This document shows positions 1-64,000 of a stretch of DNA of 64,000 nucleotides, piece by piece. The DNA is from Longimicrobiales bacterium (lineage in GTDB: Bacteria > Gemmatimonadota > Gemmatimonadetes > Longimicrobiales > Gaopeijiaceae): NCBI GenBank assembly GCA_965249725.1, contig CBDFMQ010000002.1:1344001-1408000 (forward strand). Direction: 5' to 3'. The notes under the pieces are model-generated. The model worked only from the letters and a program-made list of their open reading frames with translations. It searched no databases and was not told the DNA's origin. Positions within the stretch are counted from its first letter, which is position 1. The number at the start of each line of letters is the position of its first letter. A program made the translations under genes and the position numbers.

Positions 1-1046
1 ATCTCGCTTACCTCCTGGACGCGGCTCTCCGTCCGCTTATTGCCCGACATCAACTGCATGTAGTCGATCACCAAGAGGCCGAGGTCGGTCTCGGATTTGA
101 GGCGGCGCGCTTTGGCCCGCATGTCCAGGACCGTGCTTCCGGGGGAATCGTCGATCCACAGAGGAGCCGTGTTCAGATGGCCGGCCGCGGCCGCAAGACG
201 CTGGTACTCGTCGGGGCTCATTTTACCGCGGCGCAGCCGCTGGGCATCCACGCGGCCCTCGGCACAGAGGAAGCGCTGAACGAGCTGTTCCTTAGACATC
301 TCCAGAGAGAACATCGCCACCGTCGTGTTATGCTCGATGGCCGCAGTCTGGGCCACGTTGAGCACCCAGGACGTCTTCCCCATGGACGGACGTGCGGCGA
401 CGATGATGAGGTCGCCCTTCTGCAAGCCCGTGGTCATGCGGTCCAGGTCCTTGAATCCGGTAGGCACTCCGGTGATGCCCCCTGCCGACTCCTGCAGCTT
501 CTCGATGTGCTCGAAGGTCGGCCACAGGATCTCCTTGATCCAAACGAACCCTTCTCGGTCGTGACTCTCGGCCACCCGGAAGACCCGCTGCTCCGCATGG
601 TCCAGGACCTCTTCCACGTCCCGCTCACCTTGATCGTAGACGTCACGGATGATGTCCGAGGCCGCGTCGATCAGTCTCCTGAGGAGTGCCTTTTCCCGGA
701 CGATGCGTGCGTGATACTCGATGTTGGCGGCGGTGGGTACGGCATCGAGCAACTCTGCCAGATAGGCGGTACCGCCTGACGACTCGAGCTCGTTGGTCTT
801 CTTGAGCTCTTCGTTCAGCGTGATGACGTCGACCACGCCTCCCCGTTCGAAAAGGCGGGCCATGGAGCGGAACAGGCGCCTGTTGGCCTCCCGATAGAAC
901 ATCGAGTCATCGATGATCTCGATGGCTCGAGCGACGGCATCGCTGTCGATGAGCATCCCACCCAGAACCGAGATCTCTGCCTCGAGAGAGTACGGTGGCT
1001 GGCGGTCGTACTCGGCCGCGGCAGCAGGGATCGATGCAGTCTCCAT
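1..1046 (-). CDS. dnaB: Replicative DNA helicase DnaB (3' end runs off the window)
   Basis: Own translation from ATG 1046 (TGATG overlap with the udg stop): PPYSLEAEISVLGGMLID..., VPTAANIEYHARIV, Walker A AARPSMGKT, FSLEMS, LLVIDYMQLM. Not in the ORF track because it has no stop inside the window. Confidence 0.97.
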   Translation of the reverse strand, partial: METASIPAAAAEYDRQPPYSLEAEISVLGGMLIDSDAVARAIEIIDDSMFYREANRRLFRSMARLFERGGVVDVITLNEELKKTNELESSGGTAYLAELLDAVPTAANIEYHARIVREKALLRRLIDAASDIIRDVYDQGERDVEEVLDHAEQRVFRVAESHDREGFVWIKEILWPTFEHIEKLQESAGGITGVPTGFKDLDRMTTGLQKGDLIIVAARPSMGKTSWVLNVAQTAAIEHNTTVAMFSLEMSKEQLVQRFLCAEGRVDAQRLRRGKMSPDEYQRLAAAAGHLNTAPLWIDDSPGSTVLDMRAKARRLKSETDLGLLVIDYMQLMSGNKRTESRVQEVSE

Positions 1047-1849
1047 CAGCTCTCGTCCATCACCTGTCGAAGCAGCTGGAGGTCGTCCCACGTCGACCGA
1101 GTCCAGCCTGAGTTTCGCAGAAGTGCCGCCGGGTGGTAGGTGACCACCAGAGGAACCCCTTCGTAGCTATACACGGAGCCTCGCAACTTCCCGAGCGGTC
1201 GATTGATGGTTGTGAGGAGCTGAGCGGCGAAGGTGCCCACGACCAGAATAACCTCCGGCGCCACGAGCGCAATCTGCCGCTTCAGATACGGGGCGCAGAG
1301 TTCGATTTCATCGGCCATGGGATCGCGATTCCCCGGCGGGCGACACTTGAGCACGTTGCAGATGTAGACCGATTCCTGCCGGGACAGATCGACCGAAGCC
1401 AAAAGGAGGTCGAGGAGCTTCCCCGCCGGTCCGACGAACGGAAGGCCGGTCTTGTCCTCATTGGCCCCTGGGGCTTCTCCCACGACCATCAAGCGCGCGT
1501 CAGGGTTTCCGTCCGAGAACACGACGTTCGTTCGGGTGCGAGCCAACCGGCAGAGCTCACACGCCTCGGCGGCGGCCTTGAGTCCTCCGTAGTCGGAGTC
1601 CGTCAGGTCGGGAGTCTGCGCAACGACTTCATCCCGGCCATCCGGAGTTGCCCTGGCTTCCCGGACTCGTCTCGATGCGGGAGGCCCACCCTCGGCCGCC
1701 GTCGATCCGGCCATAGCACGCGCCTTCGCGGTCGCAGCCAGAGCTTCCGCCCGGGATAACTCGTCGAGGAAGAGCTCTTGCACGCCGAGCTCTTTTGCCT
1801 GCCCCAGAAAGCGCGCTATTCGTTCGATTTCCCGGGGGGTCCGAGTCAC
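1046..1849 (-). CDS. udg: Uracil-DNA glycosylase family 4 (Fe-S type)
   Basis: GEAPGANED, PFVGPAG, CELC/KCRPP/ELC cysteines, TYHPAALLR motifs. Confidence 0.93.
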   Translation of the reverse strand: MTRTPREIERIARFLGQAKELGVQELFLDELSRAEALAATAKARAMAGSTAAEGGPPASRRVREARATPDGRDEVVAQTPDLTDSDYGGLKAAAEACELCRLARTRTNVVFSDGNPDARLMVVGEAPGANEDKTGLPFVGPAGKLLDLLLASVDLSRQESVYICNVLKCRPPGNRDPMADEIELCAPYLKRQIALVAPEVILVVGTFAAQLLTTINRPLGKLRGSVYSYEGVPLVVTYHPAALLRNSGWTRSTWDDLQLLRQVMDES

Positions 1850-3087
1850 TGGCGACTCTCCATGAGTTCCGTGACCTCGTCCAGAATGATCTCGGCCACC
1901 TCGCTCTTGCTGCTCAAAGGGAACTCCTGGCTCGGCTCCCCTCTCCTGAGTAGCGTCACCCGATTCGTCTCCACCTCGAACCCGGCACCTTCTTCCGTGG
2001 CGTCGTTGGCGACGAGAAGGTCGAAGCCCTTCGACTCGAGTTTCTTGTGCGCGTTCTCCACCAAGTCTCCGGTCTCCAGAGCGAAACCGACCGCGATCGA
2101 GCCTGCCTTGCGCAACCCGCGGGTACCTCCGGCCACATCAGGGTTCTCGATGAGGTTCAGCAGGAGCTCGGGTCCGACGTCGGCCTTCTTGAGCTTGTCC
2201 TCCGCGGCGTCGACGGGGCGGTAGTCGGAGACGGCCGACGCAAACACCGACACGTCGATCTCGGGAAGGAGTCTCGACACTTCGTCGAACATCTCCCGGG
2301 CCGTCTCGACGCGGACGACCTCTACCCCGTGCGGCGCGTCGAGGGCTACGGGCCCGGAAACCAATGTGACCTCGGCGCCTCGCCTCCAGGCGGCCGCCGC
2401 CAGCGCGGTGCCCATACGGCCCGAGGATCGATTCCCCACGTACCGCACGGGATCGATCGCCTCTCGGGTCGGACCCGCGGTGACCAGCACGCGCCTTCCT
2501 TCGAGCGGACCACCCGCGGCGAGTGCACGTCCCACCTCCTCGAGAATCTGCGTGGGTTCGAGCATTCTCCCGGGACCCTCACCCTCGCCGTAGGCCAGCG
2601 GGCCCACAGCCGGTCCGGCAATACGATAGGAGAGCGCGTCCTTGAGATGCTCGACGTTCGCCTGGGTCTGCGGATGTGCGAACATGCGGTCGTTCATGGC
2701 GGGACAGAGCACGACCGGCGCTCGAGTGGCCAGGAGGGTCGTCGTGAGCAGATCGTTCGCCCGGCCTTGGGCAGCTCTTGCCAGGAAGTCGGCCGTGGCC
2801 GGGGCCACACAAACCACGTCGGCTTCTTGTCCGAGCCGGATGTGTAGCGCCGCTCCCTCGGTGGAGAACAGCTCCGTAAGGGCCGGGCGGCCGGTTACGC
2901 CCTCGAAGGATAGGGGTTGAACGAACTGCCGAGCACCGCGGGTGAGGACCACATCGACGGTCGCCCCGAGTCGGGTCAGGTCACGTGCGAGCTGCACGGC
3001 CTTGTAGGCGGCGATCCCGCCTGTGACTCCCAGGACGACACGGCGTCCATCCCAGGGACGCCGCGGACCCAATACGCTTCCGGGCAA
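1846..3087 (-). CDS. coaBC: Bifunctional phosphopantothenoylcysteine decarboxylase/synthase
   Basis: GVTGGIAAYKA, APATADFLA, PAMNDRM, VTAGPTREAIDPVRYVGNRSSGRMG, GFALET. Confidence 0.96.
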   Translation of the reverse strand: MPGSVLGPRRPWDGRRVVLGVTGGIAAYKAVQLARDLTRLGATVDVVLTRGARQFVQPLSFEGVTGRPALTELFSTEGAALHIRLGQEADVVCVAPATADFLARAAQGRANDLLTTTLLATRAPVVLCPAMNDRMFAHPQTQANVEHLKDALSYRIAGPAVGPLAYGEGEGPGRMLEPTQILEEVGRALAAGGPLEGRRVLVTAGPTREAIDPVRYVGNRSSGRMGTALAAAAWRRGAEVTLVSGPVALDAPHGVEVVRVETAREMFDEVSRLLPEIDVSVFASAVSDYRPVDAAEDKLKKADVGPELLLNLIENPDVAGGTRGLRKAGSIAVGFALETGDLVENAHKKLESKGFDLLVANDATEEGAGFEVETNRVTLLRRGEPSQEFPLSSKSEVAEIILDEVTELMESRQ

Positions 3088-3136
3088 GGCCCCTCGCTCT
3101 CTTTCGCCGCGCTGACCCGGCTACCGCCGGTGGAGG

Positions 3137-3352
3137 TTAATCCTCTCGCTTCCGACGCCCAACCAGGCGGAACTCGATCTGTCCGGAGGTGAGGGCCTCC
3201 AGCGACTTGGTGGTGAGCTTCTTTTCCTCACCGAGAGGAAGCGTTTCCCTCGGCAACGCGTTGAGCTCCCGAGCATATTTCGCCGCGACGAGCACGCCGA
3301 GATACTTGCTCTGGGTGTGCTTGGCAGACTCGTCGGGTGTGAATACGCGCAT
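3137..3352 (-). CDS. rpoZ: RNA polymerase omega subunit
   Basis: 71 aa with SKYLGVLVAAKYARELN and KLTTKSLEAL; canonical gmk-rpoZ-coaBC order; AGGAG RBS. Confidence 0.9.
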   Translation of the reverse strand: MRVFTPDESAKHTQSKYLGVLVAAKYARELNALPRETLPLGEEKKLTTKSLEALTSGQIEFRLVGRRKRED

Positions 3353-3411
3353 GAACTATGCTCCTGGGCAACGCCCTCTTATGTACAATTCTGGCAAGGA
3401 CTTAACGTGTT

Positions 3412-4080
3412 TCAGCTCGAGGCGGAAGTGAAGCCCGCCGCGAGAATCTCGTCGATTCGCCCTTGAAGTTGGCGAATCGTGTCGGATAAGTCGATGGCCG
3501 ATGAGCCCTGAGCCTCCTGGCCGGCTACGATGGCCCGGACCTGAGCGACCGCTCGGTCCAGATCTTCGTTGACCACGACGGCGTCGAAGTCCAGTGCCCG
3601 CTCCAGCTCTCCCCGGGCGTTTCTCAACCGGCGCGCCACGATCTCGTCCCCCTCCGTCCCCCTCCCCCTCAGACGCTCGACGAGGATCTCGGCGGACGGG
3701 GGCAGCACGAACACCAGGACCGCGTCCGGTACGCTGGCGCGGATCTGCATGGCCCCTTGGACGTCGATGTCCAAGATGAGGTGTTGTCCACGCCGGCTGG
3801 CATCATCGAGGTCGTTCTTCAGGGTCCCGTACATGTGGCCGTGCACCTCGGCCCACTCCAGCATTCGCCCGGTGTCGACAAGGTCCTGAAACTCGGACTC
3901 GCTGACGAAGTGATAGTGCACGCCCTCGGTCTCGTGCTTCCGGGCCGGCCGCGTAGTCGCCGAGACCGAGAAGACACAATCGTCCCATCCCCGGACGAGG
4001 GCCTTTGCGATGGACGTCTTGCCCGCGCCGCTCGGTGCGGACAATACAAGAGCCGCGGCACCTGCAGCGTCCAAGCTCAC
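3412..4080 (-). CDS. gmk: Guanylate kinase
   Basis: SAPSGAGKT P-loop, SVSATTRPAR, LEWAEVHG, LDIDVQGA. Confidence 0.96.
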   Translation of the reverse strand: MSLDAAGAAALVLSAPSGAGKTSIAKALVRGWDDCVFSVSATTRPARKHETEGVHYHFVSESEFQDLVDTGRMLEWAEVHGHMYGTLKNDLDDASRRGQHLILDIDVQGAMQIRASVPDAVLVFVLPPSAEILVERLRGRGTEGDEIVARRLRNARGELERALDFDAVVVNEDLDRAVAQVRAIVAGQEAQGSSAIDLSDTIRQLQGRIDEILAAGFTSASS

Positions 4081-4970
4081 TCCACGTTTTCCAATTGCTC
4101 GCGAAGCCGCTCGACTTCCTCCTTCAACGACACGGCGGCATGGCTGATCTCCCCATCGTTGGCCTTGGCACCGATGGTGTTGGCCTCGCGGTTCATCTCC
4201 TGGATGACAAATCCGAGACGCTTGCCCACGGGCTCGGCGGGATCGATGGCCAGAGTCTCACCGAAGAGCTCCACATGGGATCGGAAACGCACGAGTTCTT
4301 CGTTGATGTCCCATTTCTCGGCGAGGTAGGCGATTTCGCGGGCCAGCCGGTCCTCGTCGGCGGCGTGCCCCTCCATGAGTTCGGCCACCGCCTCGCGAAG
4401 TCGGTTCCGTTCTTCGACCAGGCGCTCGGGAGCGCGTTGCTCGATCAGGCTCAGGTGGCTCTCGATGGCCGCCAGCCGCTCCTCGAGATCGGCCTGGAGT
4501 CGGGCGCCTTCGGTCTCCCGCATGCCGACAACGGCGGACGCTGCCGCCTCCGTGAGCCTCTTGATCACGGCCGTATCCACATCGGCGGAGGGGTTCGCCG
4601 GAGGCGGGGCCCTGAAGATCTCGCCGAACCGGGCGACATGCGACAACTCTACACCCCCCTCGAGGTCCAATTCGCTGCGCAGCGTCTCTAGCAGGTCTTT
4701 GTACCGGGCGGCCTTGTCGAGATCGAGCTCCGGAAGAGTCTCGTCGCCGGTGGTTAGGCCCCGGTCGACTGAGAGGCTGTAGGTCACGTGGCCTCGGCCG
4801 ATGAAGGAACGCAGCGCGGACTGAATCTCGGCCTCCAGCCGGTCGAACCCGGGAGGGGTCCGCAGACTCGCGTTGAAGAACCGATGGTTGACCGTCTTCA
4901 TCTCGACGCGCACCAAACCGGCGTCGGTCGCCTCTTCGGCCTCGCCGAAACCGGTCATGCTTCGAATCAT
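4077..4970 (-). CDS. yicC: YicC/YloC family endoribonuclease
   Basis: MIRSMTGFG, KTVNHRF, DINEELVRFRSH, QEMNREANTIGAK, REQLENVE. Confidence 0.94.
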   Translation of the reverse strand: MIRSMTGFGEAEEATDAGLVRVEMKTVNHRFFNASLRTPPGFDRLEAEIQSALRSFIGRGHVTYSLSVDRGLTTGDETLPELDLDKAARYKDLLETLRSELDLEGGVELSHVARFGEIFRAPPPANPSADVDTAVIKRLTEAAASAVVGMRETEGARLQADLEERLAAIESHLSLIEQRAPERLVEERNRLREAVAELMEGHAADEDRLAREIAYLAEKWDINEELVRFRSHVELFGETLAIDPAEPVGKRLGFVIQEMNREANTIGAKANDGEISHAAVSLKEEVERLREQLENVE

Positions 4971-5000
4971 GTCAGCGCGCCTCTCTCGAATCGGGATCCA

Positions 5001-5048
5001 TCTCAGGGGCCTTCTCAGGGGCTTTCTCAGGGGCCTGCCCTGGGGCCT
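5001..5048. repeat. Intergenic 12-bp tandem repeat, 4 units (TCTCAGGGGCCT)
   Basis: tctcaggggcct/tctcaggggctt/tctcaggggcct/gccctggggcct read directly. Confidence 0.85.
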
Positions 5049-5049
5049 T

Positions 5050-7121
5050 TTAGTTGTTCAGGGTCCAACGCACTCCGTACATCGTGCGGAAGCGGGCCTG
5101 CTCGCGACCGGGAAAGTCGAAATTGTCTTCCTTCGCCGCAATGTTCTCCCACCGGATGAAGATCTTGACCGTAACGATACGGACCTGGATCTGGCCGAAC
5201 AGATCACGGTAGACCGGCATGCGCAGGAGCGGTGGGCCGGGAGGTTCCGCCTCTGGATCGGGCTCGCCCTCCCGCGGCTCCTCGGGCGGATCGACCGGAT
5301 CCTCCACGGGTGGATCGGGATCGATGATGGGCAGGAGCATCCCCTCGTGCCCGGTCACACCGATCGTCCCCCAGAGTTCGAGGTTCCTCGACTCCTTGAA
5401 GACGCGGTGGTAGGTGACCGCTCCGTCCCAGGTTTGCCTGGGCAGGTACGGCAGCTCATCCTTCCACGACTGGAGGGCCCCCTCCAACCGGAATCCGGTG
5501 ATCGGGAGCGGTAGGCTGGCGGAGACCTCGTAGCCCGTGCGCTTGCCCCCCTCGAGCGCGATTCCATCCCGATCGAGGAGGGTCCCGAGAGGACGCAGGG
5601 AATCGGCCTCCATCGAGAGCCAAGCCGCGGACAAACTCAGATTCCGCCAGGCATACGTGGCTCCGGCCCGAATCCCGGTGCGCTCCGTGAACAAAGCCAG
5701 AGGCTTGTCGAGCGGTTGGACGGTGTCTTGGGGCTCCGCCGCCAGCGTGTCAGCGGCCAGCGTATCCACGGGTGGCGGCTCCAAGGATCGGAGGTACTCC
5801 TCGTACCGCGGCACGAATGGGACGCCGCTCTTGCCGTCTTCGTAGGATGCGAAAAGGGAGAGGCCGCGTAAGGGCGCCGTGACGGCACGGGCCCGCCAAG
5901 ACGAAGCGCTCTCCTCGGACCAGCGCTCCAAACGCATCGACACATCGAGCGAGAGCGTGCGTGGATCCGACCCGCCCACTGCGAGTTCGTAGGACTCGGA
6001 GGGCACCCCGTCTCCCTCCAGCAGCCGAGCGGTGGCGTCGCCCCAGATGCCTCCCTTCTCGTAGCCGGCCCTCAGGGCCAATTGGGATCGTCGGACGTCC
6101 ACATGCCCAAACACCGGGTCGTCGGGATCACCTCTGAGCGACGACGCTCCCCAGACCGCCTCGCCTGTGAGATCGTCCGTGAAGCTCCACCTTCCGCGCA
6201 CATTCCAGTCGTTGCGGATGACGTTGGACGGGAGGTCCTCCACATCGGTCTTCGTCGCAAAGCGCCTCGCTTCGGCCGACAGTCCCCCACGATTCCCACG
6301 GGAGAGGGCGTACCTCAGCGCGAACCCACTCAGAGATCCAGAAGCGTCGAGGCCCGGACCCCGCGTCTCCAGCCGGTCCATCGTGAACGTCAGGGCTCCA
6401 CCCAGGGTGTTCGGATGAGCGAGGATGCCCCGCAGGACGTTCGTGCTCAGGTCACCCGTGCCCACGTCCACCGTCGTCACCGGCTCCGGGTCGAGGGGCT
6501 CGATAGAACGAATCTCGATCAGGAGCTCGCCTGGATGTCTCTCGACTCGCACTTCTTCGAGGCCTCCCAGCCCGATACGGGACAGGTCGGCCACCCCGCC
6601 GTCCAGCGGAAGCCACTCGAACCCATCCCAAACGACTCGCACCCGGCCTCCCCCGCCGCCGAAGGCGACGGCGGCTCTCGGAGTCCCGTAGTCGCCGCCC
6701 TTCAAGGGGATGACTCCGGGTACCTGACTGACCAACTCGGCTAGGGTAAGCGCGCGATTGCCCTCCATCGCCGTGCGATCCCAACGCCACACCCCTGCTT
6801 CGAACGAAGGCTCCACGCCCGAGGGAAACCGCGGGAACGTATCCACGACCAGGCCGGACAGGGAGTCGACCACCGCCCCGAGGGAGTCCAACACCTGCTG
6901 GAGTGAGTCGGAGACGACCGGCGGAAGCGAGTCGGCAGGCACAACCAGGCTATCGGGGACCTGTGCGCTGTCCGCAGCCGGGATGGTGTCCGGTACCACC
7001 TGCCCCCGGGCGGCCTCAGGTGTGAGAGTGCCTACGAGCACGAACCCGAGCGCGAGACTCCCAACGCGCAACGCCCCGGCCATCGGGGCCCGGGGCGCGT
7101 AAGAGCGTCGGAAGGCCAGTG

Positions 7122-7125
<4 letters not shown>
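5050..7125 (-). CDS. Outer-membrane beta-barrel with TonB-receptor plug-like domain (start 7125 GTG or 7083 ATG)
   Basis: Signal-peptide-like N-terminus, plug-like LAELVSQVPGV...DGFEW...LEEVRVER, alternating beta-strand C-terminal half ending YGVRWTLNN; GTGA overlap with the pepA stop. Confidence 0.7.
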
Positions 7126-8615
<1,490 letters not shown>

Positions 8616-8628
8616 GGGGTCTTTCGCA

Positions 8629-9864
<1,236 letters not shown>

Positions 9865-10079
9865 GGAACGCTCCGCTGCATTGTCGTAAAGGGTCGAATC
9901 ATGCAGGCCCAGCCTCGACGAAAGGGCCCTTGTAGAGCGCGAAAGATACCCAGGGGATGGGGTGGGCGCCATCGACCGGAGTACCGTCAGAGAAGTCCCC
10001 CTCTGGTGCCTGTTGTCGTCCCGAACAAGCTTATCGGACGGCGCCCCAAAGGCCGACACGGACACCCCACGGAGATATC

Positions 10080-10838
10080 ATGAGCGAGGACAACGAGGGA
10101 GGCCGCCGCTACTCCGATGAGGAGTTCGCGCTGATCCTCCGGAAGGCCTCGGAGATCAGCGAGGTGGGCGAGAGCCATCCGGGCGGACTGTCCTTGTCCG
10201 AGATCCAGCAGATCGCCGCCGAGGCGGGGATCGATTCGTCCGCGATTGCACGAGCCGCCGCAGGCCTCCCCGAGCAGAGTCACGACAAACTGGTCTCGAT
10301 GATCGGTGGGCCGCTCATGTATCGTCACGAACGGACACTGCCTGGGAAGGTCTCGGAAGAAGGGCTCAGCAGAGTCCTTCAGTCCGTCCGCCAAACGGCC
10401 GCCCGTCAGGGAAAGTCCGAGCACGTCCTCGGTTCTCTGGAATGGCAGACTGTGGACGAGGCTAGTCAGATCTTCGTAAACGTCAGCGCCCGGGACGTGG
10501 ATACCGCCATCGAAGTGGTGGGCGATCGGAGAACGGCGGGGGCGCTAACGGTCCTCCTACCGACCGTCGCTAGTTTCCTGGGCTCGTTGATCCTGGTCAA
10601 CAAGGTTATCGAGCCTACCACCGCGCTCGGTGTCGCCGGAATTTTCGGAAGCGTGTTCGGAAGCGCAGCCATCGTGTCTCGGGCGATGTGGAGCCGCACG
10701 AGCGCGTCGTTTCAGCGGAGGCTGGGGGCGGTTATGGAGGAAGCGTCCCGGACCGCGGAGATGGCTTTGGAGGAGGATGACTCCGAGCCGACGGCACTCG
10801 GTACCGGCGAAGGCGAAGGCGGTTCGGCCAGCGAATAA
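10080..10838 (+). CDS. Hypothetical membrane protein (2 TM near C-terminus)
   Basis: GGAG RBS then ATG 10080; RRYSDEEFALILRKA and LSEIQQIAAEAGID N-terminal helices; two hydrophobic segments. Confidence 0.75.
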   Translation: MSEDNEGGRRYSDEEFALILRKASEISEVGESHPGGLSLSEIQQIAAEAGIDSSAIARAAAGLPEQSHDKLVSMIGGPLMYRHERTLPGKVSEEGLSRVLQSVRQTAARQGKSEHVLGSLEWQTVDEASQIFVNVSARDVDTAIEVVGDRRTAGALTVLLPTVASFLGSLILVNKVIEPTTALGVAGIFGSVFGSAAIVSRAMWSRTSASFQRRLGAVMEEASRTAEMALEEDDSEPTALGTGEGEGGSASE

Positions 10839-10881
10839 CGCGGAATCCTTCCGGAATTCCATCAACACAATCCAGGCTTGC

Positions 10882-10933
10882 TTGCTCTTCTTTTCTTTTC
10901 GAAGTACTTTGGATTTTCGGGTTTTCTTCGGTA
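10882..10933 (+). promoter_or_regulatory. sigma70-like promoter plus TTCGG-N6-TTCGG operator upstream of imuB
   Basis: TTGCTC (10882-87), 17 bp, TACTTT (10905-10); TTCGGGTTTTCTTCGGTA at 10916-10933. Confidence 0.6.
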
Positions 10934-10955
10934 TCCATTCCAGTCCGTTTTGTCC

Positions 10956-12305
10956 ATGTCAGAGCCCCGTCCTCGTGTGTATAGTGGTCCCACCCACCCG
11001 GCCGTTCGCGGGTGGGAGACCAGGGGCGCAACCACCACCCATCTCCGAGGAAGCCGCCAAGCCCTCTGTGCCTGGCTGCCCACCTTCGAGCTCCGGCTGG
11101 AGCTGGTTCGAAGCCCGGAGTTGGATACCACATCCGTGGCCCTCCTCTCCCCCGGCGAGAACACTCGGCGCACGGTCTGGCAGGTCTCCGAGCGAGCTTC
11201 CATCGCCGGCGTACGTCCCGGACAACTCATCTCCCAAGCCATCGCCCTCTGCCCTTCCCTCACTCTCCTGGAACCCGATCCGGCCCACTACGACACGGCT
11301 CAAGAGGAGCTTCTCGAGACGCTTTCGAACCTGAGTCCCATCGTGGAGCCGGCCGGTCGCGGAAGGGTCTTCGTAGGAATGGACGGCCTGGGACGGCTCT
11401 ACGGATCCCCGCCGCGCCAGGTGGACCGAGTCCTCGGAGCGCTCCTCACCATCTTCCCCCGCCCACTGGTGGCCGCCATGAGAATGGGATGGGCCCCGGG
11501 AAAGTTCGGGGCCTGGGTGGCCGCAGCCGGAGCGGGGCCCGGACAGCCCGTGATCGTGAGAGACGAGGAGCTCCTTTCCTTTCTTGGTCCCTGCCCCGTC
11601 TCCGTCCTCCCGGTGGATACGGTGATCGTCGAGCGACTCGAACGACTCGGGGTCGAGACACTGGACGACCTGATCCGTCTCCCGACGCCGGCTCTTGTCG
11701 GCCAATTCGGGTCGGACGGTCGAAAGGCCCGGGAATGGGCCACCGGCAAACGCATCGATTCCGTGCAGCCGAATCATCGACCTCGACCGATCCGCTCTTC
11801 CCTGGACTTCCACACTCCTGTGGGGCAGGTGCAGACGCTCCACGGTGCTCTAGACCGCCTCCTCGAGCGGGCGCTGGCCCGCCCGGAGCGTCAGGGTCGG
11901 AGCATACAGGGTGTCGGCTTGGCCGCTCGACTCGAGGGTGGGAGCTCGTGGTCCATGGAAACGGTTCTTCGAGAGTCCACGGCACATCGTGAACGCATCG
12001 CGTTCGTCCTGAGGGCGCGGATGGCGCTGTCCCCTCCTCCCCGCGCCGTAGAGGCCCTCACCGTGGAGTTCTTCCAGTTCGGGCCGGCCACGTCCCAGAA
12101 CGACCTCTTCGATCGAGGGGAATCCAGCGGCAGAGAAGAGAGCGGACGGGAGCTGTCCGGGGGCATCATCCCCTCCGCCCTCCGAGAGGCCGTGCAGGAG
12201 CTCAAGCTGAAGCTCGGCTACTCCCCCCTCTACCGCGTCGTGGAAGTGGACCCCTGGTCACGGATTCCCGAGCGGAGGCATGCGCTGCTGAACTTCGAAC
12301 CGTGA
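10956..12305 (+). CDS. imuB: ImuB-like inactive Y-family DNA polymerase, lacking the C-terminal ImuB-C domain
   Basis: Y-family scaffold (GVRPGQLISQAIALCP, LSPIVE, LERLGVETLDDL) without the N-terminal catalytic Asp (CAWLPTF); clamp motif QNDLF; ends at DPWSRIPERRHAL. Confidence 0.85.
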   Translation: MSEPRPRVYSGPTHPAVRGWETRGATTTHLRGSRQALCAWLPTFELRLELVRSPELDTTSVALLSPGENTRRTVWQVSERASIAGVRPGQLISQAIALCPSLTLLEPDPAHYDTAQEELLETLSNLSPIVEPAGRGRVFVGMDGLGRLYGSPPRQVDRVLGALLTIFPRPLVAAMRMGWAPGKFGAWVAAAGAGPGQPVIVRDEELLSFLGPCPVSVLPVDTVIVERLERLGVETLDDLIRLPTPALVGQFGSDGRKAREWATGKRIDSVQPNHRPRPIRSSLDFHTPVGQVQTLHGALDRLLERALARPERQGRSIQGVGLAARLEGGSSWSMETVLRESTAHRERIAFVLRARMALSPPPRAVEALTVEFFQFGPATSQNDLFDRGESSGREESGRELSGGIIPSALREAVQELKLKLGYSPLYRVVEVDPWSRIPERRHALLNFEP

Positions 12306-12322
12306 TGGATCTCCGGGGTCGG

Positions 12323-12521
12323 CTAGTTGACCGTCGCCGGATCCACCCTCGACGGCGTCGCCGCGCCAGAGATCATGGTCTCTGCACCCATCGCGATGGC
12401 CTTGATGGCATTAGTCATGTGATCGAGGTCCAAGGTCTCAACGTGATCGGACACCTGATGATAGTCCTGGTCGACGTCGCGGGGCAAAGCAACGAGCCGG
12501 TGCCGTGCGGAGCGAGGTCAT
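12323..12521 (-). pseudogene. Remnant of an M28-family peptidase (RBS+start joined out of frame to the last 51 codons)
   Basis: 12478->12323 reads DVDQDYHQVSDHVETLDLDHMTNAIKAIAMGAETMISGAATPSRVDPATVN*, with the M28 YHxxxD motif; GGGGAGA RBS plus ATG at 12521 in another frame. Confidence 0.65.
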
Positions 12522-12693
12522 GGTTCTCCCCTGATCGAAATGGGCATCTAAGGTTCCGCGGTCCCGCGAGCCATCGAGCCGGAGTCCCACGGCGGATCTG
12601 GACCTAGACGAGGCACGCCTATCCGGCGTCACATCGACTTTGTTGTCCTTCCGCCGCATGGAACTGTTCGGCACGTGAGACGATAGAGATCCC

Positions 12694-13659
12694 ATGACAT
12701 CCCTCAAGGCTCTCACCCTGCTTGTGGCCACGACAGTCGGCTGCTCGGCCGGCGACACTAGCCCGGGGATCGCGGAGCCGGTCACTCCACTTGGCTCCCT
12801 GAACGGACGTATCATCACGTCCGAGCTCCTCAGTGGATCCTGCGAGACTACGTCCCGGATCATCAGCTACGCCCCGGACGGAACCGATCCGCTGGTCCTG
12901 GTGGCCTCGGGTTCGAACGTCATGCCGGCCGCCGCTCCGGACGGTTCGACGATCCTCTACAGCTCATGCGTCGGAGCCGCCAGGGAGATCTTCGCCATGG
13001 ACAGCGACGGTGCGAATCGGCGCCAGCTCAGCTTCGACAGCGAGGGGGGTGGCAACTTCACACCCATCTACTCACCCGATCAGCAGCGAATCGCGTTCAC
13101 CGCCGCGCGGGGCGGTGCCAGCCCGGAGGTGTGGGTCATGAATGCCGACGGCACCGGGGCCATGAGACTGACCGAAACACCGGCGGCGCTCCCGGGCCAG
13201 CAATTCGTCTGGAGCCTGCATCCCACGTGGTCGGCCGACGGCCTGAGGATCGCCTACGCCTCGACCGCCAGCGGCAGCACACAGATCTGGATGATGAACA
13301 GCGACGGCACGGACCAGCGACAACTCACCTCCGGGCTGGGACCGGACTATCCCGATGCGAACGTCCCCCACTGGTCCCTGGACGGATCGAGGATCGCCTT
13401 CTGGTCGGGATTCGAAGGTCAGTACGGAGACGTTTGGACCATGGACCCGGATGGCTCGAACCCGATTCGCATCACGGACTCACCGGACCAAATCAACAAC
13501 GACGATCCTCACTGGTCGCCGGACGGCACCAAGGTCGTCTTCGGCCGCGGAGGACCTGGTCGGCCGCGGTCCATGTGGGTTATCGACGTCGAGACGGGAG
13601 AGGAGTCGGAGATCATCACCGGGGTGCAGTGGGCCGATTGGCAACCGGCACACGAATGA
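12694..13659 (+). CDS. TolB-like PD40 beta-propeller lipoprotein
   Basis: Lipobox-like TVGC; repeated PxWSPDGxxIxF and IWxMNxDGTxxRQLT blades. Confidence 0.88.
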   Translation: MTSLKALTLLVATTVGCSAGDTSPGIAEPVTPLGSLNGRIITSELLSGSCETTSRIISYAPDGTDPLVLVASGSNVMPAAAPDGSTILYSSCVGAAREIFAMDSDGANRRQLSFDSEGGGNFTPIYSPDQQRIAFTAARGGASPEVWVMNADGTGAMRLTETPAALPGQQFVWSLHPTWSADGLRIAYASTASGSTQIWMMNSDGTDQRQLTSGLGPDYPDANVPHWSLDGSRIAFWSGFEGQYGDVWTMDPDGSNPIRITDSPDQINNDDPHWSPDGTKVVFGRGGPGRPRSMWVIDVETGEESEIITGVQWADWQPAHE

Positions 13660-13823
13660 CCCCCCGCGGGTCTTCTCGACTGGCCCCCCCCGCCATACCG
13701 CTATCGCGTGAACACCTGGGTTGTAGCAGGCCGGGTCTCTATCATCGCGACAAGCTCACCTCACACCTAAATTGAGTAGTAGCAGCTACATGACAGACGG
13801 CCACGACATGGGGAGGCCGAAAA

Positions 13824-14396
13824 ATGACGGTTGCCGATCCGATCGCGGTCGACTTCGAGTTCACACCCGAGGACTGGGCCAGAGCCAATGCCACGCACTC
13901 GTGGAACTCCGAGTTGACCAAGAAGGCGCTCACGCAGATGCAGGTGTTGTTCGGTGTGATCGTGTCGCTCATGGCCGTGTTGCTCCTGCTGGGCGGCACG
14001 GCCGTAGGTGCCGTTGCCATGTTGATCGCCGGCACTCTCTTGGTCGGTGTACTCAAGCCTCTGGTCCGTCACTCTCAGAAGCGCCAGATCAAGAAAGTCG
14101 CCGATGTCGGGCTCATCAACGGCATCTTCGGACCTCATCATGTCGAGCTGCGCGAAGAGGGCATCCTGGATTCGACGACCGGATACGACTGGCTCGTGAA
14201 GTGGAGTGCCATCGAGGACATCAAGGAGTCGGACGGGTCCTTCCTCATCTACTCGGGCGCCAACTCGTTCTTGACGATCCCCTCCTCGGCGTTCCCTGAC
14301 ACCGAGACGCTGCGAGCCTTCGGTGACCGCTTCTTCCAACGCCTCGGGCAGGTCGAGACCGCGCTACCGCCGGGCGACGAGGGATTCGAAGAGTAG
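13824..14396 (+). CDS. YcxB-family membrane protein
   Basis: Two N-terminal TM helices then ELREEGI...KWSAIEDIKES...FLIY...IPSSAF pattern; GGGAGG RBS. Confidence 0.78.
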   Translation: MTVADPIAVDFEFTPEDWARANATHSWNSELTKKALTQMQVLFGVIVSLMAVLLLLGGTAVGAVAMLIAGTLLVGVLKPLVRHSQKRQIKKVADVGLINGIFGPHHVELREEGILDSTTGYDWLVKWSAIEDIKESDGSFLIYSGANSFLTIPSSAFPDTETLRAFGDRFFQRLGQVETALPPGDEGFEE

Positions 14397-14457
14397 CGAA
14401 CAGCTCTTTCCTCGATCTGCGAGACCCAGGGTACGCCCCATTTATCCCATATTTGAA

Positions 14458-14491
14458 TTGCATCGCCCGTACTTTCGGTTTATATTCGGTT
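14458..14491 (+). promoter_or_regulatory. sigma70-like promoter overlapped by TTCGG-N6-TTCGG operator
   Basis: TTGCAT (14458-63), 17 bp, TATATT (14481-86); TTCGGTTTATATTCGGTT at 14474-14491. Confidence 0.72.
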
Positions 14492-14516
14492 TCCGTACAT
14501 ACCGTAACACCGAGAC

Positions 14517-14828
14517 GTGATGAACCCTCCTATTCCATCGTCCAGCGGTGCCAATAACGGGCGACCGAGCAGACTTCGACGGCAGAAGCTGCGTCCGTTG
14601 AGGTCTCCCTCTCCCATCCAGGTCCGGATTGACGATGATGGGCTTCCCGCCGAGTTGCACCGACGCGGCAGGCGATTCCGAGTTGTGGCAGTGCGAGAGC
14701 GTTGGAGGATCGACGACGAGTGGTGGCGCACCCCCATCTCCAGGGAATACTTCGCTCTCGTTCTGGAAGACGGACGGCCTATCATCCTCTTCCGAGACCT
14801 CGTGGCCGGGGGATGGTACGGACAGTGA
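14517..14828 (+). CDS. Stand-alone ImuB C-terminal-domain (DUF6504-like) protein
   Basis: LRPLRSPSPIQV...ERWRIDDEWWR...REYF...LFRDLVAGGWY matches the recalled ImuB C-terminal EWW/RDYY pattern. Confidence 0.75.
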   Translation: MMNPPIPSSSGANNGRPSRLRRQKLRPLRSPSPIQVRIDDDGLPAELHRRGRRFRVVAVRERWRIDDEWWRTPISREYFALVLEDGRPIILFRDLVAGGWYGQ

Positions 14829-14838
14829 CGATTCTACA

Positions 14839-15537
14839 GTGAAGATCCTCCGAATCCACCTCGCCCCGAAGAAGAGAGATCGGGTTCTGGTGCACATCGA
14901 GGGGCGGGAGCCACTCGAGATCGCCCTGGACGTCATGGATCGATCGGGAATTCATGTGGGCACCGAACTGGAGCCCGCGGATCTCGCTCGACTGCAGGAG
15001 GACGACGCCAAATGGCGCGTTCGCCAGGCCGCGCTTCATCTCCTCTCGTATCAGCCACGCGCCGAGCAGGAGCTTCGCACGCGGCTCCGAGCCAAGGACC
15101 ATCCCCCTGCCCTGGTCGAGTGGTGTATCCACCTCTTGCGAGAGCAGGGGTTCCTGGACGATGCGGCCTTTGCGGCCGCCTTCGCCCGCAGCCGCATCCG
15201 ACTTCGTCCGCGGGGACGCTTCCGTCTGATGCAGGAGCTCAGACAAAAGGGAGTCCCGGGCGAGGTTGCCGACAAGGCCATCGAAAACGCGTTCTGCGAC
15301 GAAGAGACTTCGGAGCAGAGGCTCGCCTCAGAGGCGGCACAGAAGTGGATCGAGCGTCAGAGTCGAACGGTGGCCGAGGCGCTCGCGGCGAACGATCGCT
15401 CCCCGGAGCGGGAACGTGGACGACGCCGTCTACACGCCTTCTTGAGTCGGCGCGGCTTCGCATCCGACGCCATCAACTCGGCTCTGACGGCAGCCTTTGA
15501 GCGAGCCGCCGATCTGTGCGTTCCCGAGGCGAGCTAG
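14839..15537 (+). CDS. recX: RecA regulator RecX
   Basis: ALHLLSYQPRAEQELRTRL, GFLDDAAFA, ELRQKGV, FLSRRGF; GTG start 10 bp after the upstream stop. Confidence 0.9.
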   Translation: MKILRIHLAPKKRDRVLVHIEGREPLEIALDVMDRSGIHVGTELEPADLARLQEDDAKWRVRQAALHLLSYQPRAEQELRTRLRAKDHPPALVEWCIHLLREQGFLDDAAFAAAFARSRIRLRPRGRFRLMQELRQKGVPGEVADKAIENAFCDEETSEQRLASEAAQKWIERQSRTVAEALAANDRSPERERGRRRLHAFLSRRGFASDAINSALTAAFERAADLCVPEAS

Positions 15538-15563
15538 CCCGGCCCGCCTCCGAAAGAGGCGGA

Positions 15564-18500
15564 CTAGCCCGCCCGAGCCTCGGAGTCTTCGTCCCGCATC
15601 TCCTGGAGCGCGTCTCGGATGCCCTGCGTCAGATCCCTCTCCTGGCGCAACTGGACCAGTAGCCGCTCGGCCTCCTTGGCCTCGTATGTGAGCTGCCCGG
15701 ACGTCGAAATGACCTGGTCCACGACGGCCTTCTGACTGCGCAGCGACTCGAGCCCCGCCCGAATGTCCATGAGCAGACCGTCGGCGCGAGCCAGACGCCC
15801 CTCGGCAGCCTCGACCTGCTCTTGGCGCCGATCGATCGTATCCAGCACTTCGGTCATCTCTTCGGCCTTGGCACGGAGCACTACGAGGTTCTCGCTGGCG
15901 GTCTGTACCTCGTCGGTGGCCGCCGAGATGGCCCGCACGTCCTTCAGCGTGTTCTCGGCACGGGCGAAGAGGTCCTGAACCTCGTCGCGCACCTGATCGA
16001 TGCTCCCCTGTCTCGCGATCAGCGTCTCGACCGAACGGCCGAGCTCCGCGAGCTTCTCTTCGAACTGCGTGATGCGCTTCTCAGCGAACTGCAGGCTTCC
16101 GGCGCGCGCTTCAAGGAGTTCAGCGCGGTTTCCTACCTTGGCGGACTGCTCCTCCGCCTGCGCCAGGTGTTCGCTGACCGAGCGCAGCTGGTCCTCGAGT
16201 GATTGAACGACGTCGCCCGCCTCCTGCCGCAAGCTGGCTACCCGATCGAGGTGCTCCATCGCCTTGTCGAGAGCCTGCTGACGCTGTCCAATATCGGCCG
16301 CCACGCGGTCGACCCGTTCGGACAGCGACTTGATGTACTCGGCTCGCTCCACCGACGCATCGACGCCCTCTCCCAACTCCTCCATACGGTTCTCCGCCTT
16401 CCGAACGGAGGCCGTGACCTCTTCGATCACACTTCGCACCTCGTCCGCCGCGTTGGCCTGCACCGCCACCGCCTCGAAACGGCGGTCGGCGTCGGACAGG
16501 CTCGCGAGCAGGTTGCTCGTCCGCTCGTCGAGTTGGGCGCCGATCTCCCTCAACTCCGACATGCGATTGTCGAGCTCGGTCAGCGTCGGTTCGCGTTGCT
16601 CCAACTGATAGGCGGCCGCGATGACGCGATCGGCGTTCTTCCGCATGTGGTCGACGTTTGCCGTGAGGTCGTCCAGCTGTGCCATCCTCTGGCGGAGTTC
16701 GCCGATGGACTCCTGCGCCGTGGCCAGCCACGCACCGGTTTCCATCTGACCCGCCTGCATGCGCTCGATCTCGGCTCGGGTGGCACGGAGACGCTCGAGG
16801 GCGTTCACGACCTCCTCGTGAGAGCCTCGGAGAGTCGTGAGATCCCGGACGGCATCCTGCACTTCGGCTTCACGCGCTTCGATGCGCTCGAGCCGGCTGG
16901 CCACCTCGATCGCCGACGCTTCCGCTCTCGTCATCCCTTCCCTCATACCGGCGACCAACTCGACCTGTTCGCTGAGTTGATCGAGGTGAGAAGACAGCGA
17001 CGTCAGGCGTCCGGCCAGGTGATCGCCCCTACGCGTGGCCTCACTGACACGCTGGCTCGCTTCATCGAGCGCACGGAAGCGACCCTCGAATTCGGTCACG
17101 CCGCCACGCAGATCGGTGATCCGGTGGTCGATGGCCGCGAGGTTGGCCTGTCCGAGCTCGTAGCTCTGCGTGCTGGTACGCACCTCCTCCTGCAGGCTGA
17201 CCAACGACGCTCGGAGCTCCTTGTCCTCCGCTCGAATCCTGGTCTGTCCGGCCCGAAGCTCCTCCGACTGTTCGGCCACCTTCGAGTGCAGCTTCCGCAG
17301 TGATGCAACGCTGGCGTTGACCTTCTTCACCTCTTTGACCTGCCCCTTCGCCTCCTTGAGCTTCGACTCCAGCTCCCAGTGGAGGTCGGTGAGGGCGCGA
17401 GCCTGTGCCTCCGTCCGATCGATGGCCTCACGCTGGCGTTCCAAGGCGGCGGTCTTCTGGCTCACGTGGTCCGAGAGACCCCGCAGCGCATTGAGTTGGC
17501 GCTCCGTGCGACTCGCCAACTCCTCCGCTTTGGTGAGGTCCTGCATGGTGTTCTCGACACTGGCCACCCGGTTGCTGGCGTGTTCCACACCCTTGTCCAG
17601 AGCATCCATCTTGGACTGGAGCTCGGCGTACCGAGACAGGAGAGCCTCTTGGGTACTGCGCGCGTCGGACTGGTCTTCCTTGATGCGGGCGACGTCTTCG
17701 CTGTAGTCCAGAGACTTGGCCCTCGCCTCCTCGACTTGTGCGCGGAGCTTGGAGAGGGCACCCGATGGCCCGGCGATATCGGCGATCTCCTGGCGGGCCA
17801 CCGCCACCGACTCGACACCCTTGTTGAGGTCGGCCACCCGCGCATCCAGATCTTTGACCTCTCCCGAGGCCGACTGTATCGCGTTCAGCGCGGTCTGCTG
17901 ATTGGCGGCGACGGAGTCGGTCTTCCTGCTGATCTCCTCCACCCGCCCTTCGAGCTGACCGAGATCGAGCGTACGACCCTCGATGCGGGCGAGCTCCTCT
18001 TTCAGTTTTCCGAACTCCTTCTGCACGATGGAGAGGCCCCCATTCGGCCCCAGGAGTTCCGACATGACCGCGCGGGCATCGGACACCTTCTCCACCTCCA
18101 CCTGCAATTCGGTTACCTGACCCTCGAGCCGATTGGCCGAATTCGTGCCTCTCGTCACGGTGTCGGCGAGCTCCTTCTGAGAAGCTCCGATCTCCGCGAT
18201 CTGGCCCTCTACCAGATCCAACTGCGCGGAGGTCTCCTTTAGAGCAGATCCACGATCCTGCATCTGCTGCAGCTCCTCGCGGAGCACGTTCACCCGCTTG
18301 AGCAGTGTGGCGACGGTGCCGTACGGCCCGGCCATCTCCGTGAGGTCGTCGCGCGCCGTGACGATCTCGTCCACCATGGAGCGGATGTCTCGGACCTGCA
18401 TCTTCAGATCGCTGACCCTCTTCGAGGCATCGTCCAAGGTGGTCGCCGACTTGCTCTGGGACTCGATAAGCTCCTTGGCCCGTCTCTCGACGGAGTCGAC

Positions 18501-18770
18501 CTGCTCCGACACGTCCGTGAACGAGTCGACACGCGCCTGGAGTTCCTTCACCCGCTGGGACATGGATTCCGCGCTCGCCTGGACAGCCGCCAACGGCCCG
18601 GACACGTCTTGGAGCGCCTGCTGTGCCTTCTCCGAACGCCTGAGCAGGTCCCTCAGCGCTTTCCGGTCTCTCTTGGCCTGCGCGAATATCTTCTGGAGAT
18701 CTTCGGGAAGCTCGGTGAGTTGGTTGACCTCTTCGCTTCCGCCGAAGAGCGACTTGATCCAGGACGCCAT
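15564..18770 (-). CDS. Very long coiled-coil protein (1068 aa), function unknown
   Basis: Near-continuous heptad-rich L/E/Q/A/R sequence with very few prolines; no Walker motifs or TM segment; GAGAGG RBS. Confidence 0.85.
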   Translation of the reverse strand: MASWIKSLFGGSEEVNQLTELPEDLQKIFAQAKRDRKALRDLLRRSEKAQQALQDVSGPLAAVQASAESMSQRVKELQARVDSFTDVSEQVDSVERRAKELIESQSKSATTLDDASKRVSDLKMQVRDIRSMVDEIVTARDDLTEMAGPYGTVATLLKRVNVLREELQQMQDRGSALKETSAQLDLVEGQIAEIGASQKELADTVTRGTNSANRLEGQVTELQVEVEKVSDARAVMSELLGPNGGLSIVQKEFGKLKEELARIEGRTLDLGQLEGRVEEISRKTDSVAANQQTALNAIQSASGEVKDLDARVADLNKGVESVAVARQEIADIAGPSGALSKLRAQVEEARAKSLDYSEDVARIKEDQSDARSTQEALLSRYAELQSKMDALDKGVEHASNRVASVENTMQDLTKAEELASRTERQLNALRGLSDHVSQKTAALERQREAIDRTEAQARALTDLHWELESKLKEAKGQVKEVKKVNASVASLRKLHSKVAEQSEELRAGQTRIRAEDKELRASLVSLQEEVRTSTQSYELGQANLAAIDHRITDLRGGVTEFEGRFRALDEASQRVSEATRRGDHLAGRLTSLSSHLDQLSEQVELVAGMREGMTRAEASAIEVASRLERIEAREAEVQDAVRDLTTLRGSHEEVVNALERLRATRAEIERMQAGQMETGAWLATAQESIGELRQRMAQLDDLTANVDHMRKNADRVIAAAYQLEQREPTLTELDNRMSELREIGAQLDERTSNLLASLSDADRRFEAVAVQANAADEVRSVIEEVTASVRKAENRMEELGEGVDASVERAEYIKSLSERVDRVAADIGQRQQALDKAMEHLDRVASLRQEAGDVVQSLEDQLRSVSEHLAQAEEQSAKVGNRAELLEARAGSLQFAEKRITQFEEKLAELGRSVETLIARQGSIDQVRDEVQDLFARAENTLKDVRAISAATDEVQTASENLVVLRAKAEEMTEVLDTIDRRQEQVEAAEGRLARADGLLMDIRAGLESLRSQKAVVDQVISTSGQLTYEAKEAERLLVQLRQERDLTQGIRDALQEMRDEDSEARAG

Positions 18771-18915
18771 CATTCCTCTCGATCGGGGTTCGTCGGGCTT
18801 CAGCGGGAATGTGTCACGGCTACTCGGAAAATACCATGCACCCTCCCCAATCGGCCAACCCGCCGCGGAAGGACGCGGTTGCGAGAGGCATCAGGCGCGG
18901 GCCACTCTTGACGCC

Positions 18916-19263
18916 ATGTCTCAAGCACTCACGGTGGAACAGGTCGAGGACCTACGTCAGGACCTCGAGCGAGAACTGCGCCGACTCCAGCGAAGCATCG
19001 GAGCGAGCGATCGCGCCAGCGAGGTCGTCGAGCTGGATCAGACGGCGGTAGGAAGGCTCTCGCGCATGGACTCCCTGCAGAACCAGAGCATGGCCAAGAG
19101 CCTGCGAGAACGGGAGGACGTGAAGCTCGCTTTGATCCTCGAGGCCCTGCAGCGAGTAGAGCAAGGCCGGTATGGACTCTGCACCGTGTGTGGGAATCCG
19201 ATCGAGATCGGGCGGCTCACCGTCTTTCCCGAGTCGCGGGAGTGCGCGGGATGCGGGGGGTGA
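18916..19263 (+). CDS. TraR/DksA C4 zinc-finger protein
   Basis: ALQRVEQGRYGLCTVCGNPIEIGRL...CAGC; helical hairpin with GRLSRMD tip. Confidence 0.88.
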   Translation: MSQALTVEQVEDLRQDLERELRRLQRSIGASDRASEVVELDQTAVGRLSRMDSLQNQSMAKSLREREDVKLALILEALQRVEQGRYGLCTVCGNPIEIGRLTVFPESRECAGCGG

Positions 19264-19363
19264 TCGTCAAGGAACGCACCCTTTTCGGGTCAGGTCGGTA
19301 GTAGGGCTGGGCATTCCTCTGACGACACGGGCGTGAGGCTGGCGGGGACTAGGAGGGGAGACA

Positions 19364-19960
19364 GTGGAAGCACTCGTATACGACTTCGGCACCTGGCTCG
19401 AATCGATCGGCGCATGGGCGTACATCCTGGCTCCCCTCGCGATGGCCTGCGTCGCGATCCTACCCATCCCCGCCGAGTTCCCAGCGGTCCTCAACGGCAT
19501 GATGTTCGGGCCCGTGCTCGGGACCATCTTCACCTGGGGTGGGGCCCTGGCCGGCGCCCAGATCAGCTTCGAGTTGGCCCGCAGGCTCGGGCGCCCGCTC
19601 GCTGAACGCTTCGTTCCGGAGCGGTCCCTGGAGAAGGCGGATCGAATCGTCCTCAAGGCGGATTGGTGGGGTCTTCTCGTTCCCCGTTTCATACCGGTGA
19701 TCGCCTTTACCGCCCTCAACTGGGGCGCGGGCCTCACTCCGGTACCCCGCCGCCGGTTCTTCTGGACGACGGCGGTCGGCATCTTCCCCGGCGCACTCGT
19801 GTTCACGGCGTCGGGTGCCGGCCTCCCATTCCTCCTCGAGCGCTTTCCCGGCGCGACCTGGGTGGTCGCGGGGTTGCTCACGGCCTACGGGGGTCTGTGT
19901 CTCTATCGGAGTAAGGCGCCTGACCAAGCGACGCCAGAGGTCGGGCCGACGGCCGCATAG
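19364..19960 (+). CDS. DedA-superfamily TVP38/TMEM64 membrane protein
   Basis: PIPAEF, GMMFGP, RFIPVIAF, LNWGAGLT motifs; GGAGG RBS. Confidence 0.88.
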   Translation: MEALVYDFGTWLESIGAWAYILAPLAMACVAILPIPAEFPAVLNGMMFGPVLGTIFTWGGALAGAQISFELARRLGRPLAERFVPERSLEKADRIVLKADWWGLLVPRFIPVIAFTALNWGAGLTPVPRRRFFWTTAVGIFPGALVFTASGAGLPFLLERFPGATWVVAGLLTAYGGLCLYRSKAPDQATPEVGPTAA

Positions 19961-20001
19961 TCGACGGGGGACGGAGGGGGATCAGGCGACCCAGGGACCC
20001 C

Positions 20002-20829
20002 CTAGGTGTCTCCGATGACCGAAGACCACCCCCTCGCGTAGAGATCCGCCGGGCGCGTCAGATACCCGGGGTACTCCGCGACCGCTGCCACCGCCCGGCG
20101 TGACTCCAGCTCTACGACAGCCACCGGATCGGTCCCCTCGTACAGCACGTCACCGTCGGGAGCGACCGCCAGTGACGGGCCTCCGATGTCGACATCGAAC
20201 TCGGGGCGCGGTCGGTTCACGGAAAGCAGATAGGCATCCGCCATCACCGCGTTGGCCCGTAGCACCAGCCGCCATCGCCTGTACGTCGCGCTGGGTGTGG
20301 CGCGGGGTACCAGGATTACCTCGGCCCCCTGGCTGCGGAGCAGTTGCGCTCCCTGGGGTCGATTGATATCGGAGCAAATCTGTACGCCTACAGTGATGCC
20401 CGGCCCCGTCATCACCTGCGGCGGCTCTCCACCGGGCACGTAGTGCGACGTCTCCCAGTAGCCTTCCTCCTCGGGCAGATGGACCTTCCTGTATCTGCCC
20501 GACTCCTGACCACGGGCATCGTACAGCACGGCCGTGTTGTGCCTAAGGCCGGTGTCCGGGTCCTTCACGATGACGCCGCCCAAGAGGGAGATGCCCGCTT
20601 CGGCCGCGGACTCGGCGAGTGCGCGCTGGCGGGCTCCGTCCGGCGCTTCGGCATCTTCGTCCTTGGACTCTCGCGTGGCAGGCGACCACGGATTCAGAGG
20701 GAGTTCGGGGAGGATGGCCAGCGTGGCATCGAGTGCCCGCGCCTCGCCCAGAAGGCCCGTCAGCCGCGACGCGTCCGGGTCCTCATGGAACACCTCGGTA
20801 ATGAGCGCCACGCGCACACGATCGTCCAT
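20002..20829 (-). CDS. Carbon-nitrogen hydrolase (nitrilase superfamily)
   Basis: Catalytic triad contexts LPEL, YRKVHLP, QICSD. Confidence 0.9.
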   Translation of the reverse strand: MDDRVRVALITEVFHEDPDASRLTGLLGEARALDATLAILPELPLNPWSPATRESKDEDAEAPDGARQRALAESAAEAGISLLGGVIVKDPDTGLRHNTAVLYDARGQESGRYRKVHLPEEEGYWETSHYVPGGEPPQVMTGPGITVGVQICSDINRPQGAQLLRSQGAEVILVPRATPSATYRRWRLVLRANAVMADAYLLSVNRPRPEFDVDIGGPSLAVAPDGDVLYEGTDPVAVVELESRRAVAAVAEYPGYLTRPADLYARGWSSVIGDT

Positions 20830-20884
20830 CGATTCCCCGCTGAGTTTCAGGCCCGCGCCCTGCCAGCATCAGAACCTGTGGGCA

Positions 20885-22129
20885 TCAGAAGAAGTGGGTC
20901 AACGAAAGGTAGAGTATGGTCGGAGTCAGGCCGAACTCGGACCCGATCATGGCCGGGGCCAGGGCGTCTTCTCCGAAGCCTAGGAACACACCCCCTCGCA
21001 GGCTCGAGTTGGAGCTGAACGCATAAGTCCCACCGCCCGAGAGAAGCACGCTGCCGTCCGAGAGGCTGGTCAGCGCCAAAAGATCCGCGCCCCACAGCGG
21101 ATGGATCCGGTAGGAAGCCTGAGTGGCGAAAGCATCACCCGACAGGAGCTGGAGTTCGCCCCTCAGGAACGCCGGGGAGAGGGCGGCCTGAAACAGCTCA
21201 TCCGCATCCGAGGCGCCATAACCGTCGTGCCGATACTCGACGATCCAGTAGAGATCCCGGTCGATCACGGAGAACAGACGATCGACCCCCACCGTGCCCC
21301 TCAGCACGGCGTCCCCTGAGTCGTCCCGCATGGAGACCTCGGTGCGCACGGCCCAGCTGCGTAACGCACCCACCGCGCTCACGGCCCCCGCGGCCTCGTC
21401 GAACAGGACACCTCCCCACGCGGCGACATCCCATCCGCGCCAGTTCGTCTTGCCACGCACGAGCGCCGTGACCTGATCTCCCGCAGCGGACGAGGTGGGC
21501 CGAACGACGATCTCCACCTCGCTGAAGGCTCCCGGATAGGTGCGCACCCGGACGGCGTCGATGCCGGCCCGGTACTCTCGAAACGGATCGGCCGGATCGA
21601 ACGGGGTGAACGGGTCGGCGGGCGTGAGAATGAGCGTGCTCGCCCACGATACCACCTGCCGTCCAACGGAGATCTCCGTCGACTCCCCGAGGGGCGAAGT
21701 CAGCGCCAGCCGATCCAGACGATGCCGCCAGGAGACGTGGTCACTCTCCTCGGCGGTCCAGTCGAGTTCCAGCCAGTTGACCTCGGCGGCCGGCACCAGG
21801 GCCACCACCCCCGTGCCCATCAGCACCTCGGAGCTGACCTGAAGCGTGTGCTCGTACGCCACGTCCACGGCCAATGGCCCGAGCGAGGGTTGCCACATGA
21901 GACGAAGACGCTGGAAGTCGGCCACTCCTGACTCGCTAACGGGGCTCTGCCCCGAGTGGCTGCCGAGGTTGAGATAGTACGCGGACAGATCGCCGACCTG
22001 CGCCCCAACGTCGCTCGATGCGGCCGTGAGAGAGGCGACCGATACGATGAATGCCCTGGCGACGCGTGTTCTGACGACGCGTGCCCTCCGGCTGCCGACG
22101 CCTTTCACGCGACCCCCATCGTGCTGCAC
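20885..22129 (-). CDS. Putative outer-membrane beta-barrel partner of the ABC system (start uncertain)
   Basis: Signal-like N-terminus, RLDRL...GRQVVSW...GIDAVR pattern, C-terminal LSLTHFF beta-signal. Confidence 0.7.
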   Translation of the reverse strand: MQHDGGRVKGVGSRRARVVRTRVARAFIVSVASLTAASSDVGAQVGDLSAYYLNLGSHSGQSPVSESGVADFQRLRLMWQPSLGPLAVDVAYEHTLQVSSEVLMGTGVVALVPAAEVNWLELDWTAEESDHVSWRHRLDRLALTSPLGESTEISVGRQVVSWASTLILTPADPFTPFDPADPFREYRAGIDAVRVRTYPGAFSEVEIVVRPTSSAAGDQVTALVRGKTNWRGWDVAAWGGVLFDEAAGAVSAVGALRSWAVRTEVSMRDDSGDAVLRGTVGVDRLFSVIDRDLYWIVEYRHDGYGASDADELFQAALSPAFLRGELQLLSGDAFATQASYRIHPLWGADLLALTSLSDGSVLLSGGGTYAFSSNSSLRGGVFLGFGEDALAPAMIGSEFGLTPTILYLSLTHFF

Positions 22130-22135
22130 AGGCCG

Positions 22136-22849
22136 CTAGACGCTCTCGTCCGTCGCGATCTGCCCGTCCACCAGACTCACGCGGCGGCGGGCACGCTCCA
22201 CCACACGGGGGTCGTGCGTCGAGAACAAGAAGGTGGTGCCGTGCTCCCGGTTCAGTTCCTCCATCACGTCGAGTAGCGCGTCACTGGTGTGTGAGTCGAG
22301 GTTGGCCGTCGGCTCGTCCGCGAGGACCAGCGTGGGCTGCCCGATCACGGCCCGAGCGACCGCGACGCGTTGCTGTTGCCCCCCCGACAGCCTTCCCGGC
22401 CGGCGATCCTCCAGCCCCTCGAGCCCGATCTCCTCGAAGAGCTCACGCACACGCCGGTGTCGTTCCTCAGCGGGCACACCTCGAAGCACGAGCGAGAACT
22501 CTGCGTTCTCGAGAGCCGACAGCACGGGAAGCAGATTGAACGCCTGGAAGACGAACCCGATGCTCTCCAGCCGGAGCCGTGCGAGCTCCTTGTTGGAGAG
22601 GTCCGTGATCTCGTCGTCGCGGATCCAGATGCGCCCGCTCGTCGGTCGGGTCAGTCCTCCCAACATGTTGAGCAGGGTCGTCTTCCCGGATCCGGAGGGA
22701 CCCGCCATGGTCATGAAGTCGCCCCCCCGTATCTCGAGAGAGACGCCGCGCACGGCTTCGACCGGCTCCGGCTCCTGGGGATAGATCTTCCAGACGTCTT
22801 CGGTACGCACGGCGATATCGGTCGCTACCATCGGGCTCTCGGTCGTCAT
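22136..22849 (-). CDS. ABC ATP-binding protein, LolD/MacB type
   Basis: GPSGSGKT, FVFQAFNL, LSGGQQQRVAVARA, LADEPTANLD, STHD. Confidence 0.95.
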   Translation of the reverse strand: MTTESPMVATDIAVRTEDVWKIYPQEPEPVEAVRGVSLEIRGGDFMTMAGPSGSGKTTLLNMLGGLTRPTSGRIWIRDDEITDLSNKELARLRLESIGFVFQAFNLLPVLSALENAEFSLVLRGVPAEERHRRVRELFEEIGLEGLEDRRPGRLSGGQQQRVAVARAVIGQPTLVLADEPTANLDSHTSDALLDVMEELNREHGTTFLFSTHDPRVVERARRRVSLVDGQIATDESV

Positions 22850-24105
22850 TCGAATTTCAGTGCCTCTCCAACGTCGATCTTGGTGGCCTGCCAAGCGGGA
22901 TAGATGGATGCAGTGATGCCCACGACAGCGATGGAGAAGGCGCTCTGCAGGATATGCACGATCCTGAATTCCGGGACGATGACGGGATCCATGACGATGC
23001 CCGAAAAAGTGAAGTCCTCGTCCATGAAGCCGGAGAAATCCAACCCGTCCCGGAAGAACACCCAGGTCACGGCCGCTCCCAGAATGATGCCGACCATGCC
23101 GGCCAGCGCCGTGAGTAGCAGCCCCTCCGTGAATACGACGAGTCCGGTCTCCCCGGGGGTGAGGCCCAGCGCTTGGAGCACACCGAACTCACGCTTCCGG
23201 TACAGCACCGACATGAGCACCGTATTGAGCACCGCCAGCGCTACGATTCCGAAGAGAATGCCGTGGAAGATGTAGTCGCCGTAGTCGTCGATGCGCACCG
23301 CCGCGTCGAGCTCCGGATACGCCTCTCGCCAACTCAGGACGCGTACCCCGTCTTCATCGAGCGTGGATCTGAGCTGGCCCACGACGTCCGGCACGATCCG
23401 GCTGCCGGGCAGAATCGCGCCGACCGTGGTCACGGCTCCTTCCGCACCCAGCCAGGACCGGGCGGTGGAGATCGGGATGTGCACCAGGGCCTCGTCCACC
23501 TCTGGCAGGCCGGTTCGGAACATGCCGACCACCCGAACGAGCTGCCCTTCGATCTCCCCGGTCGTCGATTGGGCGGTCAAGACGAAGCGTGAGCCCAGCG
23601 ACAGTCCGAGACGCTCGGCCATGGCGGCACCCACGTATGCGGCCAGCCGGTCGTCGGCCTCGAGGTAGCGGCCCTCCGTGAGCTTCTCCACCGCATGGGA
23701 AAAACCGGCCTCGATGGTCGGATCAACCCCCTGGATCACCGCGGGCACAGCCGAGGAGGCGGAGCTGGCGAGGCCGTTCGTGGAGAGGCGCAGTGTGGTG
23801 GCGAGAGGCTCCAGGAGCCCATCGAGCGCCTCCAGAGCGGCTAGGGACGTCTCCGCCTGCTTCTCCGAGAGGCGGTCGTCTAGACTTCCGCTCTCCCGAT
23901 GGCCCGGCGCCTGGATGAGCACGTGACCCGCCCCCATCCTGACACCCGCGTTGATCCAGTCTTCGTGACCGCCGTCTGCCAATGACCGGGAGAACATCAG
24001 GAGGGCCAATCCGAGCGCCATCGCCGAGGCCGTCAGCACGCTCCGCCTCGCCTCACGGAGGACGCCGCGAGTGGCCAGTCGGAGTAGGGTCGGCGTCCGC
24101 TTCAT
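22846..24105 (-). CDS. ABC permease, LolC/E-FtsX type
   Basis: TM1, periplasmic domain, LNTVLMSVLYRKREFGVLQALG, YPAWQA. Confidence 0.92.
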   Translation of the reverse strand: MKRTPTLLRLATRGVLREARRSVLTASAMALGLALLMFSRSLADGGHEDWINAGVRMGAGHVLIQAPGHRESGSLDDRLSEKQAETSLAALEALDGLLEPLATTLRLSTNGLASSASSAVPAVIQGVDPTIEAGFSHAVEKLTEGRYLEADDRLAAYVGAAMAERLGLSLGSRFVLTAQSTTGEIEGQLVRVVGMFRTGLPEVDEALVHIPISTARSWLGAEGAVTTVGAILPGSRIVPDVVGQLRSTLDEDGVRVLSWREAYPELDAAVRIDDYGDYIFHGILFGIVALAVLNTVLMSVLYRKREFGVLQALGLTPGETGLVVFTEGLLLTALAGMVGIILGAAVTWVFFRDGLDFSGFMDEDFTFSGIVMDPVIVPEFRIVHILQSAFSIAVVGITASIYPAWQATKIDVGEALKFE

Positions 24106-25363
24106 GTGCCGGACAGCGCGTCGGCCGGTGGTATCCGTACGGCTCGGATCGCCGGTAGAACGCCGCGAGTATGGAGGTGATCAACAGCCCAGCCGCACTC
24201 CACAGCGAGCCATCGAGCGAGTAGTCGGCCCGCAGGACCGGTCGCACGACGGCGCCGGCCATCGTGAAGTCGCCCCAGAGGTTGGAGAGATCAGGCGGGT
24301 AGTTGTGGAGCCAATAGAGGATCGGCACGGACAGGAGCGCCCCTGCTGCCAACGCGATGATGCCCAGGATCAGACCCTCATAGACCACCGTCAGAGCTAC
24401 CCGCGAGGGCCTCGCACCCAGTGCCCGCACCACCGCGAACTCGCGGCGACGCTCGAAGGTCCCCAACAGCATCGTGTTGGCGACCCCGAAAATGGCCATG
24501 ACGAAGACTATGCCGACGATGACGCCGTTCACGGCTTCGGCGAGGCTGGCATACTCCGCGAGCTCCGCCCGAAAGACCGTCCACGGCCTCGGCGCCACCG
24601 GATATCCGAGGCCACCCGCGACCGATGCCAGCGAATCGCTGACCGCGGGGGCACTCCATGGATCGACGAGAGACGCGGCCACCTCGTGCACCCGACCCTC
24701 CGGCATGGCCATAAGCTCCTGGAGTGATCGGATCGGAAGGACCACAAGGGATCCGTCGAGGCCGGCCATGCCGGTGTGGAAGATCCCGCTCACATAGTAC
24801 AGGTCGTTTCCCAGCGAGCCGTCGGAAGCCGGTGCGACGAGAACCACCTCGGCCCCGGGCTCGACCTTGAGCAAGTCGGCCATATCCCGCCCGATGTAGA
24901 TCTCGCGCGCTCGCGGAAGGGGGGCCCGACCCTCCTCGGCCAACGACAAGAGGCGAGTGACCTCGGCTTCCCGTACCGGATCCACCCCGACCAGGATACC
25001 CGCGACGGTCTCGTCTCCGGAACTCACCAGACCTCCGCCGTATACCCGGGGAGACGCCCCCACGACTCCGGGAACACCTCGAGCGATGCCGACCAGCTCA
25101 TCCACGTCGATGCCCTCTCGGCCACCCAGCGTCTCATACATACTACGCTCGGGATAGTAGTCCGGTGCGTGAATCTGCAGCTGTCCCGAGACCAGGTTGG
25201 TTCCCGTCTCGATCATCTCGGCCACCATGCCGTGCCAGATCCCGATCATGGTGACCGACGCCAGGTAGCCGAAGGTGAGAGCGGAGGCCGTGATGAACGT
25301 ACGCCGTCGGTTTCTCCACAGGTTCCGCCAGGCCAGCCTCCACCACACCCATCGATCCCCCAT
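24102..25363 (-). CDS. ABC permease, LolC/E-FtsX type; 1-nt frameshift near 24154
   Basis: LAWRNLWRNRRRT, NTMLLGTFERRREF. One extra C in the CC run gives the canonical FYPAIRAVRIPPADALSGT* with an ATGA overlap to the next gene. Confidence 0.88.
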
Positions 25364-25367
25364 CGAC

Positions 25368-26138
25368 CTACCTCTCGCGTCTGAGGTTCCGGAGGGAGAA
25401 GAAGTCCTCGTCCACTCCGATGTCGAACTCCAGCTCGTGGTAGCGGATCAGCGTAACCTCGCCCGGGTCGTCCGTCGGTTCAATGGTCATGACGGCGGGT
25501 ACCAACCTTCCGTCCATGACCTGGTACTCCGTGAACGTCATGGTCCGGACGAGTTCATCCGACTCATCGAAATAGCGCGCCCAGGTGGGCATCAGGTCGT
25601 CCTGACGGACCTGATAGGTGATCTTCCCCCAAACCACGGGCGCCTCCGGCCGCGGAAGTAAGAGGAACTCCCAGACCTTAACTCCCTCCCTCGTCCCCTC
25701 GAACTCGATTTCGATGGTGTAGTCATCGACGAGCGTGCTCTCTTTCACCAGATCATCGTTGGTGAAGTGGGACCCCATCCAGGACCCCATCATCATGGAC
25801 GACGGGAGCTTGATCGTGCGATCGACCCTCGGCAGGTAGTTCCAGACCTCCTGCCCAGCCCTCAGGGTGGCGGTGCCAGCCTCCTTGGCCGGGGTCTCGA
25901 CCCGAAGCAGCGCGTGGTCGGTGCCGAGCGACCACGCGCGCAGTGTGAGCGAGCGCTCCCAATGCTCCGTCCGGATGTCCATGGTAAACCGCGCTTCGCT
26001 CGATTCACCACGAAGGAGGCGGTCCACCTGATCGATGATGTCGCGGGCCGTCTGAGTCCGGGCCGGGACGGGTAGCGGCGCGCAAAGAGAGGCCGCCACG
26101 AATGCCGGAAGTAGGAGCCGGTGGGAGATAGGATTCAT
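25368..26138 (-). CDS. LolA-like outer-membrane lipoprotein-sorting protein
   Basis: Signal peptide; PAKEAGTATL, VWNYLP, SWMGSHFTNDDL, FFSLRNL. Confidence 0.85.
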   Translation of the reverse strand: MNPISHRLLLPAFVAASLCAPLPVPARTQTARDIIDQVDRLLRGESSEARFTMDIRTEHWERSLTLRAWSLGTDHALLRVETPAKEAGTATLRAGQEVWNYLPRVDRTIKLPSSMMMGSWMGSHFTNDDLVKESTLVDDYTIEIEFEGTREGVKVWEFLLLPRPEAPVVWGKITYQVRQDDLMPTWARYFDESDELVRTMTFTEYQVMDGRLVPAVMTIEPTDDPGEVTLIRYHELEFDIGVDEDFFSLRNLRRER

Positions 26139-26308
26139 AGCCGGTCGAGTAGAAGTTAGTCCGATCTTCGAAAGCTAGTCGAGGGTACCGTTCAACGGCT
26201 ACGGGAAGCCTACCTAGTTATTTCTACTCCGCCCCTCTCACCTGAGAGCCCGTCCCCCGACGCTACTCCCCCCTTGAACTCGACCCCGAATCGCAGGATC
26301 CTGAAGGC

Positions 26309-26872
26309 ATGAGCGAAGAAGCCGAGAGCCGACGCCGGGCCCCAGAGTGGCTCACGTGGAAGCGCGCGGAGCTGGTCCTGACCGTCGCGATCCTGGCGTT
26401 CGCCGGCTACCGGCTCTGGCCGCAGGTGTCGGCCGTTGTGGGGGTCGGCGGCCCTATCGGTACCGCACCCGAGGTGGTCTTCCAGAGCCCGGACGGCGAA
26501 CCCGTCGTGCTCGCGGACCTGGAAGGACAGGTGGTCCTGGTCAACTTCTGGGCGACCTGGTGCGGTCCATGCAAGCTGGAGATGCCGGGTTTTCAGAAGC
26601 TGTACGACGACAAGCGGGACCAGGGGTTCACGATCCTCGGTGTGTCGACCGATCGGGGTAGTTGGGGGGATGTCAGCACGTTCTTGCGAGAGCGGGAGAT
26701 CGACTATCCGGTCGTGCAGACTTCCGCCGCCGCGGATCGTGCCTTCGGCGGGATCAGGGCGATCCCGACCTCGTTTCTCATCGACCGTCAGGGCGTCATC
26801 CGTCACAGGATCTTCGGCTATATGCCGCCCCCTGCCCTTCGGATCGCGGTGAATCGGCTGCTCGCGGAGTAG
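26309..26872 (+). CDS. TlpA/ResA thiol-disulfide oxidoreductase
   Basis: N-terminal TM; LVNFWATWCGPCKLEMP; IPTSFLIDRQG. Confidence 0.93.
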   Translation: MSEEAESRRRAPEWLTWKRAELVLTVAILAFAGYRLWPQVSAVVGVGGPIGTAPEVVFQSPDGEPVVLADLEGQVVLVNFWATWCGPCKLEMPGFQKLYDDKRDQGFTILGVSTDRGSWGDVSTFLREREIDYPVVQTSAAADRAFGGIRAIPTSFLIDRQGVIRHRIFGYMPPPALRIAVNRLLAE

Positions 26873-26939
26873 GGCCCGGCTCTGAGAATGAGGGCCCGGA
26901 GCGGCCTCCTGCGGTCGTCCAGCGGTTGGCGACGACTTC

Positions 26940-27983
26940 CTAGAATCCGGCCGCACTCAACTCCCGCTTCACCACCGGTGCCACCTCGGTACCCAGCAAC
27001 TCGATGGCCCGCATGACCTTGTCGTGAGGGGTCGGCCCCACAGTGAGCTGGATCAAGCAGCGCTGGTGTCCGAAGATTTCGTGTTGGAACAGGATCTTAT
27101 CGATGATCTGCTGAGGACTTCCCAGGAACAACGCCCCGCTCAACTCGGCCTCCGCGTCGAACTGCGTGCGGCTGGCGGGAGGCCATCCTCGTTCCCGTCC
27201 GATGCGTGTCATAGTCTCTGCAAAGGGCGGAAACGCGATCTCGGCCGCATCGGCCGCGTCATCGGCGAGGAAGCCGTGGGAGTTGATGCTCAGCGGGAGT
27301 GTCTCCGGGTCGTGCCCGGCCCGTGATGCCGTGTCCCGGTACAGGTCCACGACCGGCTTGAAGCGCTCGGGTGCACCTCCGATGATCGCCAGCGCCATCG
27401 GTAGGCCCAGGGTGGCGGCCCGGACAACGGACTGAGGCGTCCCTCCAACGGCGAGCCAGACCGGGATCGGATCCTGCACCGGCCGAGGGTAGACGGCACG
27501 ATCGTCGATGGTCGGTCGGTGCTCTCCCGCCCACGTGATCCGTTCCTCCTCCCGCAACTTGAGCAGCAACTCCAGCTTCTCCGAGAACAACGCGTCGTAG
27601 TCCGAGAGGTCCTGCCCAAACAGCGGAAAAGACTCCGTGAACGATCCACGCCCCGCCATGATCTCCGCACGTCCACCGGAGATGAGGTCCACGGTGGCGA
27701 AATCCTGAAACACGCGCACAGGGTCGTCGGAGCTCAGCACCGAAACCGCGCTTGTGAGCCGGATTCTACTGGTCCGCGCCGCCGCCGCCGCGAGAACGAC
27801 CGCGGGGGCTGAGACGGCGTAGTCCGCCCGATGGTGCTCCCCGATACCGAAGACGTCCAGACCCACCTGGTCGGCCAGCTCGATCTCCTCGAGGACATGT
27901 GCGATCCGTTCCTCGACACCGAGCTGCCGGCCTGTCGCGGGGTCGAACGCCGTCTCGACGAACGAGTAGATGCCGATTTCCAT
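26940..27983 (-). CDS. LLM-class (luciferase-like) flavin-dependent oxidoreductase
   Basis: [35 protein letters not shown]. Confidence 0.93.
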
Positions 27984-28072
27984 GGGAAGGAACGTACTTG
28001 GAGTTCGTCACGACGGAAGGATGGTCGAGGTTGCGAGCGCCGCCGTGAACATGGCGCCCTGCACCGACAGCG

Positions 28073-30088
28073 TCAGCGCTCGATCAGCTCCTGGAAGCCA
28101 GGATGGTTACGGAGAGAAGCGAAGACGGGATGGGCAGCTAACTCCGCAGTCGTCGCGCCGGTGTTGCGGTCGAGGAGCAGCTGGAGGAGCTCCACCGCCC
28201 GTTCCGGTTCACCCGCTAGGGCGAAAATCTCAGCCGCCTGGTAATGGACACCGATCGCCGCGACTGCGTCGCGCGTGAAGGGCATCGCCGCCATCGCCGC
28301 CTCGGCCTGCTGAGCGGCGTCCTCGGCTCGACCGAGCGCCGTGTAGGCACGGCCCAGCGTGAGTCTCGCCCCGACTCGATTTGGCTCCTCCTCGACCAAG
28401 CTTGCCAGGCCAGTCGCCATCGAATCCCAAACCACCCGGGCCTCATCTAGGCGGCCGGACAACTCGAGGGTCACCGCGCGTCGATATGTGTTCCGCTGTG
28501 TATAGGGTCGGGCCAGAGCGACGTCGAAGTCCCCATCGACCAGGTCTGCCCACCACAGTCCCCCTTGCACAGTCCCGACAGAGGTATCCGGGTATTCCAG
28601 CACGGCGTTTCTCGCCCGCCTCGTATCGTTCCCATCGACGCTCATATAGAGGTCGCCGAGATATCCGTAGGCGGTGCGCTCGTTCGGCGCCAAGGCGATC
28701 GATCTTCGAAGAACGTCCTCGGCCTCTTGGAAGCGGCGCGCGTATATCGAGGTATGACCGAGGTCCTCGAGGAAGTGCCCGGAAAGCGGATCGAGGCGAG
28801 CTGCCTCCGCGAAGCTCTCGATCGAGCCCTCGAAATCATCCATCCGGCGCTTCACCGCTCCCAGCAGGTGATGCACCTCGGCGTCCCCTAAACCGTCCTC
28901 TTCCGCCCGCAATCCATAGTCGAGCGCCTTCTCGAAGTCACGCTCGACGGCGTAGTGGTAGTACCCCATCGCCACCATCGCCTGGGGCAGATCGGGCGCT
29001 AGCGATAGGCCCTTGGAAGCCGCTTCGAGGATGGCGGTCCGGTTCTCTGGACGGAAGCACGTGCTCCGGTTCTGGCAGTGTTCGCTCCGGGCCAGCGCGA
29101 GCCGCACATAGGCTTCCGTGAAGTCCGGATCGAGCTCGATCGCCTGCTCATACATCTGGAACGCCACCGTGAAGTCGTCGGATCGCGGGCCCGCGGCGAA
29201 GTAGCTGTTCCCTCGTAGAAAGAAGTTGTAGGCGTCCATGTCCTCGGTCGGGACGCCTGCCAACTCGGTCTTCTCGTCGGGAAGCAGTGTCGCGCTCAGG
29301 GCATCGGCAATGCGTTCCGCGATCTCCCTCTGCAGGTCGAAGATGTTCTTGAGCGTGTATGCCATCTGGTAGTTGTCGGCCCACAGGTGCTCGTCCGTCG
29401 ATGCGTCGATCAGCTGAGCGTTCACCCTCACCTGGTCGCCCGCGGCGACCACGCTTCCTTCGAGGATCGCGGCCGCACCCAGCTCCTGTCCGATGGCCCG
29501 GATGTCCTTCGTGGTCTCCTGATACTGCATCATGGAGGTTCGGGAGATCACACGGAGCGCTTTGATCTTGGACAGCCGGGTGAGCAGGTCGTCGTGCAGC
29601 CCCAGGCTGAGCGTCTTCGAATCCTCCTCGGCGCCACCGCTGGTGAAGGGGAGAACCGCGATGACGGGTCGATCCGCCTCCCCTTCCGCCATCGAGCCGC
29701 TCGTACCGGGTCCAGCGAGGAGCAGAAACGTGGCGACTACTCCCCATAGCGCGAACGCCGCTACCCCACCGGCCATCGCGTTCCGCCAGGTGAAGAGCTT
29801 CCCGGTCGTGGTGGGGCCGACCTCCATCGGCTCACTCTCGACCGCCTTATCCCGGTGCCCGTGGTCGTGTCCGAGGCCTTCCTGGATGAAGGCGGTGGCC
29901 ATGACGATCGGGAACCCGATCACCAGAAGCGCGACCGCCATGGCGGGAACCCAATTCGGCAACCCCGCACTGTCCGCCAGGGTCTGAACGACTTGAACGG
30001 CGATCCACGAGCCCGTCAGATAGATCGACAGCACCTGCCAAAGGGAGCGACGGTGGATCTCGCGGATCAGGCGTTTTGCTCGGGACAT
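28073..30088 (-). CDS. Membrane-anchored TolB-N-like/TPR protein
   Basis: Three N-terminal TM segments, IAVLPF...LRVISRTS...VRVNAQLID...HLWA domain, followed by TPR repeats. Confidence 0.85.
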   Translation of the reverse strand: MSRAKRLIREIHRRSLWQVLSIYLTGSWIAVQVVQTLADSAGLPNWVPAMAVALLVIGFPIVMATAFIQEGLGHDHGHRDKAVESEPMEVGPTTTGKLFTWRNAMAGGVAAFALWGVVATFLLLAGPGTSGSMAEGEADRPVIAVLPFTSGGAEEDSKTLSLGLHDDLLTRLSKIKALRVISRTSMMQYQETTKDIRAIGQELGAAAILEGSVVAAGDQVRVNAQLIDASTDEHLWADNYQMAYTLKNIFDLQREIAERIADALSATLLPDEKTELAGVPTEDMDAYNFFLRGNSYFAAGPRSDDFTVAFQMYEQAIELDPDFTEAYVRLALARSEHCQNRSTCFRPENRTAILEAASKGLSLAPDLPQAMVAMGYYHYAVERDFEKALDYGLRAEEDGLGDAEVHHLLGAVKRRMDDFEGSIESFAEAARLDPLSGHFLEDLGHTSIYARRFQEAEDVLRRSIALAPNERTAYGYLGDLYMSVDGNDTRRARNAVLEYPDTSVGTVQGGLWWADLVDGDFDVALARPYTQRNTYRRAVTLELSGRLDEARVVWDSMATGLASLVEEEPNRVGARLTLGRAYTALGRAEDAAQQAEAAMAAMPFTRDAVAAIGVHYQAAEIFALAGEPERAVELLQLLLDRNTGATTAELAAHPVFASLRNHPGFQELIER

Positions 30089-30187
30089 GGAGTCCTGGTC
30101 GGAATCGTGCAGCCGGGGGGTCGGATGCTCCGCCGAAGATGCACCGGCACGGGCCTAAGTAGCAAGGAATCATCGTCCGGATCGTCG

Positions 30188-30221
30188 TTGCACTTCGATT
30201 ATATTCGGTTTATGTTCGGTT
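30188..30221 (+). promoter_or_regulatory. sigma70-like promoter overlapped by TTCGG-N6-TTCGG operator upstream of dnaE2
   Basis: TTGCAC (30188-93), 17 bp, TATGTT (30211-16); TTCGGTTTATGTTCGGTT at 30204-30221 plus an extra TTCGA half-site at 30194. Confidence 0.72.
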
Positions 30222-30246
30222 CCTTCCCCAAACAAACACCGAAACC

Positions 30247-33200
30247 GTGTCCACACCTCCCTACGTCGAGCTCCACTGCCACTCCGGCTTCTCCTTTCTG
30301 GACGGGGCCTCCCATCCCGAGGAGTTGGTATACAGGGCTCTGGAACTGGGTTATCCGGCTCTGGCCCTCACGGATCACAACGGCCTGTACGGCTCGATGG
30401 AGTTCGCCCAATCCGCCCGGACGGAGGGGCTTCAGCCCATCACGGGGGCCGAAGTCACCATAGCTCTGGACATTCCGGGAGTGCCCCAGGGCCTGGACGG
30501 ACTCGACGAGGCCGATCCGGACGGTGATCCGCTCGTCCGTGGCTGCCACATGACCCTCCTGGCTGAAACCCCGGCCGGGTATGCCAACCTCTGCCGGCTC
30601 CTGAGTGAGGCGCATCTGGAGAGTGACCGCGGCCGCCCCACCCTTCCTCTCTCCTCCCTCTTCGCCCGCACAGAGGGCCTCATCGCCCTCACCGGGTGCC
30701 GGCAAGGCCCTCTCCTGGTCGCCCTCGAAGACAGCGTGGCGACCGCGGAGCTCCTGGCTCGACGTCTTCAGGGCGCTTTCGGATACGGAAAGCTCTTCGT
30801 CGAACTCCAGGACAATCAGGAGAAGGGGGACGGCTACCGGAACCGGAGCCTGGGCCGCCTGGCCGACCGCCTCGGCATCCCCGTGGTGGCTACCGGCAAC
30901 GTCCACTACCACCGCCCCGAGCGGCACCGGCTTCAGGACGTCTTCGTGTCGATCCGGAACCGCACCACGCTGAACGGATCTCACGCACAGAGGCGCGCCA
31001 ACGCGCGCTTCTACCTGGCGTGTCCTCGAGAGATGGCCAACCGCTTCCAGAGCCGCCCCGACGCCCTGGCCCACACGCTCGACATCGCGGAGCGGTGTGC
31101 CGCCTTCGACCTCACGAAGGACCTGGGCTACACCTTCCCCGACTTCGAGGGGAGTGACCGCGGAGGAGCACTCGAGACCCTGGCCGCGGTCTGCCTGACC
31201 AAGCTGGAGGAGCGCTACGGCGGCTCGAAGCTTGAAGACGAAGCTCGCGATCGGCTCCACCAGGAGCTCGCGCTCGTGGACCTCCACGGTCTGGGCGGCT
31301 TCTTCCTCGTCTACCGCGACATCATGGAGTTGGCGAGAGAGGTCGCGGCCGATATTCGGGGCACCGCCCCTCGGGCCAACGCAGGCCTACCTCCGGGGCG
31401 GGGCCGAGGATCGTCGGTCTCGTCCATCATCTGCTACCTCATCGGGCTCTCCCATGTCGACCCGGTCAAGACGGAGCTCTTCTTGGGACGCTTCCTGAAT
31501 GAAGCCATGCGGAGCGTTCCGGATATCGACCTCGACTTTCCGCGCGACATCCGAGAAGAGTTGATCCTGCGGGTCTACAAACGATACGGGAACGAGCACG
31601 CCGGCCTGGTATGCACCTTCCCCACGTATCGGATCCGCTCCACGCTGCGGGAGATCGGCAAGGCTTTGGACCTTCCGATGGGAGATCTGGAGAAGCTCTC
31701 GAAGCTGGCGGAGCGGCGCTCGGGCGGAGGACTCATGGAGGAGCTTCGCCGGCTGCCGGAGTTCCGCGAGAAGGCGGAATCACCCTCGTGGCAAGCGCTC
31801 TGTGAGTTGGCCGACGACATCAAGGGCCTTCCCCGCCACATCTCCCAGCATGTGGGGGGTATGATCATCTCCAGCCGACCGCTCGTGGAAATCGTCCCTC
31901 TGGAGCCGGCAGCGTGGGAGGGACGCGTTCTCTGCCAGTGGGACAAGGACTCCTGCGACGACGCGGGGTTCATCAAGATCGACTTCCTGGCCCTGGGCAT
32001 GCTGTCGCTGGTGGAAGAGGCGGTGGACCTCATCTCGGAGCGTCACGGCCAGGCGCCCGACCTCTCCCGCATCGACTTCGCCGATCAGGAGGTCTACGAG
32101 CGTATCTGCACGGGCGACACCATCGGCATGTTCCAGGTGGAAAGTAGGGCCCAGATACAGATGCTTCGGCGCGTTCAGCCCCGGAATCTGGAGGATCTGG
32201 CCGTCCAGGTGGCCATCGTCCGACCGGGACCCATCGTCGGAGGTGCGGTCAACCCTTACGTGCGCCGTAGGGAGTTGCTGCGCGAGAATCCAGACTTCCG
32301 CGTCCCATACGATCATCCTCTCCTGGAAGAAGCTCTGGGAGAGACGTTGGGGGTCATCATCTTCCAAGATCAGGTCCTTCAGGTCTGTCAGGCCTTGGCG
32401 GGGTTTTCGGACGGCCAGGCAGAGAGCCTCCGACGCTCCATGAGCCGAAAGCGTTCGAAGGAGGCCATGGACTCGCATTGGGACGACTTTCGGAAGGGAG
32501 CGCGGGAACGAGGGGTCGACGAAATCACGGCCCAGAAGGTCTTCCAGCAGGTGACCGCGTTCAGCGAATTCGGCTTTCCCAAGTCCCACGCCGCGGCGTT
32601 CGGCCTCTTGGCCTACCAATCGGCATGGCTCCGCTACTACTACGGTACCGAGTTCTACGTGGGCCTCTTCAACAACCAGCCCATGGGTTTCTACTCCCTG
32701 GACGCTCTGGGCCGCGACGCCCGGCGTCACGGAATCGGGATTCGCCTTCCGGATGTGAATCACAGCCTGGTGAAGTGCTCGGCCGAAGAAACCGATCTGA
32801 GGGTCGGGCTCGGTTTCGTGAGAGGTTGGGGCACCGACATTGCCGAGAAGGTCGTGGCGGAGCGAGAGCGGAACGGGCCGTTCGCTTCCCTAGCGGACTT
32901 CCTCAGACGGACGCCCGCGACTCTGAAGAGGCCCGCGGTCGAAAACCTCATCTGGGTGGGTGGCTTCGAGAGTTTTGGCCTCACACGGCGGCAACTTCTG
33001 TGGCAGGCAGGCCTCTGGTTGGGTCCCGAGGACGATGCGGAGCGAAGCGGTGGTCGGGACGACCATGCTCAGGCCGAGTTGAATCTCGACGATCCGTACG
33101 CATCAATCGCATTTCCGGGCCTCGAGGATACCGAACGGATGGTGGCGGAGTACCGCATGCTCCGCTTTTCCACGAACCTCCACCCCCTAGCCCTACTTCG

Positions 33201-33645
33201 GGACGAGCTTCCGCCTGAAACCGTCACCGGCGATCGATTCCCGGACCTTCCAAATCACTCCACCGTCACGGTGGCCGGCATTGTAGTGGCCCGGCAAAGG
33301 CCCTCTACTGCAAACGGCTATGTCTTTGTCCTTATGGAAGATGAGTGCGGTCCTGTAAACGTGATTGTGAAGCCCAAAATCTACGAGACATGCCGGACCA
33401 CGATGCGGATGGAGCCGTTTCTGGTAGTGCGGGGACGCCTACAGAAAGACGGGCTGACCACGAACGTGATCGCCTTCGAGGTGAAGGCCGTGCGGACACG
33501 TGAAACCACCCAGCCCGAGGATCTCCACCCAACCCTACCGGGTGTACTGGAGTGGTGGGCCGAACCGGAGCGTGGTGTCCGGACTCCGTTCCGGTATCTG
33601 ACGGCGCTTCGCCAATCTCCACCGGGGGTGAAGAACTTCGGCTGA
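30247..33645 (+). CDS. dnaE2: Error-prone DNA polymerase DnaE2
   Basis: PHP YVELHCHSGFSFLDGAS, GRGSS, PDIDLDF, PRHISQHVGG, QWDKD, FGFPKSHAAAF, NNQPMGFY, OB-fold RQRPSTA. Confidence 0.95.
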   Translation: MSTPPYVELHCHSGFSFLDGASHPEELVYRALELGYPALALTDHNGLYGSMEFAQSARTEGLQPITGAEVTIALDIPGVPQGLDGLDEADPDGDPLVRGCHMTLLAETPAGYANLCRLLSEAHLESDRGRPTLPLSSLFARTEGLIALTGCRQGPLLVALEDSVATAELLARRLQGAFGYGKLFVELQDNQEKGDGYRNRSLGRLADRLGIPVVATGNVHYHRPERHRLQDVFVSIRNRTTLNGSHAQRRANARFYLACPREMANRFQSRPDALAHTLDIAERCAAFDLTKDLGYTFPDFEGSDRGGALETLAAVCLTKLEERYGGSKLEDEARDRLHQELALVDLHGLGGFFLVYRDIMELAREVAADIRGTAPRANAGLPPGRGRGSSVSSIICYLIGLSHVDPVKTELFLGRFLNEAMRSVPDIDLDFPRDIREELILRVYKRYGNEHAGLVCTFPTYRIRSTLREIGKALDLPMGDLEKLSKLAERRSGGGLMEELRRLPEFREKAESPSWQALCELADDIKGLPRHISQHVGGMIISSRPLVEIVPLEPAAWEGRVLCQWDKDSCDDAGFIKIDFLALGMLSLVEEAVDLISERHGQAPDLSRIDFADQEVYERICTGDTIGMFQVESRAQIQMLRRVQPRNLEDLAVQVAIVRPGPIVGGAVNPYVRRRELLRENPDFRVPYDHPLLEEALGETLGVIIFQDQVLQVCQALAGFSDGQAESLRRSMSRKRSKEAMDSHWDDFRKGARERGVDEITAQKVFQQVTAFSEFGFPKSHAAAFGLLAYQSAWLRYYYGTEFYVGLFNNQPMGFYSLDALGRDARRHGIGIRLPDVNHSLVKCSAEETDLRVGLGFVRGWGTDIAEKVVAERERNGPFASLADFLRRTPATLKRPAVENLIWVGGFESFGLTRRQLLWQAGLWLGPEDDAERSGGRDDHAQAELNLDDPYASIAFPGLEDTERMVAEYRMLRFSTNLHPLALLRDELPPETVTGDRFPDLPNHSTVTVAGIVVARQRPSTANGYVFVLMEDECGPVNVIVKPKIYETCRTTMRMEPFLVVRGRLQKDGLTTNVIAFEVKAVRTRETTQPEDLHPTLPGVLEWWAEPERGVRTPFRYLTALRQSPPGVKNFG

Positions 33646-34530
33646 CTACCGGTCCACCCTCTCCAGGTAGTGCCTCATGCCGTCCCAGTCCATCGTCGCG
33701 TTGAAAGCGTCGAAGTAGTCGTCGATTTCTTCTCTCGGACGAAATTGCGCCACTTCGTCACGCACCTCCAACTGGAAGACCTCACGATCTCCGTCGTCCC
33801 CCGCCTCCATCGCCGCCTTCACCCGATCCCTCAGCGCGAGGAGACGCTCTCGCAACTGCCTTACACGTCCCTGGACGTCGCCGTGCAGCCCGAAGTGGGT
33901 AGGACCGAACAGGTCGGGACCGATGGACTCAATCGTGTCGAGTGTCTCGAGCCAATCCGGCACATCAATACTAGGCGGTGGGCCCGACGGATGGGTCGGG
34001 GCCTCGGGAGCCAGAATCACCCCCATCGCGTCCCCCGTCAGCAGCGTCCCGTCGTTCTCGGCCAAGTACGCGACGTGATGCCCGATATGGCCGGGCGTCG
34101 GAAAGACACGCACACCCGGCACGGGAAGGGCCGAACCCGGCTCCCACGCTCGGATGCTGTCCTTCGGAACGGGCAGCACTTCACCCCAGAGCCGATCGTG
34201 GCGGTCCGTGAACGTGCGCCTCGTGCTCGAGACCAGCCCTTCCGGCTCCGCCATGTGGGGCGCGCCCTCGACGTGTACGTGTACCTGTAGGTGGGGAAAG
34301 CGCTGGACCAGGTGCCCGGTGCCGCCGGCGTGATCCAGGTGCACGTGGGTGAGAAGTACGTGGCGGAGATCGGCCAGGCTGAGACCCTGGGCCACGAGCC
34401 CCGCTTCGAGCCCCTCCAGAGACGTGCCCGGACCCGGATCCACCAGGGCCGGCTCGGCCCCGCCGATCCAATACGATGCGATCGTTCCCGATCGACCGAG
34501 GTGCACTACGTCAATCGGGACGATCGACAT
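33646..34530 (-). CDS. MBL-fold metallo-hydrolase
   Basis: THVHLDHAGG, TPGH, TGDA, THFG; AGGAGG RBS. Confidence 0.92.
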   Translation of the reverse strand: MSIVPIDVVHLGRSGTIASYWIGGAEPALVDPGPGTSLEGLEAGLVAQGLSLADLRHVLLTHVHLDHAGGTGHLVQRFPHLQVHVHVEGAPHMAEPEGLVSSTRRTFTDRHDRLWGEVLPVPKDSIRAWEPGSALPVPGVRVFPTPGHIGHHVAYLAENDGTLLTGDAMGVILAPEAPTHPSGPPPSIDVPDWLETLDTIESIGPDLFGPTHFGLHGDVQGRVRQLRERLLALRDRVKAAMEAGDDGDREVFQLEVRDEVAQFRPREEIDDYFDAFNATMDWDGMRHYLERVDR

Positions 34531-34568
34531 GTTTCCTCCTGTGGCGGGCCTCTGAAGAGGATCTGCGG

Positions 34569-35876
34569 TTAACGATCTTCGATCGGGACGAAGTCTCTCC
34601 TGGCACCGCCCGTGAAGATCTGCCTGGGCCGAGCGATGCGCTGCTCCTTGTCCTCGAGCATCTCTTCCCACTGAGCGAGCCATCCCGCGGTACGCGGTAT
34701 TGCGAACAACACAGGGAACATCTCGACCGGGAAGCCCAGGGCCTGGTAGATGAGCCCCGAGTAAAAGTCGACGTTCGGATACAGGTTGCGCGAGACGAAG
34801 AAGTCGTCCTCCAGCGCGATCTTCTCGAGCTCGAGGGCGATGTCCAGCAGCGGATTCCGCCCCGTAACCTCAAATACCTCGTCCGCGGTTTTCTTGATGA
34901 TGCTGGCCCGGGGGTCATAGGCCTTGTACACCCGGTGTCCAAAGCCCATGAGGCGCTCTTTCCGGTTCTTCACGCCCTCCATGAACGCGGGAATGTTGTC
35001 CATGGAGCCGATCCGGTTGAGCATCCGTAGCACCGCCTCGTTCGCCCCGCCGTGAAGCGGCCCGAACAGCGCACCCATGGCACCGGCCAGGGAGGAATAG
35101 GGATCGGCCTCAGCACTGCCGATGACGCGCATGGTAGTGGCCGAGCAGTTTTGCTCGTGATCGGCGTGCAGAATGAAGAGCACGTCGAGGGCCCGTTCCA
35201 GAACCGGGTTGGGCTTGTACTCCCGTCCGCCGATGCGGAACAGCATGTTCAGGAAGTTCGCCGTGTAGGACAGCTCGTTTTCCGGATAGACGGCCGGCAA
35301 CCCTCGGTGGTGCCGGTAAGCGTAGGCCGCCAGGGTCGGCATCTTGGCCACCAAGCGCTGCACCTGAAGCCACCGGTTGTCGGCGTCTCGGACGTCGTTG
35401 CCGTCCGGATAGAACGTGTTGAGCGCCGCGACGCCGCTGATGACCATGCTCATGGCATGAGCGTCATATCGGAACCCGTGCATGAGCCGACGGAAGTTCT
35501 CATGCACGTAAGTGTGCTCAGTGATGTTCTGCGTGAACTCGCCCAACTCGGGCGCGGTCGGGAGTTCACCCTTCAAGATCAGGTAGGCAACCTCGAGGAA
35601 GTTGCTGCTTTCAGCGAGCTGCTCAATGGGGTATCCCCGGTATTCGAGGATGCCTTTGCCACCGTCGATGAAGGTGATGGCACTGCGCGTCGAGGCCGTA
35701 TTCGAGAAGGCCGGATCGTAGGACATCATGCCAAAGTCGTCGTCGTTGACTTTGATCTGGCGCAGATCCATCGCGCTGATGACGTCACCGTCCTGAATAT
35801 CGATCTCGTACTCGCGACCCGTACGGTTATCCCGAACCGTCAGTGAGTCGTTTCCGTTACTCCCGTTGTCACCCAT
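34569..35876 (-). CDS. gltA: Citrate synthase
   Basis: ITFIDGGKGILEYRGY, LHADHEQNCS, GPLHGGANE, MGFGHRVYK, YPNVDFYSG. Confidence 0.97.
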   Translation of the reverse strand: MGDNGSNGNDSLTVRDNRTGREYEIDIQDGDVISAMDLRQIKVNDDDFGMMSYDPAFSNTASTRSAITFIDGGKGILEYRGYPIEQLAESSNFLEVAYLILKGELPTAPELGEFTQNITEHTYVHENFRRLMHGFRYDAHAMSMVISGVAALNTFYPDGNDVRDADNRWLQVQRLVAKMPTLAAYAYRHHRGLPAVYPENELSYTANFLNMLFRIGGREYKPNPVLERALDVLFILHADHEQNCSATTMRVIGSAEADPYSSLAGAMGALFGPLHGGANEAVLRMLNRIGSMDNIPAFMEGVKNRKERLMGFGHRVYKAYDPRASIIKKTADEVFEVTGRNPLLDIALELEKIALEDDFFVSRNLYPNVDFYSGLIYQALGFPVEMFPVLFAIPRTAGWLAQWEEMLEDKEQRIARPRQIFTGGARRDFVPIEDR

Positions 35877-36076
35877 TTCGTCTCCGATGCCGGCATATTT
35901 GCCAATCAAGGCCAGGAATCCCGCTATTTCACTGGATTCTCCGACGTTGCTTAATGCGAAGGACAGCGCCTAAAAGTAAGGAAATATGCACTTCCGATGA
36001 AGTGCCGTTCGCCCGGTAGAGGTGCCGGCGATGCGTGGGAAGAGACTCGGGAGCCAGAGGTGGCGTCGGTTGGCGC

Positions 36077-38284
36077 TCAGACGCGCCGTACAACCAGAGC
36101 ATCCACCGGTACGGCACGGTCCTCGTATGCAAACGTGGGGTTCAGCTCCACCTCAACGATGGAAGGGTCTTGAAGCGCGTAGCGGGCCACTGCCAGCGCC
36201 AACTCGGTCACCGCCTGCAGGTTCACTCGGGGTTGCCCGCTCGCACCCGCGAGCACCCGCCCGATACGCAGCGTCGACAGCATCTCTTCGACCTCCTCGG
36301 CCCGGATCGGCAGGACCCGGTGGACCGCGTCGTCGAGCGCCTCCGTGCGGGTGCCCCCTGCCCCGACGGTGAGCACACAGCCGAGTCGGGGGATGCGCCG
36401 TACACCGATGAGTAGCTCCGCCACCGGGGCCGGTAGCATCTCCGTGACCAGGACTCCCTCGACGAGCGCGGCGGAGCCCGTGCCCTCGAGGTACGTGTGG
36501 GCCGAATCAAGGAGCCGCGCGAGTCCCGCCTCCGCTTCGGCCAGGTTCGTCACCTGTAGAAGCACACCATCGGCTTCGGTCTTATGGGGAATGCCCGGCG
36601 AGATGATCTTCATGGCGCACGGCGACTCCCACGACAGGCGGGGCAGGTCGTGCGCCGTGCGCACGAGCCTTCCCGGTGTGAATTGCACTCCGTTTGCGGA
36701 CAGTTCCTGGCGCGCCTGCCACTCCGTCAGGGTCACGAGACGCGTCGGCAGATCATCCGTACCTCCGGAGTCGTTCGGATCCGCCTCGCCCCAAACCGGC
36801 GGGCGAGACAGCAGGTCCCGCCTACGCACCGTCACTTCCGCGCACCGACAAGCGAGTTCCAGCGAGGAGGGTACCGGGACCCCTCCCTCTCGGAGGAGTG
36901 TCAGGGGACCGCTGTCCACGTTCCCGTAAATGGAGTGGACGACGAGGGGCTTGCCGGCCGTAGCCGAGCCGTCGATCAGGCGACGGGCGGTCTCCATCTC
37001 GACCTCTTCGAAGGTCTTCGAGTACCGCAGGTGATATCCTCCGAACAACCCGACGAGCAATACGCCGGACACACCCGGATCGGCGACGAGAGCATCGAAC
37101 GCATCGGCGAACACACCAGGGTCGGAATCGGCCGCCCCGGCCACGTCCACGGGATTCCGCACGGCGGCCGCGGGACCGAGGATGGCCCGGAGCCTCTCTT
37201 CGGTCTCCGGCAAGAGAACGGCGAGCGGGCCTCCTGTTTCGTGGAGGACATCAGACGCGAGGGCGTTCTGCCCTCCCCCGTCCGAGAGTATGGCGATGCC
37301 ACCCGCGGCCGCCGGAGGCTGGTTGGCGAGCGTCAACGCCACGGGGAGCAGCTCATCCTCCCGCGTCACCTCCACGACACCCGCCTGCCTCAAGCCGGCG
37401 CTCAACACGTCATAGTCTCCCGCCAGAGCTCCCGTGTGCGAGAGCACCGACGTCGAGCCCTGGGTCGTCCTACCTCCCTTGAGCAGCACGATGGGTTTCT
37501 GTCGGGTGACTCGCGCCGCCGACCTAAGAAACGCCCCCGTGGAACGAATGCCGTCGGCATACATCACGATCACCTCGGTGCCCACATCCTGCGCCAGGAC
37601 CTCCAGGTATTCGTGGAATCCGATGTCCGCCTCGTTGCCCACTCCCACATAGACCGCTACTCCGGCCCGGGGAGTCCGCGCCCCCTCGTTCATCAGGGCC
37701 AAAGCGATATTGCCCGACTGGCTCAGGATGCCGACGGGTCCCGGACTGAGGCCCGGAGTGCCAACCAGATTGAGTCCAAGTCGGAGGTTGAGAAGTCCGG
37801 ACGTGTTCGGCCCCACGATCCGCACCCCCGCATCACGCGCTGCACCCAGCAAGGTCGCTTGTAACCCTGCGCCCTCCTCGCCCGACTCCGCGAAGCCGGC
37901 CGCCAAGACGATCGCCGCACGCACGCCCCTCCGGCCGCACGCCTCGATGGCCTGGGGAGTCATTGCCCCCGGGAGGGCGATCAGCGCCAGATCGGGCGCT
38001 TCGGGAAGTGCCTCCACGCTCGGGTAACACGTCCGGCCGTCGATCTCGGCGGCGCTGGGATTGACCGGATAGACGGGTCCCTCGAAGCCCATCTCGGCAA
38101 GAGCACGGAGCACGCGGTTCCCCCGTTTCTCGGGACTCCTAGACGCTCCCAACACCGCGATCGAGCGAGGGTAGAGTGCCGCGCGCACGCCACTGACATC
38201 CCCCGTGCCCTCGGGCGACACCTCTCCGTGGCCGCCCGGATTCGTCACCCGCCGGCCTCGGCTTTCAGCCTCGTCACCGGTCAC
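36077..38284 (-). CDS. NDP-forming acyl-CoA synthetase (acetate-CoA ligase family, fused alpha/beta)
   Basis: PRSIAVLGAS, GPNTSG, SQSG, phospho-His SHTGALAG, ATP-grasp HKTEADGV, ELNP. Confidence 0.9.
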   Translation of the reverse strand: MTGDEAESRGRRVTNPGGHGEVSPEGTGDVSGVRAALYPRSIAVLGASRSPEKRGNRVLRALAEMGFEGPVYPVNPSAAEIDGRTCYPSVEALPEAPDLALIALPGAMTPQAIEACGRRGVRAAIVLAAGFAESGEEGAGLQATLLGAARDAGVRIVGPNTSGLLNLRLGLNLVGTPGLSPGPVGILSQSGNIALALMNEGARTPRAGVAVYVGVGNEADIGFHEYLEVLAQDVGTEVIVMYADGIRSTGAFLRSAARVTRQKPIVLLKGGRTTQGSTSVLSHTGALAGDYDVLSAGLRQAGVVEVTREDELLPVALTLANQPPAAAGGIAILSDGGGQNALASDVLHETGGPLAVLLPETEERLRAILGPAAAVRNPVDVAGAADSDPGVFADAFDALVADPGVSGVLLVGLFGGYHLRYSKTFEEVEMETARRLIDGSATAGKPLVVHSIYGNVDSGPLTLLREGGVPVPSSLELACRCAEVTVRRRDLLSRPPVWGEADPNDSGGTDDLPTRLVTLTEWQARQELSANGVQFTPGRLVRTAHDLPRLSWESPCAMKIISPGIPHKTEADGVLLQVTNLAEAEAGLARLLDSAHTYLEGTGSAALVEGVLVTEMLPAPVAELLIGVRRIPRLGCVLTVGAGGTRTEALDDAVHRVLPIRAEEVEEMLSTLRIGRVLAGASGQPRVNLQAVTELALAVARYALQDPSIVEVELNPTFAYEDRAVPVDALVVRRV

Positions 38285-39076
38285 TCAATTCCCGGAGAAG
38301 CGCGGCGGTCTCTTCTCCGCGAACGCGCGGACGCCCTCGGCCCAGTCCTCGGTCTCCATGATGGCGTCTAATGCGTCCGCTTCCTCCGCCAACGCGTCCT
38401 CTCCGGTCATGTCAGCCGAACGATTGAGAAGGCGTTTCGCGTGCGCCATCGAGAGGGGGGCACTCGCGGCGAGTTTCGTGGCAAGTGCGAGAGCCACCTC
38501 GAGCACCTCGTCAGCCGGCAACGCGCGGTTGGCCAACCCCATCGGCACCGCCTCTGCTCCGCTGAAGAAGTCGCCTGCGAGGATGAGCTCCCTGGCCCTG
38601 AGGTCGCCGACTCGTTGAGGCAAACGGTACGTCACGCCTCCACCCACGAAAGTGCCCAGAGAGACCTCGGGAAGTCGGAGCTTCGCGTCCTCGGCCACCA
38701 CCACGAAGTCGGCGGACAGCGCAAGCTCCAGCCCGGCCCCGATCGCGTGACCATTCACCGCGGCCACCACCGGCACGCGGCTGTACTGAAGGCCCGCGTT
38801 GACGGTCTGAGCGAGGCCGATGTACTCATGCCTCTCTTCAGCCGACATGGGGCCCTCGGAGTGGGATTTGAGGTCGGCCCCTACGCAGAACCCTCGACCG
38901 GCCCCCGTGAGCACAATGGCTCGAACCTCGTTGTCGGACTCGATGTCTTCGAGGGCCGCCCTCAGTTCCCGGTAGAGATCGGGGCTGACGGCATTCAGGC
39001 GGTCGGGTCGGTTGAGTGTGAGGACGGCCACGGCATCGTCTCGATTGACGAGTACCGGCGTCTGGGTGGCAGGCAA
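38285..39076 (-). CDS. Enoyl-CoA hydratase/isomerase
   Basis: LNRPDRLNA, FCVGADL, GAGLEL, LPEV, AFAEKRPP. Confidence 0.92.
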   Translation of the reverse strand: MPATQTPVLVNRDDAVAVLTLNRPDRLNAVSPDLYRELRAALEDIESDNEVRAIVLTGAGRGFCVGADLKSHSEGPMSAEERHEYIGLAQTVNAGLQYSRVPVVAAVNGHAIGAGLELALSADFVVVAEDAKLRLPEVSLGTFVGGGVTYRLPQRVGDLRARELILAGDFFSGAEAVPMGLANRALPADEVLEVALALATKLAASAPLSMAHAKRLLNRSADMTGEDALAEEADALDAIMETEDWAEGVRAFAEKRPPRFSGN

Positions 39077-39330
39077 TGCGGTCTCCGGGGTCCTTCGGGA
39101 GGGGGGGCCTCGTGGGTCATTCTAAGGGTCCCAGAGCAATGAAAACAGGTCGGCCGGAGCCGGGCCAGACACCGAGTCTGCACCCCCGTGACGAACGCTC
39201 GAGTCTGCGCCGGAAGCTCCCTGGTGCGGTGCTCTGCCGCTTAGTAGTTTTTCCGTCAGCTCCGAACCTGCCTGAGGCGGGAATTCCCGCCCGGTCGGTT
39301 CAAACGTCACCACCCAAGGAGAATTCGCGT

Positions 39331-40271
39331 ATGTCCAAACATCGCTTTTTCATTCCCGTCGCCGCCTTCGCGCTCGCGTTTTCGGCATGTACCGACGCGC
39401 CCATCGCGCCTGATACGGATATCGAGCCGCAGCTGGCGAAGGGCGGTGGCGGTGGCGGTGGTGACAATACGGGTGCCGAGCTCAGCAACTACATGGACGC
39501 CCTCAACGCCGGGCTCGCGGCGGACGGTGCCGACTACCGGGTGGCCATGGCAGAGTATGTGACGTCGGGCGACAGCGGTGAGATGGGCAATACGATCATC
39601 GCCAAGAACGTCGGCAACAAGCAGCTCGGATTCGACTTCGTGCCTGGGGATACGCGGCGTGCATGGAGTGGCCCGGGCGCCAATTCGATCACGTACGCGA
39701 TCGACACGACCGGGGACTCGGGGCCGCGGCGACCGATGCGGCCATCGTCCGCTCGATGGACACCTGGGATGCACTCACCTGCTCCAACCTGGGACTAGCC
39801 CAGAGCCCCGATTTCGGGATCGATATCGGCGTCGTGGCGTTCCTCAACAGCCTGGGTGGTAGCCCGTTCGTCTTCGCGGACGTACAGCACGCCGGCTGGC
39901 GGGACATCAACTTCGCTGGCGGCGTCCTGGGAGTGACGTTCACGTTCGGGTTCACGGATGTGAACGGCTTCACCGACATCGACAACAACGGCAAGCTTGA
40001 CGCCGCGTTCCGCGAGATCTACTACGATCCGAGCTTCTCGTGGGCGGACGACGGATCCAGCAACGTGGATGTCGAGAGCGTAGCGCTGCACGAGGCCGGC
40101 CACGGCCTGAGCCAAGGCCACTTCGGCAAGGTCTGGATCAAGAAAGACGGAAGCCTCAAGCGTTCGCCCACCGCGGTGATGAACGCGATCTATGCGGGTC
40201 CGCTCGCGGCCCTCCGAGGCACCGACAACGGCGGACACTGCAGCAACTGGGGGCAGTGGCCGAACAACTGA
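39331..40271 (+). CDS. Metzincin (matrixin-like) lipoprotein peptidase; frameshift at 39712-39715
   Basis: AAGGAG RBS, lipobox FSAC; the downstream frame carries HEAGHGLSQGH and Met-turn AVMNA; one extra G in GGGG joins the two frames. Confidence 0.8.
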
Positions 40272-40322
40272 CCAACGGTCGAGTGGCGAACAGTTGATCT
40301 GGTTTCGCTGCCGCGCAAAGCG

Positions 40323-40354
40323 AAGGCGGGCCCCTCCCGGGGCCCGCCTTTTCT
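40323..40354. terminator. Intrinsic terminator, possibly bidirectional
   Basis: AAGGCGGGCCCC-tccc-GGGGCCCGCCTT then TT, between convergent genes. Confidence 0.75.
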
Positions 40355-40403
40355 CGTCGGAGCGCTCCATCGGTGAGAAGCGCCCTTGATCCCGCCGGTT
40401 ATC

Positions 40404-40985
40404 TCAGAACGGTAGCGCGAACCTCGCCGAAAAGCCCAACCCACCATCGAACGTCACCGCCGGTTGGAACGTCGGAATACGGAACGACTCGGGTGCCACG
40501 TCCTTCCACGTCGGGACCTCCATGAAGGACCCGATGACGCCCCCGAGAAGGAAACCTCCTGCAGCCGCGTAGAGCACGGTGCCACGACCGAAACACACCT
40601 CGGCACGCGTCGGGGAGCACTCCGACTCGGTGAACGGGAATATGATGAGACCGGCCGCGAGCGTTCCCAGGATCGCCATCCGCGTCCCCCGTGTCTCGAT
40701 GCGATGCACCTGGACCCGATCCACGAGGGCGGTACGGAACGAGATTCGATCGCGATCGATCCGGGTGGCCATGACGATGGAATCGCCGGGGTGGATCCGC
40801 ACGAGCCACCCCTCCACCATCTCGGGCTCTCCCGCGCCCAGGTGATGCTCAATCCGGATCCGCTCACCCTCGTCCGCACGCTCCTGCGCCCCAAGCTGAG
40901 CCCCAAGCCGAGCCCCCCACTGAGCCCCCAGCACATTGCCCCAGAGGCCTCCGACCAGCAGGACGGCCATCAGTGTGCGCTTCAT
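40404..40985 (-). CDS. Hypothetical exported/outer-membrane protein
   Basis: GAGGAG RBS, signal peptide with 4x (L/W)GA(Q/R) repeats, two Gly-rich hydrophobic helices, C-terminal ARFALPF. Confidence 0.7.
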   Translation of the reverse strand: MKRTLMAVLLVGGLWGNVLGAQWGARLGAQLGAQERADEGERIRIEHHLGAGEPEMVEGWLVRIHPGDSIVMATRIDRDRISFRTALVDRVQVHRIETRGTRMAILGTLAAGLIIFPFTESECSPTRAEVCFGRGTVLYAAAGGFLLGGVIGSFMEVPTWKDVAPESFRIPTFQPAVTFDGGLGFSARFALPF

Positions 40986-41031
40986 GATCTCCTCGGGATC
41001 GGGTGGTCGACCCACAACACCCTCTGAGCAG

Positions 41032-41115
41032 TGCCGGGAGGGGGACTCGAACCCCCAAGGGCCGAAGCCCGCCGGATTTTGAGTCCGGTGCGTCTACCAA
41101 TTCCACCATCCCGGC
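41032..41115 (-). tRNA. tRNA-Leu(CAA), CCA not encoded
   Basis: GCCGGGA/TCCCGGC acceptor stem, TGGTAGACG D-loop, CCGGA-CTCAAAA-TCCGG anticodon arm, long variable arm, GGTTCGAGTCC T-loop. Confidence 0.96.
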
Positions 41116-41297
41116 CGGCCCTTATTCTACACGCGGGGGCTACGTCCCCCAAGGACCTTGTTCTAGTATTGGACATCGGGCCAAGGAAACTCGGTTCCAG
41201 AGCGAACGGTGAAGAGTGATGATGATGATGTGGGGAACGGCTAGGGCCCTGGTGGATGTTGTGTGGCTGACGCGATCAGGCTCGTGGTCGTTTAAGG

Positions 41298-41336
41298 CTC
41301 GGCAGGGATTCGCCCCCCTGCCGAGTCCTTTTTTTT
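41298..41336 (+). terminator. Strong intrinsic terminator
   Basis: CTCGGCAGGG/CCCTGCCGAG 10-bp stem followed by T8. Confidence 0.85.
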
Positions 41337-41411
41337 GCACCCCCACGGGGCATCGGGTAGTCTCCGTCAACCAGCCATGACCTGCTTTCGACGCTCCTGC
41401 CTCCGACACCC

Positions 41412-42452
41412 GTGACCCCGACACGCGTGACGCCACCTTCCGTCTCGTCTGACGTCCGAACTCAGCGGTCGGATCTCTCACCGACCCTCGTCGTCTTGGC
41501 CGCCGGCCTGTCCACCCGGTATGGGGAACTGAAGCCGCTGGCATCAGTCGGCCCCCGGGGTGAGGCGCTGATCGACTACACCCTCTTCGACGCGGCCCGC
41601 TCGGGATACGGAGACGCGGTCTTGGTGGTACGGAGGGAGATCGAAGACCAAGTGTCGCGGCACGTCGAAGAACTCACCTCGGGCTCCTGGCGCTGTCGCT
41701 TCGTTTGCCAGCGCGTCGAGGACCTCCCGGCCGGCGCAGTCCTCCCGGAAGACCGTGAGCAACCGTGGGGGACCGGACATGCGGTGTGGACTACACGAGA
41801 CCTGATCCAAGGCCCCTTCGCTGTGGTGAACGCCGACGACTTCTACGGACGAGCCGCCCTGGGGACGCTTGCGCTGGAGATGGCGGCTCAGCAGACGCTC
41901 GTGAGGGAAACGGCGGATCCGCGATCAACCGGTGCCTGGGCCATCACGTACCAACTGGCCGACACCCTCTCAACGACGGGGGGGGTCTCCAGGGCCATAC
42001 TCCAGGTAGGTGACGACGGAGCGGTCCACGAGATACACGAGGTGCTACGGGTGCATCGATCATCCCAGGGAATCGTGGGAGAGACTCCGGACCGCACCGT
42101 GCTTTCCTTCTCGGGCAGTGAGCCTGCTTCCATGGGACTCTGGGGATTCACGGCGGGCATCTTCCCTCTCTTGGAAGAACGCTTCCGCGCTCTCCTCAGC
42201 GAGCTGACGGACGAGCGTCCGATCGAATTCTACCTCAGCGACGCACTGAACCGGCTCATCGCGTCCGGCGACCTTCAGATGAAGGCTGTGGCTTCGGGCC
42301 TGCCCAGTTTCGGCGTGACATTTGCCGAAGATCGTTCGGAGGTTCGGTCCCGCATCGAGAGGCTCGTTGCCGAGGGACACTATCCGGCGGATCTTGCGAG
42401 CGCATTCCCAGCATTGGCGAACCAGAACGGATCTTCGGCAACGGAGCCCTGA
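41412..42452 (+). CDS. Sugar-1-phosphate nucleotidyltransferase (NTP_transferase)
   Basis: LAAGLSTRYGELK, PWGTGHAV, VNADDFYG, EFYL. Confidence 0.88.
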   Translation: MTPTRVTPPSVSSDVRTQRSDLSPTLVVLAAGLSTRYGELKPLASVGPRGEALIDYTLFDAARSGYGDAVLVVRREIEDQVSRHVEELTSGSWRCRFVCQRVEDLPAGAVLPEDREQPWGTGHAVWTTRDLIQGPFAVVNADDFYGRAALGTLALEMAAQQTLVRETADPRSTGAWAITYQLADTLSTTGGVSRAILQVGDDGAVHEIHEVLRVHRSSQGIVGETPDRTVLSFSGSEPASMGLWGFTAGIFPLLEERFRALLSELTDERPIEFYLSDALNRLIASGDLQMKAVASGLPSFGVTFAEDRSEVRSRIERLVAEGHYPADLASAFPALANQNGSSATEP

Positions 42453-44275
42453 TGCAGCTATCGACACTCGACTGGTGGGTCCTCGCCCTCTACGGCGTGA
42501 CGGCCCTCTCGGTGGGGCTGGCGTTCGCGCGCCGCGCCGGACGCGGAACCGAGGAGTACTTCCTCGCGGGCCGGTCGATGCCGTGGTGGCTGCTGGGCAC
42601 CTCGATGGTGGCGACCACGTTCTCGACGGACACACCCAACCTGGTCACCGACCTCGTGCGCACCGGAGGGGTCAGCCAGAACTGGATCTGGTGGGCCTTC
42701 CTGATCACCGGCATGTGCACGGTCTTCTTCTACGCCAAGCTTTGGCGGCGCTCAGGCGTCCTCACTGATATCGGATTCTATGAACTTCGATATGCGGGAC
42801 GTTCCGCAGCCTTCCTGAGAGGCTTCAGGGCCATCTATCTGGGTGTGTTCTTCAACGTCATGATCATGGCCACGGTGACGCTGGCGGCCATCAAGATCGG
42901 GGGTGTGCTGCTCGGAGCGGACAAGTACACCGTCGTGCTGATCGCCGGAACGGCCACGGTCTTGTATGCGGCGACCTCGGGGCTCTGGGGCGTCCTGGTC
43001 ACGGATCTGCTTCTCTTCGCCATCTCCATGATCGGGGCGGTGGCTGCGGCGGTTTATGCCCTGCGGCTTCCGGAGGTGGGTGGCCTCTCCGGTCTGATCT
43101 CCAACCCAGCCGTGTCGGGCAAGTTGTCCTTCCTTCCGGACTTCTCGGATCCCTCCACCGCGGCGGCCGTCTTCATCGTGCCCATCGCCGTGCAGTGGTG
43201 GAGTACGTGGTACCCCGGCGCGGAGCCCGGCGGTGGAGGATATGCCGCCCAACGCATGCTGGCGGCCAAGGATGAGAAGCACGCCATGCAGGCCACGCTC
43301 TGGTTCAACCTGGCCCACTACGCGCTGCGACCGTGGCCGTGGATCTTGGTGGCCCTGGCGTCGTTGATCGTCTACCCGACCCTGGCCGACCTACAGGCCG
43401 CCTTCCCCCACGTGGACCCGTCCGTCATCCGGCACGACCTGGCTTACCCCGCCATGCTGGTCTTCCTGCCGCACGGCCTCCTCGGCCTCGTGGTGGCATC
43501 ACTCGCGGCGGCCTACATGTCGACCATCAGCACGCACCTCAACTGGGGGTCGTCGTACATCGTCGACGACGTCTACCGCCGTTTCGTGGCCCCGGACCGC
43601 GAGGAGAAGGACTATGTCCGAGTGGCGCGGCTCTCCACCGTAGGGTTGATCATCTTCGCGTCTTTCGTGGCCCTACAGCTCGAGAACGCCATGCAGGCGT
43701 TCCAGATTCTCCTCCAGATCGGGGCCGGGACCGGTCTGGTGTTCCTTCTGCGGTGGTTCTGGTGGCGGGTGAACACGTGGAGTGAGATCTCCGCCATGGT
43801 GATCTCGTTTGTCGTGGCCATCTACTTCGCCTTCTTCCATACGCGCCTGGGCTTCGAGCCCTGGGATGCATCGAATACACTGGTCGTAGGCGTGGCGATC
43901 ACCACCGTGGGCTGGCTGGCCGTGACGTTCATGACTCCGCCGGTGGACACGGAGACGCTCCAGGCCTTCTACCGCGATATCCGTCCGCTCGGCCGGGGCT
44001 GGGATGCGGTCATGGGCGAGACGGGCTCCGAGACGGGCGGCAGTGAGGATCCCGCGGGAGGCGGCCAACGGGCCGACGATCAAGATCGCGGCGGAGAGCT
44101 CGCCGCCGGCCTGCTCTCCTGGTTCCTCGGGTGCACCATGGTGTACGGCGCGCTGTTCGGAACGGGGTTCCTACTGTACGGGCAGCCAGGGGCAGGCATC
44201 TTCGGGATGGTCGTGGCGGTCGCATCCGGCTGGGGCGTGTTCAGGCTGCTGCCGCGGGTCGGCTTTCTATCCTGA
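42452..44275 (+). CDS. Sodium:solute symporter (SSS)
   Basis: EYFLAGRSMPWW, SMVATTFSTDTP, QRMLAAKDE, AAYMSTIST; many TM helices. Confidence 0.93.
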   Translation: MQLSTLDWWVLALYGVTALSVGLAFARRAGRGTEEYFLAGRSMPWWLLGTSMVATTFSTDTPNLVTDLVRTGGVSQNWIWWAFLITGMCTVFFYAKLWRRSGVLTDIGFYELRYAGRSAAFLRGFRAIYLGVFFNVMIMATVTLAAIKIGGVLLGADKYTVVLIAGTATVLYAATSGLWGVLVTDLLLFAISMIGAVAAAVYALRLPEVGGLSGLISNPAVSGKLSFLPDFSDPSTAAAVFIVPIAVQWWSTWYPGAEPGGGGYAAQRMLAAKDEKHAMQATLWFNLAHYALRPWPWILVALASLIVYPTLADLQAAFPHVDPSVIRHDLAYPAMLVFLPHGLLGLVVASLAAAYMSTISTHLNWGSSYIVDDVYRRFVAPDREEKDYVRVARLSTVGLIIFASFVALQLENAMQAFQILLQIGAGTGLVFLLRWFWWRVNTWSEISAMVISFVVAIYFAFFHTRLGFEPWDASNTLVVGVAITTVGWLAVTFMTPPVDTETLQAFYRDIRPLGRGWDAVMGETGSETGGSEDPAGGGQRADDQDRGGELAAGLLSWFLGCTMVYGALFGTGFLLYGQPGAGIFGMVVAVASGWGVFRLLPRVGFLS

Positions 44276-45487
44276 CCGCCACGTGACCGTGGCTCCCCCC
44301 GACGGTACGGCCCTGAATAGCAGATCCTCCGTGGATGTGTCACCCCGCGGCCCATAGTACCCGCCCGCCAGCGCCTCGCGAACCGCTGCCTCGGCGGATT
44401 CCTCACACAGGATGAGCGCGGCACCGCCGAGTCCCGCTCCGGTCAGTCGTGCACCGGCGGCACCGGCCTCCCGCGCAAACGCCACGATCCTGTCGAGTTC
44501 GGGTGTGCTCACCTCGTAGTCGTGACGGAGGCTCTCGTGCGAAGCGTCCATGATGCGACCAAAGGCCATCAGGTCTCCCTCGGACAACGCCCGCTCGGCC
44601 TCAGTCACCCGAAGCGCCTCACTCAAGGTGTGCCTGAACCGGGCAAGGAGTGGGGCGTCGAGGACGTCGTCGGCCAAGTCGAGCAGGTCCACTCGATCCG
44701 CCGTCTCGAGTAGCGGCCGGTAGTCCCTCTCCGGTGGGGGCCCTTCCCCCACCCTCTCCCATACGGTGGCGAGCGCCGTTCGGCACTCCTGGGTCCTGGT
44801 GTTGTAGGTGGCCTGTGCCGGACCGGATTTCTCCGCCACGAAGCCGCTGTGGGCGACCATGAACACCCAATGGCCCGGAACCTCCACCGGCCGTATGTGC
44901 AGGGGTGCAAAACTCACAGCAAGGGCGTGCCCACTGCGGCCACAGAGGATGGCCGCCTGGTCCATTCCCCCTCCTTGGGTGCCCGTGTACCGCTCGGCCC
45001 GGGCCACGACCTCGGCCAGTTTCACCCTTCTCACATCCCGATCATTCACAGCCAGCAGTGCCATGGCCAAGCCGCAGGAAAGCGCGGAAGAAGAACTCAG
45101 GCCCGCAGCGATCGGCAGATCGGACCCCATGACGATGTCGGCCCCCGATGTGATCTCGAATTCACGCACCAGAGCCTGAGCCACACCCCGGGCATAGTCG
45201 CCCCAATCGCCTTTCCCTCCCGGCTCTATCTCGACGAACAGATCAATCTCGACGTCGGCATAGTCCGGCTCCGCGTTCCTGATCCTCAACAGGCCATCTC
45301 TGCGTGGTCGCACCCCCAAGGAAGTACCGAGCTGGATGGCCATGGGGAGCACCGGCAGCAGCGAATAGTCGATATGCTCGCCGATGAGGTTCACACGCCC
45401 CGGGGCCCGCACGACGAGGGTCGGCGCGGGACTACCGAAGCGGTCTTGAAAGAGCCCCGAGGGATCCCCGTTGGAGTATGGTGCCAA
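44267..45487 (-). CDS. galK: GHMP kinase, galactokinase/GalNAc-kinase type (start uncertain)
   Basis: APGRVNLIGEHIDY, PIAAGLSSSSA, GGGMDQ, GARLTGAGLGG. Confidence 0.88.
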   Translation of the reverse strand: MAPYSNGDPSGLFQDRFGSPAPTLVVRAPGRVNLIGEHIDYSLLPVLPMAIQLGTSLGVRPRRDGLLRIRNAEPDYADVEIDLFVEIEPGGKGDWGDYARGVAQALVREFEITSGADIVMGSDLPIAAGLSSSSALSCGLAMALLAVNDRDVRRVKLAEVVARAERYTGTQGGGMDQAAILCGRSGHALAVSFAPLHIRPVEVPGHWVFMVAHSGFVAEKSGPAQATYNTRTQECRTALATVWERVGEGPPPERDYRPLLETADRVDLLDLADDVLDAPLLARFRHTLSEALRVTEAERALSEGDLMAFGRIMDASHESLRHDYEVSTPELDRIVAFAREAGAAGARLTGAGLGGAALILCEESAEAAVREALAGGYYGPRGDTSTEDLLFRAVPSGGATVTWRSG

Positions 45488-45502
45488 CCCGATGTCTCCG
45501 GG

Positions 45503-46894
45503 CTACGCCGTCACCAGCCCCAACTGCGGCCAGGACTCCCATCGACCACGCGTGAAGTCCGGGAAGTCGATCGCCTGACTCCCGTTCGCCACCGACCACT
45601 CGGACAACGGCGTCACGGCGCTGAGCGCTGCAGCGTCGTAGACGTTCATGTCCGTCGGAAGCCCCTCACGTAGGCACTTGATGAGGCGGTAGTCCTCCAT
45701 GAAGTCCATGCCTCCGTGACCCGCGCCCTGCGAGCGCTCCTCCATCTCCTTCCAGAGAGGATGCTCGTACTCCTCCAGCCACTTCTCGGCCTCGTCCCAG
45801 CGGTGGTCCTCACTGATGCCCTCTACGTACACGCGGTCCGGATATCCCTGGAAGATGCCCTTGGTACCCTGCACCTGGTTGATGCGGCTGTAAGGCCTCG
45901 GGAGATTCGTGTCGTGCCCCACGTAGAGCGTGCGTCCCAGGGCGGTCTGGATCATCGTCGTGTTCACGTCCCCCAGGACGTAGGTCTCTTGGCGCTTGGG
46001 GTGGTCCGCCGGGTAGTTGGCTTCGGCCCAGTCCTGAAGCCCCCTCGACGGAGTACTCATCGAGACCAGCGTAGCGAAACGGTCGCCCCGATTGATGTCC
46101 ATGCAGTTGGCGATCGGCCCCAAGCCGTGGGTCGGGTAGAGGTTGCCGTTCCGCTGCGTGGCGTGTGCACGACGCCACAAGCCCTCGTCCTTGTCCTCGA
46201 ACTTGATGCCGCGCAGGTCGTGGAGATACCCGCCCTCCGCGTGCAGAATCTCACCCAGGACACCCTGCCGGACGAGGTTGAAGGCGAGCATTTCCATGCG
46301 CCCGTAGTTGACGTTCTCCATCATGGAGCAGTGCTTCTCGTACTTCTCGGCGTACTCCACGAGCTTCCAGCAGTCTTCCAACGTGTAGGCCGCCGGCACC
46401 TCGGTCGCCGTGTGCTTTCCGTTCTCCATGGCGGACGTGCAGATGGGGACGTGCCACTCCCACGGCGTGGCGTTGTACACCAGGTCCAAGTCCTCCTCCT
46501 GGCACAGGCGCTCGAAGTCCCGCTCGCCACGCGTGTAACCCGACGGTCGCGGGTGGCCGGCCTCCTCCACCCAGTCCTGTATTCGCTCCACCTTCTCGGG
46601 CACCACGTCGCACACGGCCTGAATGACGCAGCCCTCGATCCGGAGGAGATTCCGGACATGGGCACTCCCCTGGAGGCCGACTCCCACATAACCGATACGG
46701 ACCTGATCGATGGGCGGAGCGGCGAAAAGCTCCATGGGGGCCTGCCCGAGATCGGGAACGGACCCCGACCCTTGAGGCTCCGACTCGATGGAGCATCCCG
46801 CAGAGGTGCCGACGACGGCTAGGCCCAGCCCGGCAGCGCCCAGTTTCAGGGCCTCGCGGCGATCCAATCCACCCTCAATGATGTCGTCCGGCAT
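45503..46894 (-). CDS. GH109 NAD+-dependent alpha-N-acetylgalactosaminidase-like protein (Gfo/Idh/MocA), Tat lipoprotein
   Basis: DRREALK twin-Arg and SAGC lipobox; ATPWEWH, EVPAA, MENVNY, YLHDLR, YPTHGLGP, GHGGMD. Confidence 0.88.
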   Translation of the reverse strand: MPDDIIEGGLDRREALKLGAAGLGLAVVGTSAGCSIESEPQGSGSVPDLGQAPMELFAAPPIDQVRIGYVGVGLQGSAHVRNLLRIEGCVIQAVCDVVPEKVERIQDWVEEAGHPRPSGYTRGERDFERLCQEEDLDLVYNATPWEWHVPICTSAMENGKHTATEVPAAYTLEDCWKLVEYAEKYEKHCSMMENVNYGRMEMLAFNLVRQGVLGEILHAEGGYLHDLRGIKFEDKDEGLWRRAHATQRNGNLYPTHGLGPIANCMDINRGDRFATLVSMSTPSRGLQDWAEANYPADHPKRQETYVLGDVNTTMIQTALGRTLYVGHDTNLPRPYSRINQVQGTKGIFQGYPDRVYVEGISEDHRWDEAEKWLEEYEHPLWKEMEERSQGAGHGGMDFMEDYRLIKCLREGLPTDMNVYDAAALSAVTPLSEWSVANGSQAIDFPDFTRGRWESWPQLGLVTA

Positions 46895-46954
46895 CGCTCC
46901 CAACCCTCCGTAAAGTGCTCGGCCCACCGTCGACGGTGGGCTGCGTCGCTCGTC

Positions 46955-47755
46955 TCAGCGAACCCTCAAGACCATCAGCACCGGCCGATGGTCCGATGCC
47001 ACTCGCTCGTCCAGTACACGGTACTCGACAACCTCGAAGTGATCGGTAGGACGGTATCCGATGAAGTCGATTTCGCGCTCCGGGCGGTCCGACGGGAAGG
47101 TCGAGATGCGGCCGGCCTTGTCGGGTAACGCCCAGTGATGCTCGATCACGTCCATGACCCGATCGCCTCTGCGGGAATTGAAGTCTCCCGCCAGAATGAT
47201 CGGCGTCGTCTCCTGTTCGAAGAGGTCCACGACCTCCCGCGCCTGCCGAAAGCGCTCCTCTTCCGTACGGTAGAAGTGCACGCCCGCCACGATCACCTCC
47301 CCCGCCCCACCTGGAAGCCGGATCCTGGCCGCCAGTGTGCTTCGCGGCTCCGTGCCGGGGGGTAACACATGGTTCACGACCTCGAGGATGGGCCACCGAG
47401 ATAGGATGGCCATCCCATACTCCCCGCCTTGATACTCCATGAAGGGACCGAATGCGTGCTCCATCCCGGTCAGATCACCGAGACGCGCCGCCTGATCGAC
47501 TCGACCGGTTCGCGCGACGTTCCAGTCGATCTCCTGGAGCGTGACGATGTCCGGACGAGCACCGCGGATCACCGCCGCCGCCCGCTCGAGGTGCACCTCC
47601 CTGTCCATGCCCTCGCCGTGTTTGATGTTGTAGGCCAGCACCCGAATCGTGGGGCGACGGCCGGCCTCCTCAAACGCCTGCTGGATGGCGGCACAGCCCG
47701 TCAAACCCAGCGCCAGAGCCGAAATCGACAACAATACCCACCATCTCACCGCCAT
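46955..47755 (-). CDS. Endonuclease/exonuclease/phosphatase (EEP) family lipoprotein
   Basis: LTGC lipobox, YNIKHG, LQEID, AGDFN, ASDHRPV. Confidence 0.9.
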   Translation of the reverse strand: MAVRWWVLLSISALALGLTGCAAIQQAFEEAGRRPTIRVLAYNIKHGEGMDREVHLERAAAVIRGARPDIVTLQEIDWNVARTGRVDQAARLGDLTGMEHAFGPFMEYQGGEYGMAILSRWPILEVVNHVLPPGTEPRSTLAARIRLPGGAGEVIVAGVHFYRTEEERFRQAREVVDLFEQETTPIILAGDFNSRRGDRVMDVIEHHWALPDKAGRISTFPSDRPEREIDFIGYRPTDHFEVVEYRVLDERVASDHRPVLMVLRVR

Positions 47756-47760
47756 ACTCC

Positions 47761-48861
47761 TCACTCCCATGCTTCATCGTCCAGGGCACGCCCTAGAGCC
47801 TCGAGCGCACCACCGAGCACGTCCGTCGGCGCACCAATCGCCACCCTGAAATGAGCGGGAGATTGGAAAAAGGCACCGGGCACGACACCCGTATCGTACT
47901 GCTCTGTCAGCCTTCGGGCGAAGACGGCGGTGTCCTCGACATCCCGGATTCTCGGAAAGGCCACGGCGCCACCCGCGGGGGGCACCCACTCGAGCACATC
48001 CCGGCTCTCCATGAAGTCCGCCAGCATGCGGGAATTGGGCTCGAGGATCGAGCGCGCCCGTTCGCGAAGGGCCGCCAGGTGATCGAAGGCGACCACCGAC
48101 AGCCGCTCTGCAGGAAAGGCCCCGACGGCATCTACCACGTCGCGAACGCGGCGCATGGACTCACAGACCTCGGGCGGAGCCACGGCCCAACCACAGCGTA
48201 GCCCGGAGAGTCCGAACGCCTTGGTCAGGCTGCTGGTGGAGACGACCCGGTCCGAGAGGCTCGCCGCCGGCCTCTAGGGCCGATCGAAGACCGCCTCCCT
48301 GTATACCTCGTCCACCAGGACGCGAGCACCGACCTTCTCAGCCACTTCGACTACGCCCAGCAGCTCCTCGTCCGTTGCAAGCGTTCCCGTCGGGTTGTGG
48401 GGGTCGGTGACCACCACGAGGCGAGTTTCTGATGTGAGGCGCTAAGCCACGCGCTCGGGATCCAATCGCCACCCGTCCTCGAAGACTCGCTCGAAGCGAC
48501 CTACGCGGGCGCCCACGAGCTCGCCGGCATCCACGAGCGGATCATAGCCTGGCGTCTCGCACAACAGCTCCTCCCCGGGGCGTACCATGGCCGCGATGGC
48601 CAGGAAGTTCGCTCCGGAGGCCCCCGCGGCCGTGCACACACGGTCGGGGGCCACGCCGTAATGCTCGGCGATAGCCTCCACCAAGGGAGCGTATCCCTCG
48701 TCGTTCGGGCCCGACAACGCCAGGGCCTCCCGAGCCCCGGGCAGGTCTTCGAGCTGGCAATGGTGCAGATCGCTTCGTGTCAGACCGAACGTGGGAATCG
48801 GGTGCACCTTGGACCAGTGCATGTAGGGTGCCCAGTCACGCACTCCTTCGACGCCACTCAT
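47761..48861 (-). pseudogene. Class I/II PLP aminotransferase interrupted by two in-frame TAG codons (48442-44 and 48274-76)
   Basis: Single 367-codon frame with GASGAN, PGYDP, DPHNPTG, VDEVY, SSLTKAFGLSGLRCGW, VVPGAFF, FRVAIG. Confidence 0.85.
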
Positions 48862-50339
48862 TCTTGGGGTCCGTCCCCGGGCTGGGGCTGGTCATGGTTC
48901 GCATCACTCGCGTCCTCTGTGGTGCGTCCACTCCAATACCAGAAGGCAGGTACACCCGTCAGGAGCAGCACCAGGCCGATGCCGGAGCCGACCGGGTTCG
49001 ACCTCAGGACGCTCCCGACGATGAGCACCGATACCGCCACGAAGACGCCTGGCAGAATCGGAAAGCCCAAGGTCCTGAACGTGCCCTCGGGTCGCTCCGC
49101 GAGCGGATGGGTCCTGCGGAAGATGAACAGGCTGGCACCCGCGAGTCCGAAGAAGATCCAGTCTGCCAGGACGACGTAGTCCACCAGCTGGGCATATGTA
49201 CCGCTGAGGACGAGGATGGCGGCCCATCCCGATTGGATGCCGATCGCGAGGGAGGGCGTGCGGAACCGCGGGTGGAGCCGCGCTACAGCCGGAATGAAGA
49301 GCTTGTCGCGCGCCATCGCGTAGTAGACTCGGGTCGGCGCCAGCATCGTCAGGTTCAGGAAGCCGAAGGTCGAGATGGCGATGGTCAGGGCGATGAGCTT
49401 GTCTCCAGTGCCGCCGAAGAGGCGGTCGGCCGTGTCGGCGGCGGGCGTCATCGATCCCGCGAGTCCTGCGTGTCCGAGGGTCTTCAAGTACACGAGGTTC
49501 ACGAGAGCGTAAACCGTCACCACTACTGCGGTCCCCGCGAGGAGCGCCGTGGGCAGTTTCTTGACCGGGTCCTTGATCTCCTCGGCCACGTAGTTCGCGT
49601 TCTGCCATCCCCCATATGAGAACATGATGGGGATGAGGGCCGCTCCGAACGCGAGTAGCAAGGAGGGGCGCTCGGTGACCTGCTCGGCCGCCCCAGTCGC
49701 TGCAGCCGCCGCGGCGGCGGTTACCGCCGGAACGTCGGTCGCTCCAGATCCGCCCAGGACGAAGCCGGCTCCGATCAGCACCAGAATGGCCGCCACTTTG
49801 AGCACGACGAACGCATTGAGCACACGACTCCCGGGTTTCACCCCGAGATAGTTGATCGTCGCTACGACCACGATGGCCAAGATGGCGAGCGACGAGGTGG
49901 GGGCGCCCCCGCGACCCACCAAGCGGAAGGTGTACTCGGCAAACGTGATGGCGACCGCCGCGATGGCTCCGCTCTCGATCATGAGGAGGAGGGCCCAGCC
50001 GTACAGGAATCCCGCTAAAGGGTGGTACGCATCCCGCAGGTAAGCGTAGTGGCCCCCGGCGGTGGGAAAGAGCGAGCCGAGTTCTGCAAAGGTGAAGGCT
50101 CCCGCGATGGCGATGCACCCCCCGGCGATCCAGGCGGCCATGACCAACCAGCCGCTGTCGAGGCGCTGGGCCACGATATAGGGGTTGATGAAGATCCCCG
50201 CACCGATGATGCCACCCACCACCACCATCGTGGCGTCGAAGGTCCCCAACTCCCGACGAAAACTCATTCGGGGCACCGTCGGATTGGGCAAGCCAGCGGG
50301 CGAGCCAGCGGGCATGTCAGCGTGTATGTCAACGGCCAT
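48858..50339 (-). CDS. APC-family amino acid permease
   Basis: GGIIGAGIF, AELGSLFPTAGG, FSYGGW, EEIKDP, RVYYAMARD, HPRFRTP. Confidence 0.93.
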   Translation of the reverse strand: MAVDIHADMPAGSPAGLPNPTVPRMSFRRELGTFDATMVVVGGIIGAGIFINPYIVAQRLDSGWLVMAAWIAGGCIAIAGAFTFAELGSLFPTAGGHYAYLRDAYHPLAGFLYGWALLLMIESGAIAAVAITFAEYTFRLVGRGGAPTSSLAILAIVVVATINYLGVKPGSRVLNAFVVLKVAAILVLIGAGFVLGGSGATDVPAVTAAAAAAATGAAEQVTERPSLLLAFGAALIPIMFSYGGWQNANYVAEEIKDPVKKLPTALLAGTAVVVTVYALVNLVYLKTLGHAGLAGSMTPAADTADRLFGGTGDKLIALTIAISTFGFLNLTMLAPTRVYYAMARDKLFIPAVARLHPRFRTPSLAIGIQSGWAAILVLSGTYAQLVDYVVLADWIFFGLAGASLFIFRRTHPLAERPEGTFRTLGFPILPGVFVAVSVLIVGSVLRSNPVGSGIGLVLLLTGVPAFWYWSGRTTEDASDANHDQPQPGDGPQE

Positions 50340-50852
50340 TGGCGCCGACAGGGAGGCCGCCGCTGGGCGACCGGCATCCTGGAGGTTGGTACTCGCATGA
50401 CTGCAGCTCCGCTCGGAATTCGAGCGACAAGCTACTGCGAGTCGACGAGCACCGCGAAATGCAGAAGGCGGGCGCCGATGAGCCGCCCGCCTTCTCGAGT
50501 GGTCGGGGTATTCCCCGAGGCCACGTCGCCCCTAGTGGACTCCGTTCCGGTGCGTGCTCCTAGTATCCGGAAGGTGGAGCCTCACTCGAACCCGCCGAAG
50601 GATCGTCCGCCTTCGGCAGGAGCTGCGCCACCGCTGTATTCACGATATCCATCGGGAACGACGTGATGGTGGAACTCTTCTCCCCCGAATTTGCTTGTGG
50701 GGAAACGCCCTACCCCCGGGCGGGGAATACCGCCGCCCGAGGGTGGAATCAGGCGCGGGGTGTCTTCCGTCTGAGGCCTTTGGTATTCTTCGACGTTCGC
50801 AGCCCCGCGAAAACCGCGTCCGTCCCGAACTGCAGAGCAGACTGAGGCCGTC

Positions 50853-53561
<2,709 letters not shown>

Positions 53562-53573
53562 CGACGAGTCAGA

Positions 53574-54266
53574 CTAGCCGGGCGGCTCGTGTTCCGAGTC
53601 CCGCAGCGCCACCGGCGGGCTAAGAACCTCTGACAGGACCATGGCCTGTCGAACGCTCTCGGGCCCCGCGAGTGTCAGCATCCGACGCGCGCCCCGCCCT
53701 CTGGCCGGGGATCGCCGAGTGGGGCCGGTCCCCGCCCCGGGCTGAGAATCCGCCCGCTCGGACATCGCAAGTGGAGTCGGCCGCGTCGGCAACGGTGTCG
53801 TAGAGAGGGTCAGAGAGCTGCCGGTGCGAGCAGCCGGAACCTCATCGGGCACAGGCCCGATCGGATACGCCGGGCTGTCATCGGGGGACCATTCCACGTG
53901 GTCGTGCCGCTCGACGTGCTGATGCTCGAGACCGAGCCTAGTCTCCTCGGGTTCGAAAACACCACTGTAGCGCGACGAGGGCTCCACCTCGGGTTCCGGT
54001 GCGGGTGGCAGCGGCCGAGCGGACGGAGGCGTCCGTCCTCGGGCGATGGCGGCAATCTCCTCCCAGAGCTCGTCGGGAACCATCCCCTCCGATGTCTCGG
54101 CATCGGCCTGGTGCGCGAGGAGATCGCCCCCCCCCTCGGCGCTCTCGCTCCGCCCCATCTCGGTGTGGGGGTCCTGTTCCTGGCGCTTCTTACGGGCCGC
54201 CGCGTCCATCATCGAAATGATGACGAAGAAGGCGATGACCAGAATCTGGATCAGGCCGCTGTCCAT
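53574..54266 (-). CDS. YqfB-like protein downstream of floA
   Basis: N-terminal TM, Pro-rich linker, C-terminal VRQAMVLSEVLSPP motif; operon position. Confidence 0.7.
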   Translation of the reverse strand: MDSGLIQILVIAFFVIISMMDAAARKKRQEQDPHTEMGRSESAEGGGDLLAHQADAETSEGMVPDELWEEIAAIARGRTPPSARPLPPAPEPEVEPSSRYSGVFEPEETRLGLEHQHVERHDHVEWSPDDSPAYPIGPVPDEVPAARTGSSLTLSTTPLPTRPTPLAMSERADSQPGAGTGPTRRSPARGRGARRMLTLAGPESVRQAMVLSEVLSPPVALRDSEHEPPG

Positions 54267-54299
54267 TAGATGGCCCTCGGAGGCGTCGGAAGAGCCACG

Positions 54300-55289
54300 C
54301 TACGCCAGCGGATCGGTGTCAGTGTCGTCTCCGCCCGCGATGGCCTTACGCATGGTCGTATCGGACTGAATGTTGTTGTAGCGCACGTAGTCCATGACAC
54401 CCATGTGGCCCTGCCGGAAGGCATCCGCCAACGCCAGCGGCACCTGCGATTCTGCCTTCACCAGCTCGGCCCTCATCTCCACCACCCTGGCCTGCATCTC
54501 TTGTTCCTCAGCCACGGCCATGGCGCGCCGTTCCTCGGCACGGGCCTGGGCCACTCGCTTGTCGGCATCGGCCTGATGGGTTTGGAGGTCGGCACCGATG
54601 TTCTTCCCGACATCCACGTCCGCGATGTCGATCGAGAGGATCTCGAAGGCCGTGCCCGAGTCGAGCCCTTTGGACAGCACCATCTTGGAGATGCCGTCCG
54701 GGTTCTCCAGCACGTCCTTGTGTGAAGCGGCAGAACCGATCGAGGATACGATCCCCTCACCCACCCGGGCGAGGATGGTCTCCTCCCCGGCACCACCCAC
54801 CAGCCGATTGATGTTGGCCCGCACAGTGACACGGGCCTGGGCGATTAGCTGGATGCCGTCCTTGGCCATGGCCGCCACCTTCGGTGTGTTGATGACCTTG
54901 GGGTTCACCGAGACCTGTACCGCCTCAAAGACGTCTCGGCCGGCGAGGTCGATGGCCGCCGCCTGCTGAAAACCCAGCTCGATGCTCGCCTTATCGGCGC
55001 TGATCAGTGCGCGGACGACGCGGTCGACCTCGCCTCCGGCCAAATAGTGGGCTTCGAGGTCATTGATACTAAGCGGGATGCCGGCCTTGGTCGCCCAGAT
55101 CAACGGGCGCACAACCGCCGAGGGAGTGACCTTACGCAGGCGCATCCCCACCAGGTAGCCAATGCTCAACCGGACCCCGGCCGAGATCGCCTCGACCCAC
55201 AGGCGTACCGGGACCGCCCAGGCCACGACGCTGATGAGCATCACCGCCCCGAAGAGGATAAAAAGGCTGAATACGTCTAGCTGTTGCAT
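54300..55289 (-). CDS. floA: Flotillin-like protein FloA (YqfA)
   Basis: [57 protein letters not shown]. Confidence 0.93.
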
Positions 55290-55368
55290 CTAGTGTTCCT
55301 TTCAGTGAGCCAGGTCCCTCGGCGGGCTGGAGCCCGCGGGCCGGGAAAACCTCATTCTTGTTCTCGTT

Positions 55369-56787
55369 CTATTCCTTCTCTGCGGAAGCAGGCCGATCTT
55401 CCTCTGCGGAAGCGGGCCGATCTTCCTCTAGGGACGCGGGTCCCCCTTTCTCGGTGGCCGCAGGCCGGACCACATGTCTGTATCCCTCCGCGGCCACGAT
55501 CCGCACCGGAGTGCCGTGTTCGATCCACTCGGACTCCGAAACGATGTCGATACGCTCGTCGTCGAAGAGGCCAATGCCCGAGGGTCTCAAGTCGGTAATC
55601 GCCACACCTTCCCGATTCACGAGCTCCGGCCGGGTCTGGGCCGACTCGTATCCGATGGCTTTGTCGGTCCGCGTGCCCAGGAAGATGCCCGTGCGGTAGA
55701 GTCGGGCGCTCTTGGGAAGGTGGCGAACGAGCGCCCAAGCTGTGACCAGAATCAGGAGTAGGGTCGTGCTCAGCACACCCCCGGCCCTGCTGAAGTCCTC
55801 CGCCGTCGGCAAGCCGCCCAACAAGCTCATATAGATACCCGCTCCCATGCCTACCAGCCCCAACAATCCGAAGAACCCGAAGCCGGGAATGATCATGACC
55901 TCCGCCGCCAGGAACAAGACACCGGCACCGAAGACAAGCAGGTCCTCCCAGCCGGCGAGACCTATGATCAGATGGGAGCCGAAGAACAGGGAGAGCGAGA
56001 GCAGCCCGGCTGCGCCTGCCAATCCGACCGCCGGGGTCTTGATCTCGACGATGAGTCCCAAGAAGCCGAGCGACAGGAGGAACGGAGCCACGACCGGATG
56101 GGAAAAGAAGCGCACCAAACGCTCTGCCCAGTTGACCTCGAGGTCGCGAACCGCCGCACCGGACAGGTTCAGATCATCCAGCAGGGTGGTGAAATTGTCC
56201 GTCGCTAGCGCGTACTCCAGGTCTACCGCCTCCTCGGTGGTGAGGGTGAGGAGCTTGCCCGCCTCACTCACGCCAGGGACAGCGATGGACTCGTCGACCA
56301 TGGCCTCGGCCACCTGGGGGTTGAGTCCCTGAGCCTCGGCCAACGCGCGCATCTCGCTGCGCATCGCCGAGACGATCTTCTCCGATGCCTTGGTGCCGGC
56401 GCCATCCACTGGAGTGACTGCCCCCATGACGGATCCGGGCCTCATGTAGACGCGGCGAGTCGCCAGAGCGATCAGAGCTCCGGCCGAGAACGCGCGCCGA
56501 TTCACGAACGCGTAGACTGGCACTCGAGCGTCCGCGATGGCGTCGGCGATGCGCTCGGCGGCATCGACACGCCCACCGGGTGTATCGATGTCGAGTACAA
56601 TCGCCTCGGCGCCCGAAGCCTCGGCCTCGCGAATGGCGCGCTCGATGAAGGGGGCCAAGCCGAGCTCGACCACCCCGGTCACAGGCACCCGGAAGACTGC
56701 CTCGCTCCCTTGGCCCGCCGCCGTCGCTGGGAAACTCAGTACTCCACCGAGTACCACCGCCGTAATGGTCTGGATTATGCGCGTCAT
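55369..56787 (-). CDS. nfeD: NfeD-family membrane serine protease (YqeZ-like)
   Basis: IDTPGGRVD, AFSAGALIAL, EAMVD, LLTLTTEEA, TM domain, OB-fold TDLRPSG. Confidence 0.9.
   Translation of the reverse strand: MTRIIQTITAVVLGGVLSFPATAAGQGSEAVFRVPVTGVVELGLAPFIERAIREAEASGAEAIVLDIDTPGGRVDAAERIADAIADARVPVYAFVNRRAFSAGALIALATRRVYMRPGSVMGAVTPVDGAGTKASEKIVSAMRSEMRALAEAQGLNPQVAEAMVDESIAVPGVSEAGKLLTLTTEEAVDLEYALATDNFTTLLDDLNLSGAAVRDLEVNWAERLVRFFSHPVVAPFLLSLGFLGLIVEIKTPAVGLAGAAGLLSLSLFFGSHLIIGLAGWEDLLVFGAGVLFLAAEVMIIPGFGFFGLLGLVGMGAGIYMSLLGGLPTAEDFSRAGGVLSTTLLLILVTAWALVRHLPKSARLYRTGIFLGTRTDKAIGYESAQTRPELVNREGVAITDLRPSGIGLFDDERIDIVSESEWIEHGTPVRIVAAEGYRHVVRPAATEKGGPASLEEDRPASAEEDRPASAEKE
55378..55429. repeat. 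24-bp tandem duplication in the nfeD 3' end (EEDRPASA x2)
   Basis: ctctgcggaagcaggccgatcttc / ctctgcggaagcgggccgatcttc. Confidence 0.9.
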
Positions 56788-56917
56788 GTCTCTCTTCTCC
56801 CCCGGAGCGATACGCTGCGACGGACAGATGGAACGTACATCGGAAAGCCGGTGCTCACAAAGCGGAAACCCACTTCCCGACCCGGGAAACCAGGCTTATC
56901 GACTGGCAAACACCGCC

Positions 56918-57652
56918 TTAGTCGGGAAGCTCGACCCCGAGCATGAGGCACGCGTAGTACGATCCGCGGATCGCCCGAGCGTAGTCGCCCTCGTAGGCGG
57001 CGCTACGGGCTACGTCAATGAGCCGCTCTACCCGCCCCAGCATCTCCTCGGAGTACGAATCCGAAGTGGATTTCCTTCTGACTCCCTCCTCGGCATACGC
57101 CAGCAGTTGAGCTGCGACGTGGGGCGGCGTCACCTCGAGGAGATAGTCGGAGGCCTGGAGGGCTGCAGCGAGAGCAGACGTGCCCTCCCCCTCCTCGGCC
57201 TGGATCCAGGCCGTCGTCAGCATCTCGCGGGCCGAATCCAACCGGCGACTCACCCGCTCCGGGATGCCGATCGCGGAAAGTCGATCCACACGGGCCAGTG
57301 TCGAGTCCATCTCGATCAGCAACCGCTCCAACTCTCCCTCACGGAGGCGTAGGAAGAGATCGGGCACAGCGTCGGCGTAGACAGAGGAGCGCAGCGCCCG
57401 CCCCTCGTCCGTCGGCAACTCCCAGGAGTCCTCCCATCGCATCAACGGAGCGTCGGTGAGGAGACCTCCAGAAGCGACCCAGGCCTCTGTGAGGCTCGCC
57501 GAATGACCCAGGTTGAGAGCCGCGCGGGTCTCCTGAGCCAAGAGGCCCGCCATGGGATCGGAGACGGCATCGGTGCACGCGGCCACAGACAGGGCGACCG
57601 ACAACAAGCACGCCATGGCCCCGGCAGGGAGCTGAAGGGAGCTGGTGTTCAT
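56918..57652 (-). CDS. Hypothetical helical lipoprotein
   Basis: Lipobox VAAC; all-alpha composition. Confidence 0.7.
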   Translation of the reverse strand: MNTSSLQLPAGAMACLLSVALSVAACTDAVSDPMAGLLAQETRAALNLGHSASLTEAWVASGGLLTDAPLMRWEDSWELPTDEGRALRSSVYADAVPDLFLRLREGELERLLIEMDSTLARVDRLSAIGIPERVSRRLDSAREMLTTAWIQAEEGEGTSALAAALQASDYLLEVTPPHVAAQLLAYAEEGVRRKSTSDSYSEEMLGRVERLIDVARSAAYEGDYARAIRGSYYACLMLGVELPD

Positions 57653-57765
57653 CGTTTCAAGCTATCTACGACCCGCTATGCGAATCAATTCCCACGCGCT
57701 CCTCATGCTCACCGACCCGCGGCGACGAAGCATGAGGCGGGCGTGCTCCCCTTCTCCAGACTCGG

Positions 57766-57816
57766 TTGCCGGTCCTCAGGGGCCCGGGTAGCTTCTCGTT
57801 CGAACGCTCGTCCGAA
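57766..57816 (+). promoter_or_regulatory. sigma70-like promoter plus palindromic TetR operator
   Basis: TTGCCG (57766-71), 17 bp, TAGCTT (57789-94); imperfect palindrome TTCGAACGCTCGTCCGAA at 57799-57816. Confidence 0.6.
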
Positions 57817-57924
57817 TGGGACTCTGTGCGAAGGTCGTCAGCTACACCGGGGAGACGGACGCGGAGTGGCTGTCGGGCCCTGAAACCCCCGTTCCTCCCC
57901 CTCAGAGGGCCATCCACGCATCCG

Positions 57925-58566
57925 ATGCAGCGCCGATACGACGCCAAACTCGCGAGAATCCTCCGTGAGGCCTCCGCCCTCTTCGCCGAAAAGGGGTACG
58001 GCGGTGCCAGCATTCGGGATATTTCCGCCGCCACCGGCGTGAGCCTCGCCGGTCTGTACTACTATTTCAAGAGCAAGGAGGATCTGCTCTTCCTGATCCA
58101 GAAGCACTGCTTCGACACCCTTTTCGAGCGACTCGCACAGGATCTTGAGGGAGTCGGAGAGCCGGTGGACCGCCTCGAGGTCATCGTCACGAACCACCTG
58201 CGCTTCTTCGTGAACAACATGTCGGAGATGAAGGTGCTCTCGCACGAGGCGGACGCCCTTACCGGGGACTACCGCAGGCAGATCGCCGCTCGCAAGCGGG
58301 AGTATGTGAGCGCCGTACAGGCGTGCGTCGATCAGGTCGCCCCTGAACAGGACCCGACGGACCGAAGGGTCGCTACCTTCGCGCTCTTCGGGATGATGAA
58401 CTGGATCTACACGTGGTATCGACCGGGCAAGGAAGTCCCGGTGGATCGACTGAGTTCGACGGTGTTGCAGATCTTCCTCCGCGGCGTCGCCACTCATCCC
58501 ATGGTGAGCCCCAGCACGCATCGGGCATCCGACGCAGGAAACACGTCGATGTGGATGGAGCAATGA
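57925..58566 (+). CDS. TetR/AcrR regulator, PaaR/KstR2-like
   Basis: HTH LFAEKGYGGASIRDIS...LYYYFKSKEDLL; C-terminal GMMNWIYTWYRP. Confidence 0.92.
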   Translation: MQRRYDAKLARILREASALFAEKGYGGASIRDISAATGVSLAGLYYYFKSKEDLLFLIQKHCFDTLFERLAQDLEGVGEPVDRLEVIVTNHLRFFVNNMSEMKVLSHEADALTGDYRRQIAARKREYVSAVQACVDQVAPEQDPTDRRVATFALFGMMNWIYTWYRPGKEVPVDRLSSTVLQIFLRGVATHPMVSPSTHRASDAGNTSMWMEQ

Positions 58567-58654
58567 TGCCGAAAAAGGTCGGGCCCGCCCCTCCCTTCAT
58601 TGTGTTATCGTTTTTTTAGAGAAACCCGCAGAACCCAAGGAGCAACGACAGGAC

Positions 58655-59455
58655 ATGACGGACAAGACACTGGTTCACTACGACGTTCAGGACGGCGTGG
58701 CCATCCTCACTCTCGACGACCCACCCGCGAACACCTACACACACGAGATGATGGTCCAACTCGACCAAGCCATCCTGCGTGCCCGCTTCGACGAGGACGC
58801 CGAGGTGATCGTGGTCACCGGAGCTGGTGAGAAGTTCTTCTGCGCCGGCGCCAACATCCAGATGCTCTCCGAGGTCACATCGGGCTTCAAGTACTGCTTT
58901 TGCCTGCACGCCAATGAGACGCTGAATCGCTTTGAGCACACGCCGAAGCTCGTCATCGGTGCCCTCAACGGGCACACGGTGGGGGGAGGACTCGAGATTG
59001 CGATGGCCTGCGATGTGCGGGTGGCACGGAAGGATGGGGGCCAGTGCGGCCTCCCCGAGGTGGCCCTCGGCGTCCTGCCGGGCACGGGCGGCACCCAGCG
59101 AATGGTCCGCATTGTCGGGAAGTCGAAGGCCATAGAGCTGATGGCCGGCGGTGACACGTTCGGATTCGACAAGGCCCTGGAGATGGGCCTCGTCAACCAG
59201 GTAATCGAGGCTGATGACCGCGAGGACTTCATGGCCAAGGTCATGGAGTACGCGAAACAGTTCACGACGCCGAACAAAGCGGTGAGGGCGGTCGGTAGCA
59301 TCAAGCGCTCCGTCCAGTCGGGGGCCGAGTTGCCGTTCGAGCTGGCCCTGACGCTGGAGCGTGAGCTGCAGCAGCAACTGTTCCAAAGCCAAGACGCAAA
59401 TGAGGGCCTGTCGGCCTACGTGGAGAAGCGTAAGGCCGAGTTCACGGGCAAGTAA
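58655..59455 (+). CDS. Enoyl-CoA hydratase/isomerase
   Basis: FFCAGANI, GGGLEIAMACD, GLPEVALGVLPGTGGTQR. Confidence 0.92.
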   Translation: MTDKTLVHYDVQDGVAILTLDDPPANTYTHEMMVQLDQAILRARFDEDAEVIVVTGAGEKFFCAGANIQMLSEVTSGFKYCFCLHANETLNRFEHTPKLVIGALNGHTVGGGLEIAMACDVRVARKDGGQCGLPEVALGVLPGTGGTQRMVRIVGKSKAIELMAGGDTFGFDKALEMGLVNQVIEADDREDFMAKVMEYAKQFTTPNKAVRAVGSIKRSVQSGAELPFELALTLERELQQQLFQSQDANEGLSAYVEKRKAEFTGK

Positions 59456-59497
59456 TGACAGCTCGTAACGCGCTATGAGAACGACCGGGTGTGCGCT

Positions 59498-60691
59498 ATG
59501 AAGACGGCATGGATCGTGGATGCCGTGCGGACTCCCATCGGCCGGCACGGAGGCGGATTGGCCGCCGTCCGACCGGACGATCTCGCGGCACGGGTCATCC
59601 GGGCCCTGATCGATCGGACGGGGGTCGATCCGGCGGAGGTCGACGACGTGCTGATGGGCTGTATCAACCAAGCAGGCGAGGACAACCGCAACGTGGCCCG
59701 CATGGCACTCTTGCTCGCAGGACTCCCGGTTAGCGTGCCGGGCGTTACGGTGAATCGCCTGTGTGGATCAGGGCTCCAGGCTGTGAACTCCGCGTTTCAT
59801 GCGATCCAGGCGGGTGAGGGAGAGATCTTCATCGCGGGGGGCGTCGAGAGCATGAGCCGTGCGCCTTTCGTGATGCTCAAGCCCGAGCGCGGCTACAGCC
59901 GAGGGCATCCCCAGACCGCGGACACCGTGCTGGGCTGGCGTTTCATCAACCCGGCGATGCCCAGCCACTGGACCATCGGCCTGGGCGAAACGGCGGAGGT
60001 GGTGGCTGAAGAGTTCGGGGTCGGCCGGGAGGAGCAGGATGCCTTCGCCGCCGAGAGTCAGCGACGTGCCGGAGAAGCGATCGAGACCCACCGCTTCGAT
60101 GCGGAGATCGTACCCGTGGAGGTTCCTCAGCGGAAGGGTGAGCCCCTCGTGGTCGAACGGGACGAGCATCCCCGCCCCGGCACCACTGAGGCGGATTTAG
60201 CCCGACTACGGCCAGCGTTCAAGAAGGACGGGACGGTGACGGCCGGCAACGCCTCGGGGATCAACGATGGTGCTGCTGCCCTTCTCGTTGTCGAGGAGAG
60301 CCGGGCGCACAGCCTCGGCTTGGAGCCGCTGGCGAGAGTGGTGGCCTCGGGAGTAGCGGGTGTCGAGCCGGATCGAATGGGCATGGGCCCGGTACCCGCA
60401 GGGCGACTCGCCCTGCGTCGTGCGGGAGTGGCGGTGGGTGACCTGGACCTGGTGGAGTTGAATGAGGCCTTCGCGGCCCAGGCCCTTCCGTGCATGCGGG
60501 AGCTCGACCTGGACCCCGCGAAGGTAAACGTGAACGGAGGCGCCATAGCCCTGGGACATCCCGTGGGATGCTCCGGTGCACGCATCCTCACGACTCTCGT
60601 TCATGAGATGTCGAAACGAGAGGCAGCCGTCGGAATGGCGACAATGTGCATCGGCGTCGGGCAAGGCATCGCGACGGTGGTGTCGACATGA
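59498..60691 (+). CDS. Thiolase, 3-oxoadipyl-CoA (PcaF/PaaJ) type
   Basis: NQAGEDNRNVARM, NRLCGSG, NEAFA, GHPVGCSG, CIGVGQG. Confidence 0.92.
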   Translation: MKTAWIVDAVRTPIGRHGGGLAAVRPDDLAARVIRALIDRTGVDPAEVDDVLMGCINQAGEDNRNVARMALLLAGLPVSVPGVTVNRLCGSGLQAVNSAFHAIQAGEGEIFIAGGVESMSRAPFVMLKPERGYSRGHPQTADTVLGWRFINPAMPSHWTIGLGETAEVVAEEFGVGREEQDAFAAESQRRAGEAIETHRFDAEIVPVEVPQRKGEPLVVERDEHPRPGTTEADLARLRPAFKKDGTVTAGNASGINDGAAALLVVEESRAHSLGLEPLARVVASGVAGVEPDRMGMGPVPAGRLALRRAGVAVGDLDLVELNEAFAAQALPCMRELDLDPAKVNVNGGAIALGHPVGCSGARILTTLVHEMSKREAAVGMATMCIGVGQGIATVVST

Positions 60692-61554
60692 CGGCCCCCT
60701 TCAAGCGCGTTTCGGTCCTCGGCTCGGGGACGATGGGGCACGGGATCGCTCACGTCTGCGCGGCCGCTGGGCTCCAGACCACGCTCTACGACATCGATCT
60801 GTCCATCGTCGACTCCGGATTCGAACGCATTCGAGCCAATCTCGACAAGGGCGTTTCGCTCGAGAAGATCACCGCCGCCGATCGGGACGCGACGCTCGGA
60901 CGGATCGAGCTGACCTCGGAGCTCGCCTACGCCCTGGAGCACATGCCGTTGGTTATCGAGGCGGCTCCGGAGTCCATAGAGATCAAGCTGAACCTGTACC
61001 GCCTCGTCGAGCAGAGGGTGGGAGAAGACACCGTCTTCGCGACGAACACGTCGTCCCTCAGCATCTCGAGGCTGGCGGCCGATCTGACCTCCCCGGAACG
61101 CTTCGTGGGACTGCACTTCTTCAATCCGGTGCACATCATGAAGCTCGTGGAGGTCGTGGAAGGTGAACACACTTCGGACGAGACCACCCGACTGGCGACC
61201 GACTTCGTGCGTTTCATCGGGAAGGAGCCGATCGTGGTACAGGATTCACCCGGATTCGCTTCGTCACGGCTGGGGATCATCTTGGGCCTCGAGGCGATCC
61301 GCATGGTCGAAGCGGGCGTGGCGAGCCCCGCGGCGATCGACAAAGCCATGACGCTGGGCTACCGACACCCCATGGGTCCCCTCAAACTCACCGACCTGGT
61401 CGGCCTCGACATCCGACTGGACATTGCCGAGTATCTCCATCGCACATTGGAGTCGGAGGCCTTTCGCCCGCCCGAGCTGCTCAAGCGCCTGGTTTCCGAA
61501 GGCAAACTGGGCAAGAAGACGGGTGAAGGATTCTACCGTTGGGAGAAGGAATGA
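60688..61554 (+). CDS. 3-hydroxyacyl-CoA dehydrogenase (PaaH/Hbd type)
   Basis: GSGTMGHGIA, ATNTSSL, GLHFFNP, HPMGP, GKKTGEGFY. Confidence 0.94.
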   Translation: MTAPFKRVSVLGSGTMGHGIAHVCAAAGLQTTLYDIDLSIVDSGFERIRANLDKGVSLEKITAADRDATLGRIELTSELAYALEHMPLVIEAAPESIEIKLNLYRLVEQRVGEDTVFATNTSSLSISRLAADLTSPERFVGLHFFNPVHIMKLVEVVEGEHTSDETTRLATDFVRFIGKEPIVVQDSPGFASSRLGIILGLEAIRMVEAGVASPAAIDKAMTLGYRHPMGPLKLTDLVGLDIRLDIAEYLHRTLESEAFRPPELLKRLVSEGKLGKKTGEGFYRWEKE

Positions 61555-62330
61555 GCGACGCACCCCTCCTCGTCGAGCGTTACGGCGCCCTGGGCATTCT
61601 CACGCTGAATCGTCCGGACAAGCTCAACGCTTTGAACCAAGATCTACGTCAGCGAATCAAGGACGCGCTTCATGAGCTGGCGCACGATCCGAGCGTCAAG
61701 GTCGCGATCATCCATGGACAGGGTGAAAAGGCCTTCATCGCTGGGGCGGACGTCTCGGAGTTCGCGTCCCGTACGCCGGCTGAGCAGCGCGAGGTCTACC
61801 AGAACCCGAGGGTGTACGATGTCGCGGCGGCGTTCCCAAAGCCCCTGATCGCTGCGATCCACGGGTTTTGCGTAGGCGGCGGCTGCGAGCTGGCCTTGGC
61901 CTGCGACGTTCGTGTCGCCGACAAGACGGCCCGCTTCAGTCAAGCCGAGATCCGCCTGGGACTGATTCCCGGTGCCGGGGGGACACAGCGCCTCGCGCGC
62001 TTGGTGGGTGCGGGGCAGGCGCTGCGCATTGCACTCACAGGCGACTTCGTCGATGCAGAAGAGGCCTTCCGGATCGGGCTCGTGGAGTTCCTGGTCGACG
62101 ATGGCCAACACCTGGAAAAGGCCCGTGATCTGGCCGAGCGCATGGCGAGGTGGAGCCCTGTGGCCCTACGCCTGGTCAAGCAGTCAGTGCGAGCAGCCCT
62201 CGAGACGCCGCTCGCCGCCGGATTGGACCTCGAGAGGGAGCTATTCCTCTCGGCGTTCGCCAGCGACGACGGACGTGAGGGAGTACAGGCGTTCGTGGAG
62301 AAGCGCGAACCCGATTTCAAGGGCCGATGA
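61551..62330 (+). CDS. Enoyl-CoA hydratase (PaaF/Crt type)
   Basis: LNRPDKLNAL, AFIAGADV, GGGCELALACD, AEIRLGLIPGAGGTQRL. Confidence 0.93.
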   Translation: MSDAPLLVERYGALGILTLNRPDKLNALNQDLRQRIKDALHELAHDPSVKVAIIHGQGEKAFIAGADVSEFASRTPAEQREVYQNPRVYDVAAAFPKPLIAAIHGFCVGGGCELALACDVRVADKTARFSQAEIRLGLIPGAGGTQRLARLVGAGQALRIALTGDFVDAEEAFRIGLVEFLVDDGQHLEKARDLAERMARWSPVALRLVKQSVRAALETPLAAGLDLERELFLSAFASDDGREGVQAFVEKREPDFKGR

Positions 62331-62364
62331 ACGCGGGGCCCATCAGGCACCTCGGAAAACTGCT

Positions 62365-62718
62365 ATGAGCGACGATTCAACCCGCGATGACGGCGCCAGC
62401 GGAGACGGCGCCACTCGGACTCGGGCCGAGCTGGAGTCGCTCAGGGACCGCATCATGGAGCTGGACGACGAAATGATCCAGCTCATAGGACAGCGACGCA
62501 CGGTCGTGATGGAGATCGGTCGGGTGAAGCAGGAACTGGATCTTCCCGTGCTCGATCCCGCCCGCGAAGCCCAAGTCGTACGTACGTGGGCGGAACGTGC
62601 GCGAGAACAGGGCGTGGATCCCGAGCTCGCTCGCGACGTCATCCGACGGATTATCTCAGCTGCCCGAAGCGCGCAAAGCCTGCCTGATGATCACGGGAAG
62701 TCAAGCTCGACCGACTAG
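62365..62718 (+). CDS. Chorismate mutase, AroQ type
   Basis: LESLRDRIMELD...QRR...IGRVK...VLDPAREAQV. Confidence 0.85.
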   Translation: MSDDSTRDDGASGDGATRTRAELESLRDRIMELDDEMIQLIGQRRTVVMEIGRVKQELDLPVLDPAREAQVVRTWAERAREQGVDPELARDVIRRIISAARSAQSLPDDHGKSSSTD

Positions 62719-62748
62719 ACTCAGACTCGACGGACTAGTCGAGTAGGA

Positions 62749-63722
62749 TCAGTCGTCGGCGCGGCGGAGCGGGCGATCGGGCATTCCCACGGCGGCGACC
62801 ACCTGGGGTCCAGCACCCACCGGGACTCGGAGTGGGTAGGCCGGCCCCGGAGGTGTCATGCTCAGGATGAGCTGGGGATTCAGCTCGTGCATGCGCTCCG
62901 TCGACACGCCCACCGAATGCGCGATGATGTTCAGGCCCGTGCCACCCGGAGTCCACACGATGTCGTACGCGTAAGGCTCCGCACGGGTGACCTCGAACCC
63001 ATACTTCGAGGCGTAGCGGGCCAGATACGTGGCCGCCAGGAGCTTCGGCACATACTGCGCGGTCTCGCGGGGTAGGTGGTCCACGATCTCCCAATACAGG
63101 CTCTCCTCCCCTATCCGACCGCCGGCATGTCGGTTGAGCGCGCGGGACACTCGGGTGGGTCCCGCGTTGTAGGCCGCTGCAGCCAGATACCAGGAGCCGT
63201 ACCGCTCGTACAATGCGCCCAGGTAGTCGAGAGCCGCATCGGTGGCCCGAACGGGGTCGCGTCGCTCGTCGACGTACGAGTCGATCCGGAGCCCGTACGC
63301 CAAGCGGTCGGACTCATGAACTGCCAGGCGCCCAAGGCAGCGACGTACGACTGAGCGTCGGGAAAAAACCCGGACTCGATCATGGCCAGGTACATCAACT
63401 CCTCTGGCATTCCACGCTCACGGAGCTTAGCGGTGATCATGTCTGAGTAAAGGCCTGCCCTCGAGAGAGTTTCCTCGAAGGCCTTCTTCTCCTCGGTCAC
63501 GAACCGTCGGGTCCAGAACTCGACGCGCTCGTTCTCGTGAAGAGGCAGCTGCGCCGACGCCAATTCCCGCTCGATATCGGCCAACATCACCGGCACGACC
63601 TCTTCACTCAGCCATCCGGACTCGTCGACCACCTCATCGGCGTCGGTGAAGCCCCAACCGGCCGCGAGAAATCCCCCGGACATCAGCAGCGCCGCGGACG
63701 AGCCGCCTCAGCCATTTATCAT
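62749..63722 (-). CDS. MltD-like lytic transglycosylase with LysM-like tail; frameshift at 63302, 5' end disrupted or uncertain
   Basis: YLAMIESGF, GAWQFM in one frame, continuing AYGLRID...DERRDP, LAAAAYNAG, ETAQYVPK, ELNP in another; one extra T joins them. Confidence 0.85.
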
Positions 63723-63877
63723 CTATTGTCTTGGAGTACATACCGCCCTCCCTGTCTATCAGTCTCGCACACCTTACGAGCCATCCCCTCAAAAAGATCC
63801 ACCCCGACCCTACGAATCAGCGGAACGTCCGAGAGGATCCTGTATCTCTGGTCTTCTCAGGTACGACTGCGAGGCAT

Positions 63878-63916
63878 AAAGAAAGCCCGCTTCGCAAGGG
63901 AGACCCTGCGAAGCGG
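63878..63916 (-). terminator. Intrinsic terminator after rpmA
   Basis: Minus strand CCGCTTCGCA...TGCGAAGCGG stem followed by GCTTTCTTT. Confidence 0.8.
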
Positions 63917-63938
63917 ACTCGGTAAGTCTTCTAGGGAA

Positions 63939-64000
63939 CTACTCGCCGGCGTAGACCGAAACTGCCTTACGTCGTCGGTAGGTCTCGAAGGTCACCACAC
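63939..64000 (-). CDS. rpmA: 50S ribosomal protein L27, C-terminal end (partial)
   Basis: Minus strand reads VVTFETYRRRKAVSVYAGE*, matching the L27 tail pattern GxVxF...RKxVSV; followed by a strong terminator. Confidence 0.72.
   Translation of the reverse strand, partial: VVTFETYRRRKAVSVYAGE

What the first reader, a model, noticed from the sequence alone, without database searches (positions are those of the whole stretch)
10882..30249. Shared direct-repeat operator TTCGG-N6-TTCGG at three DNA-damage promoters: candidate SOS box for this lineage
Seen: TTCGGTTTATATTCGGTT (14474) and TTCGGTTTATGTTCGGTT (30204) are 17/18 identical; TTCGGGTTTTCTTCGGTA (10916) keeps both half-sites with the same 11-bp period. 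Each overlaps or directly follows a TTGC(A/T)x-17bp-TAxxTT promoter ahead of imuB, imuB-C/recX and dnaE2. I did not see it in other intergenic regions. The 14.5 kb and 30.2 kb leaders also share AACACCGA..CGTG up to the start codon. Known: these genes are typical LexA targets, and Alphaproteobacteria and Acidobacterium LexA bind an 11-bp-period direct repeat (GTTC-N7-GTTC). Inference: a related but distinct repressor box; I do not know of it being defined for this group.
Basis: partly seen in the sequence, partly recalled or inferred. Interest (0 to 1): 0.82.

Follow-up and report, generated by a model that had tools for sequence, protein, structure and literature searches.

The report
Gemmatimonadota LexA SOS box
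A short repeated DNA word (TTCGG twice, 11 bases apart) sits in front of three error-prone-repair genes here and of lexA, recA and other repair genes across this bacterial class, and is very likely the docking site of the DNA-damage repressor LexA, a familiar kind of switch in a group for which I found no published site.

Summary
Confirmed. The three exact TTCGG-N6-TTCGG boxes overlap or follow sigma70-like promoters of imuB, a small DUF6504-like gene plus recX, and dnaE2 (3 found, 0.16 expected). The genome is a Gemmatimonadota (Longimicrobiales-like). The box also lies twice before its lexA, before recA (one mismatch) and between an AlkA-like and a PA0069-family gene. In relatives it precedes lexA in 144 of 145 upstream regions, recA in 21 of 23 and the radical SAM gene in 21 of 21, in either orientation. 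Its fifth base follows one LexA helix residue (E. coli Glu45 position): Glu with TTCGG, Lys with TTCGC (other classes of the phylum, Acidobacteriota). That rests on only about three tree changes, so it is not significant. No box at recN, uvrB, ruvA, uvrD or dinB. Best reading: the LexA operator of class Gemmatimonadetes (0.92); binding and induction are untested. No published Gemmatimonadota box was found, but the same box precedes two Patescibacteria-like lexA genes, so it may equal the published Patescibacteria motif (paper not held). This scan has noted it before: 17 findings in at least 16 other genomes. Solid, modest novelty.

The parts
10882..10910 (+). sigma70-like promoter of imuB (-35 TTGCTC, 17 bp, -10 TACTTT); predicted
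   Evidence: sequence
10916..10931 (+). TTCGG-N6-TTCGG box over the likely transcription start of imuB
   Evidence: exact box at the imuB promoter of 7 of 8 close orthologues, the eighth has it ahead of the upstream radical SAM gene
10959..12305 (+). imuB-type Y-family polymerase homologue (448 aa)
   Evidence: PF00817 E 4e-13; ATG conserved in G224 and G288
14458..14486 (+). sigma70-like promoter (-35 TTGCAT, 17 bp, -10 TATATT inside the box); predicted
   Evidence: sequence
14474..14489 (+). TTCGG-N6-TTCGG box
   Evidence: exact box at the same gene in G224
14520..14828 (+). 102-aa DUF6504-like ORF, the middle gene of the imuB-small ORF-dnaE2 cassette of relatives
   Evidence: weak PF20114 hit; directly behind imuB in 7 relatives and before dnaE2 in 4 of them
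14839..15537 (+). recX (start codon uncertain), likely co-transcribed with the small ORF
   Evidence: three RecX Pfam domains; start from my own gene finder
30188..30216 (+). sigma70-like promoter of dnaE2 (-35 TTGCAC, 17 bp, -10 TATGTT inside the box); predicted
   Evidence: sequence
30204..30219 (+). TTCGG-N6-TTCGG box
   Evidence: exact box before the 4 stand-alone dnaE2 orthologues of the same family
   Evidence: exact inverted box in G224 and G259
30247..33645 (+). dnaE2, error-prone DNA polymerase (1132 aa)
   Evidence: NF004225 951 bits, cut-off 939

Best explanation
TTCGG-N6-TTCGG is very likely the operator of the SOS repressor LexA in class Gemmatimonadetes, and the three window copies likely keep imuB, the small ORF plus recX, and dnaE2 switched off until DNA damage. 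Shown: the boxes lie on predicted promoters of these genes, of lexA (two boxes; the first fills the 17-bp space between -35 and -10) and of recA; the genome encodes a LexA with intact cleavage site and catalytic pair. Inferred: a LexA dimer covers two half-sites one helical turn apart and blocks RNA polymerase; RecA filaments on single-stranded DNA trigger LexA self-cleavage and release the genes; Glu44 of helix 3 reads the fifth base pair of each half-site. In relatives imuB, the small ORF and dnaE2 form one cassette with one box; here the cassette is in three pieces and each piece has its own box.
For: lexA: two exact boxes at C3:1443070 and 1443096, ATG at 1443138; LexA over the TIGR00498 cut-off with E44, A87-G88, S122, K160 aligned to E45, A84-G85, S119, K156 of solved LexA chains (that these chains are E. 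coli LexA is recalled). 144 of 145 distinct in-class lexA upstream regions carry an exact box, 129 carry two or more; TTG precedes the first box at the -35 position in 133 of 144. recA: 21 of 23 in-class with at most one mismatch (other spacers 1-5 of 23); radical SAM: 21 of 21 (20 exact; other spacers 1-5); both orientations occur, which fits an operator and not a promoter element. Background: exact 22, at most one mismatch 120 of 3570 genes. An unbiased dyad count on 44 recA and radical SAM upstream regions ranks this repeat first (41 of 44 for CGAA-N7-CGAA). A matrix trained only on relatives' lexA sites ranks the three window sites 3rd, 5th and 7th in the genome; its top 10 hits are all intergenic. 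Residue-base match: all 145 in-class LexA have Glu and none of their upstream regions has an exact TTCGC repeat; other classes have Lys, with exact TTCGC-N6-TTCGC in 11 of 15 and exact TTCGG in 0; metagenome loci: Glu 29 of 29 exact TTCGG; Lys 0 of 44 exact TTCGG, 8 exact and 31 one-mismatch TTCGC. Passages of bioRxiv 2020.07.14.201889 name E45 as a base-contacting residue whose change to Lys abolishes binding to the recA box. PMC3919608 (passages) describes dnaE2 as part of a LexA-regulated contiguous or split cassette.
Against: No binding or expression data. The genome-wide count of exact matches is not enriched (27 against about 21.5); only their placing is (15 of 27 intergenic against 2-7 for nine other spacers). 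No site with at most one mismatch before recN, the second uvrA, uvrB, ruvA, two uvrD-family genes, dinB (Pol IV) or one ssb; the first uvrA has a one-mismatch site inside the end of the upstream gene. recA lacks the box in 2 of 23 in-class genomes (both family f2) and lexA in 1 of 145. Some strong sites lie by genes with no repair role known to me (ADOP permease, IS6/serine recombinase). The Glu/Lys match involves only 3 changes on a 52-row tree and 1 independent pair on strongly supported branches (sign test p = 1); 3 of 15 outgroup and 5 of 44 metagenome Lys loci have no clear TTCGC box. Kin are not independent.
Confidence: 0.92

Rival explanations
1. The second LexA-like protein of this genome (C3:774600-775313), which lacks the catalytic Ser and Lys and so should not self-cleave, binds the box alone or as a mixed dimer, making the control damage-independent or tuned.
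For: It scores just over the TIGR00498 cut-off (114 against 111 bits), keeps Glu at the same helix position and is present in 12 of 30 genomes searched, including 10 of 11 of the same order.
Against: No box before it here or before 11 of 12 orthologues (one 1-mismatch site at +4). Not found with this query in families f4 (0 of 5), f7 (0 of 2), f8 (0 of 1) and f9 (0 of 1), which all carry the box. Its helix 3 differs at several other positions. The box sits twice on the promoter of the cleavable lexA.
Confidence: 0.04
2. A different, unidentified damage-responsive regulator (repressor or activator) binds the direct repeat and controls lexA, recA and the mutagenesis genes.
For: Direct repeats are atypical for a symmetric LexA dimer (established knowledge; PMC7739468 calls the palindrome canonical). 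No binding was tested.
Against: The fifth base follows a LexA residue in Gemmatimonadota, Acidobacteriota-like and Patescibacteria-like loci; no palindromic alternative stands out before lexA; in three outgroup genomes lexA lies directly upstream of imuB and/or dnaE2 behind the TTCGC form; LexA proteins binding direct repeats are published.
Confidence: 0.03
3. The repeat is only a conserved promoter feature or a chance word in GC-rich DNA.
For: Exact matches are about as many genome-wide as the pentamer frequency predicts, and one-mismatch matches are common in coding DNA (457).
Against: It occurs in both orientations at orthologous promoters, at different places relative to -35 and -10, with invariant half-sites around a variable spacer, and almost only with spacer 6.
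Confidence: 0.01

Closest known systems
Alphaproteobacterial LexA box GTTC-N7-GTTC (passages of PMC8565304, PMC3323433); Acidobacterium capsulatum box (Mazon 2006, title seen in reference lists only; that it is the same motif is recalled)
   Same: Direct repeat, 11-bp period, shared TTC core, same kind of target genes.
   Different: No required G before TTC; two more fixed bases after it (GG). GTTC-N7-GTTC fits 14 of 145 in-class lexA upstream regions and none of the three window sites.
Patescibacteria LexA motifs (Sanchez-Osuna, Barbe, Erill 2017, PMID 28618189; paper not held)
   Same: PMC7739468 cites it among papers on direct-repeat LexA motifs (passage). Two LexA genes whose named relatives are mostly Patescibacteria have an exact TTCGG-N6-TTCGG upstream and Glu at the same position. 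The motifs may be identical.
   Different: I could not read the published consensus. These LexA are only 44-45% identical to the query used and form a separate long branch.
Balneolaeota LexA direct repeat, consensus TTACACATATTTTWTACATA (PMC7739468, passages)
   Same: Direct-repeat LexA operator found the same way (footprinting of lexA promoters) and then confirmed by EMSA; small regulon centred on lexA, recA, translesion polymerases and a radical SAM protein.
   Different: Unrelated half-site sequence; different phylum; validated in vitro, whereas this one is not.
LexA-regulated imuA-imuB-dnaE2 mutagenesis cassette (passage of PMC3919608)
   Same: imuB and dnaE2 under a damage-type operator; split cassettes are known.
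   Different: No imuA found with NF033429 (only recA matched); a DUF6504-like ORF is the middle gene; the cassette is in three separately boxed pieces.

Membership tests
LexA operator (SOS box) | Genome encodes a canonical LexA with cleavage site and Ser/Lys catalytic pair | tested here: met
LexA operator (SOS box) | Site in the lexA promoter (autoregulation), conserved in relatives | tested here: met
   two exact boxes; 144 of 145 relatives' upstream regions
LexA operator (SOS box) | Site before recA and translesion polymerase genes | tested here: met
   recA here and 21 of 23 relatives; imuB and dnaE2
LexA operator (SOS box) | Dyad with rigid spacer, placed on the promoter, independent of orientation | tested here: met
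   promoters are predicted, not mapped
LexA operator (SOS box) | Site before uvrA/uvrB, recN, ruvA (typical but not universal members) | tested here: not met
   none before recN, uvrB, ruvA, second uvrA; doubtful site at first uvrA; operon starts further upstream were not examined
LexA operator (SOS box) | Operator sequence changes with the LexA recognition helix | tested here: inconclusive
   no row contradicts Glu-G / Lys-C outright (one tie), but only 3 changes and 1 well-supported independent pair
LexA operator (SOS box) | Specific binding by LexA; RecA-dependent induction after DNA damage | not testable with these tools
   needs EMSA and expression data
Alphaproteobacterial box GTTC-N7-GTTC | G before TTC in both half-sites | tested here: not met
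   14 of 145 regions; none of the three window sites
Patescibacteria direct-repeat LexA box | Same consensus as published | not testable with these tools
   paper not held; two Patescibacteria-like loci carry the identical box

The most novel reading that the evidence does not exclude
Gemmatimonadota, Acidobacteriota and Patescibacteria share one family of direct-repeat LexA operators, TTCG(G/C)-N6-TTCG(G/C), read by a one-residue code (Glu gives G, Lys gives C) that has flipped several times, so direct-repeat binding in these phyla is one inherited mode and not a set of separate inventions; in Longimicrobiales the regulon has also recruited mraZ, the head of the cell-division cluster, and re-boxed each fragment of the broken mutagenesis cassette.
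Probability: 0.35. Interest if true: 0.62.

Novelty: new member of a known kind. Interest (0 to 1): 0.42.

Why it matters
It gives the likely SOS operator and core regulon of a widespread, little-cultured phylum for which I found none in print, so damage-inducible genes (and integrases or prophages under SOS control) can be predicted in its genomes. The Glu/Lys against G/C pairing offers a clean bench test of how LexA reads its operator and how a symmetric dimer binds a direct repeat. It is not a new kind of system, the motif may already be published for Patescibacteria, and this scan has reported it many times.

Tried and rejected
Genome-wide count of exact matches as evidence: not enriched (27 against about 21.5), so only placing and conservation were used. 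One-mismatch sites as evidence on their own: 75 of 457 intergenic, no more than for other spacers (58-87); used only where conserved. Known boxes before in-class lexA: GAAC-N4-GTTC 0, CTGT-N8-ACAG 1, the Verrucomicrobia palindrome (pattern recalled) 1, GTTC-N7-GTTC 14 of 145. Expression: no RNA holder listed for window 29900-33600; no reads were laid. imuA: not found with NF033429. The careful 123-row tree did not finish; a quick tree was printed. A second viral-contig scan with the Patescibacteria-like LexA gave one new locus, with Tyr at the position and no such box in the 200 bp printed. Papers not held: Erill 2016 Verrucomicrobia, Sanchez-Osuna 2017, Erill 2006. A search for 'TTCGG' with 'LexA' anywhere was swamped by primers (16,748 papers, 30 listed, none evidently relevant by title). 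Cluster look-up for taxon names could not be made. No structure or complex was predicted: the tools cannot model protein with DNA.
Full report
Observation. The window holds exactly three exact TTCGG-N6-TTCGG matches, at 10916, 14474 and 30204, against 0.16 expected from shuffles. Each lies on a sigma70-like promoter with a 17-bp spacer: at 14.5 and 30.2 kb the -10 hexamer is inside the box, at 10.9 kb the box starts 5 bp after it. The genes behind are an imuB-type protein, a 102-aa DUF6504-like ORF followed by recX, and dnaE2.

Organism. The window is G000:C3:1344001-1408000. Named relatives of its LexA (66-92% identity) are almost all titled Longimicrobiales or other Gemmatimonadota. Family codes f1-f9 are the same class, f10-f12 other classes of the phylum (its tally includes the unpublished G157, on which nothing else here rests).

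The genome. Exact matches number 27, about what the pentamer frequency predicts (21.5), so the count is no evidence. Their placing is: 15 of 27 are intergenic by my own simple gene finder (13% of the genome), against 2-7 for nine other spacers. Two exact boxes lie 68 and 42 bp before lexA. recA has one with a single mismatch. A matrix trained on 198 sites from relatives' lexA promoters puts ten intergenic sites on top: lexA twice, the three window sites, a site between an AlkA-like glycosylase and a PA0069-family radical SAM gene, and sites by mraZ, a DinB_2-family gene, an ADOP permease and a serine recombinase/IS6 pair; recA ranks 21st and a Cho/UvrC-like gene 23rd. PA0069 is named among the SOS genes of P. 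aeruginosa in a passage of bioRxiv 2022.03.14.484287. Against: nothing with at most one mismatch within 350-400 bp before recN, the second uvrA, uvrB, ruvA, two uvrD-family genes, dinB and one ssb; one-mismatch sites of doubtful weight at the first uvrA (inside the upstream gene) and the other ssb. The regulon looks small.

Conservation. lexA loci came (80; 29), 40 that I picked across families from the 150 matches listed; after dropping one locus without upstream DNA and collapsing duplicates, 144 of 145 in-class regions have an exact box within 200 bp and 129 have two or more. The first box fills the -35/-10 spacer: TTG six bases before it in 133 of 144, TA just after it in 127. In 24 in-class and 6 outgroup genomes picked across families: recA 21 of 23 with at most one mismatch (8 exact; misses G027 and G180), radical SAM 21 of 21 after dropping one duplicate locus (20 exact), with other spacers at 1-5; background is 0.6% exact and 3.4% with one mismatch. 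Both orientations occur: recA 18 sense, 3 antisense; radical SAM 7 sense, 12 antisense, 1 both within 300 bp. Of 22 distant dnaE loci (DnaE1 and distant DnaE2, not classified) 2 have an exact box upstream. Secondary candidates: Cho-like gene 9 of 20 loci, including 6 of 6 of the same family, two others overlapping the start codon and likely chance; mraZ 6 of 13.

The cassette. In G082, G063, G127 and G039, imuB, the small ORF and dnaE2 are adjacent, with a box before imuB (in G063 before the radical SAM gene upstream) and none directly before dnaE2. In G259, G285 and G288, dnaE2 stands apart with its own box. In G000 and G224 all three pieces stand apart and each has a box. The order of events was not tested.

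Link to LexA. The LexA aligns to solved LexA chains with cleavage site, catalytic pair and Glu44 at the Glu45 position; passages of bioRxiv 2020.07.14.201889 describe E45 as base-contacting. All 145 in-class proteins have Glu there. The 15 outgroup proteins have Lys; 11 have exact TTCGC-N6-TTCGC, 1 has one mismatch, 3 have none, and none has exact TTCGG; their recA genes have no box (0 of 5). Of 80 metagenome loci (the scan pattern allowed only Glu or Lys), 5 were not parsed and 2 lacked upstream DNA: Glu 29 of 29 exact TTCGG; Lys 8 exact TTCGC, 31 one mismatch (mostly TTTGC in the second half), 1 tie, 4 none. One Lys-type protein has named relatives in Vicinamibacterales and Acidobacteria. 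Of 6 full-length LexA loci on viral contigs, the 2 with upstream DNA have Glu and exact TTCGG, and named relatives of one are mostly Patescibacteria. On a tree of 52 of 123 proteins (rows without a classed box and near-duplicates left out, trait residue masked) residue and base each change 3 times at the same places, but only 1 independent pair rests on strongly supported branches: suggestive, not significant. Glu pairing with the C opposite G, and Lys with the G opposite C, is chemically plausible (my inference).

Rival binder. A second LexA-like gene lacks the catalytic Ser and Lys. It has no box upstream here or in 11 of 12 orthologues and was not found with this query in four families that carry the box.

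Literature. Searches for LexA with Gemmatimonadetes, Gemmatimonad and Gemmatimonadota listed 2, 6 and 2 papers, none about its SOS box by title and abstract start; PMC3919608 was checked by passages; PMC7739468 and PMC8565304 do not contain 'Gemmatimonad' in the main text. Their supplements were not opened and could bear on this. Published direct-repeat LexA boxes seen in passages: GTTC-N7-GTTC and the Balneolaeota repeat. The Patescibacteria paper and three related ones are not held, and the library lacks most subscription journals, so absence from print is not established.

Earlier notes. One search returned 17 findings in at least 16 other genomes with the same reading, 8 shown; my notes on the Glu/Lys match and the Patescibacteria link predate that look-up. 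They are AI notes and add no evidence. None exist for this genome.

Verdict. Real, conserved and very likely the LexA operator of Gemmatimonadetes; a new member of a known kind, with a testable one-residue recognition rule. Interest 0.42.

Noticed in passing
G000:C3:774600-775313 (L002:1432-2145); orthologues L434-L445: A conserved second LexA-like gene with intact DNA-binding domain but no catalytic Ser/Lys in this family; the two f3 orthologues still show both residues. No box upstream; role unknown.
   Followed up: partly
G000:C3:1501369 (L190:670-685); L421-L433: One-mismatch box about 106 bp before mraZ, present in 6 of 13 relatives (2 exact): possible SOS control of the cell-division cluster.
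   Followed up: partly
G000:C3:643579 (L010:480, L203): Exact box between a large serine recombinase gene and an IS6 transposase: possibly a damage-inducible mobile element.
   Followed up: no
G000:C1:492279 (-), C2:5274 (+), C2:96642 (+): Three near-identical copies of a stretch with TTGACA shortly before an exact box with a GC-rich spacer; looks like a repeated element, one copy lies near an ORF resembling a DNA methylase.
   Followed up: no
L001:1274-1406 (G000:C3:1442914-1443046): A run of about ten imperfect 12-bp tandem repeats just upstream of the lexA promoter, between lexA and the divergent trpC-like gene; not seen in the closest relatives' 130-bp upstream regions.
   Followed up: no
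G006:C1:212674-217586; G009:C6:33556-38466; G012:C27:13282-18229: In outgroup classes lexA heads a lexA-imuB-dnaE2 type cassette behind a TTCGC box, while recA has no box.
   Followed up: partly
L063 / L113 (same record): The one in-class lexA without a box within 200 bp, in family f2, where both tested recA genes also lack it.
   Followed up: no
window 15564-18773 (-): A 1069-aa predicted coiled-coil protein convergent with recX; only weak, unrelated Pfam coiled-coil hits.
   Followed up: no
L389, L391 (IMG/VR contigs): Contigs held as viral carry Patescibacteria-like lexA beside a methylase or restriction-type gene; they may be host DNA or small mobile elements.
   Followed up: partly
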